From NCBI GenBank assembly GCA_963675755.2, contig CAXXMD010000003.1, positions 544,001 to 608,000 on the forward strand: DNA of 64,000 nt, read 5' to 3'. The notes under the pieces are model-generated. The model made no database searches, was not told where the DNA came from, and saw nothing but the letters and a program-made list of their open reading frames with translations. This stretch comes from a bacterium (lineage in GTDB: Bacteria > Zhuqueibacterota > Zhuqueibacteria > Residuimicrobiales > Krinioviventaceae). Positions 1 through 64,000 of the stretch are shown here, in pieces. A program made the position numbers and the translations under genes. Within the stretch, counting starts at the first letter, position 1. Each line of letters starts with the position of its first letter.

Positions 1-164
1 AACCCGAATGTTCATTAATATATTATTAAACGGGACAATCATGGCAGGTCCTTTAATAGAAACCAATATTTAAATATAAGAATGAAATGATTAATTGCAA
101 TAATTAGTTGATTGTAAACAATTATTTTTACACAGGTAAACAATTCTTATAACAATCCCCGGAT

Positions 165-199
165 AAAAAAAAGGCGTAATAAAAATTATTACGCCTTTA
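165..199 (-). terminator. Intrinsic terminator downstream of the Gfo/Idh/MocA gene
   Basis: Stem AAAAGGCGTAATAA/TTATTACGCCTTTT with an A-run (U-tract on minus strand) just after the stop at 218. Confidence 0.7.
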
Positions 200-217
200 T
201 CACAAATATTTTAAAAA

Positions 218-1561
218 TCAACCGTCCAGCGTCCAGCCTTTGCGGTAAGGTTTGGTGAGATATTCGTTAGCGGCTTCATTGTTGGTAATACGTCCGGCTT
301 TACCGTCATATTCCAATCTTCCTCCAACGCGGTACGCTGCAAGGCCCAGTGCAAGCTGTTCAATCTCGTTCCCGGCATACTCGAAATCACAGGAAGTCTT
401 TAAATCCGTCTTGCAGGCATTAAACCACTCTTCCTGGAATCCTATCATTTCAGGGATCAACAAATTTTCTGATCGCGGTTTATAATAGGTCATATCCGCT
501 TCATCACCAAAAGGTAAAATGATGCGTGAATCAAAATCACAGATCAAAAATCCCTTGTCGCCTTTGAACATGGCGCCATGTCCTATTTGATCCAGGTCGA
601 TATACTTTTTCGGGGTTGTGGGCATATCTCCGCCCTGATGCCATACCACCTTGATGGGCCCACGCCAGGCATTTGCCGGGTGTTCAAAGACCGCTTTCAA
701 TTTCACCGGAGTAACATCAGGATTAAAGGGATCGCCTTCAGCTTCAACAGCAGTGGGAAAATCAGCATCAATTACATTCCATGCAAGGTCCATGGTATGA
801 CTACCCATATCTCCAACCTGTCCCATTCCAAAGTCCCAGTACATGTTCCAGCTCAGACAGTTATTGCCGGGATTCGGTCGTTCAAAGTACCCGGGATTAT
901 AGGGATGGTACGGCGAGGGTCCCAGCCACAGATCATAATTCAAATGTTTGGGAGGATCTCCGGCAGCAGGCAGATATCCCGGTTTGGGCAATTGACGATT
1001 GCCCCAGGTATGTACGGCTGAAAGTTCACCTACAACGCCATCCAGAATCAACTCACGTACACGGTTGAAATTGGGTTTTGCATGACGCTGGGTACCATGC
1101 TGGACCGCGATTTTGTGCTTATTTTTCAAATAATTTTCACGGACGGTTCTCGCTTCATGCACAGTAATACCAATGGGTTTTTCACAATAGACATGGTATC
1201 CGCGGTTGATTGCCCAGTTGGCTACAAACGCATGATTATGATCTGGCGAGCAGATCACTACCGCGTCAATGCCCTTGTGGTCCAGACACTTGCGCCAGTC
1301 AACATACTTTTTCGCTCCCGGAAATTCCTTGGCAGCAATATCCAGATGGTTTGAATCCACGTCACAAATAGCAATTACATTTTGCGTATGAAGACCCCGA
1401 TAGTGTGCGGTTGCCCGTCCCCAGGCACCAATCAATGCAATGTTTAATTTATCACTGGGTTTATTCTGGCCAAACAGAGTACCAGACGGCAGTACCATCA
1501 AGCCCGCTCCCGCGGCTGCGGTGGTACGCAAAAAATTTCTCCGTTCTTTTGAAAATTTCAT
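218..1561 (-). CDS. Tat-exported Gfo/Idh/MocA-family NAD-dependent oxidoreductase
   Basis: RRNFL twin-arginine signal; Rossmann start IALIGAWGR; CSPDHNH; YCEKP; GDMGSH. Confidence 0.9.
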
Positions 1562-1607
1562 AACCTTACTCCTTGATTTTTGACCTGCAAAACAATTTAT
1601 ATTTTAA

Positions 1608-2735
1608 TCACATATACCAACCATCAAAACGTTTCCATTCATCAATCACAGTATCATTTTGTATGACTTTATAATGATCATGCATGGTCGCAGTTGAACA
1701 GGCATGATTCGGCAAAATCCTTACTTTACTGCCCCTGGCTAACCTATCATAGTCCACCTTGTTTCCTGATCGTGAAGTGACAATACCATGCTCCTGGCTT
1801 GAACCGCAAACGTACAGATCATCAATGGGTTTGCCATTCAGATCACATACCACGCCAAAATCCTCTACATCACCCAGACCCCGGTCTCCGGATATAGCCG
1901 TCCAGCCAGCATCAATCAATAGACGATTACGTTCCGGTTGATGTCCAATGACCGAAGCTAATACCGTTACCGCAATATCATCCAGACTGCAAACGCCCAA
2001 CTGGTTCATCATCAGATCTTGAAACAGATAAACGCCGGTGCGTAACTCGGTAACACCTGTCAGGTCTTTTGCAAAACTGGCAGTAGGCGTGGATCCCACA
2101 CTCACAATAGGACAATCTAATCCGGCATCTCTTAACCGTTTGGCACTTTTCACGGTTTCAGCTCGCTCCTGTTCCGCATAGGCAGCAATTTCATCCACAG
2201 ATTTACTTACGTACGATGCTCCGGCATGGGTCAATACACCCTCTGGTGTCACTCCCGGCAAATCAGCTAAAAGCTTTCCGGTATCTATCAGCAAATCACT
2301 CCCGGGCTTTATTCCCGCACGATGACCATCGCTGTCAATTTCTATCATTACTTTAAAAGAGGATGCTAGTTCTTGTGATTTATCAGATACCTGTTGGACC
2401 ATTTCCGGACTGTCAAGAATGATTTTGACATCCGCACCCCTGGCATTTAATTCGGCAATATGTTTTAATTTATCAGGAACAATTCCAATAGCATAGATAA
2501 TATCCGTAATGCCCTGTTCAAAAAAATAGCTGACTTCTTTCAAGGTAGAAGCGGTAATACGTTGAGCATTACCCTTTAAAGCCATTTCAACAACCTCTTT
2601 GCACTTGGCAGTTTTTACATGTAAGCGCAGGGCTACGCCCAATTTTTGGATTCGGGAATTCATAGTATCAATATTATTCTGTAATCGGGATTTGTCTAAT
2701 AGCAGGCAAGGTGTATCAAGAGAGTGGATATTCAT
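1608..2735 (-). CDS. PLP-dependent D-threonine aldolase/D-serine dehydratase (DSD1-like, alanine-racemase fold)
   Basis: TPCLLLD, RLHVKTAK (PLP lysine), HRAG, THAG, VGSTPT, SQEHG, PNHAC motifs. Confidence 0.85.
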   Translation of the reverse strand: MNIHSLDTPCLLLDKSRLQNNIDTMNSRIQKLGVALRLHVKTAKCKEVVEMALKGNAQRITASTLKEVSYFFEQGITDIIYAIGIVPDKLKHIAELNARGADVKIILDSPEMVQQVSDKSQELASSFKVMIEIDSDGHRAGIKPGSDLLIDTGKLLADLPGVTPEGVLTHAGASYVSKSVDEIAAYAEQERAETVKSAKRLRDAGLDCPIVSVGSTPTASFAKDLTGVTELRTGVYLFQDLMMNQLGVCSLDDIAVTVLASVIGHQPERNRLLIDAGWTAISGDRGLGDVEDFGVVCDLNGKPIDDLYVCGSSQEHGIVTSRSGNKVDYDRLARGSKVRILPNHACSTATMHDHYKVIQNDTVIDEWKRFDGWYM

Positions 2736-2853
2736 AAAAGCTCCAATCGTTATCAGGCGATTTTATAAAATAGTAATCCTTTATTAATATCCAAAATAAA
2801 TTTTAGGGACAATAAACCGGGAGTGCAAAAACAATAGTTAGAATTCAGCCAAT

Positions 2854-3324
2854 TCAGGCAACTCTTTTTCCCGAATTATCACATCGCAACAACTCTTTTA
2901 AAAATCCCTTAGGATCTTGAAGGGTTTCCATACATTTCAGATATACCGCACACATACGGCAATCATCCTGAGTTTTAAAGCTGCAATTGGCAGGCGTAAG
3001 CCAACATGGGGTAGAACTCTCGCTAAATGCAGGACAGTTTTCTCGAATATCTTCCGGACATCCTACAAAGGTCCAACAGGGAGTCAATGAACATAACATT
3101 TTAACGGCTTCAAGATTCAGCTTTTTTACGCGTATTAAATCCATTATAACCTGTACGCGTCGAATATCATTTCGGGAATATACACGTCTGCCGGTTTTGG
3201 TTCTATGGGGAATTATCAAACCTGCTTGCTCATACATACGCAGTGTAGGGACCGCTATGCCAAGCTTGTCGGCTGCCAGACCGATCGTATAAACAGGTTC
3301 ATTCATTAATTCATGGTCGTCCAT
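2854..3324 (-). CDS. MerR/HspR-like transcriptional regulator with Cys-rich two-CW C-terminal domain
   Basis: YTIGLAADKLGIAVPTLRMYEQAGLIIPHRT..RRVYS HTH; tail PCW...C...C...PCW...C...CxxC. Confidence 0.85.
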   Translation of the reverse strand: MDDHELMNEPVYTIGLAADKLGIAVPTLRMYEQAGLIIPHRTKTGRRVYSRNDIRRVQVIMDLIRVKKLNLEAVKMLCSLTPCWTFVGCPEDIRENCPAFSESSTPCWLTPANCSFKTQDDCRMCAVYLKCMETLQDPKGFLKELLRCDNSGKRVA

Positions 3325-3478
3325 TCTTCACCTTATAATATAGATTTTCTATAGAAATGGCTAAAACAATATACATGATAATATATTAGCAGTCAAGTAA
3401 AAGTGCCGCATTCTGCGGACAATATTTCGTATATACGAATCAAACTCAAGTTTTTAATAAATTTATCCTGCTTTTCGC

Positions 3479-3526
3479 TTGACACTTTATTTGCAATTAT
3501 GTATATACCTATAGTGAACACTATAG
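3479..3526 (+). promoter_or_regulatory. Sigma70-type promoter with palindromic operator upstream of the multiheme cytochrome
   Basis: TTGACA (3479-3484), 17 bp, TATATA (3502-3507), then inverted repeat CTATAGTG-AA-CACTATAG (3509-3526). Confidence 0.55.
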
Positions 3527-3638
3527 ATTTTGTTGTTTTTGAAAAACACAAAAAGTTAGATGGCTACAGCAAGGATAAAGTATACTAAAATATACATTAT
3601 CTATTCAACATATAAATCAATTTACAGGAGGTAAACCC

Positions 3639-6260
3639 ATGAACAAATTGTACATCGTTTTTCTATGCGTTCTACTAGCCTTTTCCGCAGCGATGTCACA
3701 AACTGTATCCATCATGCCGCATGGAATCTCACCTGCGCAGATGAAAGCGGATACATTGGGAGATGCAGAGTATGTCGGTATTTTTGATCGTACATATTCA
3801 GGTATTCTCAATGTTGGCGTAGAAACTCAAATGTACCTGAAAGGTACAAGTGATGTTCAACTTGTAGCACCCGTATGGACGGTTGTTACAAAGCCAAACA
3901 ATTCCAATGCTGACATTGCAAAAACCGCGGATGTAGACACTTCTACTCAATACGCTGTTTTTACACCCGATGTTGTCGGTACTTATGTTATTGAATTTGC
4001 CGACGGGGGTGAACCCGCATCTGTAACCATTAATGCAGCCAAATATATTGGCTACCAGGATGGTAACTGTTCTCTCTGTCACAGTGGTATTGCTACCGAA
4101 TGGATGGAAACCGGTCACGCTGACTTTTTAACCAGAGCACTAGATGGTGAAGTCAGCAGCCACTATAGTGAAAGTTGTATTTCCTGTCACGTCGTAGGAT
4201 ATGACACCCTTGCCGACAATGACGGCTTTGATGATTTTGCATTTGAATTCCCTGCAACTCTGGAAGCAGGCACAGCTGATGCAATGGTTGCACAATATCC
4301 TAATGCGATGAAACGTGCAAACATCCAGTGTGAAGCTTGTCACGGACCTGCCGGCTCACATTATGGCATTACAGAAGATAACAAGATGGTTGCTTCCCTG
4401 ACCACTCAGGCTTGTAATGTATGTCATGATGATGATCATTATCATGTATATCCATCACAATGGAAAACTGCAGGGCACGCAAACATTCCTTCATATCCCG
4501 GTGGTTCAAGAACCACTTGTCGTGGATGTCACAACGGCGCACAATTTGTTCAGTATGTTGAAGGTGAAACGATTACCGTTCAAGACCACGTAGATATCAC
4601 TTGTGCTGTATGTCACGATCCCCACTCTGCTGAAAATGAACATCAGTTACGTACATTGGATGCAACATTGTCTAATGACATGATGGTATCCGGTGCTGGT
4701 AAAGGCGCTCTCTGTATGAACTGTCACCAAAGCCGCCAGGAAGCCAACTCTTATACCGAACAACCTGCTGGTCATTATGGCCCACACTATGCACCTCAAG
4801 CTGATATGCTGCTGGGTGTTAATGTTGTTACATTTGGTAAAACCCTGCCCGTATCTCCTCACCTTGAAGCAACAGGCGATGCATGTGTAACCTGTCACAT
4901 GTATGAAGCTGGTTCTCATGGCGAACATGACGCTGAAGGCAACCTGACTACTGCCGGTATGCACTCATTCAGTATGGTAAGTACTGGTGGTGTAGACAAT
5001 GTTGCTGCATGTTCAGACTGTCATGGAGATATTGGTGAAACATTTGCTGAAAAGAAATACTTTATGAATGGCGTTGCTGATCATGATGGTGACGGCGTTG
5101 ACGAAGGTTTACAGGAAGAAGTTCATGGTTTGATGGAAATTCTGGCTGAAATGCTGCCACACGCAGAGGATGTTGAAGCCTTTGATCCTCATGATGATCC
5201 TGATTCTACCTGGACAAAAACCGAATTAAAAGCTGCTTTTAACTACAAGATGGTTTACTATGATCACAGTTATGGTATCCATAACCCGGCATTTATCGTT
5301 TCTCTGTTAAATATAAGTATTCAGGCATTGATGAATAACGCTATTGACGGTGACATTGTTGCAATTGACGATGTTCCCAACGATCAGGGTAAACAGGTAC
5401 GTATCATCTGGAGCAAATTTGTAGACGACGGTACCGCAATTGATCCTGTTAATACTTATATCGTAAAACGCTGGGATGCAGATAAAGAAGTTTGGGTAGG
5501 CGTTGGTGAACACACTGCCGACGGCAGTATGCGCTACGCAATGGTTGTTCCAACCGTTTATGACTCTACCGCAGTCAGCGATGGTATGACCTCATTCAAA
5601 GTTGTAGCCGTAACCCAGGGCAGCAATGTTCACGAATCCTTGCCGGCAGATGGTTACTCTGTTGACAATCTTGTTCCTATGGCTCCGGCAAACGTAATGG
5701 CCAATATTGTAAGCGGTCAGGTACAGATCACCTGGGATGAACCTGTAGATGCTGATTTTAAATACTTTGCAGTATATCGCAGTGATGCATCCGGTTTTGA
5801 ACCTACCGAATCAAACCTGGTTGGAACCATTACCGGAACCCAGTTTACAGATATGGAAATCAGTCAGAACGAGACCTATTATTATAAAGTCTCTGCATTC
5901 GATTTCTCAGGAAACGAATCAACACATTCTGAAGTTTCTATTCTGATTACTGCCATTGAAGGTGAAGGCGGCTCTGTACCTACAACCTTCTCACTGGCTC
6001 AAAACTATCCGAACCCGTTCAACCCCTCTACCATGATAGAGTTTGGTGTTCCCCGGGCGGAACAAGTAACCATCCGTATCTATGACATTCGCGGATCGCT
6101 GGTACGCACCCTTGCCGATGGCAAATTTGCAGCCGGTTTCCACAATGTTATTTGGGATGGACGTAACGAATCAGGTCTGTTGGTAAGTGCGGGCACTTAT
6201 CTCTATCGCCTTGAATCTCCAACAACCAACTTTACCAAAAAGATGATATTCCTCAAATAA
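3639..6260 (+). CDS. Secreted nine-heme cytochrome c with FN3-like and FlgD-Ig/T9SS-like C-terminal domains
   Basis: Signal peptide; 9 CxxCH motifs (CSLCH, CISCH, CEACH, CNVCH, CRGCH, CAVCH, CMNCH, CVTCH, CSDCH); ITW...YYYKVSAFDFSGNES; LAQNYPNPFNP; RBS GGAGG. Confidence 0.9.
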   Translation: MNKLYIVFLCVLLAFSAAMSQTVSIMPHGISPAQMKADTLGDAEYVGIFDRTYSGILNVGVETQMYLKGTSDVQLVAPVWTVVTKPNNSNADIAKTADVDTSTQYAVFTPDVVGTYVIEFADGGEPASVTINAAKYIGYQDGNCSLCHSGIATEWMETGHADFLTRALDGEVSSHYSESCISCHVVGYDTLADNDGFDDFAFEFPATLEAGTADAMVAQYPNAMKRANIQCEACHGPAGSHYGITEDNKMVASLTTQACNVCHDDDHYHVYPSQWKTAGHANIPSYPGGSRTTCRGCHNGAQFVQYVEGETITVQDHVDITCAVCHDPHSAENEHQLRTLDATLSNDMMVSGAGKGALCMNCHQSRQEANSYTEQPAGHYGPHYAPQADMLLGVNVVTFGKTLPVSPHLEATGDACVTCHMYEAGSHGEHDAEGNLTTAGMHSFSMVSTGGVDNVAACSDCHGDIGETFAEKKYFMNGVADHDGDGVDEGLQEEVHGLMEILAEMLPHAEDVEAFDPHDDPDSTWTKTELKAAFNYKMVYYDHSYGIHNPAFIVSLLNISIQALMNNAIDGDIVAIDDVPNDQGKQVRIIWSKFVDDGTAIDPVNTYIVKRWDADKEVWVGVGEHTADGSMRYAMVVPTVYDSTAVSDGMTSFKVVAVTQGSNVHESLPADGYSVDNLVPMAPANVMANIVSGQVQITWDEPVDADFKYFAVYRSDASGFEPTESNLVGTITGTQFTDMEISQNETYYYKVSAFDFSGNESTHSEVSILITAIEGEGGSVPTTFSLAQNYPNPFNPSTMIEFGVPRAEQVTIRIYDIRGSLVRTLADGKFAAGFHNVIWDGRNESGLLVSAGTYLYRLESPTTNFTKKMIFLK

Positions 6261-6286
6261 TTGAGATAAAAAGATCCCTATCGAAG

Positions 6287-6321
6287 AAAAGCCGGTCCTG
6301 ATGTTTTGGGACCGGCTTTTT
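6287..6321. terminator. Bidirectional intrinsic terminator
   Basis: AAAAGCCGGTCC...GGACCGGCTTTTT between convergent genes. Confidence 0.8.
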
Positions 6322-6430
6322 CTATTTTAAAACTCGGAGTAACTCTTGATTACAGGAATTCTTGAAGATTTATTAATGGCTAAATTTATTTTTTTGGGGT
6401 TTGGTGTAAGAACAAAAACCTTATTTTAAT

Positions 6431-7297
6431 CTATTCAATATACTCTTTCAGTATTGTTGTTTTCGGAAATTGTTTCTGCAATTCGACCAGAGATTCCTGG
6501 CGCTCCTGTTCAGGCAACAGCTCCAGCCACTGGTCTATTGCCATATAGAGAACAGGTTCCACATCTTCTTTTTCCTGGGTGTGTTGTGCACCATTATTAT
6601 TTTCCAGCTTGAAATCTATTTTCTCTTTCTTTTCAGTCTGCAACTGACCAAGTCCCTTTTCCACTGCCTTCAATGCCATATCCCTTGCTTGCTGCAACTC
6701 GTCTATCTCTACATAGTAACCTGCAATATGCAGGTATGGCAGCAGACTGGGGGTATTGTACTGTATGGCTTTGCGATAGTAATCCACATAAGCTGTATCC
6801 ATACCCACAAAATACAACAGCAATCCCATTCGCAGATAGGGATAATCCCAATCCGGTTTTATCGCAACCATAGATTTATAAGCCGCCAGTGATATTTGAG
6901 GATCCATATCTTCATACATCCTGGCAATCTTGCTGTACAACTGCAAGCTGTCCTGCTGTGTTGTTACTACACTCAAAGATTGCCGATACACCTGTTCAAG
7001 ATCTTCCGGTATTTGAGGTTCTCCATAGTATTTGCTTTGCAATGAGAGTAATAACGCTTCTGCCTTTTTAAAATCCCCCATACCTGTATAGGCTCTGGCT
7101 AACCCCAGTCCCACCTGGAGTGTGTCTGATGAGGTATTACTCGCATTCTCAAAAAACGTGACCGCTTTGTCATACGCCTGGTTTTCAAGATACTGGAATC
7201 CGGGTTCAAGTTCTTTTGAGGCTCCCCAAAGAATAAAGGGTACCATTATAATAAACAGCATTTTTTTTAAAGACATCATATTCTTCTCATTTTTCAA
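6431..7297 (-). CDS. Tetratricopeptide-repeat protein, probably exported
   Basis: Hydrophobic N-terminus; TPR-like patterns (YDKAVTFFENA, GLARAYTGMGDFKKAE, YYRKAIQYN). Confidence 0.7.
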   Translation of the reverse strand: MKNEKNMMSLKKMLFIIMVPFILWGASKELEPGFQYLENQAYDKAVTFFENASNTSSDTLQVGLGLARAYTGMGDFKKAEALLLSLQSKYYGEPQIPEDLEQVYRQSLSVVTTQQDSLQLYSKIARMYEDMDPQISLAAYKSMVAIKPDWDYPYLRMGLLLYFVGMDTAYVDYYRKAIQYNTPSLLPYLHIAGYYVEIDELQQARDMALKAVEKGLGQLQTEKKEKIDFKLENNNGAQHTQEKEDVEPVLYMAIDQWLELLPEQERQESLVELQKQFPKTTILKEYIE

Positions 7298-7540
7298 GAT
7301 TCTATATATTTAAATCCGTTATTCATACAAAAGCAAAAATCAACTCTATTCAAAATATAAACCTATATAGCAATACTCGCAAGCCTAAACCATCAATTCT
7401 GTGACAGACATTACAGAAAAACTTTTACAAGCACTATTTCAACAATTTTCACGACAAAAAAACAAGCTTATTTCTTTCAAAAAAGTTGTTTTTATTCGAT
7501 TAATACCATATAATAAACTGTCATTAACTTTGAGGATTTT

Positions 7541-8446
7541 TTGATAGACACATTTACACTCATTTTGCACGATGCCATTGTTATAACGGCAACCAGCTTT
7601 ATTTTACTGCTTTACATGCGCTTACAAAAAACCTATTCCGGATTCGGCTTATGGCTGTTGAGTATGCTTTTAACTGGCCTCGTATACTTTATAATGTTGA
7701 GCAGACAAGTTTTTATTCCGGCTTGGGCAAGTATTCTTTTAGTAAATTTTACATTCCCCCTGGCAGCAATTATTCGATACGATGGTACCCTTCGCTTCAC
7801 CTTTGAGCGCAGCCTGAATAAAAAATTTTATATGATACCGGTATTTCAACTAATAATTGCCATTTACTTTACTTTTTTCCAAAATGAAATTATTATTCGG
7901 AATTTCACCCTCACCCTGGTCATTTGCTATATGGCAGTTTCAATAGCCATTCTGTTCTTTAAACGATCAAGAGAAAAAAAGACTATTATTTATCTTTTTG
8001 CGGGTTATTTACAATTACTTTTTTCAATATTATTATTCCTGCGTGCTTTTTTCTGGATATTCACACCACAAAGAGGATTATTTGACTCTAGCTCCTTACA
8101 CATCATATACTTTATATTCATTACCATATACGAGTTTGGTTGGGGCGTTTGCATCATGATGCTCAATGGAAAACGACTTGAAGATGAATTAATTGAATCC
8201 AAAGACAAACTGGATGTAACGGTCAAAGAATTGATAACAGCAATTTCCGAACTTAAAACATTGAGCGGTCTGGTTCCCATATGCTCATCATGCAAAAGCA
8301 TAAGAGACGACAAAGGCTATTGGAATCAGTTGGAAGCATATGTTGAAAAGCACTCTGATGCCAGATTCAGTCATGGCATCTGCCCGGATTGTGCAAGGAA
8401 ACTATACCCTGATTTGTATCCTGATTCTGATAGCAATGATAAATAA
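7541..8446 (+). CDS. Multi-TM membrane protein with C-terminal ICxxCK...SHGICPxC Cys domain
   Basis: About 7 hydrophobic segments, a coiled linker, then LVPICSSCKSIRDDKGYWNQLEAY...FSHGICPDC. Confidence 0.75.
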   Translation: MIDTFTLILHDAIVITATSFILLLYMRLQKTYSGFGLWLLSMLLTGLVYFIMLSRQVFIPAWASILLVNFTFPLAAIIRYDGTLRFTFERSLNKKFYMIPVFQLIIAIYFTFFQNEIIIRNFTLTLVICYMAVSIAILFFKRSREKKTIIYLFAGYLQLLFSILLFLRAFFWIFTPQRGLFDSSSLHIIYFIFITIYEFGWGVCIMMLNGKRLEDELIESKDKLDVTVKELITAISELKTLSGLVPICSSCKSIRDDKGYWNQLEAYVEKHSDARFSHGICPDCARKLYPDLYPDSDSNDK

Positions 8447-8573
8447 ATATCAGATCTGGGTGCATCCCAAATTAAACATGACATGATTGTTTTATACCAG
8501 ATAAAAATCCATCAAGCACAAAAAGTCATCATTCCCCTAAAAGACATTTACATATTTAAAACGACCCGTCACA

Positions 8574-9050
8574 TTAATACATGAAATCATATTTGCTTTC
8601 ATTGTATCCATAGTTGGTAAAGTTACCAATAGTTGGATGTTCAAGCTCTACAAATTCATCCACCGGTACCTTGATGACATTGTCATGTGTTCCCGTATTA
8701 AAACAGATCTCTTTTTTCTCAAGCACCGTATTCGAGCAATATACCGGTATATCCACCAGTGTGCCCAGCGCGGGAAGAGCGGTAGCATCGCACTTGGGGA
8801 ACAAGACTTGACATTCATCTTCCTGAACAATATCTATACGATCAACATGCAGCATACATTTCATGCGTTTAATATCAATATGCTCACTTTTCTTAAGCAC
8901 TATAAGCGCATATTGTCCATCTATTTTTACAGGTACGGTTTTGACGGTTCCAACAAATTCATTATCATGGCTGCTGAAATAACCGGACAAGATATCCCAA
9001 TGGATTCTGTTATTATTTAAATATGTTTTTATTACATCAGCATTTAACAT
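8574..9050 (-). CDS. YbaK/ProX-like aminoacyl-tRNA deacylase family protein
   Basis: VKTVPV, FPKCDATALPALG, CFNTGTH match the YbaK/EbsC pattern (degenerate); RBS GGAGG. Confidence 0.7.
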   Translation of the reverse strand: MLNADVIKTYLNNNRIHWDILSGYFSSHDNEFVGTVKTVPVKIDGQYALIVLKKSEHIDIKRMKCMLHVDRIDIVQEDECQVLFPKCDATALPALGTLVDIPVYCSNTVLEKKEICFNTGTHDNVIKVPVDEFVELEHPTIGNFTNYGYNESKYDFMY

Positions 9051-9327
9051 ATTACACCTCCAAACATGGTAAAAGGAGACAACTTTATATATTTAAATTT
9101 GAAATATCTGCAAGCTGTAGTAAAGAGGTAACCGGATAACTGTGGAAGCTGTATTTCAAAGGCCCTTTTACATTTTAACATCGTTAAAAATGGCAATATT
9201 CCGAGGATTTCAAGCCGTCATAAAATTTAATTCTTGTATAAAGCAAATAATGGTTGTATTATTTAATACAACACAAACAGCACAATCATGACCTTTATAA
9301 TTCAATCATATAAAAAGGAGTGCAAAC

Positions 9328-10731
9328 ATGCAAGATCAAAAGTCTAGTGAAAAAAGGCAGGACAAGGGTCTGTCACGTCGGGAATTTCTCGGCGGTACTG
9401 CTGTTGCAGCAGGAGCCGCGTTTACAATCGTTCCCAGTTCGGTACTGGCCGGTAACGGAAAAACCGCCCCCAGTGACAAGATCAATATCGCCGCAATTGG
9501 CGCCGGAGGTATGGGTGGTGGAAATCTTTCCCGATGTGAAACCGAAAATATAGTTGCCTTGTGTGACGTTGATGATGACCGTGCCGCAAAGAGCTATGAA
9601 AAATATCCCGATGCAGCTCGTTACGCGGATTACCGGGTGATGTTGGATAAACAAAAAGACATCGACGCGGTAATTGTTGCAACTCCAGACCATACGCATG
9701 CACCTGCAGGTATTGCCTGCATGAATCATGGCAAACATGTATATGTACAAAAACCCATGGCACATACGGTTTTTGAAGCACGCAAAATGGCCGAGGTTGC
9801 CAGAGCAAACAATGTAATGACCCAAATGGGTAACCAGGGTCATTCCGGCGAAGGTGTGCGTTTAATGACTGAATGGATCCAGGATGGCGCCATTGGTGAT
9901 GTCCGTAAAGTCGTTGCATGGACCAACAGACCCGTATGGCCGCAAGGCTTGTATCGCCCTTATGAAAAACCCCGCGTTCCCGATACATTGAAATGGGACC
10001 TGTGGTTAGGTTCTGCTCCTGTTCGTCCGTATCACCCCGCATATGTACCCTGGAGCTGGCGCGCATGGTGGGACTTTGGCTGCGGCGCTATTGGAGATAT
10101 GGCTTGCCATGTGCTTGATCCCGTATTTACCGTACTGGAACCGGGATTCCCAACATCTGTTGAAGCTTGTACACCTCAAGTATATGTTGAAAATGGCATC
10201 ATCAAAAACTCGATCGAAGAGTGCGGACCCACATCATCCATCATTCACTATCGTTTCCCCAAACGCAAAAAAATGCCCGCGTTTGAACTGACATGGTACG
10301 ATGGAGGTCTCATGCCGCCCCGTCCGGAAGAACTGGAACCCGGCCGCAGAATGGGTGGCGGCAACAGTGGTGTAATTTTTGAAGGCGACAAGGGCAAAAT
10401 CATGTGTGGTGAATATGGCGACAATCCCCGCATCATTCCCGAATCCAAAATGAAAGAATACAAACAACCCAAACAAACCATTGAGCGTGTTCCTGGTGGC
10501 AGCGGCGGCCATGAACAGGACTGGATCCGTGCCTGTAAAGACGGCAAACCCGCATGCTCAAACTTTGATTACGCCGGCCCCATGACCGAAACCGTACTGC
10601 TGGGCAATGTGGCAATCCGTGCCGGAAACAACCTGCAACTGGAATGGGACGGCCAAAACATGAAAGTGCTGAACCATGACGAAGCCAATCAGTATGTAAA
10701 CAAACAATACAGAGAAGGTTTTGGTATTTAA
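9328..10731 (+). CDS. Tat-exported Gfo/Idh/MocA-family oxidoreductase
   Basis: SRREFL signal; IGAGGMG; ATPDHTH; YVQKP; GDMACH. Confidence 0.9.
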   Translation: MQDQKSSEKRQDKGLSRREFLGGTAVAAGAAFTIVPSSVLAGNGKTAPSDKINIAAIGAGGMGGGNLSRCETENIVALCDVDDDRAAKSYEKYPDAARYADYRVMLDKQKDIDAVIVATPDHTHAPAGIACMNHGKHVYVQKPMAHTVFEARKMAEVARANNVMTQMGNQGHSGEGVRLMTEWIQDGAIGDVRKVVAWTNRPVWPQGLYRPYEKPRVPDTLKWDLWLGSAPVRPYHPAYVPWSWRAWWDFGCGAIGDMACHVLDPVFTVLEPGFPTSVEACTPQVYVENGIIKNSIEECGPTSSIIHYRFPKRKKMPAFELTWYDGGLMPPRPEELEPGRRMGGGNSGVIFEGDKGKIMCGEYGDNPRIIPESKMKEYKQPKQTIERVPGGSGGHEQDWIRACKDGKPACSNFDYAGPMTETVLLGNVAIRAGNNLQLEWDGQNMKVLNHDEANQYVNKQYREGFGI

Positions 10732-10752
10732 ATCAAAGAATTAAAAATCTAC

Positions 10753-10787
10753 CTCCCGCCCAAGCTGTGCTTGGGTGGGATTTTTTT
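10753..10787 (+). terminator. Hairpin plus U-tract after the oxidoreductase (also resembles a REP-type palindrome)
   Basis: TCCCGCCCAAGC-TGT-GCTTGGGTGGGA followed by TTTTTTT. Confidence 0.65.
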
Positions 10788-10894
10788 GGGATTTGCAATA
10801 TCCAACCTACTTGATAATTCTCTCCCCTCCCGACCAAGCTGCAAGACGGTGAAAATAATTATTAAAAATAGAATCGCATTTTTTATTTAAGACG

Positions 10895-11394
10895 TGGAGT
10901 GCATTACTTTTAAGGAATGCGGGCCGGCAAAGACGGCATTAATGTAATTATACTTTTGATCTTACAATAACACTGTAATTACTTTATATTTATTAAAGAG
11001 GTCAAATTTATTTCGGCCCTTTGGCCCGACGCATCGCTTAAACGCGATGCACTCCAAAAACAAAAAAAATTCTAGTACGTATCCCTGACTTAACATCGGG
11101 ATTTTTATCTCCAATTACAATAATCCCGGACACGAGGTCCGGGATACCAACTAATTTCACGATCCGTGACAAAGGGTTACTGGTTTAAGTGGAGTACAGT
11201 CCGTTTATGGACTGTGTGTGGATCGCAGATCCACTCATATATTTTACGCCGGTGCTTCAATGCACCCGATATTCACAGATTTCCAGGACGGATGGAGTAA
11301 AGCTTCGGACCTTTCGGTCCGACACATTGCTTAAAAGCAATGTACTCCAAGCCCGGGGTTTTTTCTCCGTCCCAAATTCCGATTTGGGATGGAA
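10895..11394. repeat. Cluster of REP-like palindromic repeats arranged as inverted pairs
   Basis: TGGAGTRC-stem units at 10895-10937(+), 11013-11056(-), 11190-11234(+), 11305-11349(-); GTATCCC..GGGAT pair at 11079-11147; CCGTCCCAAAT..ATTTGGGATGG at ~11366-11392. Confidence 0.75.
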
Positions 11395-11497
11395 CTATGG
11401 CGAAAAGCTCCGCCTCACAATTTTCTGTAAATCAAACACTTACACAATACACTAAATTCTCCGGGCATAGGTTGTATTATCCACCTGGATTTTTTTA

Positions 11498-12349
11498 TCA
11501 ATCACCCACAAAGGTTGAGGGTAATGTTAATAATTTGTATTGAATCGTTTTTGCTAACCGGTAATTCCCTTTGGAATTCAAGTGCAAACGGTCCGTTTCA
11601 CTGTTCCTGAAATACTGTGTGTGAGAATCGGACAATGGATACAAACCGCTCACGGAGTAAAGATCAATAATGGGGACCGCCCAGTTCAAAGCGGCTTCTT
11701 TGATAGTATTTACATAATCTTCAATGTACAATCCTTGATCGTTACAATAATTTTCTTCGGGTTGAACATTACGATCACTGAATTTTGCAAAACCTCGATG
11801 CAACGGAGTTAAAATTACAACCTGCTGCTCCGGATAATGAGTCTTGAGAAAGGACATCACTTTATTTATGCGTCCGCAAAAAGTAGAATCACTATAAATC
11901 CGTGATCTGTATTTACGGGTTACATTTTGACCATTATGGTTGGTTTGTTTTGTAGTTTCGGTAAAGAATTCACCCATGGGGAGGCTGTGATTGTAATCGT
12001 TAGTACCGGCAAAAATAAAAATAGCATCAACATCAGAGCCTCGTTCATTCTTGAGCTTGACTGCCTGATCATAAATATCATCCCACTGATGCCCGCTTAT
12101 ACCATAAACAAAAGGTTCAATACCCATTAGTGTTTCCAGGTACTCCCAATACACAGTAGAGCCATCGCCTGGCTTTTGTGTCATAGAATCGCCCAGGTAG
12201 GCAACACGTTTTCCATCCCACTGCGAGTTGAGGGATTTCTCTGAATCTTTTATTACTTTTTCAGATACGGATGCATTTTGGCAAAAGCCATAGCTGGAAA
12301 TCAGCAGAGCAAGCAATATGAATCTGGATATAACTTTATTAAACTTCAT
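11498..12349 (-). CDS. SGNH/GDSL hydrolase (carbohydrate esterase-like), exported
   Basis: Signal peptide; GDSMT block I, GISG, AGTND, DRLH. Confidence 0.9.
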   Translation of the reverse strand: MKFNKVISRFILLALLISSYGFCQNASVSEKVIKDSEKSLNSQWDGKRVAYLGDSMTQKPGDGSTVYWEYLETLMGIEPFVYGISGHQWDDIYDQAVKLKNERGSDVDAIFIFAGTNDYNHSLPMGEFFTETTKQTNHNGQNVTRKYRSRIYSDSTFCGRINKVMSFLKTHYPEQQVVILTPLHRGFAKFSDRNVQPEENYCNDQGLYIEDYVNTIKEAALNWAVPIIDLYSVSGLYPLSDSHTQYFRNSETDRLHLNSKGNYRLAKTIQYKLLTLPSTFVGD

Positions 12350-12545
12350 AAAGAGTTCCTTTCATCTGTTCAAGCGCAAACATTGTATTTAATAAATCTA
12401 ACAACTTTTTTACAGGACTCGAATCACCCGGTAACATTATTCTTTTGTAAATATATATACATTTTTGTATAAAGAATCAAGGGATTATTAAAGTTGTTAT
12501 TCTCTCTGCTCAGGCTGGTTTGTTGTGTAAAAGCTTTAATCTTTT

Positions 12546-12618
12546 TGGAGTGCGGCGCCTTTATGCGCCGCGTCGGGCCGAAGGTCCGATATAGATTTGA
12601 CGTTATTATCCAATATTT
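12546..12618 (+). repeat. TGGAGTGC-type REP-like element
   Basis: TGGAGTGCGGCGCCTTTATGCGCCGCGTCGGGCCGAAGGTCCGA; near-identical copy at 25778. Confidence 0.75.
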
Positions 12619-12737
12619 AAAACCTTGATCGCCGTGTGTATTTACGAACGGCGGAACGTATATTACAGGACATGTGTCCTGTATACCTGGCCGCATGTCT
12701 CGTTAATTAATTTCCACCTGCGGCAAACAGGCTCTCC

Positions 12738-13169
12738 CGGCATATATGAACCGAACAATCATGACTCCGTACGAAACTCCCGTTTCGTACGGAAATGAAA
12801 TCATAAACTCTGTTTATGTGTATATTTATCTGCCGAAATGCACTTACCGGTTTCAGTTGTAGGATAAACAGAGTTTATCCGGTCAGTGCCGTCCAAAACC
12901 GGAGTTTTGGACGGAGAACACTTGCCCGGCACCTCGGAGGTGCCGGGCAAATCAAAATTCTCAATTTCACCAGCGTCGTTCAAGCATATCACGGCACATA
13001 TGAACCGAACAATCATGACTCCGTACGAAACTCCCGTTTCGTACGGAAATGAAATCATAAACTCTGTTTTTGTAATATTTATCTACCAAAATGCACTTAC
13101 CGGTTTTAGTTGTAGGATAAACAGAGTTTATCCGGTCAGTGCCGTCCAAAACCGGAGTTTTGGACGGAG
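12738..13169. repeat. Two ~178-bp direct repeats built of palindromes
   Basis: Copies at 12738-12916 and 12992-13169, each with three hairpins; spacer holds TTGCCCGGCACCTCGGAGGTGCCGGGCAA. Confidence 0.9.
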
Positions 13170-13225
13170 TAAATCAAAAAAACGAATGTTTTTATTTACC
13201 AGGCACCTTGGAAGTGACCAAAAAT

Positions 13226-13942
13226 TTAAAAATTAATACCAACAGACGCATTCCAAGCCGGTCTTTTTTCCCATTGAGTCCCAGATGATTGACGATTTAC
13301 CCATTCGGCTTCTGGAAAATCATTGTTGCCAGTAATTACATAACTCATAACCAAATAATTTAATCCTAAAGAAAATATAAAATTGAAACTATCCATATCA
13401 TAAATACTTTCATAATTAAATGAAAATAAGTGTGACCTTGGATAAAAAGGTGAAAAAAGAAAAAATTGATCGTAATGAAAACTCCCGGCATGAAAAATAT
13501 AGTTTGTTGAAAAACCATAAAAATAATAACCGGTTTCATCAATAGGTAAATAAATTTTTGTGCTAATTGATACAGGAGGGCCGCCAATTAACAAACTTGT
13601 ATTTATATTTTTTCCTTCAAATATTGACCATTCCTTTTCAGCATATAGAGTCAACAAAGGCAAACCCCAACCCCAACCCCATTTTGCGGTATCATTTATT
13701 TTATGAGTGTATTGAAACTGCCCAATTTGGGATGCGAAACCTGAAAAAAAATATGCTTTAGATTTATTTTCTCCCCCCAAATAGCTCATATAAAAAGGGA
13801 TGTTAAAATGACAATAATAGGCGCTATTTCTTCCTGCAAATTTTCCATTTAAATAAGGTTTCTCAATCCCTTCAAAGTCATCTCTGGCAAATAAACAAAT
13901 GGGAATAATAACAAAGAACAATAATTTTTTCATTAATTTCAT
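13226..13942 (-). CDS. Hypothetical exported or outer-membrane protein
   Basis: 238-aa AT-rich ORF, signal-like N-terminus, aromatic-rich, ends in Phe (ASVGINF). Confidence 0.6.
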   Translation of the reverse strand: MKLMKKLLFFVIIPICLFARDDFEGIEKPYLNGKFAGRNSAYYCHFNIPFYMSYLGGENKSKAYFFSGFASQIGQFQYTHKINDTAKWGWGWGLPLLTLYAEKEWSIFEGKNINTSLLIGGPPVSISTKIYLPIDETGYYFYGFSTNYIFHAGSFHYDQFFLFSPFYPRSHLFSFNYESIYDMDSFNFIFSLGLNYLVMSYVITGNNDFPEAEWVNRQSSGTQWEKRPAWNASVGINF

Positions 13943-14004
13943 CCTAAAAAATAAATACTACTTTCATTCCAGCCACCTTCGTTGTGCCGGGCAAACCAAA
14001 ACCC

Positions 14005-15177
14005 TCAATCTCCTTTACGCCTCTCCAGCATCGCCCGGATTCCCGCTAGCGGCAGTGCCGCACTGGCAAGATAATGCGGTAATTTGTGGGTGTCCCCAAT
14101 GGTCCATTCGCAGGCGCCATGGATTTTAAAATCCGTCACCATATCCACGACAGTCTGTTCGGCAAGGTCCCTATCCACAAGATCGAGTGAGAACACAAAC
14201 CAGCCCACCGGTGTGGCCCAGTAGGCGCCGTTCTGATAGGTATCGGGCTGGGTATGATAAACCGACTGCCAGTACATACCGCCCGGCAGATGGCGCAATT
14301 GTCCCCTGTACACAATCTCGTAATAATGCTGTTTAAAATAAGAAGCAATTTTCAAGGCGGTTTCCGTATCCGCAACGCCAAGGTACACGGCAAAGGCAGA
14401 GCCCCAGATATCGGGCTGCCTGCATGAAAGCGTAGCGGCAGTGTACAATCCTGTTTCCTCATCCCAAAAGACTGCATGAATTTGCGAGATCGTCTCCTGC
14501 GCCTTTCGCTCCCAAACCACTTTTTCGGCAGGATTACCGGCGACCTCTGCCATGTCCGCCATTTGCCGGCAGGCCTGTACATACAACAGCGAGGCAAACA
14601 ACACGTCACCCTGTTTCAATATCGTATCCGTAAATCCATAGGGACACCGGTCATGCCCCTCAGGACGGATGTGCACCAATCCGGTTTCAGGATTCAACGG
14701 CACCGCCTCCATCGTCCGGTCCAGGTCCGCCATGACTTCGCGCACAAATAAAGAGTCCCCGGTCTTTTTCCAGGTATGCCAAACCACATCCACGGTAAAC
14801 TGTGAGCCGTCCGCAACCGGATTCTCTCCCATACTCCCGAATCCCGGCTTGTATATGGGTGTGCCGTCGAACTTTATGCAATCCACGCCCGCGCCATCGT
14901 CACGAATGGATTTTACAAACAACCGTGCCGCGTCAAGCAGTTCCTTGTCAGAGTACGCGTCTATGGCGCCTTCCAGAGTATAGGCATAATCACGCAGCCA
15001 GAACGCTTCGTATCCCAATCCCACCTGGGGAGGAAAAGCCGCGGTCCCGTCCTGCATGGTCCGTTCAGATTCACGAATAATCCGGAAAGCCTCTTTTTCC
15101 AGCCAGTTGACAGATTCCTGAAAATCCGCAGCAAATATATTAATCGCTAAAAATAAAAAGATAGTAATTCGATACAC
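14005..15177 (-). CDS. Six-hairpin (alpha/alpha)6 glycosidase-like protein, exported
   Basis: YEAFWLRD, YGFTD, FWDEETGLY, YQNGAYW motifs; start moved to GTG at 15177 after AGGAGG, which yields a signal peptide. Confidence 0.7.
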   Translation of the reverse strand: MYRITIFLFLAINIFAADFQESVNWLEKEAFRIIRESERTMQDGTAAFPPQVGLGYEAFWLRDYAYTLEGAIDAYSDKELLDAARLFVKSIRDDGAGVDCIKFDGTPIYKPGFGSMGENPVADGSQFTVDVVWHTWKKTGDSLFVREVMADLDRTMEAVPLNPETGLVHIRPEGHDRCPYGFTDTILKQGDVLFASLLYVQACRQMADMAEVAGNPAEKVVWERKAQETISQIHAVFWDEETGLYTAATLSCRQPDIWGSAFAVYLGVADTETALKIASYFKQHYYEIVYRGQLRHLPGGMYWQSVYHTQPDTYQNGAYWATPVGWFVFSLDLVDRDLAEQTVVDMVTDFKIHGACEWTIGDTHKLPHYLASAALPLAGIRAMLERRKGD

Positions 15178-15227
15178 AAACCCCTCCTGTCTTCGGTCTT
15201 GTATATAAAAATATACGTATCCGCAGG

Positions 15228-15527
15228 CTATATCACAAACAATTTCACCGCCAGTGCTGCGCCCAGCCATATCCCGGACAAAGTAACCGCCCAGGTTGCG
15301 ATTCTGTTCCACAATCCCGTCAACCATTTCCGCTGCAATACCAATCCAACAGACATGACATGAAACGGAACAGGCAGACTCAATATCAATGCGGACAATA
15401 GACCCAATTCAACTGTAACATGAGACACATCAAGCGTTCCCCTGGATGCCTGAAATAAAATTTTCATCAATAGTAAAAATCCCGCAATCACCGTCAAAGA
15501 CGCGGCAGTTCTATATACTTTTATCAA
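15228..15527 (-). CDS. Small hypothetical membrane protein
   Basis: 99 aa with three hydrophobic segments, co-oriented with neighbours. Confidence 0.55.
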   Translation of the reverse strand: MIKVYRTAASLTVIAGFLLLMKILFQASRGTLDVSHVTVELGLLSALILSLPVPFHVMSVGLVLQRKWLTGLWNRIATWAVTLSGIWLGAALAVKLFVI

Positions 15528-15704
15528 AAAAAATCCTGTTTTTATCTACTATAATATAATCTATGAATTGTATATAAAAAGTGATAAAATCATTAACACT
15601 TTTCGAAAACTGAATTTAATATACACAAATAGTGGTAAAAACAAAACGTATATACAAAGGACTTGAACATGTGCCATGAAATACGACTAGAAAAGTTGGT
15701 AAAA

Positions 15705-16646
15705 TTAAAACAAGAAAACCAGATAAACACAATAGCTGCTTACGAGCAAAAAGCCTTCAATTCGGTTAATTGACAACCCCGTCCTCATGATCGGCAGCAC
15801 AGCTAATGATAACAAAAGCATTACTCCGGCATTGACAAAGTTCATATCATTCACCCTGATTGGCGAAATGGTTGCGGAAATACCAAGAATGCCAATAATA
15901 TTGAAAATATTTGATCCAACAATATTACCTATTGCAATATCCGTTTTCTTTCGTAATGCAGCAACAACAGACGTTGCCAGTTCAGGAAGACTCGTTCCCG
16001 CGGCAACTATAGTCAAACCAATAATACTCTCACCTACACCCAATGCACGTGCAATCTGTACAGAACTTTTTACCAACAACTCTGCACCTGTTACCAAAAC
16101 AGCAAGACTGGTAATAATAAAAATCAATTCCAGATATATATTTTTGAAAAATTTTGCCCAAAAAGTCAAATCAGTTTCTACAAGGTTTTGATCATTTGAT
16201 GATTTTCGTGCCATAAAAATATTAAAAGATAAATACGCTATTAAAAGCACAATAAAAAAGATTCCTTCAATCCGTTCGAATTTTTGGTCCCAAAATAAAA
16301 GACAAAACAAAACTGTTAACACAATCATGACGGGTGTATCAATCTTTATCAATTTAATATGGACCTTTAGTGGAAAAACCATAGCAGAAACACCCAAAAT
16401 CACCGCTATATTAAAAATATTGGATCCAACAACATTCCCAACCGCAATCCCGCCTTGTCCTGCCAGAGCCGTTTTTATACTTACAATCAATTCGGGCGCA
16501 CTGGTACCAAACGCAACAACTGTTAGCCCAATAACCAGAGGTGACACACGAAAACGTCTGGCTAATGACGAGCTGCTCTGTACAAAGACTTCAGCTCCCG
16601 CAAGTAAAAATAACACACCCGTAATAAAAACAAAAAGTGTAATCAT
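15705..16646 (-). CDS. Ca2+/Na+ antiporter (YrbG/CaCA family)
   Basis: Duplicated alpha repeats GTSAPE/GTSLPE and GNVVGSNIFN/GNIVGSNIFN. Confidence 0.92.
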   Translation of the reverse strand: MITLFVFITGVLFLLAGAEVFVQSSSSLARRFRVSPLVIGLTVVAFGTSAPELIVSIKTALAGQGGIAVGNVVGSNIFNIAVILGVSAMVFPLKVHIKLIKIDTPVMIVLTVLFCLLFWDQKFERIEGIFFIVLLIAYLSFNIFMARKSSNDQNLVETDLTFWAKFFKNIYLELIFIITSLAVLVTGAELLVKSSVQIARALGVGESIIGLTIVAAGTSLPELATSVVAALRKKTDIAIGNIVGSNIFNIIGILGISATISPIRVNDMNFVNAGVMLLLSLAVLPIMRTGLSINRIEGFLLVSSYCVYLVFLF

Positions 16647-16784
16647 GTTTTTATTTTTCCAAATAATTATTAAATTGCATTTATGGGTTTATTTACATAT
16701 TATTTTAAATCCATGCAACTAATTTTTGGTATTTTTTTTGCTATTCGTATACTATATTTATCATTTTTTTTAAAAGAGGCAGCA

Positions 16785-19592
16785 ATGTATAAAAAAGTTT
16801 TATTCATTTCTATTCTTATCTCTTGTACCTTGTGGGGTGCTGAACAAAAAGATAACAATTTCACAATATCCAACAATGGCGTAATCCAAACTGCCGACCA
16901 GACCTTTACAACCTGGCAAGACTATTATGCCTCTGACTATTTCAAACAAACCGGCAAACGCTGTCTGGTAAAATCCGTTCCCGAACAATTCCGCAGCAAT
17001 GTTATTAATAACCAATCGGACTGTTCCATGTTCAAGACTGTCATTAAAGACGAGTACTGGCCAACAGTCACCTGGATCATCCCTGTGGTTGTGCACAATA
17101 TCATGGACACTGACAGTATGGGGTATCTTGACGATGAACGCATTCAGGACCAGATCGATGTGCTGAACGAAGACTATGGCGCCATTGAAGGCACCATGGG
17201 AGAATTGGGATTCGACTCTAAAATTCGGTTCGAGCTTGTAGACATTACCCGCACAGTAAATAATGACTGGTTTAATGACAGAGATGAATTTGAATATAAA
17301 AACCAACTGGCATATGATACAGACAAATACCTGAATATTTATACCAATACTGCAAGCGGATATTTGGGTTACTCTTACTTCCCACATGAAGCAGTGGGCA
17401 GCGTATATGACGGTGTTGTGGTTTTATACGAAGCCTTTAGCGGCAGAGACGGCGGCTTTTATCCCTATGACCAGGGCCGAACTCTTACCCATGAAGTGGG
17501 TCATTATCTGGGGCTGTTCCATCCGTTTGAAGGTTATGCCTGTTATTCCGGTTATACGCATGGTGATTTGATAGAAGACACCTACCCACAATCAGAAGAA
17601 TCTTATGGCTGTACTGAAACCGAAACCTGTAACAGTCCGGACAATATTCACAATTACATGAACTATACTGATGACGCCTGCATGACCGAGTTTACGGCCG
17701 AACAATCGAATCGTATGATCTGCGCGTTGCTGTCTTATCGTCCTCAACTGGCAACCGTGGGAAATTACGCGCCGGTTATCACCTCTGTTCCGGATACGGT
17801 TGGACATGTAAACGAACTCTACCAATACACAGTCACGGCAACGGATGAAGAAAACGACGCTATTAACTTTAGCCTTGAACAAGGTCCCGAAGGTATGGAT
17901 CTTGATCCGCTTACTGGCGAACTGACCTGGCTGCCCGGTGCTCTGGATGCGGGATTGTACACTGTTACTATATTGGCCTCTGATGAGACCGGATATGACA
18001 GCCAGACCTTTAATCTATCCATCCTCCCCACAGGATTATCCATTGTTGCGGATTTTGTTGCAGATACAACCACAGGCAATATTCCTTTTGCCGTACAATT
18101 TGAGGACCGGTCACTGGGTGAAATTACGCAATGGGCCTGGGATTTTGGAGATTCCTCAACATCCGACTTGCGAAATCCCGAGCATATTTATACGGTCCCC
18201 GGTATCTATACGGTAAAACTGCGGGTAACCGGCCCCTTTGGTGCGGATTCGCTCATTCAGGAAGATTATATTACCGTACTGGGTCAGGCCCCGGTTGCCG
18301 CATTCACATCCGAAGAGATCCTCAGCGACAAGCCATTTCATGTTCAATTCACCGACCAATCCCAGGGAGAGATCACTTCGTGGTATTGGGATTTTGGCGA
18401 CAGTTCATTCAGCATCTTGCAAAATCCATTGCATGTATATACAAAACCCGGAGTATACTCGGTTGGATTAACAGTTTCCGGTCCTGCAGGTATGGATTCT
18501 CTGTACAAAGAAAATTATATCGAAATTATGGGCCCCGGTGTGATCGCCAATTTTTCTGCCGAACCGCGTATCGGTAGTGTTCCACTTGCAGTACAATTTG
18601 CGGATTCATCAACCGATAATGTTATAGCCTGGTATTGGGATTTTGGAGACGGTACAACCAGCTCTGATCAAAATCCACAGCACCTCTATACTGAAATTGG
18701 CAATTATACGGTTACATTAATCGCAATCGGTCAGACCGAATTCGATACCCTGAAAATAGAAAATTGCATCCGTGTGACCGAAGAAACACCCAGAGCCGGT
18801 TTTGCTGCCGATCCGCTTATTGGCCCCTGGCCTCTGACAGTACAATTCTCCGATTCATCAACAGGTATTGCCGATAGCTGGATCTGGGATTTTGGAGACA
18901 GTACCCTCAGCAGTCGTCATAATCCCGAACATACTTATGAACTGCCGGGTTTTTATACTGTCAGCCAGATTGTTACCGGACCCGGTGGCGCAGATACATT
19001 GAGAAAAATAAATTATATACAGGTTTTGGAAAAAGCCCCGGTTGCATGGTTTGGAGCGGGAGAAACCACAGGCATCATCCCCTTTACGGTACAGTTTAGT
19101 GATTCATCTTCCGGTATCATTACTTCATGGTACTGGGATTTTGGGGACAGCACCCACAGTGATGAACAAAATCCTGTTCACGAATATGCGCAAGTCGGTG
19201 ATTATACGGTTGCGTTAACGGTCAACGGACCGGGAGGGGCAAACACAGCCACCCGTGAGCTGTTTATCGAGGCACGCTTTCCGCTGGCGATCGATGATAG
19301 TGAGGCCATTCCCACAGAATTCAAACTGAACCAGAATTACCCCAATCCCTTTAACGCGGGTACAACCATCTCGTATCAACTGCCCAACAGTGAAGATGTT
19401 TGGCTGGGCATCTATGACATGAACGGCAAACTGGTGCGAGTACTGGAACATGGCAGACGCAATCCGGGCCATTATCAGGTGCAATGGAATGGTCTGGACA
19501 ATAATGGCATTCCGGTATCTTCGGGACTGTATATGGTACAGATTCAGGCAGGCTCACACCGGGAATATGTAAAGGCATTGATGCTGAAATAA
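16785..19592 (+). CDS. M43 (pappalysin/ulilysin-like) zinc metalloprotease with Ig-like domain, 5 PKD domains and FlgD-Ig/T9SS-like CTD
   Basis: HEVGHYLGLFH, Met-turn NYMNY, five WxWDFGD PKD motifs, LNQNYPNPFN; start moved to ATG 16785 after GAGG, giving a signal peptide. Confidence 0.9.
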   Translation: MYKKVLFISILISCTLWGAEQKDNNFTISNNGVIQTADQTFTTWQDYYASDYFKQTGKRCLVKSVPEQFRSNVINNQSDCSMFKTVIKDEYWPTVTWIIPVVVHNIMDTDSMGYLDDERIQDQIDVLNEDYGAIEGTMGELGFDSKIRFELVDITRTVNNDWFNDRDEFEYKNQLAYDTDKYLNIYTNTASGYLGYSYFPHEAVGSVYDGVVVLYEAFSGRDGGFYPYDQGRTLTHEVGHYLGLFHPFEGYACYSGYTHGDLIEDTYPQSEESYGCTETETCNSPDNIHNYMNYTDDACMTEFTAEQSNRMICALLSYRPQLATVGNYAPVITSVPDTVGHVNELYQYTVTATDEENDAINFSLEQGPEGMDLDPLTGELTWLPGALDAGLYTVTILASDETGYDSQTFNLSILPTGLSIVADFVADTTTGNIPFAVQFEDRSLGEITQWAWDFGDSSTSDLRNPEHIYTVPGIYTVKLRVTGPFGADSLIQEDYITVLGQAPVAAFTSEEILSDKPFHVQFTDQSQGEITSWYWDFGDSSFSILQNPLHVYTKPGVYSVGLTVSGPAGMDSLYKENYIEIMGPGVIANFSAEPRIGSVPLAVQFADSSTDNVIAWYWDFGDGTTSSDQNPQHLYTEIGNYTVTLIAIGQTEFDTLKIENCIRVTEETPRAGFAADPLIGPWPLTVQFSDSSTGIADSWIWDFGDSTLSSRHNPEHTYELPGFYTVSQIVTGPGGADTLRKINYIQVLEKAPVAWFGAGETTGIIPFTVQFSDSSSGIITSWYWDFGDSTHSDEQNPVHEYAQVGDYTVALTVNGPGGANTATRELFIEARFPLAIDDSEAIPTEFKLNQNYPNPFNAGTTISYQLPNSEDVWLGIYDMNGKLVRVLEHGRRNPGHYQVQWNGLDNNGIPVSSGLYMVQIQAGSHREYVKALMLK

Positions 19593-19597
19593 AACAG

Positions 19598-21049
19598 TTA
19601 CCGCTTTGCTGCTTTTGCGATATTTTTCAACATTTGTTTGAATATAAGCGCATGAACAGGAAAAATACCGTACCAGTAAATCAATCCACCCAAACCTTTG
19701 GGATAAAAGATTGCTGTCTGATGTATGACACATCCCTTATCTTGTGGAACGACATTAAATTCAAGCCAGGCTTTGCCTGGCAGTTTCATTTCCGCATACA
19801 ATTTGAGAGAATAAGGAGCATTTACAGCTTCTACCCGCCAAAAATCCAAAGAATCTCCCGCCTGTAATGAACGTTCCGGGCGACCACGGCGCATACCTAC
19901 ACCACCTACAAGCAAATCAATAATCCCGCGAATTTTCCAAAGAATATTCCAGGCATACCAACCGTTTTCTCCACCAATCGTTTCAATGGGTGCAAAAGCC
20001 TTATCGGGAGCGACATTAACAAAAACCTCCCGATTGTCAAGCAACCGTCCTCCCATTTTAACGCCACCATAACCTGCGGCTTGATCCGATGCAGAAGAAA
20101 GTGCATCAAACCAGTGCGTTTGCGCAAAATCCATATCTTCATTTCTCAAAGCTGCAGCAATAGCTTCACTTGCAGTCATGGGTTTGATATCAAAATATTC
20201 AAAAGCGCTTTTATCCCTGACAACAGTTGGGTGTCTGATACTGTCAATCAGCTTTCGTCCAATCCGTGCATACAGTGGTGTAACAAGCCCAAGCCACAAG
20301 CTGCTCAAAAAAGGGGTTAATACCGGAACAGGTATCATCATTCTCCGCAAACCACGCTGATTTGCATATTCACGCATCAATCCGGCATATGACAAACAAT
20401 CTGCACCCCCAATTTCCAGTATCCTGCTTTTTTCCAAGGGGATGTGTATGGATTCCTCAAGATAGGATAACAGGTCCTGCACCCCAATGGGCTGTGCCAT
20501 GACATTCACCCATTTTGGCATAACCATAACCGGAATTTTCTCCGTCAAAGAGCGGATCATTTCAAATGATAAACTACCGGAGCCCAACACAATAGATGCA
20601 CGTAACTCTAATGTGGGCACCTGTGAATTTCGCAAGATATCTCCTACCTCATGCCTGCTCTTTAAATGTGGAGACAGGTCCCCACTATCATCTCCCAAGC
20701 CTCCCAGGTAAATGATGCGCTTCACACCACACTGGTGTGCGGCTATGCAGAAATTTTGTGCCGCAATACGGTCTTTTTCTTCAAATCCGGATGCAGCCCC
20801 CATCGAATGCACCATATAAAATGCGGTATCGATATCTTTTAGTGCTTGTTTTAAAGAGTCAACGTCGAAAACATCCCCACGCACAACCTCGGTTGCCCCA
20901 CTAACCCTGGTTTGCAAAAATGATGGATTTCGGGCCATACATCTCAAATGATAAGGTCCTGCTTCCAGTTTTTTCAGCAATCTGCCGCCAATATATCCCG
21001 TTGCACCTGTTAACAAGATGCTTTTATTTTCCGATTCGTTCTTTTTCAT
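19598..21049 (-). CDS. YbjT-like NAD(P)-binding SDR protein with C-terminal DUF2867-type domain
   Basis: TGATGYIG; GSGSLSFE; FWRVE...AEMKLPGKAWLEF...GLIYWY. Confidence 0.85.
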   Translation of the reverse strand: MKKNESENKSILLTGATGYIGGRLLKKLEAGPYHLRCMARNPSFLQTRVSGATEVVRGDVFDVDSLKQALKDIDTAFYMVHSMGAASGFEEKDRIAAQNFCIAAHQCGVKRIIYLGGLGDDSGDLSPHLKSRHEVGDILRNSQVPTLELRASIVLGSGSLSFEMIRSLTEKIPVMVMPKWVNVMAQPIGVQDLLSYLEESIHIPLEKSRILEIGGADCLSYAGLMREYANQRGLRRMMIPVPVLTPFLSSLWLGLVTPLYARIGRKLIDSIRHPTVVRDKSAFEYFDIKPMTASEAIAAALRNEDMDFAQTHWFDALSSASDQAAGYGGVKMGGRLLDNREVFVNVAPDKAFAPIETIGGENGWYAWNILWKIRGIIDLLVGGVGMRRGRPERSLQAGDSLDFWRVEAVNAPYSLKLYAEMKLPGKAWLEFNVVPQDKGCVIHQTAIFYPKGLGGLIYWYGIFPVHALIFKQMLKNIAKAAKR

Positions 21050-21228
21050 TTTAATGTTAACATGAATATATTTTTATAAATTTCATTAATGAATGATTTA
21101 AAGCTGGGATTGAATGAATATTCACACAAGTGCGCTTGTTATGATAATCGGGAACACAAATGAACAAGGGCGGCTGCGGGGAACCATTTTTATCTAAAAA
21201 AATTACTATCTATACAAAGGAGTAACTC

Positions 21229-22209
21229 ATGCTAAAAAAGAAACTCGGCAATTCTGATCTTTTGGTTTCTCAAATAGGATTAGGAACCATGGGCATGTCT
21301 GAATTTTACGGACAAGGCGACGATGATGAATCCATCAGGGTCATTGATCTGGCATTGGAAAAAGGTATAAATTTCTTTGATACCGCAGATATGTACGGTT
21401 ACGGCCACAACGAACAACTGTTGGGTAGAGCGTTAAAAGGCAAGTTCGATCAGGTGGTGCTGGCAACAAAGTTTGGCGTTAAACGCGGTCCCAATGGAGA
21501 ATGGCTGGGATTGTCCGGCAAACCCGATTATGTCAAACAGGCCTGCGATGCCAGCCTGAAACGCCTGGGTACCAATACCATTGATCTCTATTACCTGCAC
21601 CGCGTAGATCCGGAAACGCCCATTGAAGAAACGGTCGGCGCCATGGCGGAACTGGTCAAGGAAGGCAAGGTTCGCTATCTGGGTCTCTCGGAAGTCAAGG
21701 GCGAGACATTGAAAAAAGCCAATGCAATCCACCCCATTACAGCGGTTCAGTCTGAATATTCCATCTGGACCCGCGATCTGGAAGACGCTAATCTGGATGC
21801 CTGCCGTGAGCTGGGTGTATATACCGTAGCTTATAGTCCACTGGGACGCGGATTTTTGACCGGTAAATTTCAAACCAAAGAAGACATGGCCAAGTTTGAA
21901 GCCCGTGGACTGGCGCCCCGTTTTGACGATGAAAATTTTGAGCACAATATGGGTATTGTAAGAAAAGTGGAAGAGATTGCCGCATCAAAAGGAGTAAAGC
22001 CCTCGCAGATTGCACTGGCATGGGTACTGGCAAGAGGTGAGGATGTTGTGCCTATTCCCGGCACCAAACGGGAGAAATATCTGCTTGAAAACATTGCAGC
22101 TGTGGATGTGTCACTCACATCCGACGAAATTGCCGAACTGGATAAACTCTCGGATATGGTCAGAGGTACCCGATACAGAGCTGAAAGCATGAAATCGACT
22201 TTGCGTTAA
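21229..22209 (+). CDS. Aldo/keto reductase
   Basis: [42 protein letters not shown]. Confidence 0.93.
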
Positions 22210-22220
22210 TTCCCTTAAAC

Positions 22221-22253
22221 AAATCCCCGGCAACAAGATAACCGGGGATTTTT
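22221..22253. terminator. Bidirectional intrinsic terminator
   Basis: AAATCCCCGG...CCGGGGATTTTT between convergent genes. Confidence 0.75.
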
Positions 22254-22258
22254 ACACT

Positions 22259-22594
22259 CTAATTGGGACGGATCACCTTGTCCGCGTTTGCCATAACCTG
22301 GACTGTCATATCCATGGTGCCCACACCGCCAATCAATAAATCTTCACGACGTTTATGAAAATCCAGACAGGTTCCGCAAGTTGCAATCTGCGCGCCCTTG
22401 GCCTCAAGTGCCTTTAGGCTGTCAATCACTTCGCTGCCCTCGGTGGTTAAATTAATCCCTGAATTGACACAACCAATCACATCAATTTGTACGTCTGACT
22501 TGGCCAGTTCACTCAAAAACGATTTCATCAGTTTCTTGCCCAGTTCCGGGTCCCCTTGTCCCATTTTATCAGAATTCAAATACAGAAAAGTCAT
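22259..22594 (-). CDS. DsrE-family protein (YedF C-terminal-like sulfur/selenium relay)
   Basis: MGQGDPELGKKLMKSF, NSGINL, CGTCLDF, GGVGTM. Confidence 0.8.
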   Translation of the reverse strand: MTFLYLNSDKMGQGDPELGKKLMKSFLSELAKSDVQIDVIGCVNSGINLTTEGSEVIDSLKALEAKGAQIATCGTCLDFHKRREDLLIGGVGTMDMTVQVMANADKVIRPN

Positions 22595-22688
22595 GTTATC
22601 TCTCCAAAATTTCGGTTCATCATCTTAATTGTTAATAAAAAGCACCTTTTGTACGGCCTGGTGTTGAGTGGTTTTTAAGTTAAAAAAA

Positions 22689-23093
22689 TTACTTTTCAAT
22701 CGCCAGTCTTAAAGTCAGTACAGCCATAACAACCGTTATGGGAGCAAATATCCATTGCTCAACAAAGGAATGAGCTGCCAGGTTGCCAACGGTATTGAGC
22801 AGAAAATACACAAACAATACCCAAACCGCAATATCTACAATCCGTTTCAGGATTTTGCCGCTCTTGATATAGCCTGCTTTTATCGCAATAATGAGCATGA
22901 ACAGCAGCATCACCACAAAGGCAATGACTTCTAACAGCACTACACTGTTCCCTGATGCGTCCATCCTGCCGCCCCAGACAATCGAGGATGGCACAATACC
23001 CACCAGAATCAGCACATGCAGCAGCTCAAACAATGCCATAATCCCCAACAAGATATTGGCAGCAAGCTTAAAATCCAATTTTCTCATAAACAT
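22689..23093 (-). CDS. Hypothetical 4-TM membrane protein
   Basis: VWGGR and LNTVGNL motifs within hydrophobic segments. Confidence 0.7.
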   Translation of the reverse strand: MFMRKLDFKLAANILLGIMALFELLHVLILVGIVPSSIVWGGRMDASGNSVVLLEVIAFVVMLLFMLIIAIKAGYIKSGKILKRIVDIAVWVLFVYFLLNTVGNLAAHSFVEQWIFAPITVVMAVLTLRLAIEK

Positions 23094-23120
23094 CTCCCCA
23101 TTTTATCAGGACCCGTTCGT

Positions 23121-24206
23121 TTATGAATGGTCCAGCAGGTATTTTAATCCGATCTCACTTAAAAAACGCCCGGGGAAAATGCCGCTCAGCGCTTTTACCC
23201 GCTCTTCCCGGTTTGCCGCACGCAGCCATTTACCCAGATCTGTAAAAGACGCGCACGCGTTTCTCAATTTCGGATTATAGATAATCTTTTCGTCTTTATC
23301 GAAATAGAGATAATTGTCGGATTTAAATCCTTTTAAATACTTTTTGCGGTTCAACAAGGGACGATAATAATGCAACAGATGCAATGTATTGTGATGATCA
23401 AGAACCAGGTTACCGCAATGAGAACAGCTCGATCCTTCAATGCGCCAGAATTTCAATTCCTTGTTCTCGTACAACTTTTCGCAATGACTGCAATGGGCTT
23501 TAACGGTTTTGTCATTCTCCACAAACAACTCTTTTTTCAATACTTTCCTGAATGCTGAAAAACCCAATGCGGTTTTTAATAAATGCAGCTGCAGTAAAAT
23601 CAATCCAATAAACAGGGCATGAAACACAAACGGCGATGCCTGATGAAACAACACACCATCATAAAATCCATGTGCCACTGCGGCAATGACTATAGATAAA
23701 ATGATCCCGCCGTGGTTCTTGTGCACTTTTTTGTGAATGTAAAAGGCGATGCCCATATATCCCGAGAATGAGATATGTCCCAGAACCGGATAAATAGAAC
23801 GCTGAAATAGAATTAAAAACGGACCGTCAAACTTGAACGCGTAAAAAATATTTTCTATAGTGGCAAATCCCAAAGCGATAGCAGTCATGTAGATAATACC
23901 ATCCACTATCTCGTTAAAGTCCCGACCAATAAACCGGAACAGAATCACCAGCGCTAAATACTTGGATACTTCTTCAATTAATCCTATTTTAAAAATAGCA
24001 TCAAACCAGTTGTATTCAACATGTACAAATTCATACAAAAACAGCGAAGTAAAGATAGAAATGAATCCGCCAAAAGCGGTCACTATCATCAATTTTAACA
24101 GGGGTTCTTTTTCATAAATATCATAACTCCTGATCTTGAGCAGGTAGAGCAAGCCCACTACCGAAGCCAGAGCAATGATCAACATGTCCTGAACGTTCAT
24201 TTGCAA
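23121..24206 (-). CDS. PrsW-family intramembrane protease with C-terminal CxxC-CxxC extension
   Basis: EKEP, IEEVSK, DGIIY, GFATIEN, GH, HGFYD; CSHC twice. Confidence 0.85.
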   Translation of the reverse strand: MQMNVQDMLIIALASVVGLLYLLKIRSYDIYEKEPLLKLMIVTAFGGFISIFTSLFLYEFVHVEYNWFDAIFKIGLIEEVSKYLALVILFRFIGRDFNEIVDGIIYMTAIALGFATIENIFYAFKFDGPFLILFQRSIYPVLGHISFSGYMGIAFYIHKKVHKNHGGIILSIVIAAVAHGFYDGVLFHQASPFVFHALFIGLILLQLHLLKTALGFSAFRKVLKKELFVENDKTVKAHCSHCEKLYENKELKFWRIEGSSCSHCGNLVLDHHNTLHLLHYYRPLLNRKKYLKGFKSDNYLYFDKDEKIIYNPKLRNACASFTDLGKWLRAANREERVKALSGIFPGRFLSEIGLKYLLDHS

Positions 24207-24232
24207 TTCCCTTACAGGTGAATGTCATAAAA

Positions 24233-24424
24233 CTATTTTTTGTATATTATATATTCCACAATTAACAGAAAAAGAGGAAAGGTCAAACTCAATACAATTT
24301 GTGTATCCATGCCGATAACGGCATCGCCTTTGATCTGGGACAAGGAATTGAACAGCAGAAAAACAATAGCAGCCAGCGACAAACTTTGCAGGGAACCGAA
24401 AATCCAGAATGCGGCAGATTTCAT
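24233..24424 (-). CDS. Small 2-TM hypothetical protein
   Basis: 63 aa, AAGGAG RBS upstream. Confidence 0.6.
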   Translation of the reverse strand: MKSAAFWIFGSLQSLSLAAIVFLLFNSLSQIKGDAVIGMDTQIVLSLTFPLFLLIVEYIIYKK

Positions 24425-24468
24425 TAGAAACTCCTTTTCATGAAATGATTGACCTGTTTAATAACAGA

Positions 24469-24624
24469 TCAACGTACCAGGCGATACAATACAAACAATA
24501 CGGTTAGTGATAACCACAAGTAGAATACCCTCAACCAGGGAATTTTATTCCCCTTGCCGGACCGCAGCACCACATGCAGGGCACCCAGAAAAAACAGGAT
24601 GATGATCAGAACATACGAAACCAT
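24469..24624 (-). CDS. Small 2-TM hypothetical protein (51 aa; not in the ORF track)
   Basis: GGAG RBS then MVSYVLIIILFFLGALHVVLRSGKGNKIPWLRVFYLWLSLTVLFVLYRLVR*. Confidence 0.55.
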   Translation of the reverse strand: MVSYVLIIILFFLGALHVVLRSGKGNKIPWLRVFYLWLSLTVLFVLYRLVR

Positions 24625-24780
24625 TGACAATCTCCAACACCCAAACAGTCCCCATAATTGAATTAAAACAGCAAATCAAACATAGCAGATTTAAATGAAA
24701 AAATCAAGAATTTGCGGTAATCAGAGCAAAAAAACAGGGGATCCCTGATTTTTTCATACAATAAAAGCACTACAATATTG

Positions 24781-24974
24781 CATACCTGACGGCATGCTAA
24801 TGCTTATTTTTCACGTTTCTTCAATTATTCTGTCCCTAACGGGACATTTGGATATCATGTTAATTAATTGATATTGATTATTTTGTAATTGGCTTGTTTT
24901 ACCAAGGCCCCGTTAGGGGCCAAATAGGTGTAGTCATGAACAAACCAAAGTTATTTCGCGTGCCGTCAGGTACG
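24781..24974. repeat. Nested inverted REP-like palindromes (A-B-B'-A')
   Basis: CATACCTGACGGCATG (24781), TGTCCCTAACGGGACA (24831), GGCCCCGTTAGGGGCC (24906), CGTGCCGTCAGGTACG (24959). Confidence 0.65.
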
Positions 24975-25098
24975 CCATCTGGCAGTATGGAAAATGATTT
25001 TTATTTCAGTAAACTCGGCCAACTATTAATAAAATACACAAACACTTTAATGAATTATACCTTTTTTTCGGGGCATCCTGGGGAAAAACCTAAGCAGA

Positions 25099-25698
25099 TC
25101 AGAAAATCCGTTTTTCAACGGCTTGCGCTATATTCTCATCATCAACATTGAAATATTGGGGAACACTGGAGCCCTTTAATGAATTTTTAAAAATTTTCAA
25201 ATCCACGTCCGAGTCATCCAGCAATTCTACAACATAAAACTCGCCGGGCACATAATATTTGAACAAAGATACTTTAATATCGGGAGCGGTCCGAATAGAG
25301 CTGATCCTGCTCCACGGGATGAGCAGAGTCGGATGGCTGAACCTGAGGGGTAACAACATTTTCAATATCATTCCCTGTTCGTTCGCGCCAATCTGTAAGC
25401 AACTGTTGTAACGCATATTATTAATCCGGGCACTGGCAATTTTGAACCGGATATCCTTTATTGCCGGTAATAGGCTTATATCCAGGGCATAGCGTTTCGC
25501 AAGCCCGGCCCAGCCGCTTTGTCCGGATACGAGAAAAGCCATCAACATGCCTATTGCGATAAAAACAACCGGTATGACAAAAGGCCGGATTGTCCGTTCA
25601 AGCGGTTCAGGGACATAACCGGTGAGTTCCAGCAATAAATACACAAAAATGATTATTGCCACTATGCGCAACAAGGATTTTATCTTATTATCCATCAT
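25099..25698 (-). CDS. Hypothetical membrane-anchored protein
   Basis: Two N-terminal TM segments; SGWAGLAKRY, HPTLLIPWSRI. Confidence 0.7.
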   Translation of the reverse strand: MMDNKIKSLLRIVAIIIFVYLLLELTGYVPEPLERTIRPFVIPVVFIAIGMLMAFLVSGQSGWAGLAKRYALDISLLPAIKDIRFKIASARINNMRYNSCLQIGANEQGMILKMLLPLRFSHPTLLIPWSRISSIRTAPDIKVSLFKYYVPGEFYVVELLDDSDVDLKIFKNSLKGSSVPQYFNVDDENIAQAVEKRIF

Positions 25699-25777
25699 AT
25701 GCTTTACCAGATTCGTTCGTCTTGGTATTCCTGGTTCCGGGGCTCTTAACCTGTGAAAACTAAAAAATTGTACTTTT

Positions 25778-25850
25778 TGGAGTGCAGCGCCTTTATGCGC
25801 TGCGTCGGGCCGGAGGTCCGATTTAGATTAGACTTTATTGTCCAATTATT
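25778..25850 (+). repeat. TGGAGTGC-type REP-like element
   Basis: TGGAGTGCAGCGCCTTTATGCGCTGCGTCGGGCCGGAGGTCCGA, homologous to 12546-12618. Confidence 0.75.
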
Positions 25851-26084
25851 TATACCATAGTAACATGACAAGTTTAATATTATTATGCAAATATAGTTGA
25901 ATAGAGGCCGTCTCCGACGGCCCGCATTACATAAAGGTAATACACTCCACACCATTTTGACTTGTCTCAATCTCAACAAAATTTTTATTTTCAAAATTAA
26001 ATCATTTTCACACAGTCTGTCAGCCCTGGAACCAACAAGAAATACACGTGTCTAGGCAGAGCCAGGATACGAGATAATACCTGT

Positions 26085-26669
26085 TTATACTACTTTTATC
26101 ATAGGTTCAATTATATTCTCTTTTACAGTAATCTTTTCTTTATTTCGTTTTAACTTGAAATCCCAAATTGAAATCACAATTGGAATTATTGGAAATAATA
26201 AACATCCATAATCATCCAGATAATTTTGCTCAATAGGACACGCTATAACCTTGTCACCTTGCTGCCAAACGCAATCTGTTTTGTGTTTTTGACTATCATA
26301 TAAAGTTGTACGTTCTATCCAACCATGATACAATGGAATATTTATCCACTCATCAACATCTTTAACATTCTTGAGATTGAAAGCTGACCCTACACCGTCA
26401 AAACCGTATTTATTAGCTTGATTATTACGTCTCAATTTAGGTGAATCCGGATGATTAAAATAAACATCAAAGATTTCCAGGTAATGGAACAAAATAAAAA
26501 TGATCTCTGTTTTGCATTTTTTATCTTTTAATGTAATCCGGTAACTAATCAAACGTATTATTTCTTTGTCAAACAACTCGATGCTAAAAATATTTTCATT
26601 ACCAAACTTGTAATGAAAATAATCCATCCAATTCTCAAATTTTTGACCATTAAAGATAACAGCACTCAT
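26085..26669 (-). CDS. Hypothetical protein
   Basis: 194-aa AT-rich ORF, no recognisable motif. Confidence 0.55.
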   Translation of the reverse strand: MSAVIFNGQKFENWMDYFHYKFGNENIFSIELFDKEIIRLISYRITLKDKKCKTEIIFILFHYLEIFDVYFNHPDSPKLRRNNQANKYGFDGVGSAFNLKNVKDVDEWINIPLYHGWIERTTLYDSQKHKTDCVWQQGDKVIACPIEQNYLDDYGCLLFPIIPIVISIWDFKLKRNKEKITVKENIIEPMIKVV

Positions 26670-26722
26670 TTTAAAGTCCTACAATGTCTTTTAAAACATT
26701 AATCTTGGTGCAATAAATGACA

Positions 26723-27412
26723 TTAATAATTCCAAACAAACAATTTTTCAACAACTTTATAGAATCCTAAAAGAACATATCCCAAGGGCCCCGGAGTTAT
26801 ATGTGGTTTTGTGGATACGTGAATGGTGGAAAACTTTGCTAAATGAGACAAACGGTTCAATTCCCCTTTTAACAAATCAAGTTCTTTGTTCAATCTTTCC
26901 AATTCTTTTTCAACATTCAAAGCCGATTGTACGGATTCAGCCATTTCCAGTAATTCCAGATACCGGTGCCTTGACTTTTCGGCATTATCTAATCGGATCT
27001 CATAATCCCGATATTCACTGGTTACATCACTCCCTTTGATATTTTTATTCGTCACAATACCGAATGTTTCTACATCCTTTAGCACATCATCCAGACTACT
27101 GGTGGGTATACGTATTGAAGTTTTGGTATTGCTTGAAAGTAAAACATAACCCTTATATTTTTTTGCCAAATTTGAAACAGCATGGTGCACGGAATCCGGC
27201 GTATTGGTTTCAATGTCGATATTGGCAGTAAAAATTATTATACGCTTTTCTGAATTGTTTGTGGCAGAAAAATCATCCTGATTTTCGGTGCGTATAGTAT
27301 TCCTGTCCTGAGTTATATAAACTTTAGCACTGGTAATTTCCGGCGGTGGTCCGCATGCGGTAATCATAAAAAAATATGATAAAGCAATCAAAAGACTCTT
27401 TTTCGTTCTCAT
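26723..27412 (-). CDS. DUF4349-family lipoprotein
   Basis: Lipobox ITAC; DVTSEYRD..IRL, coiled coil, C-terminal TM; AAGGAG RBS. Confidence 0.8.
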   Translation of the reverse strand: MRTKKSLLIALSYFFMITACGPPPEITSAKVYITQDRNTIRTENQDDFSATNNSEKRIIIFTANIDIETNTPDSVHHAVSNLAKKYKGYVLLSSNTKTSIRIPTSSLDDVLKDVETFGIVTNKNIKGSDVTSEYRDYEIRLDNAEKSRHRYLELLEMAESVQSALNVEKELERLNKELDLLKGELNRLSHLAKFSTIHVSTKPHITPGPLGYVLLGFYKVVEKLFVWNY

Positions 27413-27877
27413 TTTTTCTCCTTTTCTGATATTGACTGAATTTAAAATTCACAGACACTTCTCATAGTTACAAACGGACGAAAATATGATATTTTTTAAT
27501 GATTCATAAATATGACACCCCGGCACCCCTTTTGATATTTTACTTTATTAATTAATGGAATTCAATCATAATATGCAATTGAAAAACATCAGGGTACCCA
27601 CATTTTTAACGATTCGATCACAACAATATTTCATCCCTAATGGGATGAATTCATTTTTTAAATCATTCCCGGTTAGAAATCCCTTCGTATCCTTCTTTCC
27701 TTCGTGGTTCAATACTGTAGAACGAAATTCATATCGTTTGTCCGTCGCAGACGGACCCTTGATGATTACTGGATGTACAAAATGTTTATTAATAACTATG
27801 AAGGACCCAAAAAACTTGAAGAAAAACAATGAATTCACTAAAAAATATTAACATAGAATAATACTTGCCCCTAGACG

Positions 27878-27911
27878 AAAAAAGCCGCTACCCCAAAGGG
27901 GCAGCGGCTTT
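27878..27911 (-). terminator. Intrinsic terminator of the HesB-like gene
   Basis: AAAGCCGCT.CCCC/GGGG.AGCGGCTTT with A-run (U-tract on minus strand) right after the stop at 27915. Confidence 0.75.
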
Positions 27912-27914
27912 AAA

Positions 27915-28226
27915 TCAACAAGAAGACGCGCCGCTAAAAGCGACAATAAAACGTCCTCCGGAGAGATGTCTCACATAATCAACGATCAAACCACCGTAAA
28001 AACGAGTCATGTTGTCGACCTGCTTGTCCCAGATCAGGGTTATGCCCTCTTCAACAAAACTCCGGTCTTGATCTATGTCCTTTTCAGAAGCCTGTACCAG
28101 GCCCATACTGGGGCCGCCTCATCCAAATCCTAAAATCAATACACGAAATACCGGTTCTTTGATATCTCCGCTTGTCAAAAGTGTGTTGAATGCCTTTTTG
28201 GCTTCCTGCGTAATTTTAAACATCAT
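27915..28226 (-). CDS. HesB/IscA-like selenoprotein (in-frame UGA read as Sec36), 103 aa
   Basis: MMFKITQEAKKAF...FRVLILGFG-UGA-GGPSMGLV...IVDY...ASSC; UGA at 28119-28121 is in frame with track ORF 27915-28106; GGAG RBS upstream. Confidence 0.85.
28089..28103 (-). promoter_or_regulatory. Bacterial SECIS-like hairpin
   Basis: mRNA GGCCUG-GUA-CAGGCU; apical loop starts with GU about 21 nt after the UGA. Confidence 0.65.
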
Positions 28227-28436
28227 TTCTCCATAATAAATCATTTTACAGGTAATAATTAGATGCGCTATTCTTGAAAAAGATTCACATCCGTCCATTA
28301 TTTTAACAATGTAATCCGTTTCATTACCGATGTATTGTTTACTCGGGTTTGGACAACATAAATACCTGTTGCAACCGGCATACCATTAAAACAACTCTAA
28401 TATTTTATTAATGGTATAAACGAATAATACAAAAAC

Positions 28437-29186
28437 CTAGCCGTTCACAATCTTTATACTGGCGCTGGCGCCAATACGATTAGCCCCAGCTTTGACCATT
28501 GCAAGCGCGGTCTCGCGGTCACGAATACCACCGGCTGCTTTAACTCCTACAGAATCACCCACCACGCGACGCATTAACGCAACATCCTCAACCGTTGCAC
28601 CAGCCGCGTTAAATCCTGTCGATGTTTTAACAAACTGCGCACCCGCTTTTTTGGCAATAATGCATGCTGTGACTTTTTCTTCATCTGTCAACAAACAGGT
28701 TTCTATAATCACCTTAACAAGCGCGGGTTTGGCCGCTTCAACCACCCGATTAATATCACGATAGATAAAATCCAGATCACCGGTTTTCAGCATACCAACA
28801 TTAATAACCATATCAATCTCCATAGCCCCGTCAGAAACCGCACGTTTGGTTTCTTCTACCTTTAGACAGGTGGTATTGGTACCAAGGGGGAATCCGATTA
28901 CAGAGCATACATCTACTTTGGATCCAAACAACCGCTCAGACGCAGTCTTAACCCAATAGGGATTCACACACACGGATGCAAAGCCATACTGTTTGGCTTC
29001 ATCGCACAATTGTAATACCTGCTCACGGGTAGCTTCGGGTTTTAATATGGTATGGTCAATATACTTGGCCAGATTCGATGGCTCACCGGCTTCAGGCACA
29101 CTGCTTCCTTCCGGTTTACCGGTCACTTCGGCAATGACCTGATCAATAATACGATCTATATCTTTTTCCTGCATTTTATTCTCCAA
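28437..29186 (-). CDS. deoC: Deoxyribose-phosphate aldolase
   Basis: [49 protein letters not shown]. Confidence 0.95.
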
Positions 29187-30563
29187 TCAGGCTAAATTCT
29201 TTACTTTATTCTTAAACTGGTCTACCAGTTTTTGTGTTTCCGCTTCTGTGGGTGATTCCGCAATCACCCGGATAATGGGCTCTGTATTAGACGCACGGAT
29301 ATGTACCCATGCCTTGTCATACAAAATTTTCAATCCATCTATCAGATCAAGATTTTCATTAGCGTGAGCGGCCTCTAGCTTTTTCACCACACCTTTGGCG
29401 TCCGCGTCAAAGGGCAGTTCTATCTTGTCTTTGATCATGGTATAATGTGGAATACTGTCATACAATTCGCTAATTGCCTTGCCGCTTTCAGCCATATACT
29501 GCAATACCAGAGCAATACCTACCGGGGCATCACGACCGATATGAATTGCCGGATACATAACACCACCGTTACCTTCGCCCGCAATGACAGCGCCAACCTC
29601 TTTGGCCTTGACCGCTACATTAATTTCGCCCACTTTTGAGCGGTGCGCGGTTTTGCCATAATCCCTGGCAACATCATCGATCATTCGCGAGGTGGATGCA
29701 TTCACCACAATATCTCCCGGTGTTTTGGAAAGGATATAACGGCTCACACAAGCCAGTGTATACTCTTCACCCATGGGCTCACCCCTGTCCGATACCAGCG
29801 CCAATCGGTCCACATCCGGATCTACGGCAATACCCAGATCTGCTTCATATTTCTTGACCGCGTTACACAAATCGGTAAGATTTTGGGGAATCGGTTCGGG
29901 ACTACGAGGGAAAAATCCATTGGGTTCAGGATTCATATGTATCAATTCACAATTCAGTGCTTCCAGCAATGGCGGCACAATGGTTCCACCAGCGCCGTTA
30001 CAACTGTCCAGAACAATTCTAAATTTTTTGGGTTTGATTGTATCCGCATTGACCAAAGGCAGCGCAAGGATCTTGGCGATATGATCCTGAACCGCAGTAT
30101 CGTATGTAGTTACTTTGCCCATCTTGTCCCATGACGCAAAATTATAATCATTATCTTTAACGCGCTGCAAAACTTTTTCACCGGCCTCTGCGGTTAAAAA
30201 CAATCCGTTTTCTGCCAACAGCTTTAACGCGTTCCATTCACGGGGATTATGACTGGCGGTTATTATAATGCCGCCAACATGTCCGGACAATTCGGTAACC
30301 AGTTCAGTGGTAGGAGTAGAGCAAATGCCTACATCTACTATATCACACCCAACGGACATGAGACCCGCCCAAACAGCGTGTTTAACCATTTCGCCCGTGG
30401 CGCGTGAATCGCGACCTACAACAATTTTTCCGGGTCCCATTTCACTGCCGTATGCCTGGGCAAATTTCATGGCAACATCCGGGGTGAGGCCTTCACCCAC
30501 TATACCCCGTACACCGGAAACAGATATCATTAAATTTTTCAATTCACTCAAAATATACCTCAC
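29187..30563 (-). CDS. glmM: Phosphoglucosamine mutase / alpha-D-phosphohexomutase
   Basis: SGVRG, ITASHNP, DPDVDR, GEGNGG, RASNTEP; GlmM versus PMM/PGM specificity is not certain. Confidence 0.75.
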   Translation of the reverse strand: MRYILSELKNLMISVSGVRGIVGEGLTPDVAMKFAQAYGSEMGPGKIVVGRDSRATGEMVKHAVWAGLMSVGCDIVDVGICSTPTTELVTELSGHVGGIIITASHNPREWNALKLLAENGLFLTAEAGEKVLQRVKDNDYNFASWDKMGKVTTYDTAVQDHIAKILALPLVNADTIKPKKFRIVLDSCNGAGGTIVPPLLEALNCELIHMNPEPNGFFPRSPEPIPQNLTDLCNAVKKYEADLGIAVDPDVDRLALVSDRGEPMGEEYTLACVSRYILSKTPGDIVVNASTSRMIDDVARDYGKTAHRSKVGEINVAVKAKEVGAVIAGEGNGGVMYPAIHIGRDAPVGIALVLQYMAESGKAISELYDSIPHYTMIKDKIELPFDADAKGVVKKLEAAHANENLDLIDGLKILYDKAWVHIRASNTEPIIRVIAESPTEAETQKLVDQFKNKVKNLA

Positions 30564-30587
30564 GCTAAAAATTAGATCGGTTTAAAC

Positions 30588-31895
30588 TCAAATATAAGGA
30601 ACCAGACGCATATTTACAACCCCCGGTCTGGACAATTGTTCCACCTGCGCATCCAATGCTGGTTTTTCCTTTTCCGCTTCGTCCATAGATAAAGGTTTGC
30701 CCTTGTTCGGGAGAGTATGACCTATATCTGCCCGTAATGCACCATCATAGAGCTGACGACGTTGACGAACCAGGTTGAGCAGCTTGGCACCACGATAAGA
30801 AATATCAAACGCCGGAATGTCTGACAAATCCAACCCCTTTTCCAATTCCTCACGGGTGTATTTGCCCAACAGTTGTTTATCGTGATATACCGCATACCCC
30901 GCAACACCGGACTGGTTGACCTGCAATACAGGACAAATCAGTTTGTCATCCAATGCTGACAGCTTTTCCACACCCGGAACCTTGAGAAATACCGGGACCT
31001 TTAAGGTCCAGTCAAAATGCACATCTCCACCGGGGAAAGAGACATTTTTCACACTACCGGAAATCTTTTTGTCCTGAATGCGTACTTTGGTAATCTCTGT
31101 TACCGGGAATTCATTCCAGGCCTTTAAAATGGTTTCTGCCATAATCCAGTGCCCTGCAGGACCGGGGTGTACGCCGTCTCTTGCGAGATAATAGTCGGGA
31201 TCCTGTTGACGGTTCTTGCGCAAATGTTCTACCATGGGTGTGTGGATATCCACTGGTGTTATATCCGGTGCGGATAAAGTCATGATCCATTCGCCATAAT
31301 GATTCAACACATTATCATAGTTTTCATAGGGCGTCTGATATCCAAATTGCGGAGCATCCTCCTCTACGGTTTTATCTTTGACCGGCACGGGATCATAAGG
31401 CGGTGGAGTGATCACATACTGGTGCTGAGCGCCCGCGGCCCGTACCTTTTCAATTACTTTTTCAATACCCGCCTTGTACGCGGCAAAACGCTCTTCAGAC
31501 AGGGGAGCATAAATACCGTCATTCATACCGTAACAGGTCATTACAACATCCGGTTGGGTACGCTCTAGTATACGATCCAGCCGGTCATGTACATTGGGGC
31601 GCGGATACGGGTGTACCGGTTCCGTCAATCCGCATACGGTCTCGCTTGACAAACCAAGCCCCACAATATTGAAATGCTTGTCAGGATATTTTGCCAGCAG
31701 GAATGTTTCAATAAAATTCACATACGTTGCATCATGAGTAATACTGTCACCGATGAACAATAAAGTTTGTCCGTCCTTTAATACCGATTTAGCAACAGTG
31801 TTATTTTGAGATTTTGAGCATTGCACGAATCCACCAAAAACAACCGGTGCTGCTGCACTGCTCAATAAAGTTTGAATAAACGCTCTTCGTTTCAT
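30588..31895 (-). CDS. SGNH/GDSL hydrolase, Tat-type signal (possibly lipoprotein)
   Basis: KRRAFI signal; GDSIT, YGMND, DGVHP. Confidence 0.85.
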   Translation of the reverse strand: MKRRAFIQTLLSSAAAPVVFGGFVQCSKSQNNTVAKSVLKDGQTLLFIGDSITHDATYVNFIETFLLAKYPDKHFNIVGLGLSSETVCGLTEPVHPYPRPNVHDRLDRILERTQPDVVMTCYGMNDGIYAPLSEERFAAYKAGIEKVIEKVRAAGAQHQYVITPPPYDPVPVKDKTVEEDAPQFGYQTPYENYDNVLNHYGEWIMTLSAPDITPVDIHTPMVEHLRKNRQQDPDYYLARDGVHPGPAGHWIMAETILKAWNEFPVTEITKVRIQDKKISGSVKNVSFPGGDVHFDWTLKVPVFLKVPGVEKLSALDDKLICPVLQVNQSGVAGYAVYHDKQLLGKYTREELEKGLDLSDIPAFDISYRGAKLLNLVRQRRQLYDGALRADIGHTLPNKGKPLSMDEAEKEKPALDAQVEQLSRPGVVNMRLVPYI

Positions 31896-31903
31896 AATTC
31901 CCT

Positions 31904-34366
31904 CTATTTTTGTGCGGCCAACAGATACGAACCATCTCTGTCGGTTTTTAAATCATATACATACCATGTCTTTTCCACAACCTCTACCAGTTGCGCTGAA
32001 CGATTTTCAATAGCCGGTACCGGCTGTTGCTTGCATAAGGGATTCGGATTCTCTCCTTTAGCGGATTCAAAAGCTCCTGATGATAACAATTGCAGCGGAA
32101 CCGCGCTCTTGATTCGGCAGTTGCCGCCAAGAGGAGATTTAACCAGCACACTATCCATTGCACCATCCCGCCATTTCACATCAAATTCAAAACCTCCACG
32201 GGCCTTGAGTCCGCTGAATCCACCATTTGCCCATGCATCCGGCAATGCAGGTAAAAGATGTATCTCACCGGCATGGCTTTGCATCAACATCTCGGTTATA
32301 CCCGCGCAGCCGCCAAAGTTACCGTCAATCTGGAACGGCGGATGGGTATCGAATAAATTGTACAATGTGGATTTGGCAAGCAGAGCCACCAGATTTTCAT
32401 AAGCGCGTTCAGGTTGCAGCAACCGGGAGAAAAAGCTGATAATCCAGGCCCGGCTCCATCCTGTATGTCCACCGCCATTTGCCAAACGATAATCAAGTGT
32501 ATTGATTGCAGCCTGTGCAAGCTCCGGTGTATGCGGCCAGGTAATCTGCCGTCCGGGATGTAGTCCAAACAAATGCGAAACATGCCGATGTCCGGGTTCC
32601 ACTTCTTTAAATTCGTGCGGCCATTCCATTATACGGCCGTCTTTACCAATACGGATGGGTGTAAGCTGTTTACGCAGATCAACCAATTCATTATGAAATT
32701 CAGCATCTGTACCCAACACATCGGCTGCTTCAATACAGTTGCTGAACAGATCATAAATGATCTCGGTATCTACAGTGGTCCCCATATTCAAAAATGCAAC
32801 TTCACCGGACGGACCATAAAACCTGTTTTCGGGTGAACCCGAAGGGCCTGTTACCAAGTAACCGGTTTTGGGATCTTTGACCATATAGTCTACAAAGAAC
32901 AAGGCCGCCTCTTTCATAATGGGATACGCTTCCTGTAAAAAAGCCTTATCACCGGTATACAGGTAATGCTCCCACAAATGCTGACTGCACCAGCCAATAC
33001 TCATGGGCCACATGCCGTATTGAATATTACCAATGGGTTCTGTCCACCACCACACATCTGTAGTATGGTTGGCGGTAAACCCTCTGCTGTTATATACATG
33101 TTTGGCAGTTCTGCGTCCGCTTGCGCGCAAACTGTCAATCAATGCAAAAAATGGAGTATGACACTCGCTCAGGTTGGTGACCTCCGCGGGCCAATAGTTC
33201 ATCTGAATATTGATATTGATATGATAATCCGAGTTCCAGGGCGGTGTTAAACCATCCACCCAAATACCCTGCAAATTGGCCGGCAGACATCCGGGACGTG
33301 AACTGCTCATCAGCAGATAACGCCCATATTGAAAATACAGCGTCTCTAACCAGTGGTCCTGTTGACCGTTTTTGACATTCTCTAACCTCTGGTTCGTGGG
33401 GATATCATCCTGAAAAGTATCAGTCAGTTGTAATTTTACACGACCGAACAACTCCTGGTGTGCCTTTATATGATCGTTTTTAACGGATTTTAAATCTTTA
33501 TTAACACCCTGCATGTTTTTTTCACATAAAACATGTGGGTCCTCTCCTCTATAATTTGTAGCCGCGGCCAGATACAGCACCAGGGAATCCGCGTTTTTCA
33601 CCGACAATGTCCTGGCACCTGCCTGAAGCGTGCCACCGGCAGGTATTGCTTTTAATTGCGATTCATAACGAACACCTTTACCATTTCCGTCAGTAACATG
33701 CCCGGCCATGATCAGCATATCATTTCCCTCAGCTTTGACATCAAATTCAGCGGGACGGTCAATCGCCAAATCCACTGTAATCTTGCCTGGTTTGTCGGAT
33801 GTCAGTACCACAACAATCACCTGATCAACAGGCGATGAAAAGACCTGTCGTTTATATTTTACGCCATCCACAACATATTCAACACCAGCAATAGCGTCAT
33901 CAAGCGATAAAGATCGTTTATAATCAGTATATGTTCCGTGCCCCGGGAACGTTAATTTCAGATCACCCAGGGTTTGATAGGTATGGTAATTGTTATCGTA
34001 ACGAGGCCCCATCACTTTGTCTTGCATTACTTTTTCGGCCTCGTTATATTTGCCGTCAAAGAGTAATTTGCGGGCCTCCTGAACGTATTTCCAGGCATCC
34101 TCCTGCAGGCGACTGGTCTTTTCTCCGGTCCAAATCGACTCTTCGTTCAATTGCACACGCTCATGCTCAACCGTGCCATATACCATTGCCCCCAAGCGGC
34201 CGTTACCAATAGGCAATGCTTCAATCCATTGGCTTGCGGGTTCTGTATACCACAAGGTTAAATCAGGTTGATTAATGCTTAACGTCTCTATAGTATTGCC
34301 AGACATTCCACAATTAACTGACAAACAGCAAATTGTGATCAATAAAAAACCCAAGTATCGTTTCAT
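31904..34366 (-). CDS. GH95 alpha-1,2-L-fucosidase-like glycoside hydrolase
   Basis: ALPIGNGRLGAMV, QYGRYLL, PANLQGIW, NINIQMNYW, HRHVSHL, PFQIDGNFG; start moved to ATG 34366 (signal peptide). Confidence 0.93.
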   Translation of the reverse strand: MKRYLGFLLITICCLSVNCGMSGNTIETLSINQPDLTLWYTEPASQWIEALPIGNGRLGAMVYGTVEHERVQLNEESIWTGEKTSRLQEDAWKYVQEARKLLFDGKYNEAEKVMQDKVMGPRYDNNYHTYQTLGDLKLTFPGHGTYTDYKRSLSLDDAIAGVEYVVDGVKYKRQVFSSPVDQVIVVVLTSDKPGKITVDLAIDRPAEFDVKAEGNDMLIMAGHVTDGNGKGVRYESQLKAIPAGGTLQAGARTLSVKNADSLVLYLAAATNYRGEDPHVLCEKNMQGVNKDLKSVKNDHIKAHQELFGRVKLQLTDTFQDDIPTNQRLENVKNGQQDHWLETLYFQYGRYLLMSSSRPGCLPANLQGIWVDGLTPPWNSDYHININIQMNYWPAEVTNLSECHTPFFALIDSLRASGRRTAKHVYNSRGFTANHTTDVWWWTEPIGNIQYGMWPMSIGWCSQHLWEHYLYTGDKAFLQEAYPIMKEAALFFVDYMVKDPKTGYLVTGPSGSPENRFYGPSGEVAFLNMGTTVDTEIIYDLFSNCIEAADVLGTDAEFHNELVDLRKQLTPIRIGKDGRIMEWPHEFKEVEPGHRHVSHLFGLHPGRQITWPHTPELAQAAINTLDYRLANGGGHTGWSRAWIISFFSRLLQPERAYENLVALLAKSTLYNLFDTHPPFQIDGNFGGCAGITEMLMQSHAGEIHLLPALPDAWANGGFSGLKARGGFEFDVKWRDGAMDSVLVKSPLGGNCRIKSAVPLQLLSSGAFESAKGENPNPLCKQQPVPAIENRSAQLVEVVEKTWYVYDLKTDRDGSYLLAAQK

Positions 34367-34450
34367 AATACCCTCAATTTTATGTATTTGTAATGTAAAA
34401 AAAATACATATAAAAAACATCTTTGAATTATTTTTTCACTGAAATATTAC

Positions 34451-34479
34451 TTGCATTGTGGCAAGTCAAGTGGTATATT
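34451..34479 (+). promoter_or_regulatory. Putative sigma70 promoter of the phosphoesterase-mgl operon
   Basis: TTGCAT, 17 bp, TATATT with TG extension. Confidence 0.45.
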
Positions 34480-34518
34480 TCTTTATTTATTAATAGTTTT
34501 GAGAAAACAGGACAATTT

Positions 34519-35247
34519 TTGAAGTACGCAATAATATCCGACATTCACAGCAATCTGGCCGCACTCGAACAGGTACTAGAGTATATCCATAATGAAAAAT
34601 GCGACAGCACCATTTGCCTTGGTGATATTGTAGGATATGGCCCGCATCCCAATGAATGTATTCAGCTTGTTCGCGATTATACGGATATCGTCATTGCCGG
34701 CAATCATGATTATGCCGCCGCCGGCCTGACAAATATGGATTATTTTAACGTCTATGCTAAAAAAGCAATGGATTGGACCATTGCCAACCTCAAAGATGAA
34801 TATACGGAATATCTCAGGTCACTGCCTCTAACCGCGGGAATAGACCAGGCATATCTGGTTCATGCGGCGCCCATGTCCCCTGAAAAATGGGGCTATATTT
34901 TCACTCCATATCAGGCGCAGTTGAACTTTGAACATTTTTCAGAACGTTGTTGTTTTATTGGTCATTCGCATTTACCCATTATTTTTCAGAATAACGACAA
35001 CGAAGAACCGGTTACAATTTATGATACTAAATTGGAACTTGAAAAGGACAAGAGATATATAATAAACGTCGGCAGTGTTGGACAACCGAGAGACCACCAA
35101 CCCACCGCTGCTTTTGGTATTTTAGATACTGACAACGCTTTTTTTCATATCGTTCGTGTTGAATATGATGTGTATACTACGCAAAAAGCAATGATGGCGC
35201 GTGACTTTCCTGAATTTCTCATAGAACGCCTAAAACATGGCAGGTAA
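34519..35247 (+). CDS. Calcineurin-like metallophosphoesterase
   Basis: SDIHSN, GDIVGYG, GNHD, GHSH, NVGSVGQPRD; likely TTG start at 34519. Confidence 0.88.
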   Translation: MKYAIISDIHSNLAALEQVLEYIHNEKCDSTICLGDIVGYGPHPNECIQLVRDYTDIVIAGNHDYAAAGLTNMDYFNVYAKKAMDWTIANLKDEYTEYLRSLPLTAGIDQAYLVHAAPMSPEKWGYIFTPYQAQLNFEHFSERCCFIGHSHLPIIFQNNDNEEPVTIYDTKLELEKDKRYIINVGSVGQPRDHQPTAAFGILDTDNAFFHIVRVEYDVYTTQKAMMARDFPEFLIERLKHGR

Positions 35248-35261
35248 CGAATTATTAGTAT

Positions 35262-35792
35262 ATGGTGGAACCCGATATGGAAACAAATCACAAAGAAGCT
35301 TTTAATAACCGCATCGTTTTTTCTGAAAAGACCTATCAAAACATTATCAGCATCTTGACTGAACTGCGCACACGCCTCAACGCCAAAATCACAATTTTTG
35401 CGGATATGAACGGGTATCCTATCGGATATGATGAAACGGTACCCGCAATTGACATCACTTCACTTACGGCTCTTGCGGCGGGTACATTCTCAGCAACATC
35501 CGAAATGGCAAAAATGGTACAGGAACAGGATAAATTTCGTTTTATTTATCTTGAAGGCAAAGAGAATAATATTTACATGTGCAATGTTAGTAAAGATTAC
35601 CTGATCATTGTCTTGTTCGACAAGAGTGTTGCAATGGGTATGGTAAGAATTCTTACCCACAATACAGTTGAAAAACTGTCAAAAATATTGGATGAACTGT
35701 CAATGGAGAACCAACAGGCATCCAAATACATAGACATAGAGTTTAAATCTATGCTTAATAAAGAATTGGATAAATTTTTCGGAATTGACTAG
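35262..35792 (+). CDS. mglB: MglB-like Roadblock/LC7 GTPase-activating protein
   Basis: ADMNG..SLTALAAGTFSAT..EG..VLFD..MGMVR; C-terminal amphipathic helix; directly upstream of mglA. Confidence 0.85.
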   Translation: MVEPDMETNHKEAFNNRIVFSEKTYQNIISILTELRTRLNAKITIFADMNGYPIGYDETVPAIDITSLTALAAGTFSATSEMAKMVQEQDKFRFIYLEGKENNIYMCNVSKDYLIIVLFDKSVAMGMVRILTHNTVEKLSKILDELSMENQQASKYIDIEFKSMLNKELDKFFGID

Positions 35793-35798
35793 TTTTAT

Positions 35799-36371
35799 AT
35801 GTATATAGATCAAAACAGACAAGAAATACAGTTCAAAATTGTATATTATGGGCCGGGTTTGGGTGGTAAAACAACAAACCTGGAATATATCCATGCCAAT
35901 ATTGATCCCTCAATTCGTGGTGAACTGGTTAGCCTGAAAACCAAAGACGAGCGCACGCTCTATTTTGATTTCATGCAGCTAGAACTGGGACAAATCAAAA
36001 ACAAAAAACCACGTTTCCATCTCTATACAATCCCCGGACAATTGCATTACAGCTTTAGCCGTAAAATCATCTTGCGCGGTACTGATGCCGTAGTCTTTGT
36101 TGCAGATTCCCAACCCCTGCGAATGGATGACAATCTTGATACCCTGCTTGACCTGGAACAAAAGCTGATTGATCAGGGCGCTTCACTGGATTCTTTTCCA
36201 TGGGTTATGCAATATAACAAAAGAGACCTCGCCAATTCCATGAGTATTGATGAAATGCAGTCTAAACTTAATTTTTTAAACGTTCCCTATCACCAGGCCA
36301 TTGCAACAAAGGGAAACGGAGTTTTTGAAACTCTGAAAACAGCCATCCAACTGGTTATAGAAAAAATGTAG
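35799..36371 (+). CDS. mglA: MglA-like small GTPase
   Basis: KIVYYGPGLGGKTTNL, ERTLYFDF, TIPGQ, FVADS, QYNKRDL. Confidence 0.93.
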   Translation: MYIDQNRQEIQFKIVYYGPGLGGKTTNLEYIHANIDPSIRGELVSLKTKDERTLYFDFMQLELGQIKNKKPRFHLYTIPGQLHYSFSRKIILRGTDAVVFVADSQPLRMDDNLDTLLDLEQKLIDQGASLDSFPWVMQYNKRDLANSMSIDEMQSKLNFLNVPYHQAIATKGNGVFETLKTAIQLVIEKM

Positions 36372-36379
36372 AGGAAGAC

Positions 36380-36814
36380 ATGCCAGGCTTTCCCAAAAAC
36401 GGAAAAAATACACCGCACCATCACCAAAACAACTCGATACAAGTTAAAATAGAAACCATACTGACTAACCTGGTTAATAGCGGTCTTTACGATGCCATCT
36501 ATTTGTTTGACGAAACCGGCTTGCCCATCGTTCAACGAAAGAAAAGCCAATCCTTTAGTCATGACATTGAAACCGTTGAAGTTACCACGCTTATGAATCA
36601 GATCAAATCTTCAACAACACGTATTGAAGAATTTGAAAAACTGAACGAGATCATTATTGAAAGCAGTACCGGTAAAAGACTAATCTTTCGGTTTATTGAC
36701 TTTTTTGGACAAACAGCTACCCTGGTTGCAATCATCCCCCAGGGAAAAAGCTACCGAAACATGACCAATAATCTGCTGCGTACCCTTGACCGCTTGACAG
36801 AATCGGAATTGTAG
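36380..36814 (+). CDS. Probable second Roadblock/LC7-like protein
   Basis: AIYLFDETGLPI pattern and size; position in the mgl operon. Confidence 0.55.
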   Translation: MPGFPKNGKNTPHHHQNNSIQVKIETILTNLVNSGLYDAIYLFDETGLPIVQRKKSQSFSHDIETVEVTTLMNQIKSSTTRIEEFEKLNEIIIESSTGKRLIFRFIDFFGQTATLVAIIPQGKSYRNMTNNLLRTLDRLTESEL

Positions 36815-36817
36815 AGC

Positions 36818-38140
36818 ATGGCAGAGCCCGCAATTCAACGCAAACCCAAACGCATTTCTACAACCGCGTGGATACTTTACGATCTGGCGAACACAGCCTA
36901 TTCCATGAATGTGGTTTCACTCTATTTCAGCACATGGATTATTTTAACATTTCAGATGAGCGACATCTGGGTATCGCTTGTCAATTCACTATCCATGTTG
37001 TTTGTTGCTTTTACCATGCCGGTTTTGGGAGACTGGTCAGATATTAAACAAAAGAAATTAAAGGGATTAATGCTGTTCTCCCTTATCTGTATCAGTGGAA
37101 CAGCCATTATTGGACTCTTGGGCCTTACCCTGAAATCCACCGCAATACTTTTACCCATGGTTTTAATCATCTATATTGTTACTAACTATAGTTACCAGGG
37201 CGGACTCGTTTTCTACAATGCCCTAATGCCCGCTGTCAGCACCCCAAAAAATATGGGACGTGTTTCCGGTTACGGTACAGCTATTGGCTACATGGGAACC
37301 ATTCTGGGACTTATGGTGGCGCGCATTTTTGTGGAAGGCGATTTTTTCGGACTCACTTTACCCGGTGTACAAGCCGGAGGTCCCGGGGCCGCATTTATCC
37401 CCACTGCTGTTCTGTTTCTTGTATTTGCGCTGCCGGTATTCTTTTTGGTGGATGAATCTTTAATACCCGCACCCAAACAAAAAGAGTGGAAAATCAAGGC
37501 CTCTTATAAAAAAGTGATCAACAACATCAGAGATACGCAAGAACATCCCGGATTATTACGCTTTCTCATCTCCCGGCTGCTGTATCAGGACAGTGTAGCC
37601 ACAATCATTATCTATATGGGTGTATTTACGCAGGTGGTTATGGATTTTACCCTGAACGAAGCGTCACTGTTTATGATCATCCTAACACCTTTTGCTATTA
37701 TAGGATCAGCAATTTGTGGTATTTTGACCGACCATTACGGCCCTAAAAAAGTTCTTACCGTGGTAATCGTTTTTTGGGTGATTAGTCTTGCGGTAATCAT
37801 CATTTCATCCAACCGCACCCTGTTCTGGATCATGGGAGCCATCATTGGCATTCTGTTGGGATCGGTAGAGACCTCATCCCGCCCCTTACTCATTACCCTT
37901 GCACCGCGGGAAAAAATGGGCGAGTTTTTCGGGATCTATGCACTATCGGGAAGATTGGCGGCCATAATCGGTCCACTGGTATGGAGCGCGGTAACATTTT
38001 CATTTGGCGCCTTTGGTGATGTGTTTAAATTCAAAGCTGCCATAGGCGCACTGGCTATAATCATGATTTTGGGACTCTTGGTACTGCTGCCGGTCCCGGA
38101 TTTTCATAAAAAAGTTAAAAAATTACACGTTCAAAGCTAA
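36818..38140 (+). CDS. MFS transporter (UMF1/ATG22-like)
   Basis: AWILYDLAN, VFYNALMP, GRVSGYG, GEFFGIY; about 12 TM segments. Confidence 0.88.
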   Translation: MAEPAIQRKPKRISTTAWILYDLANTAYSMNVVSLYFSTWIILTFQMSDIWVSLVNSLSMLFVAFTMPVLGDWSDIKQKKLKGLMLFSLICISGTAIIGLLGLTLKSTAILLPMVLIIYIVTNYSYQGGLVFYNALMPAVSTPKNMGRVSGYGTAIGYMGTILGLMVARIFVEGDFFGLTLPGVQAGGPGAAFIPTAVLFLVFALPVFFLVDESLIPAPKQKEWKIKASYKKVINNIRDTQEHPGLLRFLISRLLYQDSVATIIIYMGVFTQVVMDFTLNEASLFMIILTPFAIIGSAICGILTDHYGPKKVLTVVIVFWVISLAVIIISSNRTLFWIMGAIIGILLGSVETSSRPLLITLAPREKMGEFFGIYALSGRLAAIIGPLVWSAVTFSFGAFGDVFKFKAAIGALAIIMILGLLVLLPVPDFHKKVKKLHVQS

Positions 38141-38146
38141 AAAAGC

Positions 38147-38175
38147 TTGACTCGAATATAAAAATACCTTATATT
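38147..38175 (+). promoter_or_regulatory. Putative sigma70 promoter for the small gene and the tRNAs
   Basis: TTGACT, 17 bp, TATATT. Confidence 0.55.
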
Positions 38176-38182
38176 TACTTCT

Positions 38183-38455
38183 GTGACTATGGACAAAAAA
38201 AGTACAAAACCAAACACAGCCAAAAAGTCGAATAAAACCTTTTTGGATTTTTCAGCCCGCAACTATCAAATTTTCGGAGCTGCGTTGGTTGTAATCGTTT
38301 TGGGTTATTTTGCAATGGCCCAACCCCCTGCGGAAGGTGCTATGTCTTTGACAGTTGCTCCCATTCTGCTGGTCATTGGTTACTGTATTTTGATTCCTTT
38401 GTCTATTTTCTGGCGCCCTAAAAAGCAAGCCAGTGCCACAACAATGGGCGATTAG
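38183..38455 (+). CDS. DUF3098-like small membrane protein
   Basis: F..RNY...LGYFAM...LTVAPILLVIGY; stop codon lies inside tRNA-Val. Confidence 0.7.
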   Translation: MTMDKKSTKPNTAKKSNKTFLDFSARNYQIFGAALVVIVLGYFAMAQPPAEGAMSLTVAPILLVIGYCILIPLSIFWRPKKQASATTMGD

Positions 38456-38520
38456 CTCAGTTGGTCTAGAGCACCTGCCTTACAAGCAGGGGGTCGCTGG
38501 TTCGACTCCAGCATCGCCCA
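38446..38520 (+). tRNA. tRNA-Val (TAC)
   Basis: GGGCGAT acceptor stem, anticodon arm CCTGC-CTTACAA-GCAGG, GGTTCGA T-loop; CCA not encoded. Confidence 0.95.
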
Positions 38521-38601
38521 CAGCCGCAAGGCACATCAAGATAAAAGATTTTTATTGCATCTTGATAAAAAAAGCACTAAGTTGTTAGTGCAAACCCAAA
38601 C

Positions 38602-38678
38602 GGGGTCGTGGTGCAGATGGTTAGCACATCGGCCTGTCAAGCCGAAGGTCGCGGGTTCAAGTCCCGTCGGCCCCGCCA
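38602..38678 (+). tRNA. tRNA-Asp (GTC), integration target of the island
   Basis: GGGGTCG acceptor stem, anticodon arm TCGGC-CTGTCAA-GCCGA, GGTTCAA T-loop, 3' CCA. Confidence 0.95.
38628..38676 (+). repeat. att direct repeat (tRNA-proximal), 49 bp
   Basis: ATCGGCCTGTCAAGCCGAAGGTCGCGGGTTCAAGTCCCGTCGGCCCCGC, identical at 61168-61216. Confidence 0.95.
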
Positions 38679-38759
38679 TAAATTAAGCAGAATCAATCGA
38701 TTACAGTGATTACTCACTCGGCTTAATTTACATCAATTAGTACCAGTTTGTACCTCTAC

Positions 38760-38779
38760 TTGGCACAAATCTGGCACAC
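38760..38779 (+). repeat. Putative integrase arm-type binding sites
   Basis: TTGGCACAAATCTGGCACAC, matched by TTGGCACAAATGTGGCACAC at 61068-61087. Confidence 0.7.
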
Positions 38780-38785
38780 AAAATC

Positions 38786-38814
38786 AAGCCCTTGCAAATC
38801 GCAGGGGCTTTTTT
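38786..38814 (+). terminator. Island-supplied terminator for the tRNA operon
   Basis: AAGCCCTTGC-AAATC-GCAGGGGCTT followed by TTTT. Confidence 0.7.
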
Positions 38815-39188
38815 ATTTTCATTGATAGAATTCTCAGGTATATAAAAAACCCTATCCCCTTTTTTAGGGGGGGTAGGGTGTTGGGCTTTAGGGTCATCCA
38901 AATTGTTCGACGAGTTTTTTGAAATTGTATAAATATACATTATTAGTTTGAAATATAAATTAGATGCTATTAATTATATCCTGGACACAACAAAAAGAAA
39001 GACTGAAAGTTACCCGAAAAATCTAACACGGAGAGAAGCTCGTTTATGATTAAACTGATTTACAAAGTTATCAGGTGTATTTAATTCAAACTTAAATGAA
39101 TACGATTGTATTTATAAATAATCCCAAGAAGTTTTTATTATAGGTTAAAATGGACCAATTTTAGGATTTAAAGATATTAAAATTATTA

Positions 39189-40211
39189 TTAATTGCTTTT
39201 TAAATCATTTAAGTGTTTTAAGTTTTCTTTATACCAATGTTCAAATTCAGGAGGTCGTGGTTCTGGACACTTTTCAAAAATAATATTTGCTTCCTCTCTA
39301 TGCATTATTGCTGTTTTAATATCGTTCAATTTTCCAAATTGTTCTCCAATAAAACTTTTAATTTTTGCTTTTTCCAAATATAGGTTTGGATTTGTTTGTG
39401 TTTTTGTATCAAAATCAAGCATCTTATAGGCTTTTTCCAAATTAGCTGTTCCCAATGTTAACATATTCTTACCACCCCAATGGCCTTGTGCTATTCCCAA
39501 GTTCATAAAAGGCATAAAATGATTGGGATCATTATAAGTTGCAATAGTTGAAAAGAAAATTGAACGATTTAATCTTTCAAGGTCATTAAATCCCCACTCC
39601 TCTCTTGGGATATCATAATCTTTATATGACAAATATAGAAAACCCAAAAAGGAAGCAGCAACCCAGTTATTATTATCAGCATCATATGCTTTATGATATT
39701 GTATTAATGATTCATTATATCTTTTTTGATTAAATAATGAAAAGGCACGTTGTGCATAATAGCGAGAAATGTTTTCCGTTTTTATTTCTGCAGAACTTCC
39801 ATCTGGCGTATTAATTGATCCAAAATAATTATTTACTTGATTATTTTGTTGATTAACTTGTAAAAATGTTAAAATAGATTCTCGAAGATTATCAATTGAT
39901 TTCTCTAGATTCTTTAAATTTATTTTTAAAAAATTTCCAACACTCAAACTTTCAATAAAAGGCAAAAAAAGTAAACCAATAAAAAGGAATAAAAGTGTAA
40001 TACCATAAAACGAATTGATTCTTTCAAAATCATTAATAAATACTGTAAATACAATAATTAAAGAGAATAACCAAATAAACACAAAAGCACGTTTTTTTTT
40101 ATCGTTTCTTATTTCAAAAGGTATCAATAAAAATAAACCCAATGGATATAAAATCATTACTGTTATAAGTAATAATACTATTACTTGTGGCCATGTTGGT
40201 AATAAAAACAT
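39189..40211 (-). CDS. Membrane-anchored TPR-like protein
   Basis: About 3 N-terminal TM segments; TPR-like YNESLIQYHKAYDAD and PFMNLGIA; GAGG RBS. Confidence 0.7.
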   Translation of the reverse strand: MFLLPTWPQVIVLLLITVMILYPLGLFLLIPFEIRNDKKKRAFVFIWLFSLIIVFTVFINDFERINSFYGITLLFLFIGLLFLPFIESLSVGNFLKINLKNLEKSIDNLRESILTFLQVNQQNNQVNNYFGSINTPDGSSAEIKTENISRYYAQRAFSLFNQKRYNESLIQYHKAYDADNNNWVAASFLGFLYLSYKDYDIPREEWGFNDLERLNRSIFFSTIATYNDPNHFMPFMNLGIAQGHWGGKNMLTLGTANLEKAYKMLDFDTKTQTNPNLYLEKAKIKSFIGEQFGKLNDIKTAIMHREEANIIFEKCPEPRPPEFEHWYKENLKHLNDLKSN

Positions 40212-40493
40212 TTCAACCTCACATTATTAGGATAATTAATTTCCAAGAACATGCGTTAAACTGTCTTTTTTGAAATAATTCGTTTGTAAAGAATCTTTAT
40301 ATGATATTTCTCTTTATTAATTCCGTTTTTCTCCTGCCATAATATGCCTCTCCTTTCTCCATCTTTTGGCTAAATAGTATCTCTTATGGAAATCAGTAAA
40401 ACATTCCACATAGTTCTGAATGGTTACAATTGATTAATTATTCAACATGTTGGTAAATGGAAATAAACATTAAAGCCTCGAAAAGTATTAAAA

Positions 40494-41723
40494 CTAATCA
40501 ATTTGTTGTCTTAATATTTCATAATATAAATTGATTAACACTGATCGGGCTTGCAGAGAATATTTTAAATCAGTGAATTTATCCGATTGGTCAAACCATT
40601 TTTCTGAGTAAGAGCCATCAATAATAGAAGTTAATTCGATATCAAATAACTCTCGAATAATTTTCTCTTCATATTCCAATTGTTTTGTCCAAAATGTGTA
40701 AATATAGTTTTCATCAAAATTTTCTTCATAATTACTTTTTGGTATTTTTACATGTTTGTGTAAAGAATCCTTTACGGGTTGCGATTCGTTTAATGCAATT
40801 ATCAGTTCATCTATATTTATCCTATTAATAATGTTTACAATTTTTTGCTCTGATTCATTTTTTAGTTTGTTATAATTTGTCATAAAAGTATTAAATTCAT
40901 TTTTTATCTTTAAATAGTCTTTTCTAAATTTTTTTAATTCTTTATTTCTTTCATTTTGTTCATAATTTACTTTTTCTAAATTTATGTTTTGCTTTTCAAT
41001 TTTTTCCTCATACTCTTTTTTTAAATCATTTATTTTATCTTCCCATTTATTGTCAATTTTCTTAAATTCAATTCTCAACGTATGTTTTGAATTTAATAAT
41101 TTCTGTTTTTCCTTTTGTAATTTTTCTATTTCAGAGAGTTGTTTTTTATTAAGTTCTTGTAATTTTTTCAATTCCTTATTTTCTTTGTAATTTTTTTTGT
41201 TAACTGCAACATCTGATTTTTTTTCATTTCTTGATAATTTGTCAGATGTATCACTTCCCGCATTAATTAACTTTTTCATTTCCTTTTGTTGATTTTCATC
41301 AAAAACAATTGGACTGAAATATAAAAAAATACTAATATGATTATTATTTTCAAAAATATCACATAGTTGAGAAAAAATATCATTAGGTAAAGCATATCTT
41401 CCGTTATCTAGTTCTTTATCTTTTACCCATTTTTTATATTCATTAGATTGAAAATATGGATCAAGTAAATTTTTATATTCATTATGATAGTTGTACCAAT
41501 CTAAAAACAATGAAATTACATGATCCATTTGTAAATTATCATTTAAAACTTTATAAATATGTTGTTTATTCGATTTTTGAATTCTAAAACCGCCAAACGT
41601 GCACTTATTTCTTAAAGTCTTTTTAGAATTGATGAACTTTTTTATAGAATCCCATGGGATAGAATCTAACATATTAATTAAATCTTGTTCTTGTTGGATT
41701 AGCTCTTTATAACCTTTTATCAT
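40494..41723 (-). CDS. Hypothetical coiled-coil protein, last gene of the defence operon
   Basis: 409 aa with a long K/E/N-rich central heptad region; 21 bp after the upstream gene. Confidence 0.75.
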   Translation of the reverse strand: MIKGYKELIQQEQDLINMLDSIPWDSIKKFINSKKTLRNKCTFGGFRIQKSNKQHIYKVLNDNLQMDHVISLFLDWYNYHNEYKNLLDPYFQSNEYKKWVKDKELDNGRYALPNDIFSQLCDIFENNNHISIFLYFSPIVFDENQQKEMKKLINAGSDTSDKLSRNEKKSDVAVNKKNYKENKELKKLQELNKKQLSEIEKLQKEKQKLLNSKHTLRIEFKKIDNKWEDKINDLKKEYEEKIEKQNINLEKVNYEQNERNKELKKFRKDYLKIKNEFNTFMTNYNKLKNESEQKIVNIINRINIDELIIALNESQPVKDSLHKHVKIPKSNYEENFDENYIYTFWTKQLEYEEKIIRELFDIELTSIIDGSYSEKWFDQSDKFTDLKYSLQARSVLINLYYEILRQQID

Positions 41724-41744
41724 AAGTTATTACCATTAAGTCAA

Positions 41745-44700
41745 TTAAAATTTTATATTATAATCTTTTTCTAATACTTGTTGTGTCTGATTTGTAATAC
41801 TATATATTTTATATTTAACTAAGAAAAATTTAATCTCTTTAATAAAATCCTGCATCCATTTTTTTTCATCATTATTGACTGCTATCTTCAATGCTTGAAT
41901 TGCACAACCGTATGCTTGAAAATATTTATCTTGTCTGGTTAATTCAATTACATTTTCACGTAGCATATTATAATCTATATCTTTATTTAAACCTGAAGAT
42001 GAAATCTCAATATATTGATCATATTGCTCATAATCATATTCACTATCTGAATTTTCATTTACAGCAATTCTAGCCAAAAACATCTTAAAATTATTTGAGA
42101 AGTCAGTGACAGGAAAATTTATATAATCCATTTTTTTCTTCCCATCAAATAAATACTCCTTTTCATTCAATAGAATTTTTTCATCATTATTTTCTAAACC
42201 ATATATTTTAATCTTATAACTACTTCCTTCAGGGCCACAAGCCTCACATTTGCCATTAATCATCCCATTAATTAAGTGGTTAATTATTTCAAAATTAAAA
42301 ATTTTTACATTATAAAAAATATTAAATGATTTAATTTCTAAAAGATCACCAGTTAATATTTTAATTGTATTATGATATTTTGTTATATAGGGCTTTATAT
42401 CTTCTAATGAGAATATATAAAGATTATTAATTAATTTTACTTTAGGCATATATCTAATTTCATTTACTTTTATAATAAAATCCGAAAATGATATTATTAG
42501 ACTAATATTTATTATATCATGAAAATATAAATCAAAAGGATCATTTATTACTTTGGAAACTTTATCAATTAATTTTACACCATATATCATTGGAGTATAT
42601 TCAATATTAAACTTAGTCTTTGGTAATTCGATTTTGTATTCATGATGATATTTATAATTATTATTGATCAATTGGTTATTATTAAAAATAATATTTAACC
42701 TTCCTGTTGAATCATTATTTTCATCAAATAAATCAACTTCAAACTCATTTTCATTTTCTTCAGTTACACATGCAAAAACAGTATCTCCTTCTAAAATATA
42801 GTCTGGATATTCAATTCTTAATTCTGGAAACACATAAAACCATTTTGTATCAAATTTTAAATCTACTGAACAAATAGAAATTTCAATACGTGAATTTCCC
42901 TTTTCTGGAGACCAAACAGGATCAATTATTTGTTGTAATTCAGTCCCGGTCAAATAATAACAACCTGATATTTTTTGAAAATTAATTTTCTGAAATGCAA
43001 TTTGATATGGATCTTCATCATTTACTATAATATTTAAATATAAATCTGATATTATACTTTCATCAAAGAAAGGAAAAAACTTTAATTCAAAATCATTTAT
43101 CCCTTTACCTTGGTAATTGTTAAAAATCAATCCTTCTGTTTCATAACTTTTAGTTTTGGTAAGTTGGATATTTATTTCCAACGGTTTATCAAAAATCCAA
43201 ATCAAATCATCAAAAACAAGTTTACAATAATCTGATTTATTTCTCCATCTAAGTAAAAAAATATTATAATCACCACAAGATTTTACTTTTTGAATACTTA
43301 AATTGTAAATTTGAATGTCATTAGTGCTTATTTTTTTATAGCAATATAGGATTAGTTCATTAGGTGCATATTTATGTGGCGTTTTTTCTTTTGTGGGAAA
43401 AATCTGATATGATGCAGGAGAAAAAAGCATCAATTTATCTAGAAAAAATTCATATTCAACCAATTTATAATTAATCCTAACTGGTTCTTCATTATTATCA
43501 ACAACAAATAGTCGATGATTGTCCGGAGATGGATTTTCAACATTAATTATTTCATCATTAATTTCGCCAACCCCATGTTTAAAGAGTTGTAATGGCATTT
43601 GAAATTCAGAGAAATCTGAATGAATTAATAGTTTTTGATTTGCCAGGTTCTCATTTTTAATTCGAAACTTTTTTATTTCTAAATATAAATTAGGTATTTT
43701 CTTTTTGTATGAACATTTCAAATTTACTCGAAATTTAAAATCATCTTTATCAACAATGGTTTCAATAATTTTTTTATTTGATGTTCTTATTATCAGTTTT
43801 TCAGCTGGTTGAATAACTTTAAAGAAAATATAACCTTTAAACAATCTCTGTGCATTGTAAAATTCACGTACTAAATCATTACGGTTTTTGGAATTAACCA
43901 TAACTGTTATAACAGATTCAGATTTTAATATTACAACATTTGATCCTTTAATTATTTTATCATAGGGAAGATCTTCAAGATCGTTTAATGTATATGCTGT
44001 AGAAGGTAAACACGTATACTTTGTTTCAGATATAGTATAAATACCATAACTTGGTTTATGATATTTATTATTTTTTTCAGATTTTCCTGAAGGAAGTTTT
44101 ATTTTTTCCCCTGGTGGTTGTTTTTGTATTAGTATTTTTAGTTTATAGGGATTTATAACACCAATTATACGTTTATAAAGATTAATTAATTGCCGTTTAT
44201 CTCTTAATATTGAAATTGGATCAATCCCAGTATTTAATATTATTTCATTTATATAATTGTCAATACAATCTGATAATATCTTATCAGAATTTTCAATATA
44301 CGAAAAAATCACTCCTAGCTTTTCAACTGTTAATGCAAAAGCAGTAGTATACTGTTCGATTTGATCAATTATTTCTCTTAAAAACTGAACGTCTTCTTTA
44401 GGTAAATCCCAAAAATCAATTTCATTGTTCTTTATATCTAGTATTAATTGTTCAATTTTTTCATAATCTCTAAAATAACGCCAATAAATTATAAAAAATC
44501 TGATTAAATCACCCGATCTGGATTTGGGAATTCCACTTTCAAGAATTAATGATTGAACAAATTCTCTTCTATTATAATTTTTGATTAATAGAATTCCAAT
44601 TTCATGAAATCCTACTTCCCAAAGATTATCATAAACATAAGAATCATGATCCCACCCTATATAACTTTTATATAAATTCCAAAAGTTCCCTGTAAATTCA

Positions 44701-45008
44701 TCTTTAATCATTTCACAAATCCCAGCAATTGCAACAAACCTTGCTTTAGTTAAAATGTCATTATCTAGTTGAAATTTTCGCCATTGCAGAGTTTTGTGAA
44801 TTCTTAACATCTCTATTTTTAAATCTTGTAAATCTAGTTCATCAAACTTAATTCGTTTTGGTAAAATTCGATTTAAACTTTTATATTCATCTTCTTTAGA
44901 ATTAATTTTTTTCTGGAGTACATTGTATTTTTCGCTAATTGCGTTTTTAAATTCCAAGTACGAGTCGTATACTTTTATCTTATTATTTTTCAAAACAAAC
45001 TCGATCAA
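41745..45008 (-). CDS. Large hypothetical protein (1087 aa) of the defence operon
   Basis: Long ORF; helical N-terminus with FW...RREFVQSLILESGIP and apparently beta-rich remainder; no catalytic motif recognised. Confidence 0.75.
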   Translation of the reverse strand: MIEFVLKNNKIKVYDSYLEFKNAISEKYNVLQKKINSKEDEYKSLNRILPKRIKFDELDLQDLKIEMLRIHKTLQWRKFQLDNDILTKARFVAIAGICEMIKDEFTGNFWNLYKSYIGWDHDSYVYDNLWEVGFHEIGILLIKNYNRREFVQSLILESGIPKSRSGDLIRFFIIYWRYFRDYEKIEQLILDIKNNEIDFWDLPKEDVQFLREIIDQIEQYTTAFALTVEKLGVIFSYIENSDKILSDCIDNYINEIILNTGIDPISILRDKRQLINLYKRIIGVINPYKLKILIQKQPPGEKIKLPSGKSEKNNKYHKPSYGIYTISETKYTCLPSTAYTLNDLEDLPYDKIIKGSNVVILKSESVITVMVNSKNRNDLVREFYNAQRLFKGYIFFKVIQPAEKLIIRTSNKKIIETIVDKDDFKFRVNLKCSYKKKIPNLYLEIKKFRIKNENLANQKLLIHSDFSEFQMPLQLFKHGVGEINDEIINVENPSPDNHRLFVVDNNEEPVRINYKLVEYEFFLDKLMLFSPASYQIFPTKEKTPHKYAPNELILYCYKKISTNDIQIYNLSIQKVKSCGDYNIFLLRWRNKSDYCKLVFDDLIWIFDKPLEINIQLTKTKSYETEGLIFNNYQGKGINDFELKFFPFFDESIISDLYLNIIVNDEDPYQIAFQKINFQKISGCYYLTGTELQQIIDPVWSPEKGNSRIEISICSVDLKFDTKWFYVFPELRIEYPDYILEGDTVFACVTEENENEFEVDLFDENNDSTGRLNIIFNNNQLINNNYKYHHEYKIELPKTKFNIEYTPMIYGVKLIDKVSKVINDPFDLYFHDIINISLIISFSDFIIKVNEIRYMPKVKLINNLYIFSLEDIKPYITKYHNTIKILTGDLLEIKSFNIFYNVKIFNFEIINHLINGMINGKCEACGPEGSSYKIKIYGLENNDEKILLNEKEYLFDGKKKMDYINFPVTDFSNNFKMFLARIAVNENSDSEYDYEQYDQYIEISSSGLNKDIDYNMLRENVIELTRQDKYFQAYGCAIQALKIAVNNDEKKWMQDFIKEIKFFLVKYKIYSITNQTQQVLEKDYNIKF

Positions 45009-45030
45009 TTAATAAATTAGTTAAATCATT

Positions 45031-46797
45031 TTAAAACTTGAATACATCAGAATTTGTAACCTTACCTTTTGATACAGTACTCATTCTTGTTCCGAAATCA
45101 CCAGCAAATCTTTCATAAGTAGTTTTTTCTTGAACAGATAAAAAAGTAATTAACATCATCCTTGCTCGTGTTAGTGCACAATAATGTAGTAATTGTGCTT
45201 CAACATCTTCCAGATTAAAAAAATCAAAAGCTATAACTATCTTCCTTTCTAATCCCTTAAAAGCTTGAAATGTACAAAAATCAATCACTTTGCTATTATC
45301 TATATTTTCTGTTAAATCATTGATTTTGTACCCAGAAATGTTACTAAGGATTGAAATTGATGACTTTTGAAGTTTATGACCTGAAAGAAGAATTATATCT
45401 TTTGGATTTACATTTTGATCCATTAATTTATTTATTTTTTTCTCTAATTTAGTTACTAAATCTTTACTATTTTCAACAAAATAATTTTCATAAAAACCTT
45501 CACTTGTAATTCCATCAAATGGAACTGTAATACCTGATATTAACGATGAATTTACTGCAACTTTTTTTGTATTGCGACAATTAATTGTTAAACTATAGTT
45601 TGCACAACCATAATCTTGTAATCTAGTTATAGCTTGTTCTTCGATTCCTTTAAAAATATTTTGTAAAGGATCGTAAAAAAAATGCCAAAATCCTTGATCT
45701 AATCCATTTTTAAGTGTTAGATCAAATGCATCAATAAAAAATTTTTTCAAAAGATCTTGGGCCTCATCTACAATTAACACATCAAAAGGTTCAAATTCGG
45801 ATTCTATTAATGCATCCATATAAATTGAAGGGAAATAATAATTAAAGTAATCACTATGATTTTTATATTCTTCCAAGATATTGCTTAGTCCAGCTTTTTT
45901 TATTGTAGAATAAAACCAATGATGAATTGATTCTACATACAAATTTTCCAAAGTATTATCATCTTTTAAAATTCCTTTTATATGATTTCCTAATAATCGA
46001 TTATAACATAGATATAGTACTTTTTTGCCCTTTTTAGCAAAATTAATTGCATTTTCAATAGCAAGTATTGTTTTACCAGTTCCTGCAGCTCCACAAATTA
46101 GTGTTCGTGGATTATTTTCGATCCTCTTGAGTATATTAATCTGTTCTCTGGTAAGTTCAATTTGATCTTGTTCAATACTAGTCAAATGACTATTTAATGT
46201 TAATGCAGTTCGAATTTCTGGTCTTAATTGATTACGAATACTTTCAATTTCTTTTTTATTTAATAAATGAGATTTTATCCCATGTTTAACTGAATAATTT
46301 CTTGTCCAAAACTCATTGAGAGAACGCAAATAATATACTAAACTTTCCTTAATTTTTGTTTTATCTAGCAAAACATTTAACTCAATTTCAGGACCTTCTT
46401 GATTGAAATATTCATCAGGCATTATTACACCATAACCAATCAACCAATTTTTTCTGTCATAATTATTTACCATAATATCTTTAATAGCATACATTGCTGT
46501 TTTAGCTTGTTCAAAAGGTCCTTCCTTTTTATTAAAAGTTCCATTTTTCCCTGTAAAAATCCACTCACCATTTCTACAAGAAACACCACCACCTTTGACT
46601 TCAATTACATATATTCCCAATTTAGAAATGATTACAAAATCACATTCTGCCCAAATTTTTTTATTATGATTTTTAAGTCCTAGTGAATGCAATACATATG
46701 TATCATCATCTAATTCTGATTTGAATCTATTAAATAATCTTTTTTCTGCCCTACTTTTTGTATTTTCACGGACAGAATTAGGAATCATTATTGCCAT
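45031..46797 (-). CDS. NERD nuclease fused to SF1 (UvrD-like) helicase
   Basis: ECDFVII...IEVKGG (NERD); GAAGTGKT, DEAQD, NCRNT, FKGLE, LTRAR. Confidence 0.88.
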   Translation of the reverse strand: MAIMIPNSVRENTKSRAEKRLFNRFKSELDDDTYVLHSLGLKNHNKKIWAECDFVIISKLGIYVIEVKGGGVSCRNGEWIFTGKNGTFNKKEGPFEQAKTAMYAIKDIMVNNYDRKNWLIGYGVIMPDEYFNQEGPEIELNVLLDKTKIKESLVYYLRSLNEFWTRNYSVKHGIKSHLLNKKEIESIRNQLRPEIRTALTLNSHLTSIEQDQIELTREQINILKRIENNPRTLICGAAGTGKTILAIENAINFAKKGKKVLYLCYNRLLGNHIKGILKDDNTLENLYVESIHHWFYSTIKKAGLSNILEEYKNHSDYFNYYFPSIYMDALIESEFEPFDVLIVDEAQDLLKKFFIDAFDLTLKNGLDQGFWHFFYDPLQNIFKGIEEQAITRLQDYGCANYSLTINCRNTKKVAVNSSLISGITVPFDGITSEGFYENYFVENSKDLVTKLEKKINKLMDQNVNPKDIILLSGHKLQKSSISILSNISGYKINDLTENIDNSKVIDFCTFQAFKGLERKIVIAFDFFNLEDVEAQLLHYCALTRARMMLITFLSVQEKTTYERFAGDFGTRMSTVSKGKVTNSDVFKF

Positions 46798-46815
46798 TAT
46801 ATAACCATTAAACTT

Positions 46816-48654
46816 TTATTCATTTATATCAAAAAAACCAGGAATCCGTTTAGTGCTTTCTGTCTCACTTGAACCAATTAGTAATACTCTATCTAATTCT
46901 CTATTAAATTTTTCACATGCAGTTTCTGGTAACAATAAACAATTATGACAACAAGCACCAATCAATCTTTCACCATTTGAATAAGGTTCAGTTTCACTAC
47001 ATACAGGATCATTTCCACACCACTGAGCATCCTGTATTGCCTTTTCAATTAAATTATTAATATTAGTTGATGTAGCAAGATTAACCAGACCTCCAAGAGT
47101 ACCGTCAGAGCCAGGTGTTGCTGTATAAATTAAAATTCCTGACATAACTGGTGTTGTTTCATCACCATCTGAGATATATAATCTTTCTCTTAAACTCGCC
47201 GATGAATATCCACAATCAAGTGCTAATCTCCTGATAAGAATATGTGATAATGAATGTATAAGCATTAATCGTGGAGTAATTCGATATGGAGGCTCAAGAT
47301 CATGCTTTTCTAAAAAATCTTCATTAAGTTTATTAATTAAATCAACTCTTTCATTAACATTTTCATTTTTAATCCAATTTTGTATTTCCTCTTCATTTAG
47401 TTTGAAAAAAATCCCTTCACCATGAATTTGAATAGCTGGTCTCCAATCAACAGGATTTTCAGCTATAGAACAAATCATTTTTTTATTTACTGCATCATTA
47501 ATGTTTTCAATAGCAACACCAAATGGTTGAATCCGGGAAAATCCACAATATGCACGAACTTCCCTTAAACGTTTTACTGCAGAAAATGATTGGAACCATT
47601 TTTTTAATCTGCCATCAATACTTATAGGATAATTTTCAAATTCATTATTTAAATCAAATGATGTTTCATTACATAGTGCTTCATATTCCTGATATCTTGC
47701 AGCACTTTCATCAACAAGAAACTCATCCGTATCAATTTTTGCCCTTCTTTTTGTCCATTCCACACCAACATCTGGATCGATTTCTGGATTATTTTTTATT
47801 AAAAAACTTCTAACTGCTGCATCTCTTACCGATTCATCAATTGAATTAATCCAATTCATTTCATTTTCTAGTATTTTTGCAATTGATTCAGAAGCTGGAG
47901 GTATTGATAACATTGAGGCGATAATGGGAAAGTGAACATTTGATCCACCTCGTTGTAAAGTATTTAATCGTTCACTACATCCTTCATGTGAATAATTCCA
48001 CGGTCGAGAACCTTTACACTTTAATCCCTTTAATGCATATGAATGAAAAATATCGTGAAGATCACGTGATTCTTTACAACTGCTACAATAAACAAACAAA
48101 TCTCCTAAAGAGGCTGTTTTACCTTTTGATTTTAAATACAATTTAGGATTATTACAATTCGAACCTTTTTTTGAATGTACCCAAAGGTACCAAGGAAATT
48201 CATCAATATGCCCCTTTGTGCAAGCTACAATAAATCTAACTGGAGTAACTGGTTTATCGCACTTAAGGCATTTTAATTTACCATCTGGCTCTTCTTCAAA
48301 AGGATCATTTGGTTTTCCCAATCGATTGCATTTTGGACATACATGCCATTTGGGAAATCGTGTACAAGGTATTGTCCACTCCCTTTTAACTTTATCGCCA
48401 TATTCACTAATATGCCCTTCTTTAGGAACTGGAATATTTCTAAATTCCTTCATCTTTAAAATCTTCTGTAATCTTGGTTCATAGATTAATAATGAGTCCT
48501 TTTCTTCTTTTGGGAGATTATTCCACAGCATTTCAAAATAATTAAGGCTTAATGGCATAAATGAACCATGGATAAAATCGATAATAGCTCCTGTTCCATA
48601 ATTAAATATTGCCTGAGATCTTCTTGAACTTCCAATTGTGAATTTAAATGACAT
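46816..48654 (-). CDS. drmB: DrmB-like DUF1998 helicase-associated protein
   Basis: RRSQAI, RFPKWHVCPKC, ACTKGHIDEFPW, GYSSASLRER, GTLGGL, WCGNDPVC, CHNCLLLPETACE.FN..LDR. Confidence 0.9.
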   Translation of the reverse strand: MSFKFTIGSSRRSQAIFNYGTGAIIDFIHGSFMPLSLNYFEMLWNNLPKEEKDSLLIYEPRLQKILKMKEFRNIPVPKEGHISEYGDKVKREWTIPCTRFPKWHVCPKCNRLGKPNDPFEEEPDGKLKCLKCDKPVTPVRFIVACTKGHIDEFPWYLWVHSKKGSNCNNPKLYLKSKGKTASLGDLFVYCSSCKESRDLHDIFHSYALKGLKCKGSRPWNYSHEGCSERLNTLQRGGSNVHFPIIASMLSIPPASESIAKILENEMNWINSIDESVRDAAVRSFLIKNNPEIDPDVGVEWTKRRAKIDTDEFLVDESAARYQEYEALCNETSFDLNNEFENYPISIDGRLKKWFQSFSAVKRLREVRAYCGFSRIQPFGVAIENINDAVNKKMICSIAENPVDWRPAIQIHGEGIFFKLNEEEIQNWIKNENVNERVDLINKLNEDFLEKHDLEPPYRITPRLMLIHSLSHILIRRLALDCGYSSASLRERLYISDGDETTPVMSGILIYTATPGSDGTLGGLVNLATSTNINNLIEKAIQDAQWCGNDPVCSETEPYSNGERLIGACCHNCLLLPETACEKFNRELDRVLLIGSSETESTKRIPGFFDINE

Positions 48655-48677
48655 TATATTTTACCTTTTGTTTTCAA

Positions 48678-51600
48678 TTATTTATCAAATAATGTAAAGT
48701 AAATAGATGGCTCAACATCTCTCATTGAATTAGGAGTCTGCCAAAAGTTATTATTGGAACCACTATCACAAAACTCCTCTGCGCTTCTCATTAAATGTGG
48801 ATATAAAGCTTTATTGTCAAAAGGTCGTCTAGTAGCCCAATATTCAAACCGTTGTCCAGACTCTCGATAATTTTCTGCTCTTCTTGCCCATTGTGTAATA
48901 ATATTTGATAATTCATTTGTAATTTCTTCTTTTGTAATATGAACTATACCAGAATTCATTGCTCTTTCTACTAACCATGATATAACCCTATCAATCTCAT
49001 TAAAATTTGATTTAAAATTTATTGCATCAAACCTATCATTTAATTCTGGGATACTATATCTTAAAATTGAAATTAATACCGCATGTAGTGCTTTATCTCT
49101 TGCCCGAGAAGACCATGGAGTTACACTAGTTGATTCTACTCTTCTATATAATGCCTGATGATAATTATAAAAGTGTTCATAATGGGACATATCCCGAGGG
49201 CGAGATGCATTATAAACTGTCAGAATTAATCCAGGAATTCCTCGTCCAATTCTTGATGTTGCTTGTATATATTCAGAAGTAGCTTTAGGTTGACCATTTA
49301 CAACCATTAATCCAAGTCGTGGAATATCTACCCCCACTGATATCATATTACTAGCTAAGATAGTATCAACAGGAGGATTTAAATCATCACTTAGTTTATT
49401 ATTTAATGTTTTCAATTTTTCTGGTATTTCTGTTGATGGTATTCTACTTGTTAATTCAACAGGTTCATATTGCAAATCCCGTTTATTACATTTTAAACGA
49501 TTAGAATAAAACAATATACTCTTTTGAACATCATCTCGCATCATTACACTTGCACCCCCTAGTTCTCTTAGACTATTAAAATATAATAAACTAGTCCAAT
49601 AAGGATCTATAGCATCAACATCATATTTGTCAGGATTTTCCATAAAGAATTTTGAAATTATTTGAAATGCAGCAATCACAGCTTGTAATGTAAATTTGGG
49701 ACTTCTTCCTCCTGAAGAGATACCAAGGTATGTTCTATCTGGAATTTTTTCATCAACAACTGCAAAGAATGAATTACTTGCATCCAAACCAGGTGGTGGA
49801 AACTGATGTACATCTCTATTAAATAGAGCTTTAACTTGTTGTTCAGCTCTACCAATAGTAGCAGTTGATCCAATAATTTTGGGAGGAATATTTTTAAATG
49901 TTGATAAATAGTCAATTGCAGATTCATAAATACCTGTAACAGTACCCAATGGACCAGATATTAAATGCAATTCATCCTGAATAATTAAGTCAGGTGGTAA
50001 TCCATCGGGTTTACCAAAAATCAATCCAAGATTATTGTTTCTTGGTAATTGGGCGAACTTATCAACAGTTCCAATTATTAAAGAAGGCAACTCTTTATAA
50101 ATCTCCTCATCAACTGTATGGATTGGTAAAGGTTCCCCTTTTGTAAAACACTTTTTATTTGAACATATTATTTTCATTTTATTTTCTTTTTCATCAATAT
50201 AATAATCACAAACTTTAAGATTTGTACTACATATCGGGCATTGTAAAATCAATCTGGGAGTTGAAGATGGTTTTTGTCCATTAAGTTCATCTTGTAAAAC
50301 TTTATACGCATTTAGTTTACGATTACTATCATGTAAATAATTTGGTGTAGCACTTTCTCCAACATACAAACCTATGGAAATTGGTAATGTCCCCAATTCA
50401 ATTGCATGTGCTTTTCTAATAAGATTTGCTGTACATATCATTTTAGCAGCTCTTTGAAACTGCTGCACTGTTAAAAGTCTTAATGTATAACGCATCAAAA
50501 CATCAACATGAGGTTTTATACTTTTTTCTTTTTCGTGCAATCTTCTGTAAAAAATAGTAAAAGCTGTTAAACCTAAATATGCTTCAGTTTTACCGCCACC
50601 TGTAGGAAACCATAATAAATCCATTAATTTTCTATCATCAGAGTCAGGATTTACAATTGATGGAATTGTTAATAATATAAAAGCGAGTTGGAATGGTCGC
50701 CATTTTAAGGGCTTTATATTTGAATATTCAGATTGTTTATTCATGGTTAAATTTGCATAATAAAATGCTTTATAGGCATTATCTGAAGTCTGAAGAATTT
50801 TAATACCATTCCTCATTCGTGAAAGTATTTTATCATTACAAAAATTTAAATTATTTGTAGCAAGTTCTTGGTATTTAATATCTAGCCCATCAATCTTTTG
50901 TTTCTCAGTTGTAATCCAAGCCTGATAAATATCACAAAATTTTTTCAATCCATCTAATACATGTATTCTATATTTCATGTCGGATAAAATAGATGTATTA
51001 AAAGGAGAAAAATCATCTAAAATTAAATCTTTCATACTTGGATGCCCCTCAGCAGTAAAAGAGAATACTTTTTGAGATGGTATCCATGATGTCCAAACAC
51101 TTTCCACTTCATTGTTGATTGGTGCATTCCACATTGAGGCAACTGCATGACCAACAGCAAATTCTTTTGAATCTCTATATAACAGATCGTTAACTTCTAA
51201 ATCAATACCTGGTATATTACGTGATATAATAGCAGAGTTTTTGGAACATTCTATTTCTAATTTAGTCTGGAATATACATCTCTCACCAAGTTCTTTCATT
51301 TCATCAGTTGATTTGTTAAGTAAACTTGCAGTAACAATGAGGTGATTATTAATTTCACGTTTTTTTACATATATCGACATATTATAATCAATAATTGAAT
51401 CCCCGGCAGGTGTTTCAAAAGTATTTTCCTCAAAAACAAATCTAGTGTCTGTGTTAGGTATATTTAAAGAATATTTAAATGGTTGTCTTTTCCAAATTGA
51501 ACAATTATCATTATTCTCACTACTAATTTCTTTTGTATATCGTGCTCCATATACAATTATTTTAAATGATGACTTGATATCTTTAAAAGTACATGTCAAA

Positions 51601-51878
51601 CCAATTGATGATGGTTTAAATACACTATATAATGGTGAAGTTACATCTTCAGAATCATCATCTTCAGCAGTTTGTAAATTTTCATCTTCTTCTGGTTTTA
51701 TAATTTGATGAGGTGGCCATAAGATACCAGTCAGGTAATAATCCTGAGGACCAGAGCCTTGCGGAAGTTGATCTAATGTCTCATATTCTTCAAATGGCCC
51801 CAATAGAAGTTTATTTAAAGTTCTAACAATATCATCTCTCGCCAACTGTTTTTTGGAATTCAAGCTTGAGTTGTTCAT
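48678..51878 (-). CDS. drmA: DrmA-like SF2 helicase
   Basis: WRPFQLAF, FPTGGGKTEAYLG, RYTLRLLT.QQFQR, TVDKFA, QDELHLISGPLG, YFNSLRELG, SVGVDIPRL, YIQATSRIGR; start moved to ATG 51878 after GGAG. Confidence 0.92.
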   Translation of the reverse strand: MNNSSLNSKKQLARDDIVRTLNKLLLGPFEEYETLDQLPQGSGPQDYYLTGILWPPHQIIKPEEDENLQTAEDDDSEDVTSPLYSVFKPSSIGLTCTFKDIKSSFKIIVYGARYTKEISSENNDNCSIWKRQPFKYSLNIPNTDTRFVFEENTFETPAGDSIIDYNMSIYVKKREINNHLIVTASLLNKSTDEMKELGERCIFQTKLEIECSKNSAIISRNIPGIDLEVNDLLYRDSKEFAVGHAVASMWNAPINNEVESVWTSWIPSQKVFSFTAEGHPSMKDLILDDFSPFNTSILSDMKYRIHVLDGLKKFCDIYQAWITTEKQKIDGLDIKYQELATNNLNFCNDKILSRMRNGIKILQTSDNAYKAFYYANLTMNKQSEYSNIKPLKWRPFQLAFILLTIPSIVNPDSDDRKLMDLLWFPTGGGKTEAYLGLTAFTIFYRRLHEKEKSIKPHVDVLMRYTLRLLTVQQFQRAAKMICTANLIRKAHAIELGTLPISIGLYVGESATPNYLHDSNRKLNAYKVLQDELNGQKPSSTPRLILQCPICSTNLKVCDYYIDEKENKMKIICSNKKCFTKGEPLPIHTVDEEIYKELPSLIIGTVDKFAQLPRNNNLGLIFGKPDGLPPDLIIQDELHLISGPLGTVTGIYESAIDYLSTFKNIPPKIIGSTATIGRAEQQVKALFNRDVHQFPPPGLDASNSFFAVVDEKIPDRTYLGISSGGRSPKFTLQAVIAAFQIISKFFMENPDKYDVDAIDPYWTSLLYFNSLRELGGASVMMRDDVQKSILFYSNRLKCNKRDLQYEPVELTSRIPSTEIPEKLKTLNNKLSDDLNPPVDTILASNMISVGVDIPRLGLMVVNGQPKATSEYIQATSRIGRGIPGLILTVYNASRPRDMSHYEHFYNYHQALYRRVESTSVTPWSSRARDKALHAVLISILRYSIPELNDRFDAINFKSNFNEIDRVISWLVERAMNSGIVHITKEEITNELSNIITQWARRAENYRESGQRFEYWATRRPFDNKALYPHLMRSAEEFCDSGSNNNFWQTPNSMRDVEPSIYFTLFDK

Positions 51879-51897
51879 TATAACTCCAATCTGGAAA

Positions 51898-53844
51898 TCA
51901 ATTATTTTTCCATGGGTATTTAAATTCCCCAACACCATGGATAATTAATCCAAGCCAAAATTTGCTATAACACCATGGTTCAGGTATATCATTATAATAA
52001 CTATTCAAGGAAACACATGTTTTAATTTTTTTAATATAAAGGTTATATATACAAGCAGGCAACATTTGATTCTTTAATTTTAGCTCTACTAAGTCTAACG
52101 TGAAGGATTCTGACATATATCCCAAAAGTAATTCTTCACCATTTTTGCATTTTAAATTAATTCCATATAAAAACTTTTCATGATTATTAGGATGCTTATA
52201 TTTTTTAAGATAGACTTTTTGTCCTATCAATTCTTTTTCATTTTCCATGAGGAAATGTTGTATTTCAGCAATTTTACTTTTATCACCCATATATTTACAA
52301 TGGATAATACTATCTTCAATTAAATCATCTTCAAGACCTATTTCCAATTTAATAAGTTTATTTGTTTTATTATATCTATACCATCTTTTATTAGTAGATT
52401 GATTGAATTCTTTTAAATAAAAATTACCATCAATATCTAAATCTAAAATCTTTAAATCAGTTTTGGCTCTGCTTAAACCAACATACAATATTCTACCTTC
52501 TTCATATATATCATCTTGAAAATTATTAATAGTATTTACTATTTTTATATGATCAAATTCTAATCCTTTAGATTTATGAATAGTAGTAATTAGAATCTTA
52601 TTTTTAATATAATTTTCATCAATTATATTATCAGAATAAATTATTCTTTCTCGAAGTGTTTCAACAGAAATTGAATTTGTATCCTCCGAGAACCTAGCAA
52701 CCTTTAATAGCGAAATCCATGCCAATTCAGCATTATTAAACGGTAATTCATATTTATGCATTTGAAAACAGGAATCAAAAACGTCTATAAACTGATTCTT
52801 AGAAAGTTGTTGGGTTTGAATTTTATATAAGACTATAGCAATCCAAGATGGTATAAAATGTGGAGAATTTCCGAATATAGATTCAATTTTATTAATAGAT
52901 TCTTTATCTAGCATTTGGTATAATTGTTCAGAAAGCTCTATAATATGACTATTATTTCTACAAAGTATTGCAACATTTCTACAGGAAATTTCGGAATCAA
53001 TTAGTCTTAATAAATCACATAGATCTTCGGATGGTAATTGATTATATAATTGGGTTTGAATTTCAGTTACAGGATCTTTACTTGTATCAGTAGAATTATT
53101 GAGAATTGTTGATGCTTGACTAATAAGATTTGATATTTTTTTTTCAGATCTTTTGTTGACTGTTAGAATCAAGATATTTAGGTCATTTTTAAATTTTTTT
53201 TCAATCCATTCAACTAATTCACCTGAAGTTTGTATAAAAATAGCAACATCTTTCTCCCTGATCATCCAGTTGTAAATAGCCTGTTGTGGATCACCTAGTA
53301 TTGTAAAACCTTGTATATCTGAATCATTCACTCGGTATATTAAGTCAAGTAATATTTGTACTAACCTAGCACGAATTCCTGTTAGATCTTGATATTCATC
53401 TATAATTAAGTGGCGCAAATTCAATAAATCTTTAATATTTAATTCTTCCAATTTATCTCTTTTAACTTCTTTTAATTCGTTACATAGTAATTCAATATTT
53501 TTCTCATATGTATTACCTAATAGATCAATTTTATCATATCCCAACATAATAAGCATACGGAATGTCCATGAATCAAAAGTGCGTATTGAAAGATACTCTA
53601 ATTCTTCATTGTCAGATGTTGATTGATTGGTAAATGCTTGGATTCTATCTATAAGAGCTTTTACTGCTGCTCTTGAGAATGATAATATTAATATATTTCT
53701 TGGATTAAGATTTTCTTTGTTCAACAACCATATCAATCTCCTAGCAACTACTTCTGTTTTTCCTGTGCCAGGACCAGCTTTAACAAGAATTTTCTTATTA
53801 TAGGTTGATTCGATAATATTTTTTTGTTCATCTGTAATATTCAT
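51898..53844 (-). CDS. UvrD/Rep-like SF1 helicase with unknown C-terminal domain
   Basis: AGPGTGKT, IDEYQD, GDPQQAIY, NKRS, TIHKSKGLEF, YVGLSRAK. Confidence 0.9.
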   Translation of the reverse strand: MNITDEQKNIIESTYNKKILVKAGPGTGKTEVVARRLIWLLNKENLNPRNILILSFSRAAVKALIDRIQAFTNQSTSDNEELEYLSIRTFDSWTFRMLIMLGYDKIDLLGNTYEKNIELLCNELKEVKRDKLEELNIKDLLNLRHLIIDEYQDLTGIRARLVQILLDLIYRVNDSDIQGFTILGDPQQAIYNWMIREKDVAIFIQTSGELVEWIEKKFKNDLNILILTVNKRSEKKISNLISQASTILNNSTDTSKDPVTEIQTQLYNQLPSEDLCDLLRLIDSEISCRNVAILCRNNSHIIELSEQLYQMLDKESINKIESIFGNSPHFIPSWIAIVLYKIQTQQLSKNQFIDVFDSCFQMHKYELPFNNAELAWISLLKVARFSEDTNSISVETLRERIIYSDNIIDENYIKNKILITTIHKSKGLEFDHIKIVNTINNFQDDIYEEGRILYVGLSRAKTDLKILDLDIDGNFYLKEFNQSTNKRWYRYNKTNKLIKLEIGLEDDLIEDSIIHCKYMGDKSKIAEIQHFLMENEKELIGQKVYLKKYKHPNNHEKFLYGINLKCKNGEELLLGYMSESFTLDLVELKLKNQMLPACIYNLYIKKIKTCVSLNSYYNDIPEPWCYSKFWLGLIIHGVGEFKYPWKNN

Positions 53845-53920
53845 ATTTTTCTACAATTAAATTTAATTGATTTCAATTTTTAAATTTATAAGATTGAATT
53901 GTCATAAAATACTACTGAAA

Positions 53921-55522
53921 TTATATATTTCTTATATTGATAAATAAACTATACACGATTTGAGCAATTTGATATGCTAAATAAGGTGGAACTGCATTTC
54001 CTACCTGATGGTATTGTGATGTTCTTGAGCCACAAAATAAATAGTTGTCAGGAAATGTTTGAATCCTTGCTGCTTCACGAACAGTCAAACTTCTACATTG
54101 ATCCGGATCATAATGTATAAAATAGTGCCCATCTTTTGAAATATGGCTGGTTATAGTCGTAGCAGGTCTGTCAGGCAACTGAACTCTGAATCGGTCAGCA
54201 AAAATACCTGATTTGGCATTTTTATGATCAGGTAACAATTCCGATCCATATTTTTCATATTCATGTAATCTTGGAAAACGATTATGTGCTTTTGCAAACA
54301 TACTTGCAAACATATACCTTTTTAAATCTTGAACAAGGTGAGTTCTTGAGATATGATTGCATATTCCATTTAGCCTGGGATCATAATACCATTCACTTAA
54401 AGGATTTTTTTTGTCTTTTATTGCTGTTTCGATATACTCTGAACCAATCCCATTATTTGGGATTAAAATATGCGAAGTAGGGTATTTATCAGAAAATCCA
54501 TTCCAGGTAATTATTTCATTTCTGAATAAATTTACCAATTCAATCCATTTTTCATTTGAATCATTTATTTGTTCATATAATCTTTTCTTCTTTCCATTAA
54601 TTTTGTCAGAAGATATTAGATTACGATTTAATCCACTTCTAATTTTGGGTAAATCCCCAATTACATCCCTTAAATTAATCTCTTTTTCATTTAACTTAAG
54701 AATTCCAGGATAAACATTTAGATCATTTCTAATACCTAATAAAATTACACGGTGTCTCTTTTGAGGAATACCATATTTTTCAGATTCAATTAAATAGTCT
54801 CTGTTATTTTTATAATAGGGTTTATTATTTTCAAAGTCCGCTTTTGTTGTTAGAGAATATATTTTATATTTTTGTGATTTGATATTGTTAAAAACTAATG
54901 CCGGATTATGCAAATCTCTTAAAATCCAATTAAAAACTTTTTCATTGTTTACTTTTGCTGAAAGCAATCCTTTAACATTTTCCATTACAAAAATTGCTGG
55001 TTGATGGACAGCAATAATTCGTAAATATTCCTTATATAAATACACTCTATGATCATCTTTGCTAATACCACCAACCCTTGACCTTCCAGCCAGAGAGTAT
55101 GCCTGACATGGTGGTCCTCCAATTAAAACCCAATTTTTTGTATTATTTAAACTTTCTTTTATTCGTTTATCAATCACTTCAGGAGGAAAACTATCTGCCC
55201 CCAATTCTGCCCGCCATGATTCATTTTTTGCTACTTGATACTCCTTAGGAAATTTTTCAAATAATTCTTGTTTTTTACTCTCACGTTTAGAAGTAGATGG
55301 TTCTTGTAATACTTTATAGTATTCATTAGGTAATTCCCCTAGATTAAATTGTCTGCAAAAACTTCTTAATTCTAGAGTTTTGTGAGCATTTTCATCCTTT
55401 TCAATTGATAGATTAATATCAAATACACGTTCATTATCAATAGAAACTGATGAAAATCCCTCACTCAATCCACCAGGCCCCGCAAAAAGATCAATTATTG
55501 GTATTTGATTTATTCCTGACAT
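53921..55522 (-). CDS. DNA (cytosine-5) methyltransferase (DrmMII/Dcm-like, long variant)
   Basis: DLFAGPGG, GGPPCQ, ENVKG, QKRHRV, REAARIQTFPD, QVGNAV. Confidence 0.95.
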   Translation of the reverse strand: MSGINQIPIIDLFAGPGGLSEGFSSVSIDNERVFDINLSIEKDENAHKTLELRSFCRQFNLGELPNEYYKVLQEPSTSKRESKKQELFEKFPKEYQVAKNESWRAELGADSFPPEVIDKRIKESLNNTKNWVLIGGPPCQAYSLAGRSRVGGISKDDHRVYLYKEYLRIIAVHQPAIFVMENVKGLLSAKVNNEKVFNWILRDLHNPALVFNNIKSQKYKIYSLTTKADFENNKPYYKNNRDYLIESEKYGIPQKRHRVILLGIRNDLNVYPGILKLNEKEINLRDVIGDLPKIRSGLNRNLISSDKINGKKKRLYEQINDSNEKWIELVNLFRNEIITWNGFSDKYPTSHILIPNNGIGSEYIETAIKDKKNPLSEWYYDPRLNGICNHISRTHLVQDLKRYMFASMFAKAHNRFPRLHEYEKYGSELLPDHKNAKSGIFADRFRVQLPDRPATTITSHISKDGHYFIHYDPDQCRSLTVREAARIQTFPDNYLFCGSRTSQYHQVGNAVPPYLAYQIAQIVYSLFINIRNI

Positions 55523-55935
55523 ATTATTGCATCATATAATTTTTTCAAAGTATACTCCCGTTGATCATTTTTTAACTCACATTCCCAAACAACAAATGTT
55601 TTCCATCCCAGTTCGTTAAGCTTTTTCACATTTTCTATATCCTTTAATGCTGTTTTAGAAATTTTCTCCACCCACCACTCTGTTCTAGTTTTAGGCACTA
55701 CAAAGTATTTACAACCCTCATGCTTGTGCCAAAAACAACCATATACCTGAACAACCGACCGATATTTGGGAAGTACAATATCGGGTTTTCCTGGTAACTC
55801 TTTAACATGCAAACGGAATCTCAATCCTTGTGAATGAAGATATTTTCGGACTAATAGTTCAGGTTTTGTATCCTTTGCCCTGATCCGACTCATGTTATAG
55901 CTTCGGGTTTTTTCATCATGCACATCAGTCATCAA
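55510..55935 (-). CDS. vsr: Very-short-patch repair endonuclease
   Basis: RSYNMSRIRAKDTKPE, LPGKPD, GCFWH, VWEC. Confidence 0.95.
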   Translation of the reverse strand: MMTDVHDEKTRSYNMSRIRAKDTKPELLVRKYLHSQGLRFRLHVKELPGKPDIVLPKYRSVVQVYGCFWHKHEGCKYFVVPKTRTEWWVEKISKTALKDIENVKKLNELGWKTFVVWECELKNDQREYTLKKLYDAIICQE

Positions 55936-56080
55936 TATAATCCAAAATAGCCAAGATTTTTATTTTTTATCCAGAGAGTTTTATCCCCCATTTTCAACCC
56001 ATAAATAATAACATAAAAAAAATTATTAAAATCAACATCTTTTATTGTTTAAATACCGACATACATTTTAATTAAATAAC

Positions 56081-56109
56081 TTGACATTGCTACTAAAAAG
56101 TAGTAAATT
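56081..56109 (+). promoter_or_regulatory. Sigma70-type promoter of a candidate ncRNA or leader
   Basis: TTGACA, 17 bp, TAAATT. Confidence 0.6.
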
Positions 56110-56115
56110 TGTTAC

Positions 56116-56325
56116 AACAGCACAAGGTATCACCTCAAGAGAGAATACCAAATTTTTAAAGACAGAACCCATCACTGGACTGTCGCTCTGTACTTAATAT
56201 CTTCGATTAGGGGCTTTGTCACAACTGAATCAGGCCAATTCAATTGTGATCCAAAATATTGCATGCAAGCATGAATCCCTTTTTTAATCCGTTTAGGCCA
56301 AATGGATTGAAAAGGGGATTTTTTT
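56116..56325 (+). ncRNA. Candidate structured non-coding RNA or leader
   Basis: Four hairpins between a promoter and a terminator-like 21-bp stem (3 G-U pairs) with U-tract; two loops share AGGCC. Confidence 0.45.
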
Positions 56326-56447
56326 GTCAATAGATTCTTACCTTTCTATCCAACATACTATGGCATTATATTTGTTATTTTGCTATACGTCCTTTTTTAC
56401 ATGTTTTATATGCATTTAAATTACAATTATTTAAAGTCATAAATACA

Positions 56448-57878
56448 ATGAAATCAAAAACAAATTCTCATCCTATTTTTCCAGAAATTGATGAAATTAA
56501 TAATCTAATTGAAAAATTGAATTTTTTCATCTATTGGACAAAAAAATATATCATTCATATATCTGAGGTTTTAGATAAAGGAAGAAAAAAAAGATGGACA
56601 TATTCTAAAAAAGCACAAGAAATTTTGGAGTTTTATAAAGAATTGCAAAATCCATTCAAACCTGAATTTAAAATTTATCACTCGAAAGCCATCCATGCTC
56701 ATCTTGAATTAAATCTCGAGAAATTATCCTACAATCATAAAGAGTACTCAATTGAATGGTTGAACCATTCAGATCCAAAAGTAAAAATAATATATCCTTA
56801 TAGAAAAATGATATGTTTTCATAATTCAGATAACACCATAACACCCTCAATAACTAATATTTACCCACATAAAATGATTGATTATTATGAAGACTTTTTA
56901 AAAAATTTGAAATACAATCATATTTTTAGTGACGATTTAATGGATCAACTTTTTGTTCTGTTTATAATAAAAAGAACTCAAGACGGAGATGAAAAAGCAC
57001 TTGAAAAACTGCTTAAAATATTACATCATAAAATCATTTCAACTAGTGAAGTCTTTTTGAAACAACTTGATGAATTAGGAAAGAACTATCAAATAACCAA
57101 GAATGATATAATTGATACTGCAACCCAAATTACCAAATTATTGATAACTGGTGATCATCCAAGTCAATTAATCAAACTAATTAATCCTCTTAATTTTGAT
57201 TATGATTTATTCCTAAATCGACTAGTAGCTAAAACAATTGTCAATTCAGCAGAATTAATAATCCCAGAAGCATTAGAATGGATAAATGTTATAAATGATC
57301 AATTAAATAAGCTATCAATTACCCAAAAAAGAAATGAAATAAATTACAGAATTGAAAATATTCAATTGGCTATTGATTCATTTTTAATAAAAATGAATCC
57401 CTTTTACTGGTTAAACCCATATGCTAAAAATAAAGAGTATGAATTCAATAGTCAAATGTATCGTCAATTAAACGGTGCGAATATTGTAAGTTATCTGTTT
57501 GGTACAAAAAAAACAAACAATAAAGGGGCATTATGGAATCGACTAAGGGACTGGAAAAAACATTTTAAATCCATTCAAAAGAAGGAATTTGATGAAAATA
57601 ATATTAAACAAGCAACGACAATTAATACAAATGATAGTTCATCAAACGAGTTTGAAAATATGATTTTTAATTATTGGATAGAACAAACCAATCCCAAAAC
57701 ATCACATCAATTAATTATTGAATGCACATATTTAGATCACCTTACCTCGAAAGAAACTGAAGAAGCTACTCGGGTACATATCAGAACAATACAGAGAGTA
57801 AAAAAAGCTTTTGAAAAATGGAAAGAGGACAATTCAAAAGTTCTATTTGAAAAATTTTCAGTTTTTCTTCCCTATTAA
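56448..57878 (+). CDS. Hypothetical protein with divergent sigma70-like region 2 and region 4 HTH
   Basis: IIKRTQDGDEKALEKLL; SYLFG...LWNRLRD; IIECTYLDHLTSKETEEATRVHIRTIQR. Confidence 0.5.
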   Translation: MKSKTNSHPIFPEIDEINNLIEKLNFFIYWTKKYIIHISEVLDKGRKKRWTYSKKAQEILEFYKELQNPFKPEFKIYHSKAIHAHLELNLEKLSYNHKEYSIEWLNHSDPKVKIIYPYRKMICFHNSDNTITPSITNIYPHKMIDYYEDFLKNLKYNHIFSDDLMDQLFVLFIIKRTQDGDEKALEKLLKILHHKIISTSEVFLKQLDELGKNYQITKNDIIDTATQITKLLITGDHPSQLIKLINPLNFDYDLFLNRLVAKTIVNSAELIIPEALEWINVINDQLNKLSITQKRNEINYRIENIQLAIDSFLIKMNPFYWLNPYAKNKEYEFNSQMYRQLNGANIVSYLFGTKKTNNKGALWNRLRDWKKHFKSIQKKEFDENNIKQATTINTNDSSSNEFENMIFNYWIEQTNPKTSHQLIIECTYLDHLTSKETEEATRVHIRTIQRVKKAFEKWKEDNSKVLFEKFSVFLPY

Positions 57879-58045
57879 TGTCGTTTTTATAATGTAATTT
57901 TCCATTTGTATGCCGATTGGAAACAACTATCAAAAAGTTTCCAATGATCGGCAATCAATTATTTTTTAAATTTACAGCCAATCTGCGAAAAGGTCATGCC
58001 GATCACCAGAGTAACAGGTTGGCTTTTTTATTAGGAGGTACTAAT

Positions 58046-59212
58046 ATGAGTACAACCAATAAAAATTCAGAAAGTACAGAAAGAGATTATCCTGGCATTG
58101 ACTTTCCAAATGTAATAGAAGGTGTCGCTGGCGATTTTGCTTCTCTGTACTCAAATTATCTGGAGTCTCCTCCAGAATTTTTTTCAACTTGCTTTTTAAC
58201 TTGCCTTGGTAATGTCATTTCAGGCTTTGTAACGTTAGAAAGTGAACTTTCACCTCAACCCAGGATTTATCTGGTGATAACAGGTGAAAGTGCTGATGAT
58301 CGAAAATCAACAGCAATCAACAAGACCTTTGATTTTTTTCAAGAGGTTGACCCTTACATGAGCATTTGTCGGGGTGTTGGTAGTGCTGAAGGATTACAGT
58401 CTCAGTTGGATGAAAATTCAAACTCAATTCTTGCACTGGATGAGTTTAAACAATTTGTATCCAAGAGCAGGATCGATTCATCAGTATTACTACCCTGTGT
58501 AAATACACTGTTTGAATCCAACAGTTATGCAAATCGGACTAAACAATCATCAATTGTACTGGAAAATGTTCACTTGAGCATGATCGCTGCATCAACTCTC
58601 GATACATTTGAAAGTATGTGGGATTCTTCATTTACAAATATTGGATTTAACAACAGGTTATTTCTGGTACCAGGGAGCAGTACTAAAAAAATAGCTTTCC
58701 CCAAAATGATTCCTGAGGTGCTGAAAATTCCAATCAAAGACAAGTTGAATCAAATTTTAGGCGTATTAGATAGTTCCACACCACCATTAAGAATACCAAT
58801 GGATAATGATGCCGCTCAGTTATACGAAGACTGGTATCGTAATTTTTCAAGATCAATACATACTAAACGTATTGACACCTATTCTTTGCGATTTATGATT
58901 TTGTTTGCAGTTAATGAAAATAAATTCATTGTAGACAAAGAAATTGTGGAAAAGGTAATATTACTGATGGATTGGCAATTGAAAATGCGACAAATTTACG
59001 ACCCTATTGATGCTGATAATGTCATTGCAAAGATGGAGGGTAAAATCAGAAGACAACTTTCAAATCAAGATTTAACAGATCGTGAGCTTAAGCAGAAAAC
59101 CCATTATCACAGAGTTGGAACGCATATTTACAACTATGCGATAAAAAACCTTGAAAACTCCGATGAGATTTATTACGACAGAGATACGGATAGATGGGTT
59201 TTAATTGAGTAG
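58046..59212 (+). CDS. DUF3987/YfjI-like replication-associated ATPase/helicase-like protein
   Basis: YLVITGESADDRKST (degenerate P-loop), SAEGL, LDEF, GFNNRL, C-terminal winged-helix-like end; start moved to ATG 58046 after AGGAGG. Confidence 0.7.
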   Translation: MSTTNKNSESTERDYPGIDFPNVIEGVAGDFASLYSNYLESPPEFFSTCFLTCLGNVISGFVTLESELSPQPRIYLVITGESADDRKSTAINKTFDFFQEVDPYMSICRGVGSAEGLQSQLDENSNSILALDEFKQFVSKSRIDSSVLLPCVNTLFESNSYANRTKQSSIVLENVHLSMIAASTLDTFESMWDSSFTNIGFNNRLFLVPGSSTKKIAFPKMIPEVLKIPIKDKLNQILGVLDSSTPPLRIPMDNDAAQLYEDWYRNFSRSIHTKRIDTYSLRFMILFAVNENKFIVDKEIVEKVILLMDWQLKMRQIYDPIDADNVIAKMEGKIRRQLSNQDLTDRELKQKTHYHRVGTHIYNYAIKNLENSDEIYYDRDTDRWVLIE

Positions 59213-59409
59213 CCACTATTGTAGCCAAGGGTGTTTTTATTAATAAGATATTGTTTTTTAACAACTTTTAATACAGACCCCCTTGTTAGCCACAATAAAT
59301 TTATATAATATTGAAAATATATTATATATCTGGCAAACTTAAATCAGCTTAAAATGATAATTTTAAATAACTTAAACAAAGAAAAGGAGGTGGCTACAAT
59401 AGTGGCTAC
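59209..59409. repeat. Perfect 19-bp inverted repeat around an AT-rich core (putative origin)
   Basis: GTAGCCACTATTGTAGCCA (59209-59227) and TGGCTACAATAGTGGCTAC (59391-59409); extra TAGCCA at ~59287. Confidence 0.7.
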
Positions 59410-59424
59410 CTCAGAGGAGTAAAT

Positions 59425-59670
59425 ATGAAGAATGAAAATACAATAGAAAAAAATACTTTACCATTTAAAAAATTACTAAATGTGATTCAAGTAGCTAACT
59501 TGTTAAACGTAAAACCCTGGACAATTCGTGCCTGGGTATCACAAAAAAAAATTCCATATGTAAAAGTTGGAAGACTCGTTCGGTTTAGGCCTGAAGACAT
59601 TGAAGCATTCATACAGGCAAATTGTATTGAGTCACATGTATTTTGGGAAAACGAAACAAAAGTTAATTAA
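59425..59670 (+). CDS. Excisionase-like HTH DNA-binding protein
   Basis: LLNVIQVANLLNVKPWTIRAWV...IPYVKVGRLVRF. Confidence 0.85.
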   Translation: MKNENTIEKNTLPFKKLLNVIQVANLLNVKPWTIRAWVSQKKIPYVKVGRLVRFRPEDIEAFIQANCIESHVFWENETKVN

Positions 59671-59688
59671 CGTAAGGAGATTCAAACC

Positions 59689-59961
59689 ATGAAAAAACAT
59701 AATGAAATTGAAACAAAATATTTCTCAATTATAGAACTCCCTGAGAAATACATGTGTAAGGAATTAGTATCAATTGAAAATGAAAAACTCTTAGAAATGA
59801 AAACAATATCGGAATGGTTAAAGGTTTCTCCCTCAACTATTCGAACTTGGATAAAACAAAGAAAAATCTCCTATGTAAAAATAGGCAGTAAGGTTTTGTT
59901 CCGGCATATTGATATCGAAGAATTTGTAATTGGCAGTCCATTGGAAAATATTTACTATTGA
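59689..59961 (+). CDS. Second excisionase-like HTH DNA-binding protein
   Basis: ISEWLKVSPSTIRTWIKQRKISYVKIGSKVLF; AAGGAG RBS. Confidence 0.8.
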   Translation: MKKHNEIETKYFSIIELPEKYMCKELVSIENEKLLEMKTISEWLKVSPSTIRTWIKQRKISYVKIGSKVLFRHIDIEEFVIGSPLENIYY

Positions 59962-60067
59962 CATTATTTAAGGTTGATTCTCATGTTTTTTGGCTGTATT
60001 ATATATTATAGTAATAATCTAATCGGTAAACACTCACAAGTTTGTGTAAATCCGGAAAGGAGCTAAT

Positions 60068-61129
60068 ATGTCCAGGATTTATCAGCGCAAACCGGGTGGG
60101 GTATACTGGATTGATTATTCTGTGAATGGCGAGAGAAAGAGAGAATCAACCGGTTCGTCCAACAAGAAACTTGCAGAACAGATTCTGCATAGACGTCTTG
60201 GAGATGTTGTAAAAGGCAAGTTTGATGTGGTGAACCTGAAAAAGGCTCCCACATTGAACGAGTTTTCTGAAAACTTTTTGCAATGGTCGAAGAGTAACAA
60301 AAGAAGCTGGACTCGTGACCAGACTTCTCTGAACAACCTGCTTCCGTTCTTTGGCAAAACCCGACTCAATGCAATTACTCCCTACCTGGTAGAGCAGTAT
60401 CGTATTGAACGTAAGAAACTCGTGAAAGAAGCTACAATAAATCGTGAAGTGGCTTTACTGAAGAATATGCTGAACCGTGCTGTAGAATGGCAGTTCATTG
60501 GTAAGAATCCAATTGAGGATTTCAAACTATACAAGGAAAGCACAGGTATCACAAACTTCTTATCCAGGGAAGAATGTGAACGACTGATCGACGCAAGTTC
60601 TGACACATTTCAGTGGATCGTTATCACAGCGATCCATACCGGAATGCGTAAGATGGAAATCCTGAATCTCAAGTGGTCACAGGTTAACCTGGAAAGTGGT
60701 ATGATCATGTTACATGAAACCAAAAACGGTAAACCCCGTTACATTCCACTTGACCGGACCATGATTGATCTGCTGAATAGTATTCCACATCGCAGCGATT
60801 ATGTATTCGCTCAGAAAAACGGTGAACCCTATTCCTGGATTGGTCGTGCCTGGAAAAATGCCACAGCTAAAGCTGATGTCAACCTTCGCTTTCATGATCT
60901 TCGCCATACATTTGCCAGCCATCTGGTGATGGCAGGAGTTGATCTGCCCACAGTCAAGGAATTACTGGGGCACAGTTCCATCAGTATGGTGATGCGTTAT
61001 GCCCATTTGTCACCGGAGCACAAACAGAAAGCCGTTAGAGCCCTGGACAGGGTATTTGAAAGTAATATTGGCACAAATGTGGCACACGGCACAAATATTC
61101 ACGATATTAAGGAAGCAGTAAATTACTGA
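60068..61129 (+). CDS. int: Tyrosine recombinase/integrase
   Basis: N-terminal arm-binding-like region; TGMR, TKNG, HDLRH, LGHS, RYAH catalytic set intact. Confidence 0.95.
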   Translation: MSRIYQRKPGGVYWIDYSVNGERKRESTGSSNKKLAEQILHRRLGDVVKGKFDVVNLKKAPTLNEFSENFLQWSKSNKRSWTRDQTSLNNLLPFFGKTRLNAITPYLVEQYRIERKKLVKEATINREVALLKNMLNRAVEWQFIGKNPIEDFKLYKESTGITNFLSREECERLIDASSDTFQWIVITAIHTGMRKMEILNLKWSQVNLESGMIMLHETKNGKPRYIPLDRTMIDLLNSIPHRSDYVFAQKNGEPYSWIGRAWKNATAKADVNLRFHDLRHTFASHLVMAGVDLPTVKELLGHSSISMVMRYAHLSPEHKQKAVRALDRVFESNIGTNVAHGTNIHDIKEAVNY

Positions 61130-61167
61130 TTTTATGAAACTTATTAAACACTCAATTCTCTCAGAAA

Positions 61168-61216
61168 ATCGGCCTGTCAAGCCGAAGGTCGCGGGTTCAA
61201 GTCCCGTCGGCCCCGC
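61168..61216 (+). repeat. att direct repeat (displaced 3' part of tRNA-Asp), 49 bp
   Basis: Identical to 38628-38676; lacks the tRNA 5' half. Confidence 0.95.
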
Positions 61217-61248
61217 AAAAAGCCTCAGAGATTTTCTGGGGCTTTTTT
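61217..61248 (+). terminator. Probable original tRNA-operon terminator
   Basis: AAAAAGCCTCAG...CTGGGGCTTTTTT immediately after the att repeat. Confidence 0.75.
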
Positions 61249-61496
61249 GTTTTCAGAGGGCTAAAAGTGGTCGTCCCTAATTCACTTCGGGATTGGCCCA
61301 ACAGCAATCACTTTTTATTACTTGTCCATACTGTCCTACTTAAACATGCCACTCTTTAACTTACAGTTTTCGTAACAATAAATAAAAAAAGCGCCGATCA
61401 CTATATATAAAATAGTGCACCGACGCTTGAATAGTATTAAAATTAATAACGGTTAAATCTGAATACCAGCAGGTTTAACAGGATATAAAATCCGTA

Positions 61497-62339
61497 TTAC
61501 TTTTGCTTGCTATATATGTTAACTACTTTTGCTGCAATCTTGCGTAAAAATTCTGCTGTTTCCGGTTCTACAACTTCCGGAACATATTTAATTTTTTCCG
61601 GGGACACGTTAAAAATCGTTCCGAACCAAACACAACCCGATAAATATTCTCCAGTATCTAATGCATGGTAACCATCATCATTCCAAAGATAAACATTTGA
61701 ATTTTCTTTGTATGAAAGGTAATATGCATTACCGGACAATAATAACCTAAATTTTGTACGCTCTGCTAAATCATTATAACATTTAACAAGGCGTGTGTGC
61801 ATTTCATCCCGGGTAATTCCAAATTCTTTTAACCGAGGACAAATGGGACTGTATGCCCATGTTTGATGGATCATAATTTCTGCAGAAGGAGCGTGTTCTT
61901 TTATGAAATCAATCAAAATCTCAGTATATGGGTGATAATCTTCAGGCTTGAAACTTGAAGCACTTACTTGTTGTATAGTGATAATATCATAATTCTTTTC
62001 TGTTAATATTTCCTCAAGAGTAGCAGTCCCATCACGATAGGGTTTTAGTGTGCTATCTTTTTCACAAGCTGCAATCAGGTCGGCGTGCTTTTGAAGGGAA
62101 GCGCCTCCAATATTGGCTCTTGAGATATTGATCTCATAGCCAGGTACCGATTCAGTTATTTCATCAAGATACTCTAGAGCATTCTCTGCAAAACTATTCC
62201 CAATAGTAAGCAAATTTATTGAACTTTTCACCCGGGATGAACTGTCTGTTGCTTCGTTCTGTTTGTCATTGGTACAAGAAAAAAAAGCTACAGCTACAAT
62301 AGCTAAAACATAGATGCTCTGTTTAAATTTTAAACTCAT
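61497..62339 (-). CDS. DUF4886-type SGNH-like lipoprotein
   Basis: Lipobox FFSC; IGNSF, IQQVS, HQTWAY, DGYH. Confidence 0.8.
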   Translation of the reverse strand: MSLKFKQSIYVLAIVAVAFFSCTNDKQNEATDSSSRVKSSINLLTIGNSFAENALEYLDEITESVPGYEINISRANIGGASLQKHADLIAACEKDSTLKPYRDGTATLEEILTEKNYDIITIQQVSASSFKPEDYHPYTEILIDFIKEHAPSAEIMIHQTWAYSPICPRLKEFGITRDEMHTRLVKCYNDLAERTKFRLLLSGNAYYLSYKENSNVYLWNDDGYHALDTGEYLSGCVWFGTIFNVSPEKIKYVPEVVEPETAEFLRKIAAKVVNIYSKQK

Positions 62340-62525
62340 ATTATATTTTTCTCCTAATTTGTTCTCAAAAAACTACTCATCTCAAACCTGTAATCCATCA
62401 AAATTAACAATCATTATTTATAAATCAATTGGTTTTTATGAAATGTCCAAAAGCCAGGATAACAGGAGCGTGCCGGAGTTAACAACACTCCGGCACGTAT
62501 ATATCATAATCCGCAATTATGAACA

Positions 62526-64000
62526 CTAATTTTTACTGATCCTGATCAGACCTGATTGTTTGTCATTCTTTTTACGTACATACATTTTATTCTGTTCGGT
62601 ATCCAGATACCAACCATCCGCCGTTGCCTGAAGAAAAGCCTTTTTACTTTTAAATTCTTGTAAAGACACGGAATTCTTTTCACCAGCGGTAACCTGGCTC
62701 GGAGATACTTTTGACGGCATATGTATTCTCAGAATACAATTCATTTCCGAACCGACCCACCGGAGTTTGATTTCATTTTTGGTCTGTTCGGCAGAAATAT
62801 TTACAGGGCCTTCGCGATCATTCATAGTAAATTCACTTGTACCGTTTGCTTTCGGCCATATTGCAAGGGTGAGGTATCCTTTTGATTGTTCCGAGCCGAA
62901 ACCGGATACTGAATTACTGGGTTCCACTGGAACAATGGCGCCTTCACGAACATATAACGGAAAACTCCACAAGCCATCTTTTCCATTTTTTTCCCAATGG
63001 ATAGTTTGTTCGCCGGAATAAGCGCTATCATCCCAGAAATCATACCATGTTCCTGCGGGAAGATAAACATCACGTTTATTGTCAGGATTAAGAACAGGAG
63101 CGACAAGGATCCACGGCCCAACAGTGTACTGGTCGCTTATCTTCCGACAATTCAGGTCATCTTCAAATGTCCACACCAATGGACGGCAGACCGGTGCACC
63201 AGTTTCCGCAGATTCATTACCCAAACTCATCCAATAGGGTGTCAGGTCAGTATGCAGCCAGCACAAATAGCGGTAATGCTCAACAGCCTTTTCCGAATAC
63301 CACCACGGCATGTTCAGGGTTTGCATACCCGGCAGCATGGCGCCAAACTGTGCCCAGCGTATCCAAACTGTTTCAGATGGTGGTCGACCCTCGAAACCGC
63401 CAATATCAGTAGAAAGAAACGGTAGACCGCAGAATGCCAGGGACAGTGAAGACTTTACCGATCCTGCTAGACCGGTATCGCTGAAATCACCATTCAGATC
63501 ACCTGGCCATTTGAAATTTGTATAATGACCCGAACCAACCCAAGCGGCGCGGGGTATGGTAATAAAATCATTTGGACAGTTTTTTTCAAGTATCTCGTAA
63601 AAGACTTTATTATATTGCCGGGAATAAGAATTGTGAACATCTTTGCCCTGCAGACCATTGTATAACAAGGCATCCTTTGGCAGGTCCTGACCGGCATCCA
63701 GTTTAAAGCCTCTAATACCCAAATCAATTGCCTTTTTAATTTCCTGTTGCCACCATTTGCAAGCTTTAGGATTAAAAAAATCGATATAATCATAAGATTC
63801 ATCATCCAGTTCGCCACTACTTGTGATGGTAGTCTCATTACTATTTGTTTCGGCATCGGGATTATGGACAAAATAATCGTGATCATTTGCGTATTGCCAG
63901 TTGGACGCTCCAGGATTTGTATAAGGTACAGTCCATGCAAGGGTTTTAACACCCAGGCTGTTCAGTTCACTAATCACACCTTTTAAATCGGTTGAGAACG
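62526..64000 (-). CDS. GH31 glycoside hydrolase (5' end outside the window)
   Basis: IDFFNP, GFKLDAG (nucleophile), WPGD, DIGGF, RWAQFG, YLPAGTWYDFW; frame runs off the window edge. Confidence 0.88.
   Translation of the reverse strand, partial: FSTDLKGVISELNSLGVKTLAWTVPYTNPGASNWQYANDHDYFVHNPDAETNSNETTITSSGELDDESYDYIDFFNPKACKWWQQEIKKAIDLGIRGFKLDAGQDLPKDALLYNGLQGKDVHNSYSRQYNKVFYEILEKNCPNDFITIPRAAWVGSGHYTNFKWPGDLNGDFSDTGLAGSVKSSLSLAFCGLPFLSTDIGGFEGRPPSETVWIRWAQFGAMLPGMQTLNMPWWYSEKAVEHYRYLCWLHTDLTPYWMSLGNESAETGAPVCRPLVWTFEDDLNCRKISDQYTVGPWILVAPVLNPDNKRDVYLPAGTWYDFWDDSAYSGEQTIHWEKNGKDGLWSFPLYVREGAIVPVEPSNSVSGFGSEQSKGYLTLAIWPKANGTSEFTMNDREGPVNISAEQTKNEIKLRWVGSEMNCILRIHMPSKVSPSQVTAGEKNSVSLQEFKSKKAFLQATADGWYLDTEQNKMYVRKKNDKQSGLIRISKN

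What the first reader, a model, noticed from the sequence alone, without database searches (positions are those of the whole stretch)
40494..55935. Non-canonical DISARM-like defence operon with three helicases, no recognisable DrmC and two unknown subunits
Seen: eight co-oriented genes in the order vsr, C5-MTase, UvrD-like helicase, drmA, drmB, NERD-SF1 helicase, 1087-aa unknown, 409-aa coiled-coil unknown. The last six genes are separated by only 18-23 bp, and vsr overlaps the MTase. Known: DISARM class I is drmABC plus DrmD (SNF2) and an adenine MTase; class II is drmABC plus DrmE and a cytosine MTase. I see no PLD (HKD) DrmC and no SNF2 DrmD here. Inference: an undescribed DISARM subtype or DISARM/Druantia intermediate in which m5C marks self DNA and DrmAB works with different effector and sensor modules. 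This is the best candidate for a new system in the window.
Basis: partly seen in the sequence, partly recalled or inferred. Interest (0 to 1): 0.87.

Follow-up and report, generated by a model that had tools for sequence, protein, structure and literature searches.

The report
Conserved DISARM variant with new subunits
An intact eight-gene DISARM-type anti-phage operon on a mobile island replaces the usual accessory genes with two extra helicases (one carrying a nuclease) and two proteins of unknown family, and the same gene set recurs in distant bacteria, so it is a real but rare variant of a known defence system.

Summary
Eight co-oriented minus-strand genes at 55935-40494 encode Vsr, a C5-cytosine methyltransferase, a UvrD-like SF1 helicase, DrmA, DrmB, a NERD-nuclease/SF1-helicase fusion, a 1087-aa protein and a 409-aa coiled-coil protein. 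No DrmC (PLD), DrmE or SNF2 DrmD is detectable. The cassette is cargo of a 22.5-kb low-GC integrative element at tRNA-Asp.

The six-gene core (UvrD-like, DrmA, DrmB, NERD-helicase, 1087, 409) recurs in all 7 non-redundant lineages, the window included, whose contigs are long enough. The gene order is the same in 6 of the 7. Protein identity is only 24-39%, and the loci include Desulfobacter and Smithella MAGs. A C5 methyltransferase lies beside the core in the 6 lineages with enough flank.

The 1087-aa protein belongs to a rare, unnamed family: 64 cluster representatives, no Pfam or PADLOC hit. Its model shows a helical N-domain, an Ig-like beta-sandwich array and a TPR-like end.

My reading is a distinct, not formally described DISARM variant. 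The NERD-helicase takes the nuclease slot after DrmB, and the 1087/409 pair is a non-enzymatic adaptor or sensor. No function was tested. Printed work mentions uncharacterized DISARM-like classes.

The parts
55510..55935 (-). vsr: very-short-patch repair endonuclease (141 aa, TTG start). It overlaps the methyltransferase gene by 13 nt.
   Evidence: PF03852 1.3e-31 and PADLOC Vsr 2.3e-38. Vsr homologues lie beside the cassette in L013, the L017 group and L020.
53921..55522 (-). C5-cytosine DNA methyltransferase, DrmMII-like (533 aa), predicted active.
   Evidence: PF00145 2.2e-51 and PADLOC DrmMII 6.6e-94. The motifs FAGPGG, PPCQ, ENV, QKRHR and GNAVPP are visible in the translation. Orthologues of 47.6-52% identity lie beside the cassette in G167, G168 and L024.
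51898..53844 (-). UvrD-like SF1 helicase (648 aa) with a conserved C-terminal extension of unknown family, about residues 490-648. It sits upstream of drmA, where drmE lies in class 2.
   Evidence: PF00580 7.5e-28, with PADLOC RTasHel and GajB-type hits. Walker A GPGTGKT (24-30) and DExQD (149-153) are invariant in 6 of 6 aligned cassette orthologues.
48678..51938 (-). drmA: DISARM SF2 helicase. The longest ORF is 1086 aa. The likely true start is the ATG at 51878 (1066 aa).
   Evidence: NF038325 DISARM_DrmAS 950 bits (cut-off 950) and PADLOC DrmA 2.5e-238.
46816..48654 (-). drmB: DUF1998/MZB zinc-binding partner of DrmA (612 aa).
   Evidence: NF038324 496 bits (cut-off 240), PF09369 1.3e-9 and PADLOC DrmB 1.3e-91.
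45031..46797 (-). NERD (PD-(D/E)xK) nuclease fused to an SF1 helicase (588 aa). It occupies the slot after drmB where the PLD nuclease drmC normally lies. Both domains are predicted active.
   Evidence: PF08378 2e-11 and PADLOC RTasNERD-Hel 4.7e-51 over residues 1-554. E51, D53, E66-V-K68, Walker A G236-T243 and D344-E345-x-Q347-D348 are invariant in 9 of 9 orthologues. The normal DrmC position is stated in Bell et al. 2025.
41745..45008 (-). 1087-aa protein of an unnamed family (TTG start): helical N-domain about 1-295, beta-sandwich (Ig-like) array about 300-1005, TPR-like helical end about 1006-1083. No catalytic fold was recognised.
   Evidence: No Pfam, PADLOC or NCBIfam hit. There are 64 cluster representatives, 28 of them at E<=1e-30. 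AlphaFold2 gives pLDDT 85.3 and pTM 0.56. Foldseek and VIA matches are to Ig-like arrays and TPR hairpins only. The protein is always next to the DrmAB module in the retrieved loci.
40494..41723 (-). 409-aa protein: helical N-domain 1-155, a single long helix 179-301 (coiled coil), helical C-domain 304-407. It is always immediately downstream of the 1087-aa gene.
   Evidence: No family hit. The model has pLDDT 78.6. Only generic helical matches were found. A homologue follows the 1087 homologue in 7 of 7 non-redundant lineages with enough downstream flank.
38623..38681 (+). attL: the 3' part of tRNA-Asp, which is the target of the integrative island.
   Evidence: 59-nt direct repeat, 93% identical to 61163-61221. 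tRNA-Asp lies at 38602-38678.
61163..61221 (+). attR: a duplicated tRNA-Asp 3' segment that closes the 22.5-kb island.
   Evidence: The tyrosine integrase gene (60068-61129) lies beside it.
56448..61129 (+). Island backbone: a 476-aa unknown protein, a DUF3987 primase/helicase-like protein (57917-59212), an HTH_17 excisionase-like protein (59689-59961) and a tyrosine integrase (60068-61129).
   Evidence: Pfam results and PHROGs results. GC is low, 0.24-0.33, across 40-60 kb, against 0.34-0.47 in the flanks.

Best explanation
This is one multi-gene anti-phage system of the DISARM family. It is carried as cargo by a 22.5-kb integrative element inserted at tRNA-Asp. It belongs to a conserved, rare variant that keeps the DISARM core (DrmA SF2 helicase, DrmB DUF1998 protein, m5C methyltransferase) but has a different accessory set.

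Proposed working (inferred unless marked):
1. The C5 methyltransferase marks host DNA. Vsr repairs the T:G mismatches that m5C deamination creates.
2. As shown for Serratia DrmAB by Bravo et al. 2022, DrmAB loads on single-stranded or 5'-overhang DNA of an invader, and methylated DNA limits its ATPase.
3. The NERD-nuclease/SF1-helicase encoded directly after drmB, in the slot of the PLD nuclease DrmC, supplies the DNA-degrading activity.
4. The UvrD-like helicase upstream of drmA stands where DrmE or DrmD stands and acts as an auxiliary translocase.
5. The 1087-aa protein (helical domain, Ig-like array, TPR end) and the 409-aa coiled-coil protein have no catalytic fold. They form a two-gene adaptor, sensor or regulator module that couples the enzymes or restrains them until infection.

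Shown here: gene content, intact catalytic motifs, conserved linkage and the mobile context. Not shown: any activity, any binding, and the methylation motif.
For: Family assignments of DrmA, DrmB and DrmMII pass curated or strong thresholds.

Catalytic motifs are intact:
- Methyltransferase.
- NERD D/ExK plus Walker A/B, invariant in 9 of 9 orthologues.
- UvrD-like Walker A/B, invariant in 6 of 6 orthologues.

Conserved linkage:
- Searching with the 1087-aa family alone retrieved 2 genome loci and 12 metagenome loci.
- After removing identical copies these make, with the window, 11 lineages.
- All 7 lineages with long enough contigs carry all six core genes: the window, L013, L014, L015, the L017 group, L020 and L024. 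The order is the same in 6 of the 7.
- 3 of the 4 short-contig lineages show DrmB, NERD-helicase and 1087 in the same order. The fourth contig, 3.7 kb, holds only the 1087 gene.
- Identities to the window proteins are 24-39%, and locus GC is 0.35-0.55 against 0.24-0.32 here. The set has therefore been co-inherited across distant hosts, including Desulfobacter and Smithella MAGs.
- A C5 methyltransferase lies beside the core in 6 of the 6 lineages with enough flank. It is orthologous (47.6-52%) in three of them and a different HTH-C5 enzyme plus Vsr in two.

Other support:
- Gene spacing in the window is 18-23 nt.
- DrmC normally follows DrmB (Bell et al. 2025).
- DrmC is dispensable and often missing, so how DISARM degrades DNA is called a mystery (Bravo et al. 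2022).
- Hints of nucleic-acid association for the unknown pair: the Smithella 409 homologue carries an RNA polymerase alpha-CTD helix-hairpin-helix domain (5.9e-15), and one distant 1087-family member carries an S1 domain (1.8e-16).
- Mobile-island context.
Against: - No experiment supports the reading, and no RNA data were available.
- In the Smithella locus the 1087/409 pair is convergent to the other four genes, so it is a separate transcription unit there.
- The NERD-helicase is modular. In G151 it sits between DrmE and DrmA in a class-2-type operon, and its best PADLOC model comes from a reverse-transcriptase-associated context.
- A 10-sequence DrmA tree does not resolve the cassette DrmAs as one clade. 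It needs 2 changes, and one clade appears in only 20% of bootstrap trees. The window and L012 are on long branches with deviant composition.
- The loci were found through close 1087 relatives only. The contexts of the more distant family members (E 1e-10 to 1e-28) are unknown, so DrmAB-free occurrences are not excluded.
- In the Desulfobacter MAG drmA is split by an IS transposase, so that copy is probably inactive.
- The N-terminal domain of the 1087-aa protein is its most conserved part and was barely tested by the fold searches. A hidden enzymatic function is therefore possible.
Confidence: 0.68

Rival explanations
1. The region is a defence island holding two or three independent systems that merely travel together. 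These would be a minimal DISARM (methyltransferase, Vsr, DrmAB, perhaps the UvrD-like helicase), a stand-alone NERD-helicase defence gene, and a separate two-gene system made of the 1087-aa and 409-aa proteins.
For: The 1087/409 pair is its own convergent unit in the Smithella locus. The NERD-helicase occurs at another position in a DrmE-containing DISARM operon in G151. It also matches PADLOC models from other contexts: RTasNERD-Hel, C3a187 'NERD+UvrD' and AbiO. The DrmA tree does not show cassette monophyly.
Against: All six genes are present together in 7 of 7 non-redundant lineages with long enough contigs, at 24-39% protein identity and across very different GC contents. Gaps in the window are 18-23 nt. 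No retrieved 1087 locus with enough flank lacks DrmB or the NERD-helicase. Neither unknown protein has an effector-like fold of its own.
Confidence: 0.2
2. The region is an ordinary class 2 DISARM. Its DrmE and DrmC are simply too diverged to be recognised, hidden among the UvrD-like helicase, the 1087-aa protein and the NERD-helicase.
For: The UvrD-like gene sits where drmE sits in class 2. hhalign of the UvrD-like profile against a real DrmE aligns one short helicase-like motif, AILxRTNxQ.
Against: That alignment has probability 1.8% over 20 columns. The 1087 family against DrmE gives probability 0.2-0.3%. Pfam DrmE_C (PF24957) detects the DrmE of G159 and G151 but none of the window proteins. 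No PLD family matched. The gene after drmB is a PD-(D/E)xK enzyme, a different nuclease superfamily from PLD. 0 of 10 members of the 1087 family hit any PADLOC model.
Confidence: 0.07
3. The region is not a defence system but a mobile DNA-repair or maintenance module: a YprA/MrfA-type helicase with UvrD-like helicases and Vsr, serving the integrative element itself.
For: YprA-family helicases also act in DNA repair (Bell et al. 2025 introduction). UvrD-like helicases and Vsr are repair proteins. The element has its own replication-type gene, DUF3987.
Against: DrmA and DrmB match the DISARM-specific NCBIfam models, and they are split into two genes. Bell et al. describe that split as the hallmark of the DISARM branch. 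A DrmMII-type methyltransferase is linked in 6 of 6 lineages with enough flank. The cassette occurs with different backbones and flanks in the other loci.
Confidence: 0.05

Closest known systems
DISARM class 2 (drmE-drmA-drmB-drmC-drmMII; Ofir et al. 2018, as summarised in PMC9142583 and PMC11529989)
   Same: A split DrmA/DrmB core that matches the DISARM models. A C5-cytosine methyltransferase of DrmMII type. An accessory gene lies upstream of drmA and a nuclease gene lies directly after drmB.
   Different: No DrmE and no PLD DrmC. A UvrD-like SF1 helicase lies upstream. A NERD (PD-(D/E)xK) nuclease fused to an SF1 helicase lies after drmB. There are two extra conserved genes (1087 aa and 409 aa) of unnamed families, and Vsr is linked.
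DISARM class 1 (drmD SNF2 helicase, drmMI adenine methylase, drmABC)
   Same: The DrmAB core plus an additional helicase and a methyltransferase.
   Different: The extra helicases are SF1 (UvrD-like), not SNF2. The methylase is m5C, not m6A. No PLD nuclease.
Class-2-type DISARM with an inserted NERD-helicase (locus L034 in genome G151, found here)
   Same: The same NERD + SF1 helicase family (E 9.3e-132 against the cassette profile), next to DrmA and a C5 methyltransferase.
   Different: The order there is methyltransferase, DrmE, NERD-helicase, DrmA. DrmE is present. No UvrD-like, 1087 or 409 homologue lies in the 14 kb read. The contig ends inside drmA, so the downstream genes are unseen.
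ARMADA type II (Bell et al. 2025: BrxHII-like helicase, PglX-like methylase, YprA-like helicase with Vsr-type nuclease domain, GajB-like UvrD helicase fused to RelE)
   Same: A YprA-family helicase working with a UvrD/GajB-like SF1 helicase, a methyltransferase and a PD-(D/E)xK-type nuclease. It is carried on integrated mobile elements.
   Different: The ARMADA YprA helicase is one unsplit protein of another clade. Its methylase is PglX-type. Its nuclease is a fused Vsr-like domain. It has no NERD, 1087 or 409 homologue.
DISARM-like operon of SAR11 genome AG-447-N21 (PMC13712998, passages and figure legend read)
   Same: It is described as encoding DrmAB, a DrmMII-type methyltransferase and helicases, lacking DrmC, with a distinct gene order and 'unknown' genes.
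   Different: The paper names no NERD domain or extra families in the passages read. I had neither its figure nor its sequences, so I could not test whether it is the same cassette.
NERD/SF1-helicase genes of other defence contexts (PADLOC models RTasNERD-Hel, C3a187, AbiO)
   Same: Full-length similarity of the 588-aa protein to RTasNERD-Hel (4.7e-51). This is the same nuclease-plus-helicase logic.
   Different: Those models come from reverse-transcriptase-associated or single-gene contexts. No reverse transcriptase is present in this island.

Membership tests
DISARM (any class) | DrmA: SF2 helicase of the DISARM branch of the YprA family | tested here: met
   NF038325 950 bits, exactly at the curated cut-off of 950. 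PADLOC DrmA PDLC02575 2.5e-238.
DISARM (any class) | DrmB: a separate DUF1998/MZB protein encoded after drmA | tested here: met
   NF038324 496 bits (cut-off 240), PF09369 1.3e-9, PADLOC DrmB 1.3e-91. The gene starts 23 nt after drmA ends.
DISARM (any class) | DrmC: PLD-family nuclease, typically after drmB (reported as non-essential and often missing) | tested here: not met
   No PLD family matched in any of the 13 island ORFs of at least 90 aa scanned. The gene after drmB is a NERD-helicase. Dispensability is stated in PMC9142583.
DISARM (any class) | Linked DNA methyltransferase | tested here: met
   PADLOC DrmMII 6.6e-94 and PF00145. All C5 motifs are present. Methylation itself was not tested.
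DISARM class 2 | DrmE | tested here: not met
   No window protein matched PF24957 DrmE_C, although that model detects the DrmE of G159 and G151. hhalign against that DrmE gives 0.2-0.3% for the 1087 family and 1.8% for the UvrD-like helicase. That PADLOC holds DrmE models is my recollection.
DISARM class 1 | DrmD (SNF2 helicase) and DrmMI (N6-adenine methylase) | tested here: not met
   No SNF2 or N6-methylase family appears among the Pfam and PADLOC hits of the nine operon-region proteins.
ARMADA (Bell et al. 2025) | [quoted passage not shown] | tested here: not met
   The helicase is split into DrmA and DrmB and matches DISARM models. The methylase is C5 type. No BrxHII or PglX hit was found.
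Druantia | DruE-type helicase with DruA-D or DruH partners | tested here: not met
   The 12 PADLOC families listed for the DrmA protein are DrmA, DpdJ and DpdF only. The only Druantia-named hits are DruM models on the methyltransferase, and they score below DrmMII.
Gabija / DRT (source of the GajB, RTasHel and RTasNERD-Hel model hits) | GajA nuclease partner, or a reverse transcriptase | tested here: not met
   No GajA or reverse-transcriptase family matched among the island ORFs scanned.
Variant cassette defined here (UvrD-like, DrmA, DrmB, NERD-helicase, 1087, 409) | All six genes clustered, with a C5 methyltransferase adjacent | tested here: met
   The window has all six plus the methyltransferase and Vsr. 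The same set is present in 6 further non-redundant lineages.

The most novel reading that the evidence does not exclude
The 1087-aa Ig-array/TPR protein and its 409-aa coiled-coil partner may be a new infection-sensing or licensing module. It would gate a DrmAB-guided NERD nuclease-helicase. If so, this variant names the DNA-degrading effector that canonical DISARM appears to lack, and it adds a trigger beyond DNA-end and methylation sensing, perhaps protein-based.
Probability: 0.3. Interest if true: 0.72.

Novelty: new variant of a known kind. Interest (0 to 1): 0.6.

Why it matters
How DISARM destroys or blocks phage DNA is still unsettled. The PLD nuclease DrmC is dispensable and often absent, and DrmE and DrmD have no assigned role (Bravo et al. 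2022).

This conserved variant places a predicted-active PD-(D/E)xK nuclease-helicase in the DrmC slot. It also adds a second SF1 helicase and two unnamed proteins that have stayed with DrmAB across distant bacteria. That gives a natural experiment on which activities DrmAB needs around it.

It defines two protein families, about 1090 aa and about 410 aa, that no Pfam, NCBIfam or PADLOC 2.0 model covers. Current defence-finder tools would probably report only an incomplete DISARM here.

It is one more case of a defence system carried as cargo of a small tRNA-integrating element.

It is rare. The 1087 family was found in 0 of 40 relatives and in 0 of 400 other sampled genomes of a second phylum. 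Its ecological weight is therefore probably small.

Tried and rejected
Tried without useful result:
- The search for related loci with DrmA alone in genome contigs found no relative.
- The 29-row alignment A1 was too diverse for pattern search, so the 10-row A2 was used instead.
- The 1087 family was not found in viral contigs, nor in plasmids by tblastn.
- The word-index search for the 1087-aa protein found only one remote hit. Full HMMER was needed.
- A search for shorter proteins sharing the N-domain (residues 1-300) found none.
- The ESM Atlas gave only sub-threshold leads. The best score for the 1087-aa protein was 0.77, to clusters where 11-21% of members carry YjiT_N, and 0.78 for the 409-aa protein. 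I do not rely on them.
- PDB sequence-profile searches gave nothing for the 1087 family and only coiled-coil noise for the 409 family.
- Foldseek and VIA-align found only generic Ig-like sandwiches, TPR hairpins and long helices. The N-domain of the 1087-aa protein was barely tested, so I do not claim a new fold.
- Complex prediction of 1087[1-300] + 1087[1000-1087] with the 409-aa protein gave no verdict (score 0.01 against a mark of 0.32). This is no evidence either way.
- The look-up of sequencing runs listed no RNA holder.
- The DrmA tree was inconclusive on cassette monophyly.
- Ofir et al. 2018 is not held. Its class definitions are taken from passages in PMC9142583 and PMC11529989.

Papers:
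- Of Bell et al. 2025 I read sections 3 and 5 and found passages.
- Of PMC9142583, PMC10270631, PMC11090510, PMC13712998 and PMC11529989 I read found passages only.
- Supplements and figures were not visible. Bell et al. Tables S1/S2 and Figure 1, the Shield paper's S5 Fig/S7 Table and the SAR11 Fig. 4C could already show this cassette.
- That the cassette is not formally described rests on searches only.

Rejected readings:
- Divergent DrmE or DrmC.
- DISARM/Druantia intermediate.
- The 340-aa protein at 39189-40211 as part of the system. It had no homologue in any of the 14 loci or among the ORFs of 10 of them.

Full report
OBSERVATION

One search confirms eight co-oriented minus-strand ORFs at the reported coordinates. 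Family scans identify them as follows.

| Gene | Length | Evidence |
|---|---|---|
| Vsr | 141 aa | PF03852, 1.3e-31 |
| C5-cytosine methyltransferase | 533 aa | PF00145; best PADLOC model DrmMII, 6.6e-94 |
| UvrD-like SF1 helicase | 648 aa | PF00580 |
| DrmA | 1086 aa | NF038325, 950 bits at a cut-off of 950; PADLOC DrmA, 2.5e-238 |
| DrmB | 612 aa | NF038324, 496 bits against a cut-off of 240; MZB/DUF1998 |
| NERD nuclease + SF1 helicase | 588 aa | PF08378; PADLOC RTasNERD-Hel, 4.7e-51 over the full length |
| Unknown protein | 1087 aa | no hit in Pfam, NCBIfam or PADLOC |
| Unknown protein | 409 aa | no hit in Pfam, NCBIfam, PADLOC or PHROGs |

The genes are tightly packed. vsr overlaps the methyltransferase gene by 13 nt, and the last five junctions are 18-23 nt. 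For the UvrD-like/DrmA junction this holds if DrmA starts at the ATG at 51878. That start is preceded by GGAG and fits where homologues begin to align.

No PLD, SNF2 or DrmE family matched any of the 13 island ORFs scanned.

SURROUNDINGS

- The cassette lies in a low-GC stretch: 0.24-0.33 between 40 and 60 kb, against 0.34-0.47 around it.
- tRNA-Val and tRNA-Asp lie at 38446-38678.
- The last 59 nt region of tRNA-Asp (38623-38681) is repeated at 61163-61221 with 93% identity.
- A tyrosine integrase (60068-61129), an HTH_17 excisionase-like gene (59689-59961) and a DUF3987 primase/helicase-like gene (57917-59212) lie just inside the right repeat.

The system is therefore cargo of a 22.5-kb integrative element at tRNA-Asp. 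The 340-aa protein at 39189-40211 has no family hit, and no homologue of it lies in any related locus. I leave it out of the system.

ARE THE EXTRA GENES REALLY LINKED TO drmAB?

The 1087-aa protein looked like an orphan by word-index search. Full HMMER against 1.84 billion representatives found 64 cluster representatives, 28 of them at E<=1e-30. Most of these are full-length proteins of about 1080-1100 aa at roughly 30% identity. The members looked up are unnamed or called 'hypothetical protein'.

Pattern scans with a 10-row alignment of this family found 2 loci in genome contigs, a Desulfobacter MAG and a Smithella MAG, and 12 loci in metagenome contigs. I ran tblastn of the nine window proteins against these 14 loci and blastp against ORFs of 10 of them.

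Redundancy:
- Five loci (L016-L019, L021) carry identical 1087 proteins and count as one lineage.
- With the window there are 11 lineages.

Core gene set:
- All 7 lineages whose contigs are long enough carry all six genes: UvrD-like, DrmA, DrmB, NERD-helicase, 1087 and 409. These are the window, L013, L014, L015, the L017 group, L020 and L024.
- The order is the same in six of them.
- In the Smithella locus the 1087/409 pair is adjacent but convergent to the other four genes.
- Of the four lineages on contigs of 2.8-5.6 kb, three show DrmB, NERD-helicase and 1087 in the same order. The fourth contig holds only the 1087 gene.

Divergence:
- Identity to the window proteins is 36-39% for DrmA and 35-38% for DrmB over their full length.
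- It is 29-36% for the NERD-helicase, 25-30% for the UvrD-like helicase and 24-31% for the 409-aa protein.
- It is 28-33% for the full-length 1087-aa proteins, and 37-46% for the partial copies on short contigs, which cover the better-conserved N-terminal part.
- Locus GC ranges from 0.35 to 0.55.

Methyltransferase and Vsr:
- A C5 methyltransferase lies beside the core in all 6 lineages with enough flank.
- It is an orthologue of 52% identity in both MAGs and of 47.6% in L024.
- The L017 group and L020 carry a different 421-422-aa HTH-C5 methylase plus Vsr.
- The position of the methylase/Vsr pair varies, upstream or downstream of the core.

Rarity:
- The 1087 family was found only in the window's own genome among 41 relatives searched.
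- It was found only in the centre genome among 401 genomes of the Desulfobacter MAG's phylum.
- It was not found in viral contigs or plasmids.

COMPARISON WITH ORDINARY DISARM NEARBY IN PHYLOGENY

- DrmA matched in 7 of 167 sampled genomes of the window's phylum at E<=1e-20.
- I read four neighbourhoods. They show DrmA and DrmB without the extra genes. One has a DrmE C-terminal domain upstream and Vsr downstream.
- A profile of the NERD-helicase matched 3 of 167 genomes.
- In G151 the order is C5 methylase, DrmE (869 aa, PF24957), NERD-helicase (E 9.3e-132), DrmA. The contig ends inside drmA.

The NERD-helicase is therefore a recurrent DISARM accessory that can sit in different places. DrmE and the UvrD-like/1087/409 set were not seen together in the loci read.

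A 10-sequence DrmA tree groups the window with Smithella (support 95/95). It does not resolve all cassette DrmAs as one clade, and the window and L012 are on long branches. This is inconclusive.

WHAT THE PARTS LOOK LIKE

- **Methyltransferase.** It has all the canonical C5 motifs.
- **NERD-helicase.** Nine orthologues keep E51, D53 and E66-V-K68 invariant (the PD-(D/E)xK signature). They also keep Walker A (G236-T243) and D344-E345-x-Q347-D348. Both activities are predicted intact.
- **UvrD-like helicase.** Six orthologues keep GPGTGKT and DExQD invariant. They share a conserved C-terminal extension of about 150 residues with no family assignment.
- **1087-aa protein.** The AlphaFold2 model is confident (pLDDT 85.3, pTM 0.56). 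It shows a helical N-domain (about 1-295, the best-conserved part), a long beta-rich region (about 300-1005) and a helical end.
  - Foldseek matches are to arrays of Ig-like or macroglobulin-type sandwiches: complement C5/C3 at E 8e-9 but TM about 0.1, and phage Big/Ig-domain proteins.
  - No catalytic fold was recognised, but the N-domain was barely tested.
- **409-aa protein.** The model shows a helical N-domain, one long helix (179-301) and a helical C-domain (pLDDT 78.6). Only generic helical matches were found.
- **Domain accretions.** Two of them hint at nucleic-acid contact. The Smithella 409 homologue ends in an RNA polymerase alpha-CTD helix-hairpin-helix domain. One distant 1087-family member ends in an S1 domain.

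HOW IT MOST LIKELY WORKS

Established for DISARM (passages of Bravo et al. 2022):
- DrmAB is the conserved core.
- It is activated by unmodified single-stranded 5'-overhang DNA, and methylation limits its ATPase.
- DrmC does not co-purify with DrmAB, is dispensable and is often absent.
- How DNA would be degraded is described there as a mystery.

Bell et al. 2025 state that DrmC is typically encoded directly after the DUF1998 protein.

Inference for this cassette:
1. The methyltransferase marks self DNA, and Vsr limits the mutational cost of m5C.
2. DrmAB senses invader DNA.
3. The NERD-helicase, in the DrmC slot, is the nuclease effector.
4. The UvrD-like helicase is the counterpart of the DrmD/DrmE accessory.
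5. The 1087/409 pair is a non-enzymatic adaptor, sensor or brake.

I put 0.68 on 'one conserved DISARM-variant system'. I am much less sure of each individual role.

RIVALS

1. Independent neighbouring systems (0.20). The convergent Smithella arrangement and the modular NERD-helicase favour this. The 7-of-7 co-occurrence at low identity and the tight spacing argue against it.
2. A canonical class 2 with unrecognisably diverged DrmE and DrmC (0.07). Against it: 0 of 10 family members hit PADLOC at E<=1. hhalign probabilities against a real DrmE are 0.2-1.8%. The nuclease also belongs to a different superfamily.
3. A repair module of the element (0.05).

COMPARISON WITH WHAT IS KNOWN, AND NOVELTY

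The cassette meets the DISARM core criteria (DrmA, DrmB, methyltransferase). It fails the class-specific ones (DrmC, DrmE; DrmD, DrmMI). It is not ARMADA, Druantia, Gabija or DRT (see the membership table).

Four literature searches found no paper that defines this gene set. Two papers come close:
- Bell et al. [quoted passage not shown]
- A 2026 SAR11 paper reports a DrmC-less 'DISARM-like operon' with DrmAB, a DrmMII-type methylase and helicases. It may be the same architecture.

I could not see figures or supplements. I therefore rate this a new variant of a known kind, with two protein families not covered by the Pfam, NCBIfam or PADLOC libraries I searched. It is not categorically new.

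VERDICT

The Druantia branch is not supported.
- Interest is 0.6. The main value is a conserved natural variant that points to a candidate nuclease effector and a new accessory module for DrmAB. All functional claims await the experiments listed.

Noticed in passing
window 38623-38681 and 61163-61221: A 59-nt direct repeat (93% identity) formed by the 3' part of tRNA-Asp. It delimits a 22.5-kb low-GC integrative element with a tyrosine integrase, an excisionase-like HTH_17 gene and a DUF3987 primase/helicase-like gene. The defence cassette fills most of the element.
   Followed up: yes
L034 (G151:C46) 1-7716: A class-2-type DISARM operon with the order C5 methylase, DrmE (869 aa), NERD + SF1 helicase (597 aa), DrmA. 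The same NERD-helicase family is therefore used at a different position. The contig ends inside drmA.
   Followed up: partly
L009 (G159:C10) 1134-1301: A 56-aa tblastn match (43% identity, E 1.4e-8) to the C-terminus of the NERD-helicase. It lies between the DrmE-like ORF and drmA and may be a decayed remnant of the G151-type arrangement.
   Followed up: no
L013 3842-5017: In the Desulfobacter MAG, drmA is split into two ORFs by an insertion that encodes a DDE_Tnp_1 transposase. That copy of the system is probably inactive.
   Followed up: partly
L014 4542-6164: The Smithella homologue of the 409-aa protein is 540 aa long by the longest ORF. It ends in an RNA polymerase alpha-subunit C-terminal (helix-hairpin-helix) domain (5.9e-15).
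   Followed up: partly
protein P0061 (distant member of the 1087-aa family, 1363 aa): It carries a C-terminal S1 RNA-binding domain (1.8e-16). The other eight distant members scanned have no real Pfam hit. Their genomic contexts are unknown.
   Followed up: no
L034 3471-6080 (DrmE) against alignment A5: hhalign aligns a 20-residue stretch of DrmE (AILARTNNQ...) with a conserved helicase-like motif of the UvrD-like protein (AILCRTNGQ...). Probability is only 1.8%. DrmE might be a degenerate SF1 helicase, which needs a structure comparison.
   Followed up: partly
window 39189-40211 (-) and 56448-57878 (+): Two island ORFs have no family hit. One is a 340-aa protein with a hydrophobic N-terminal part; the other is a 476-aa protein. 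The 340-aa protein has no homologue in the related loci. The 476-aa protein was not searched against them.
   Followed up: partly
L017 15397-17138 and L020 15942-17674: In these lineages the linked methylase is a different HTH-fused C5 enzyme of 421-422 aa, paired with Vsr. The methylase/Vsr module has therefore been exchanged while the six-gene core was kept.
   Followed up: partly
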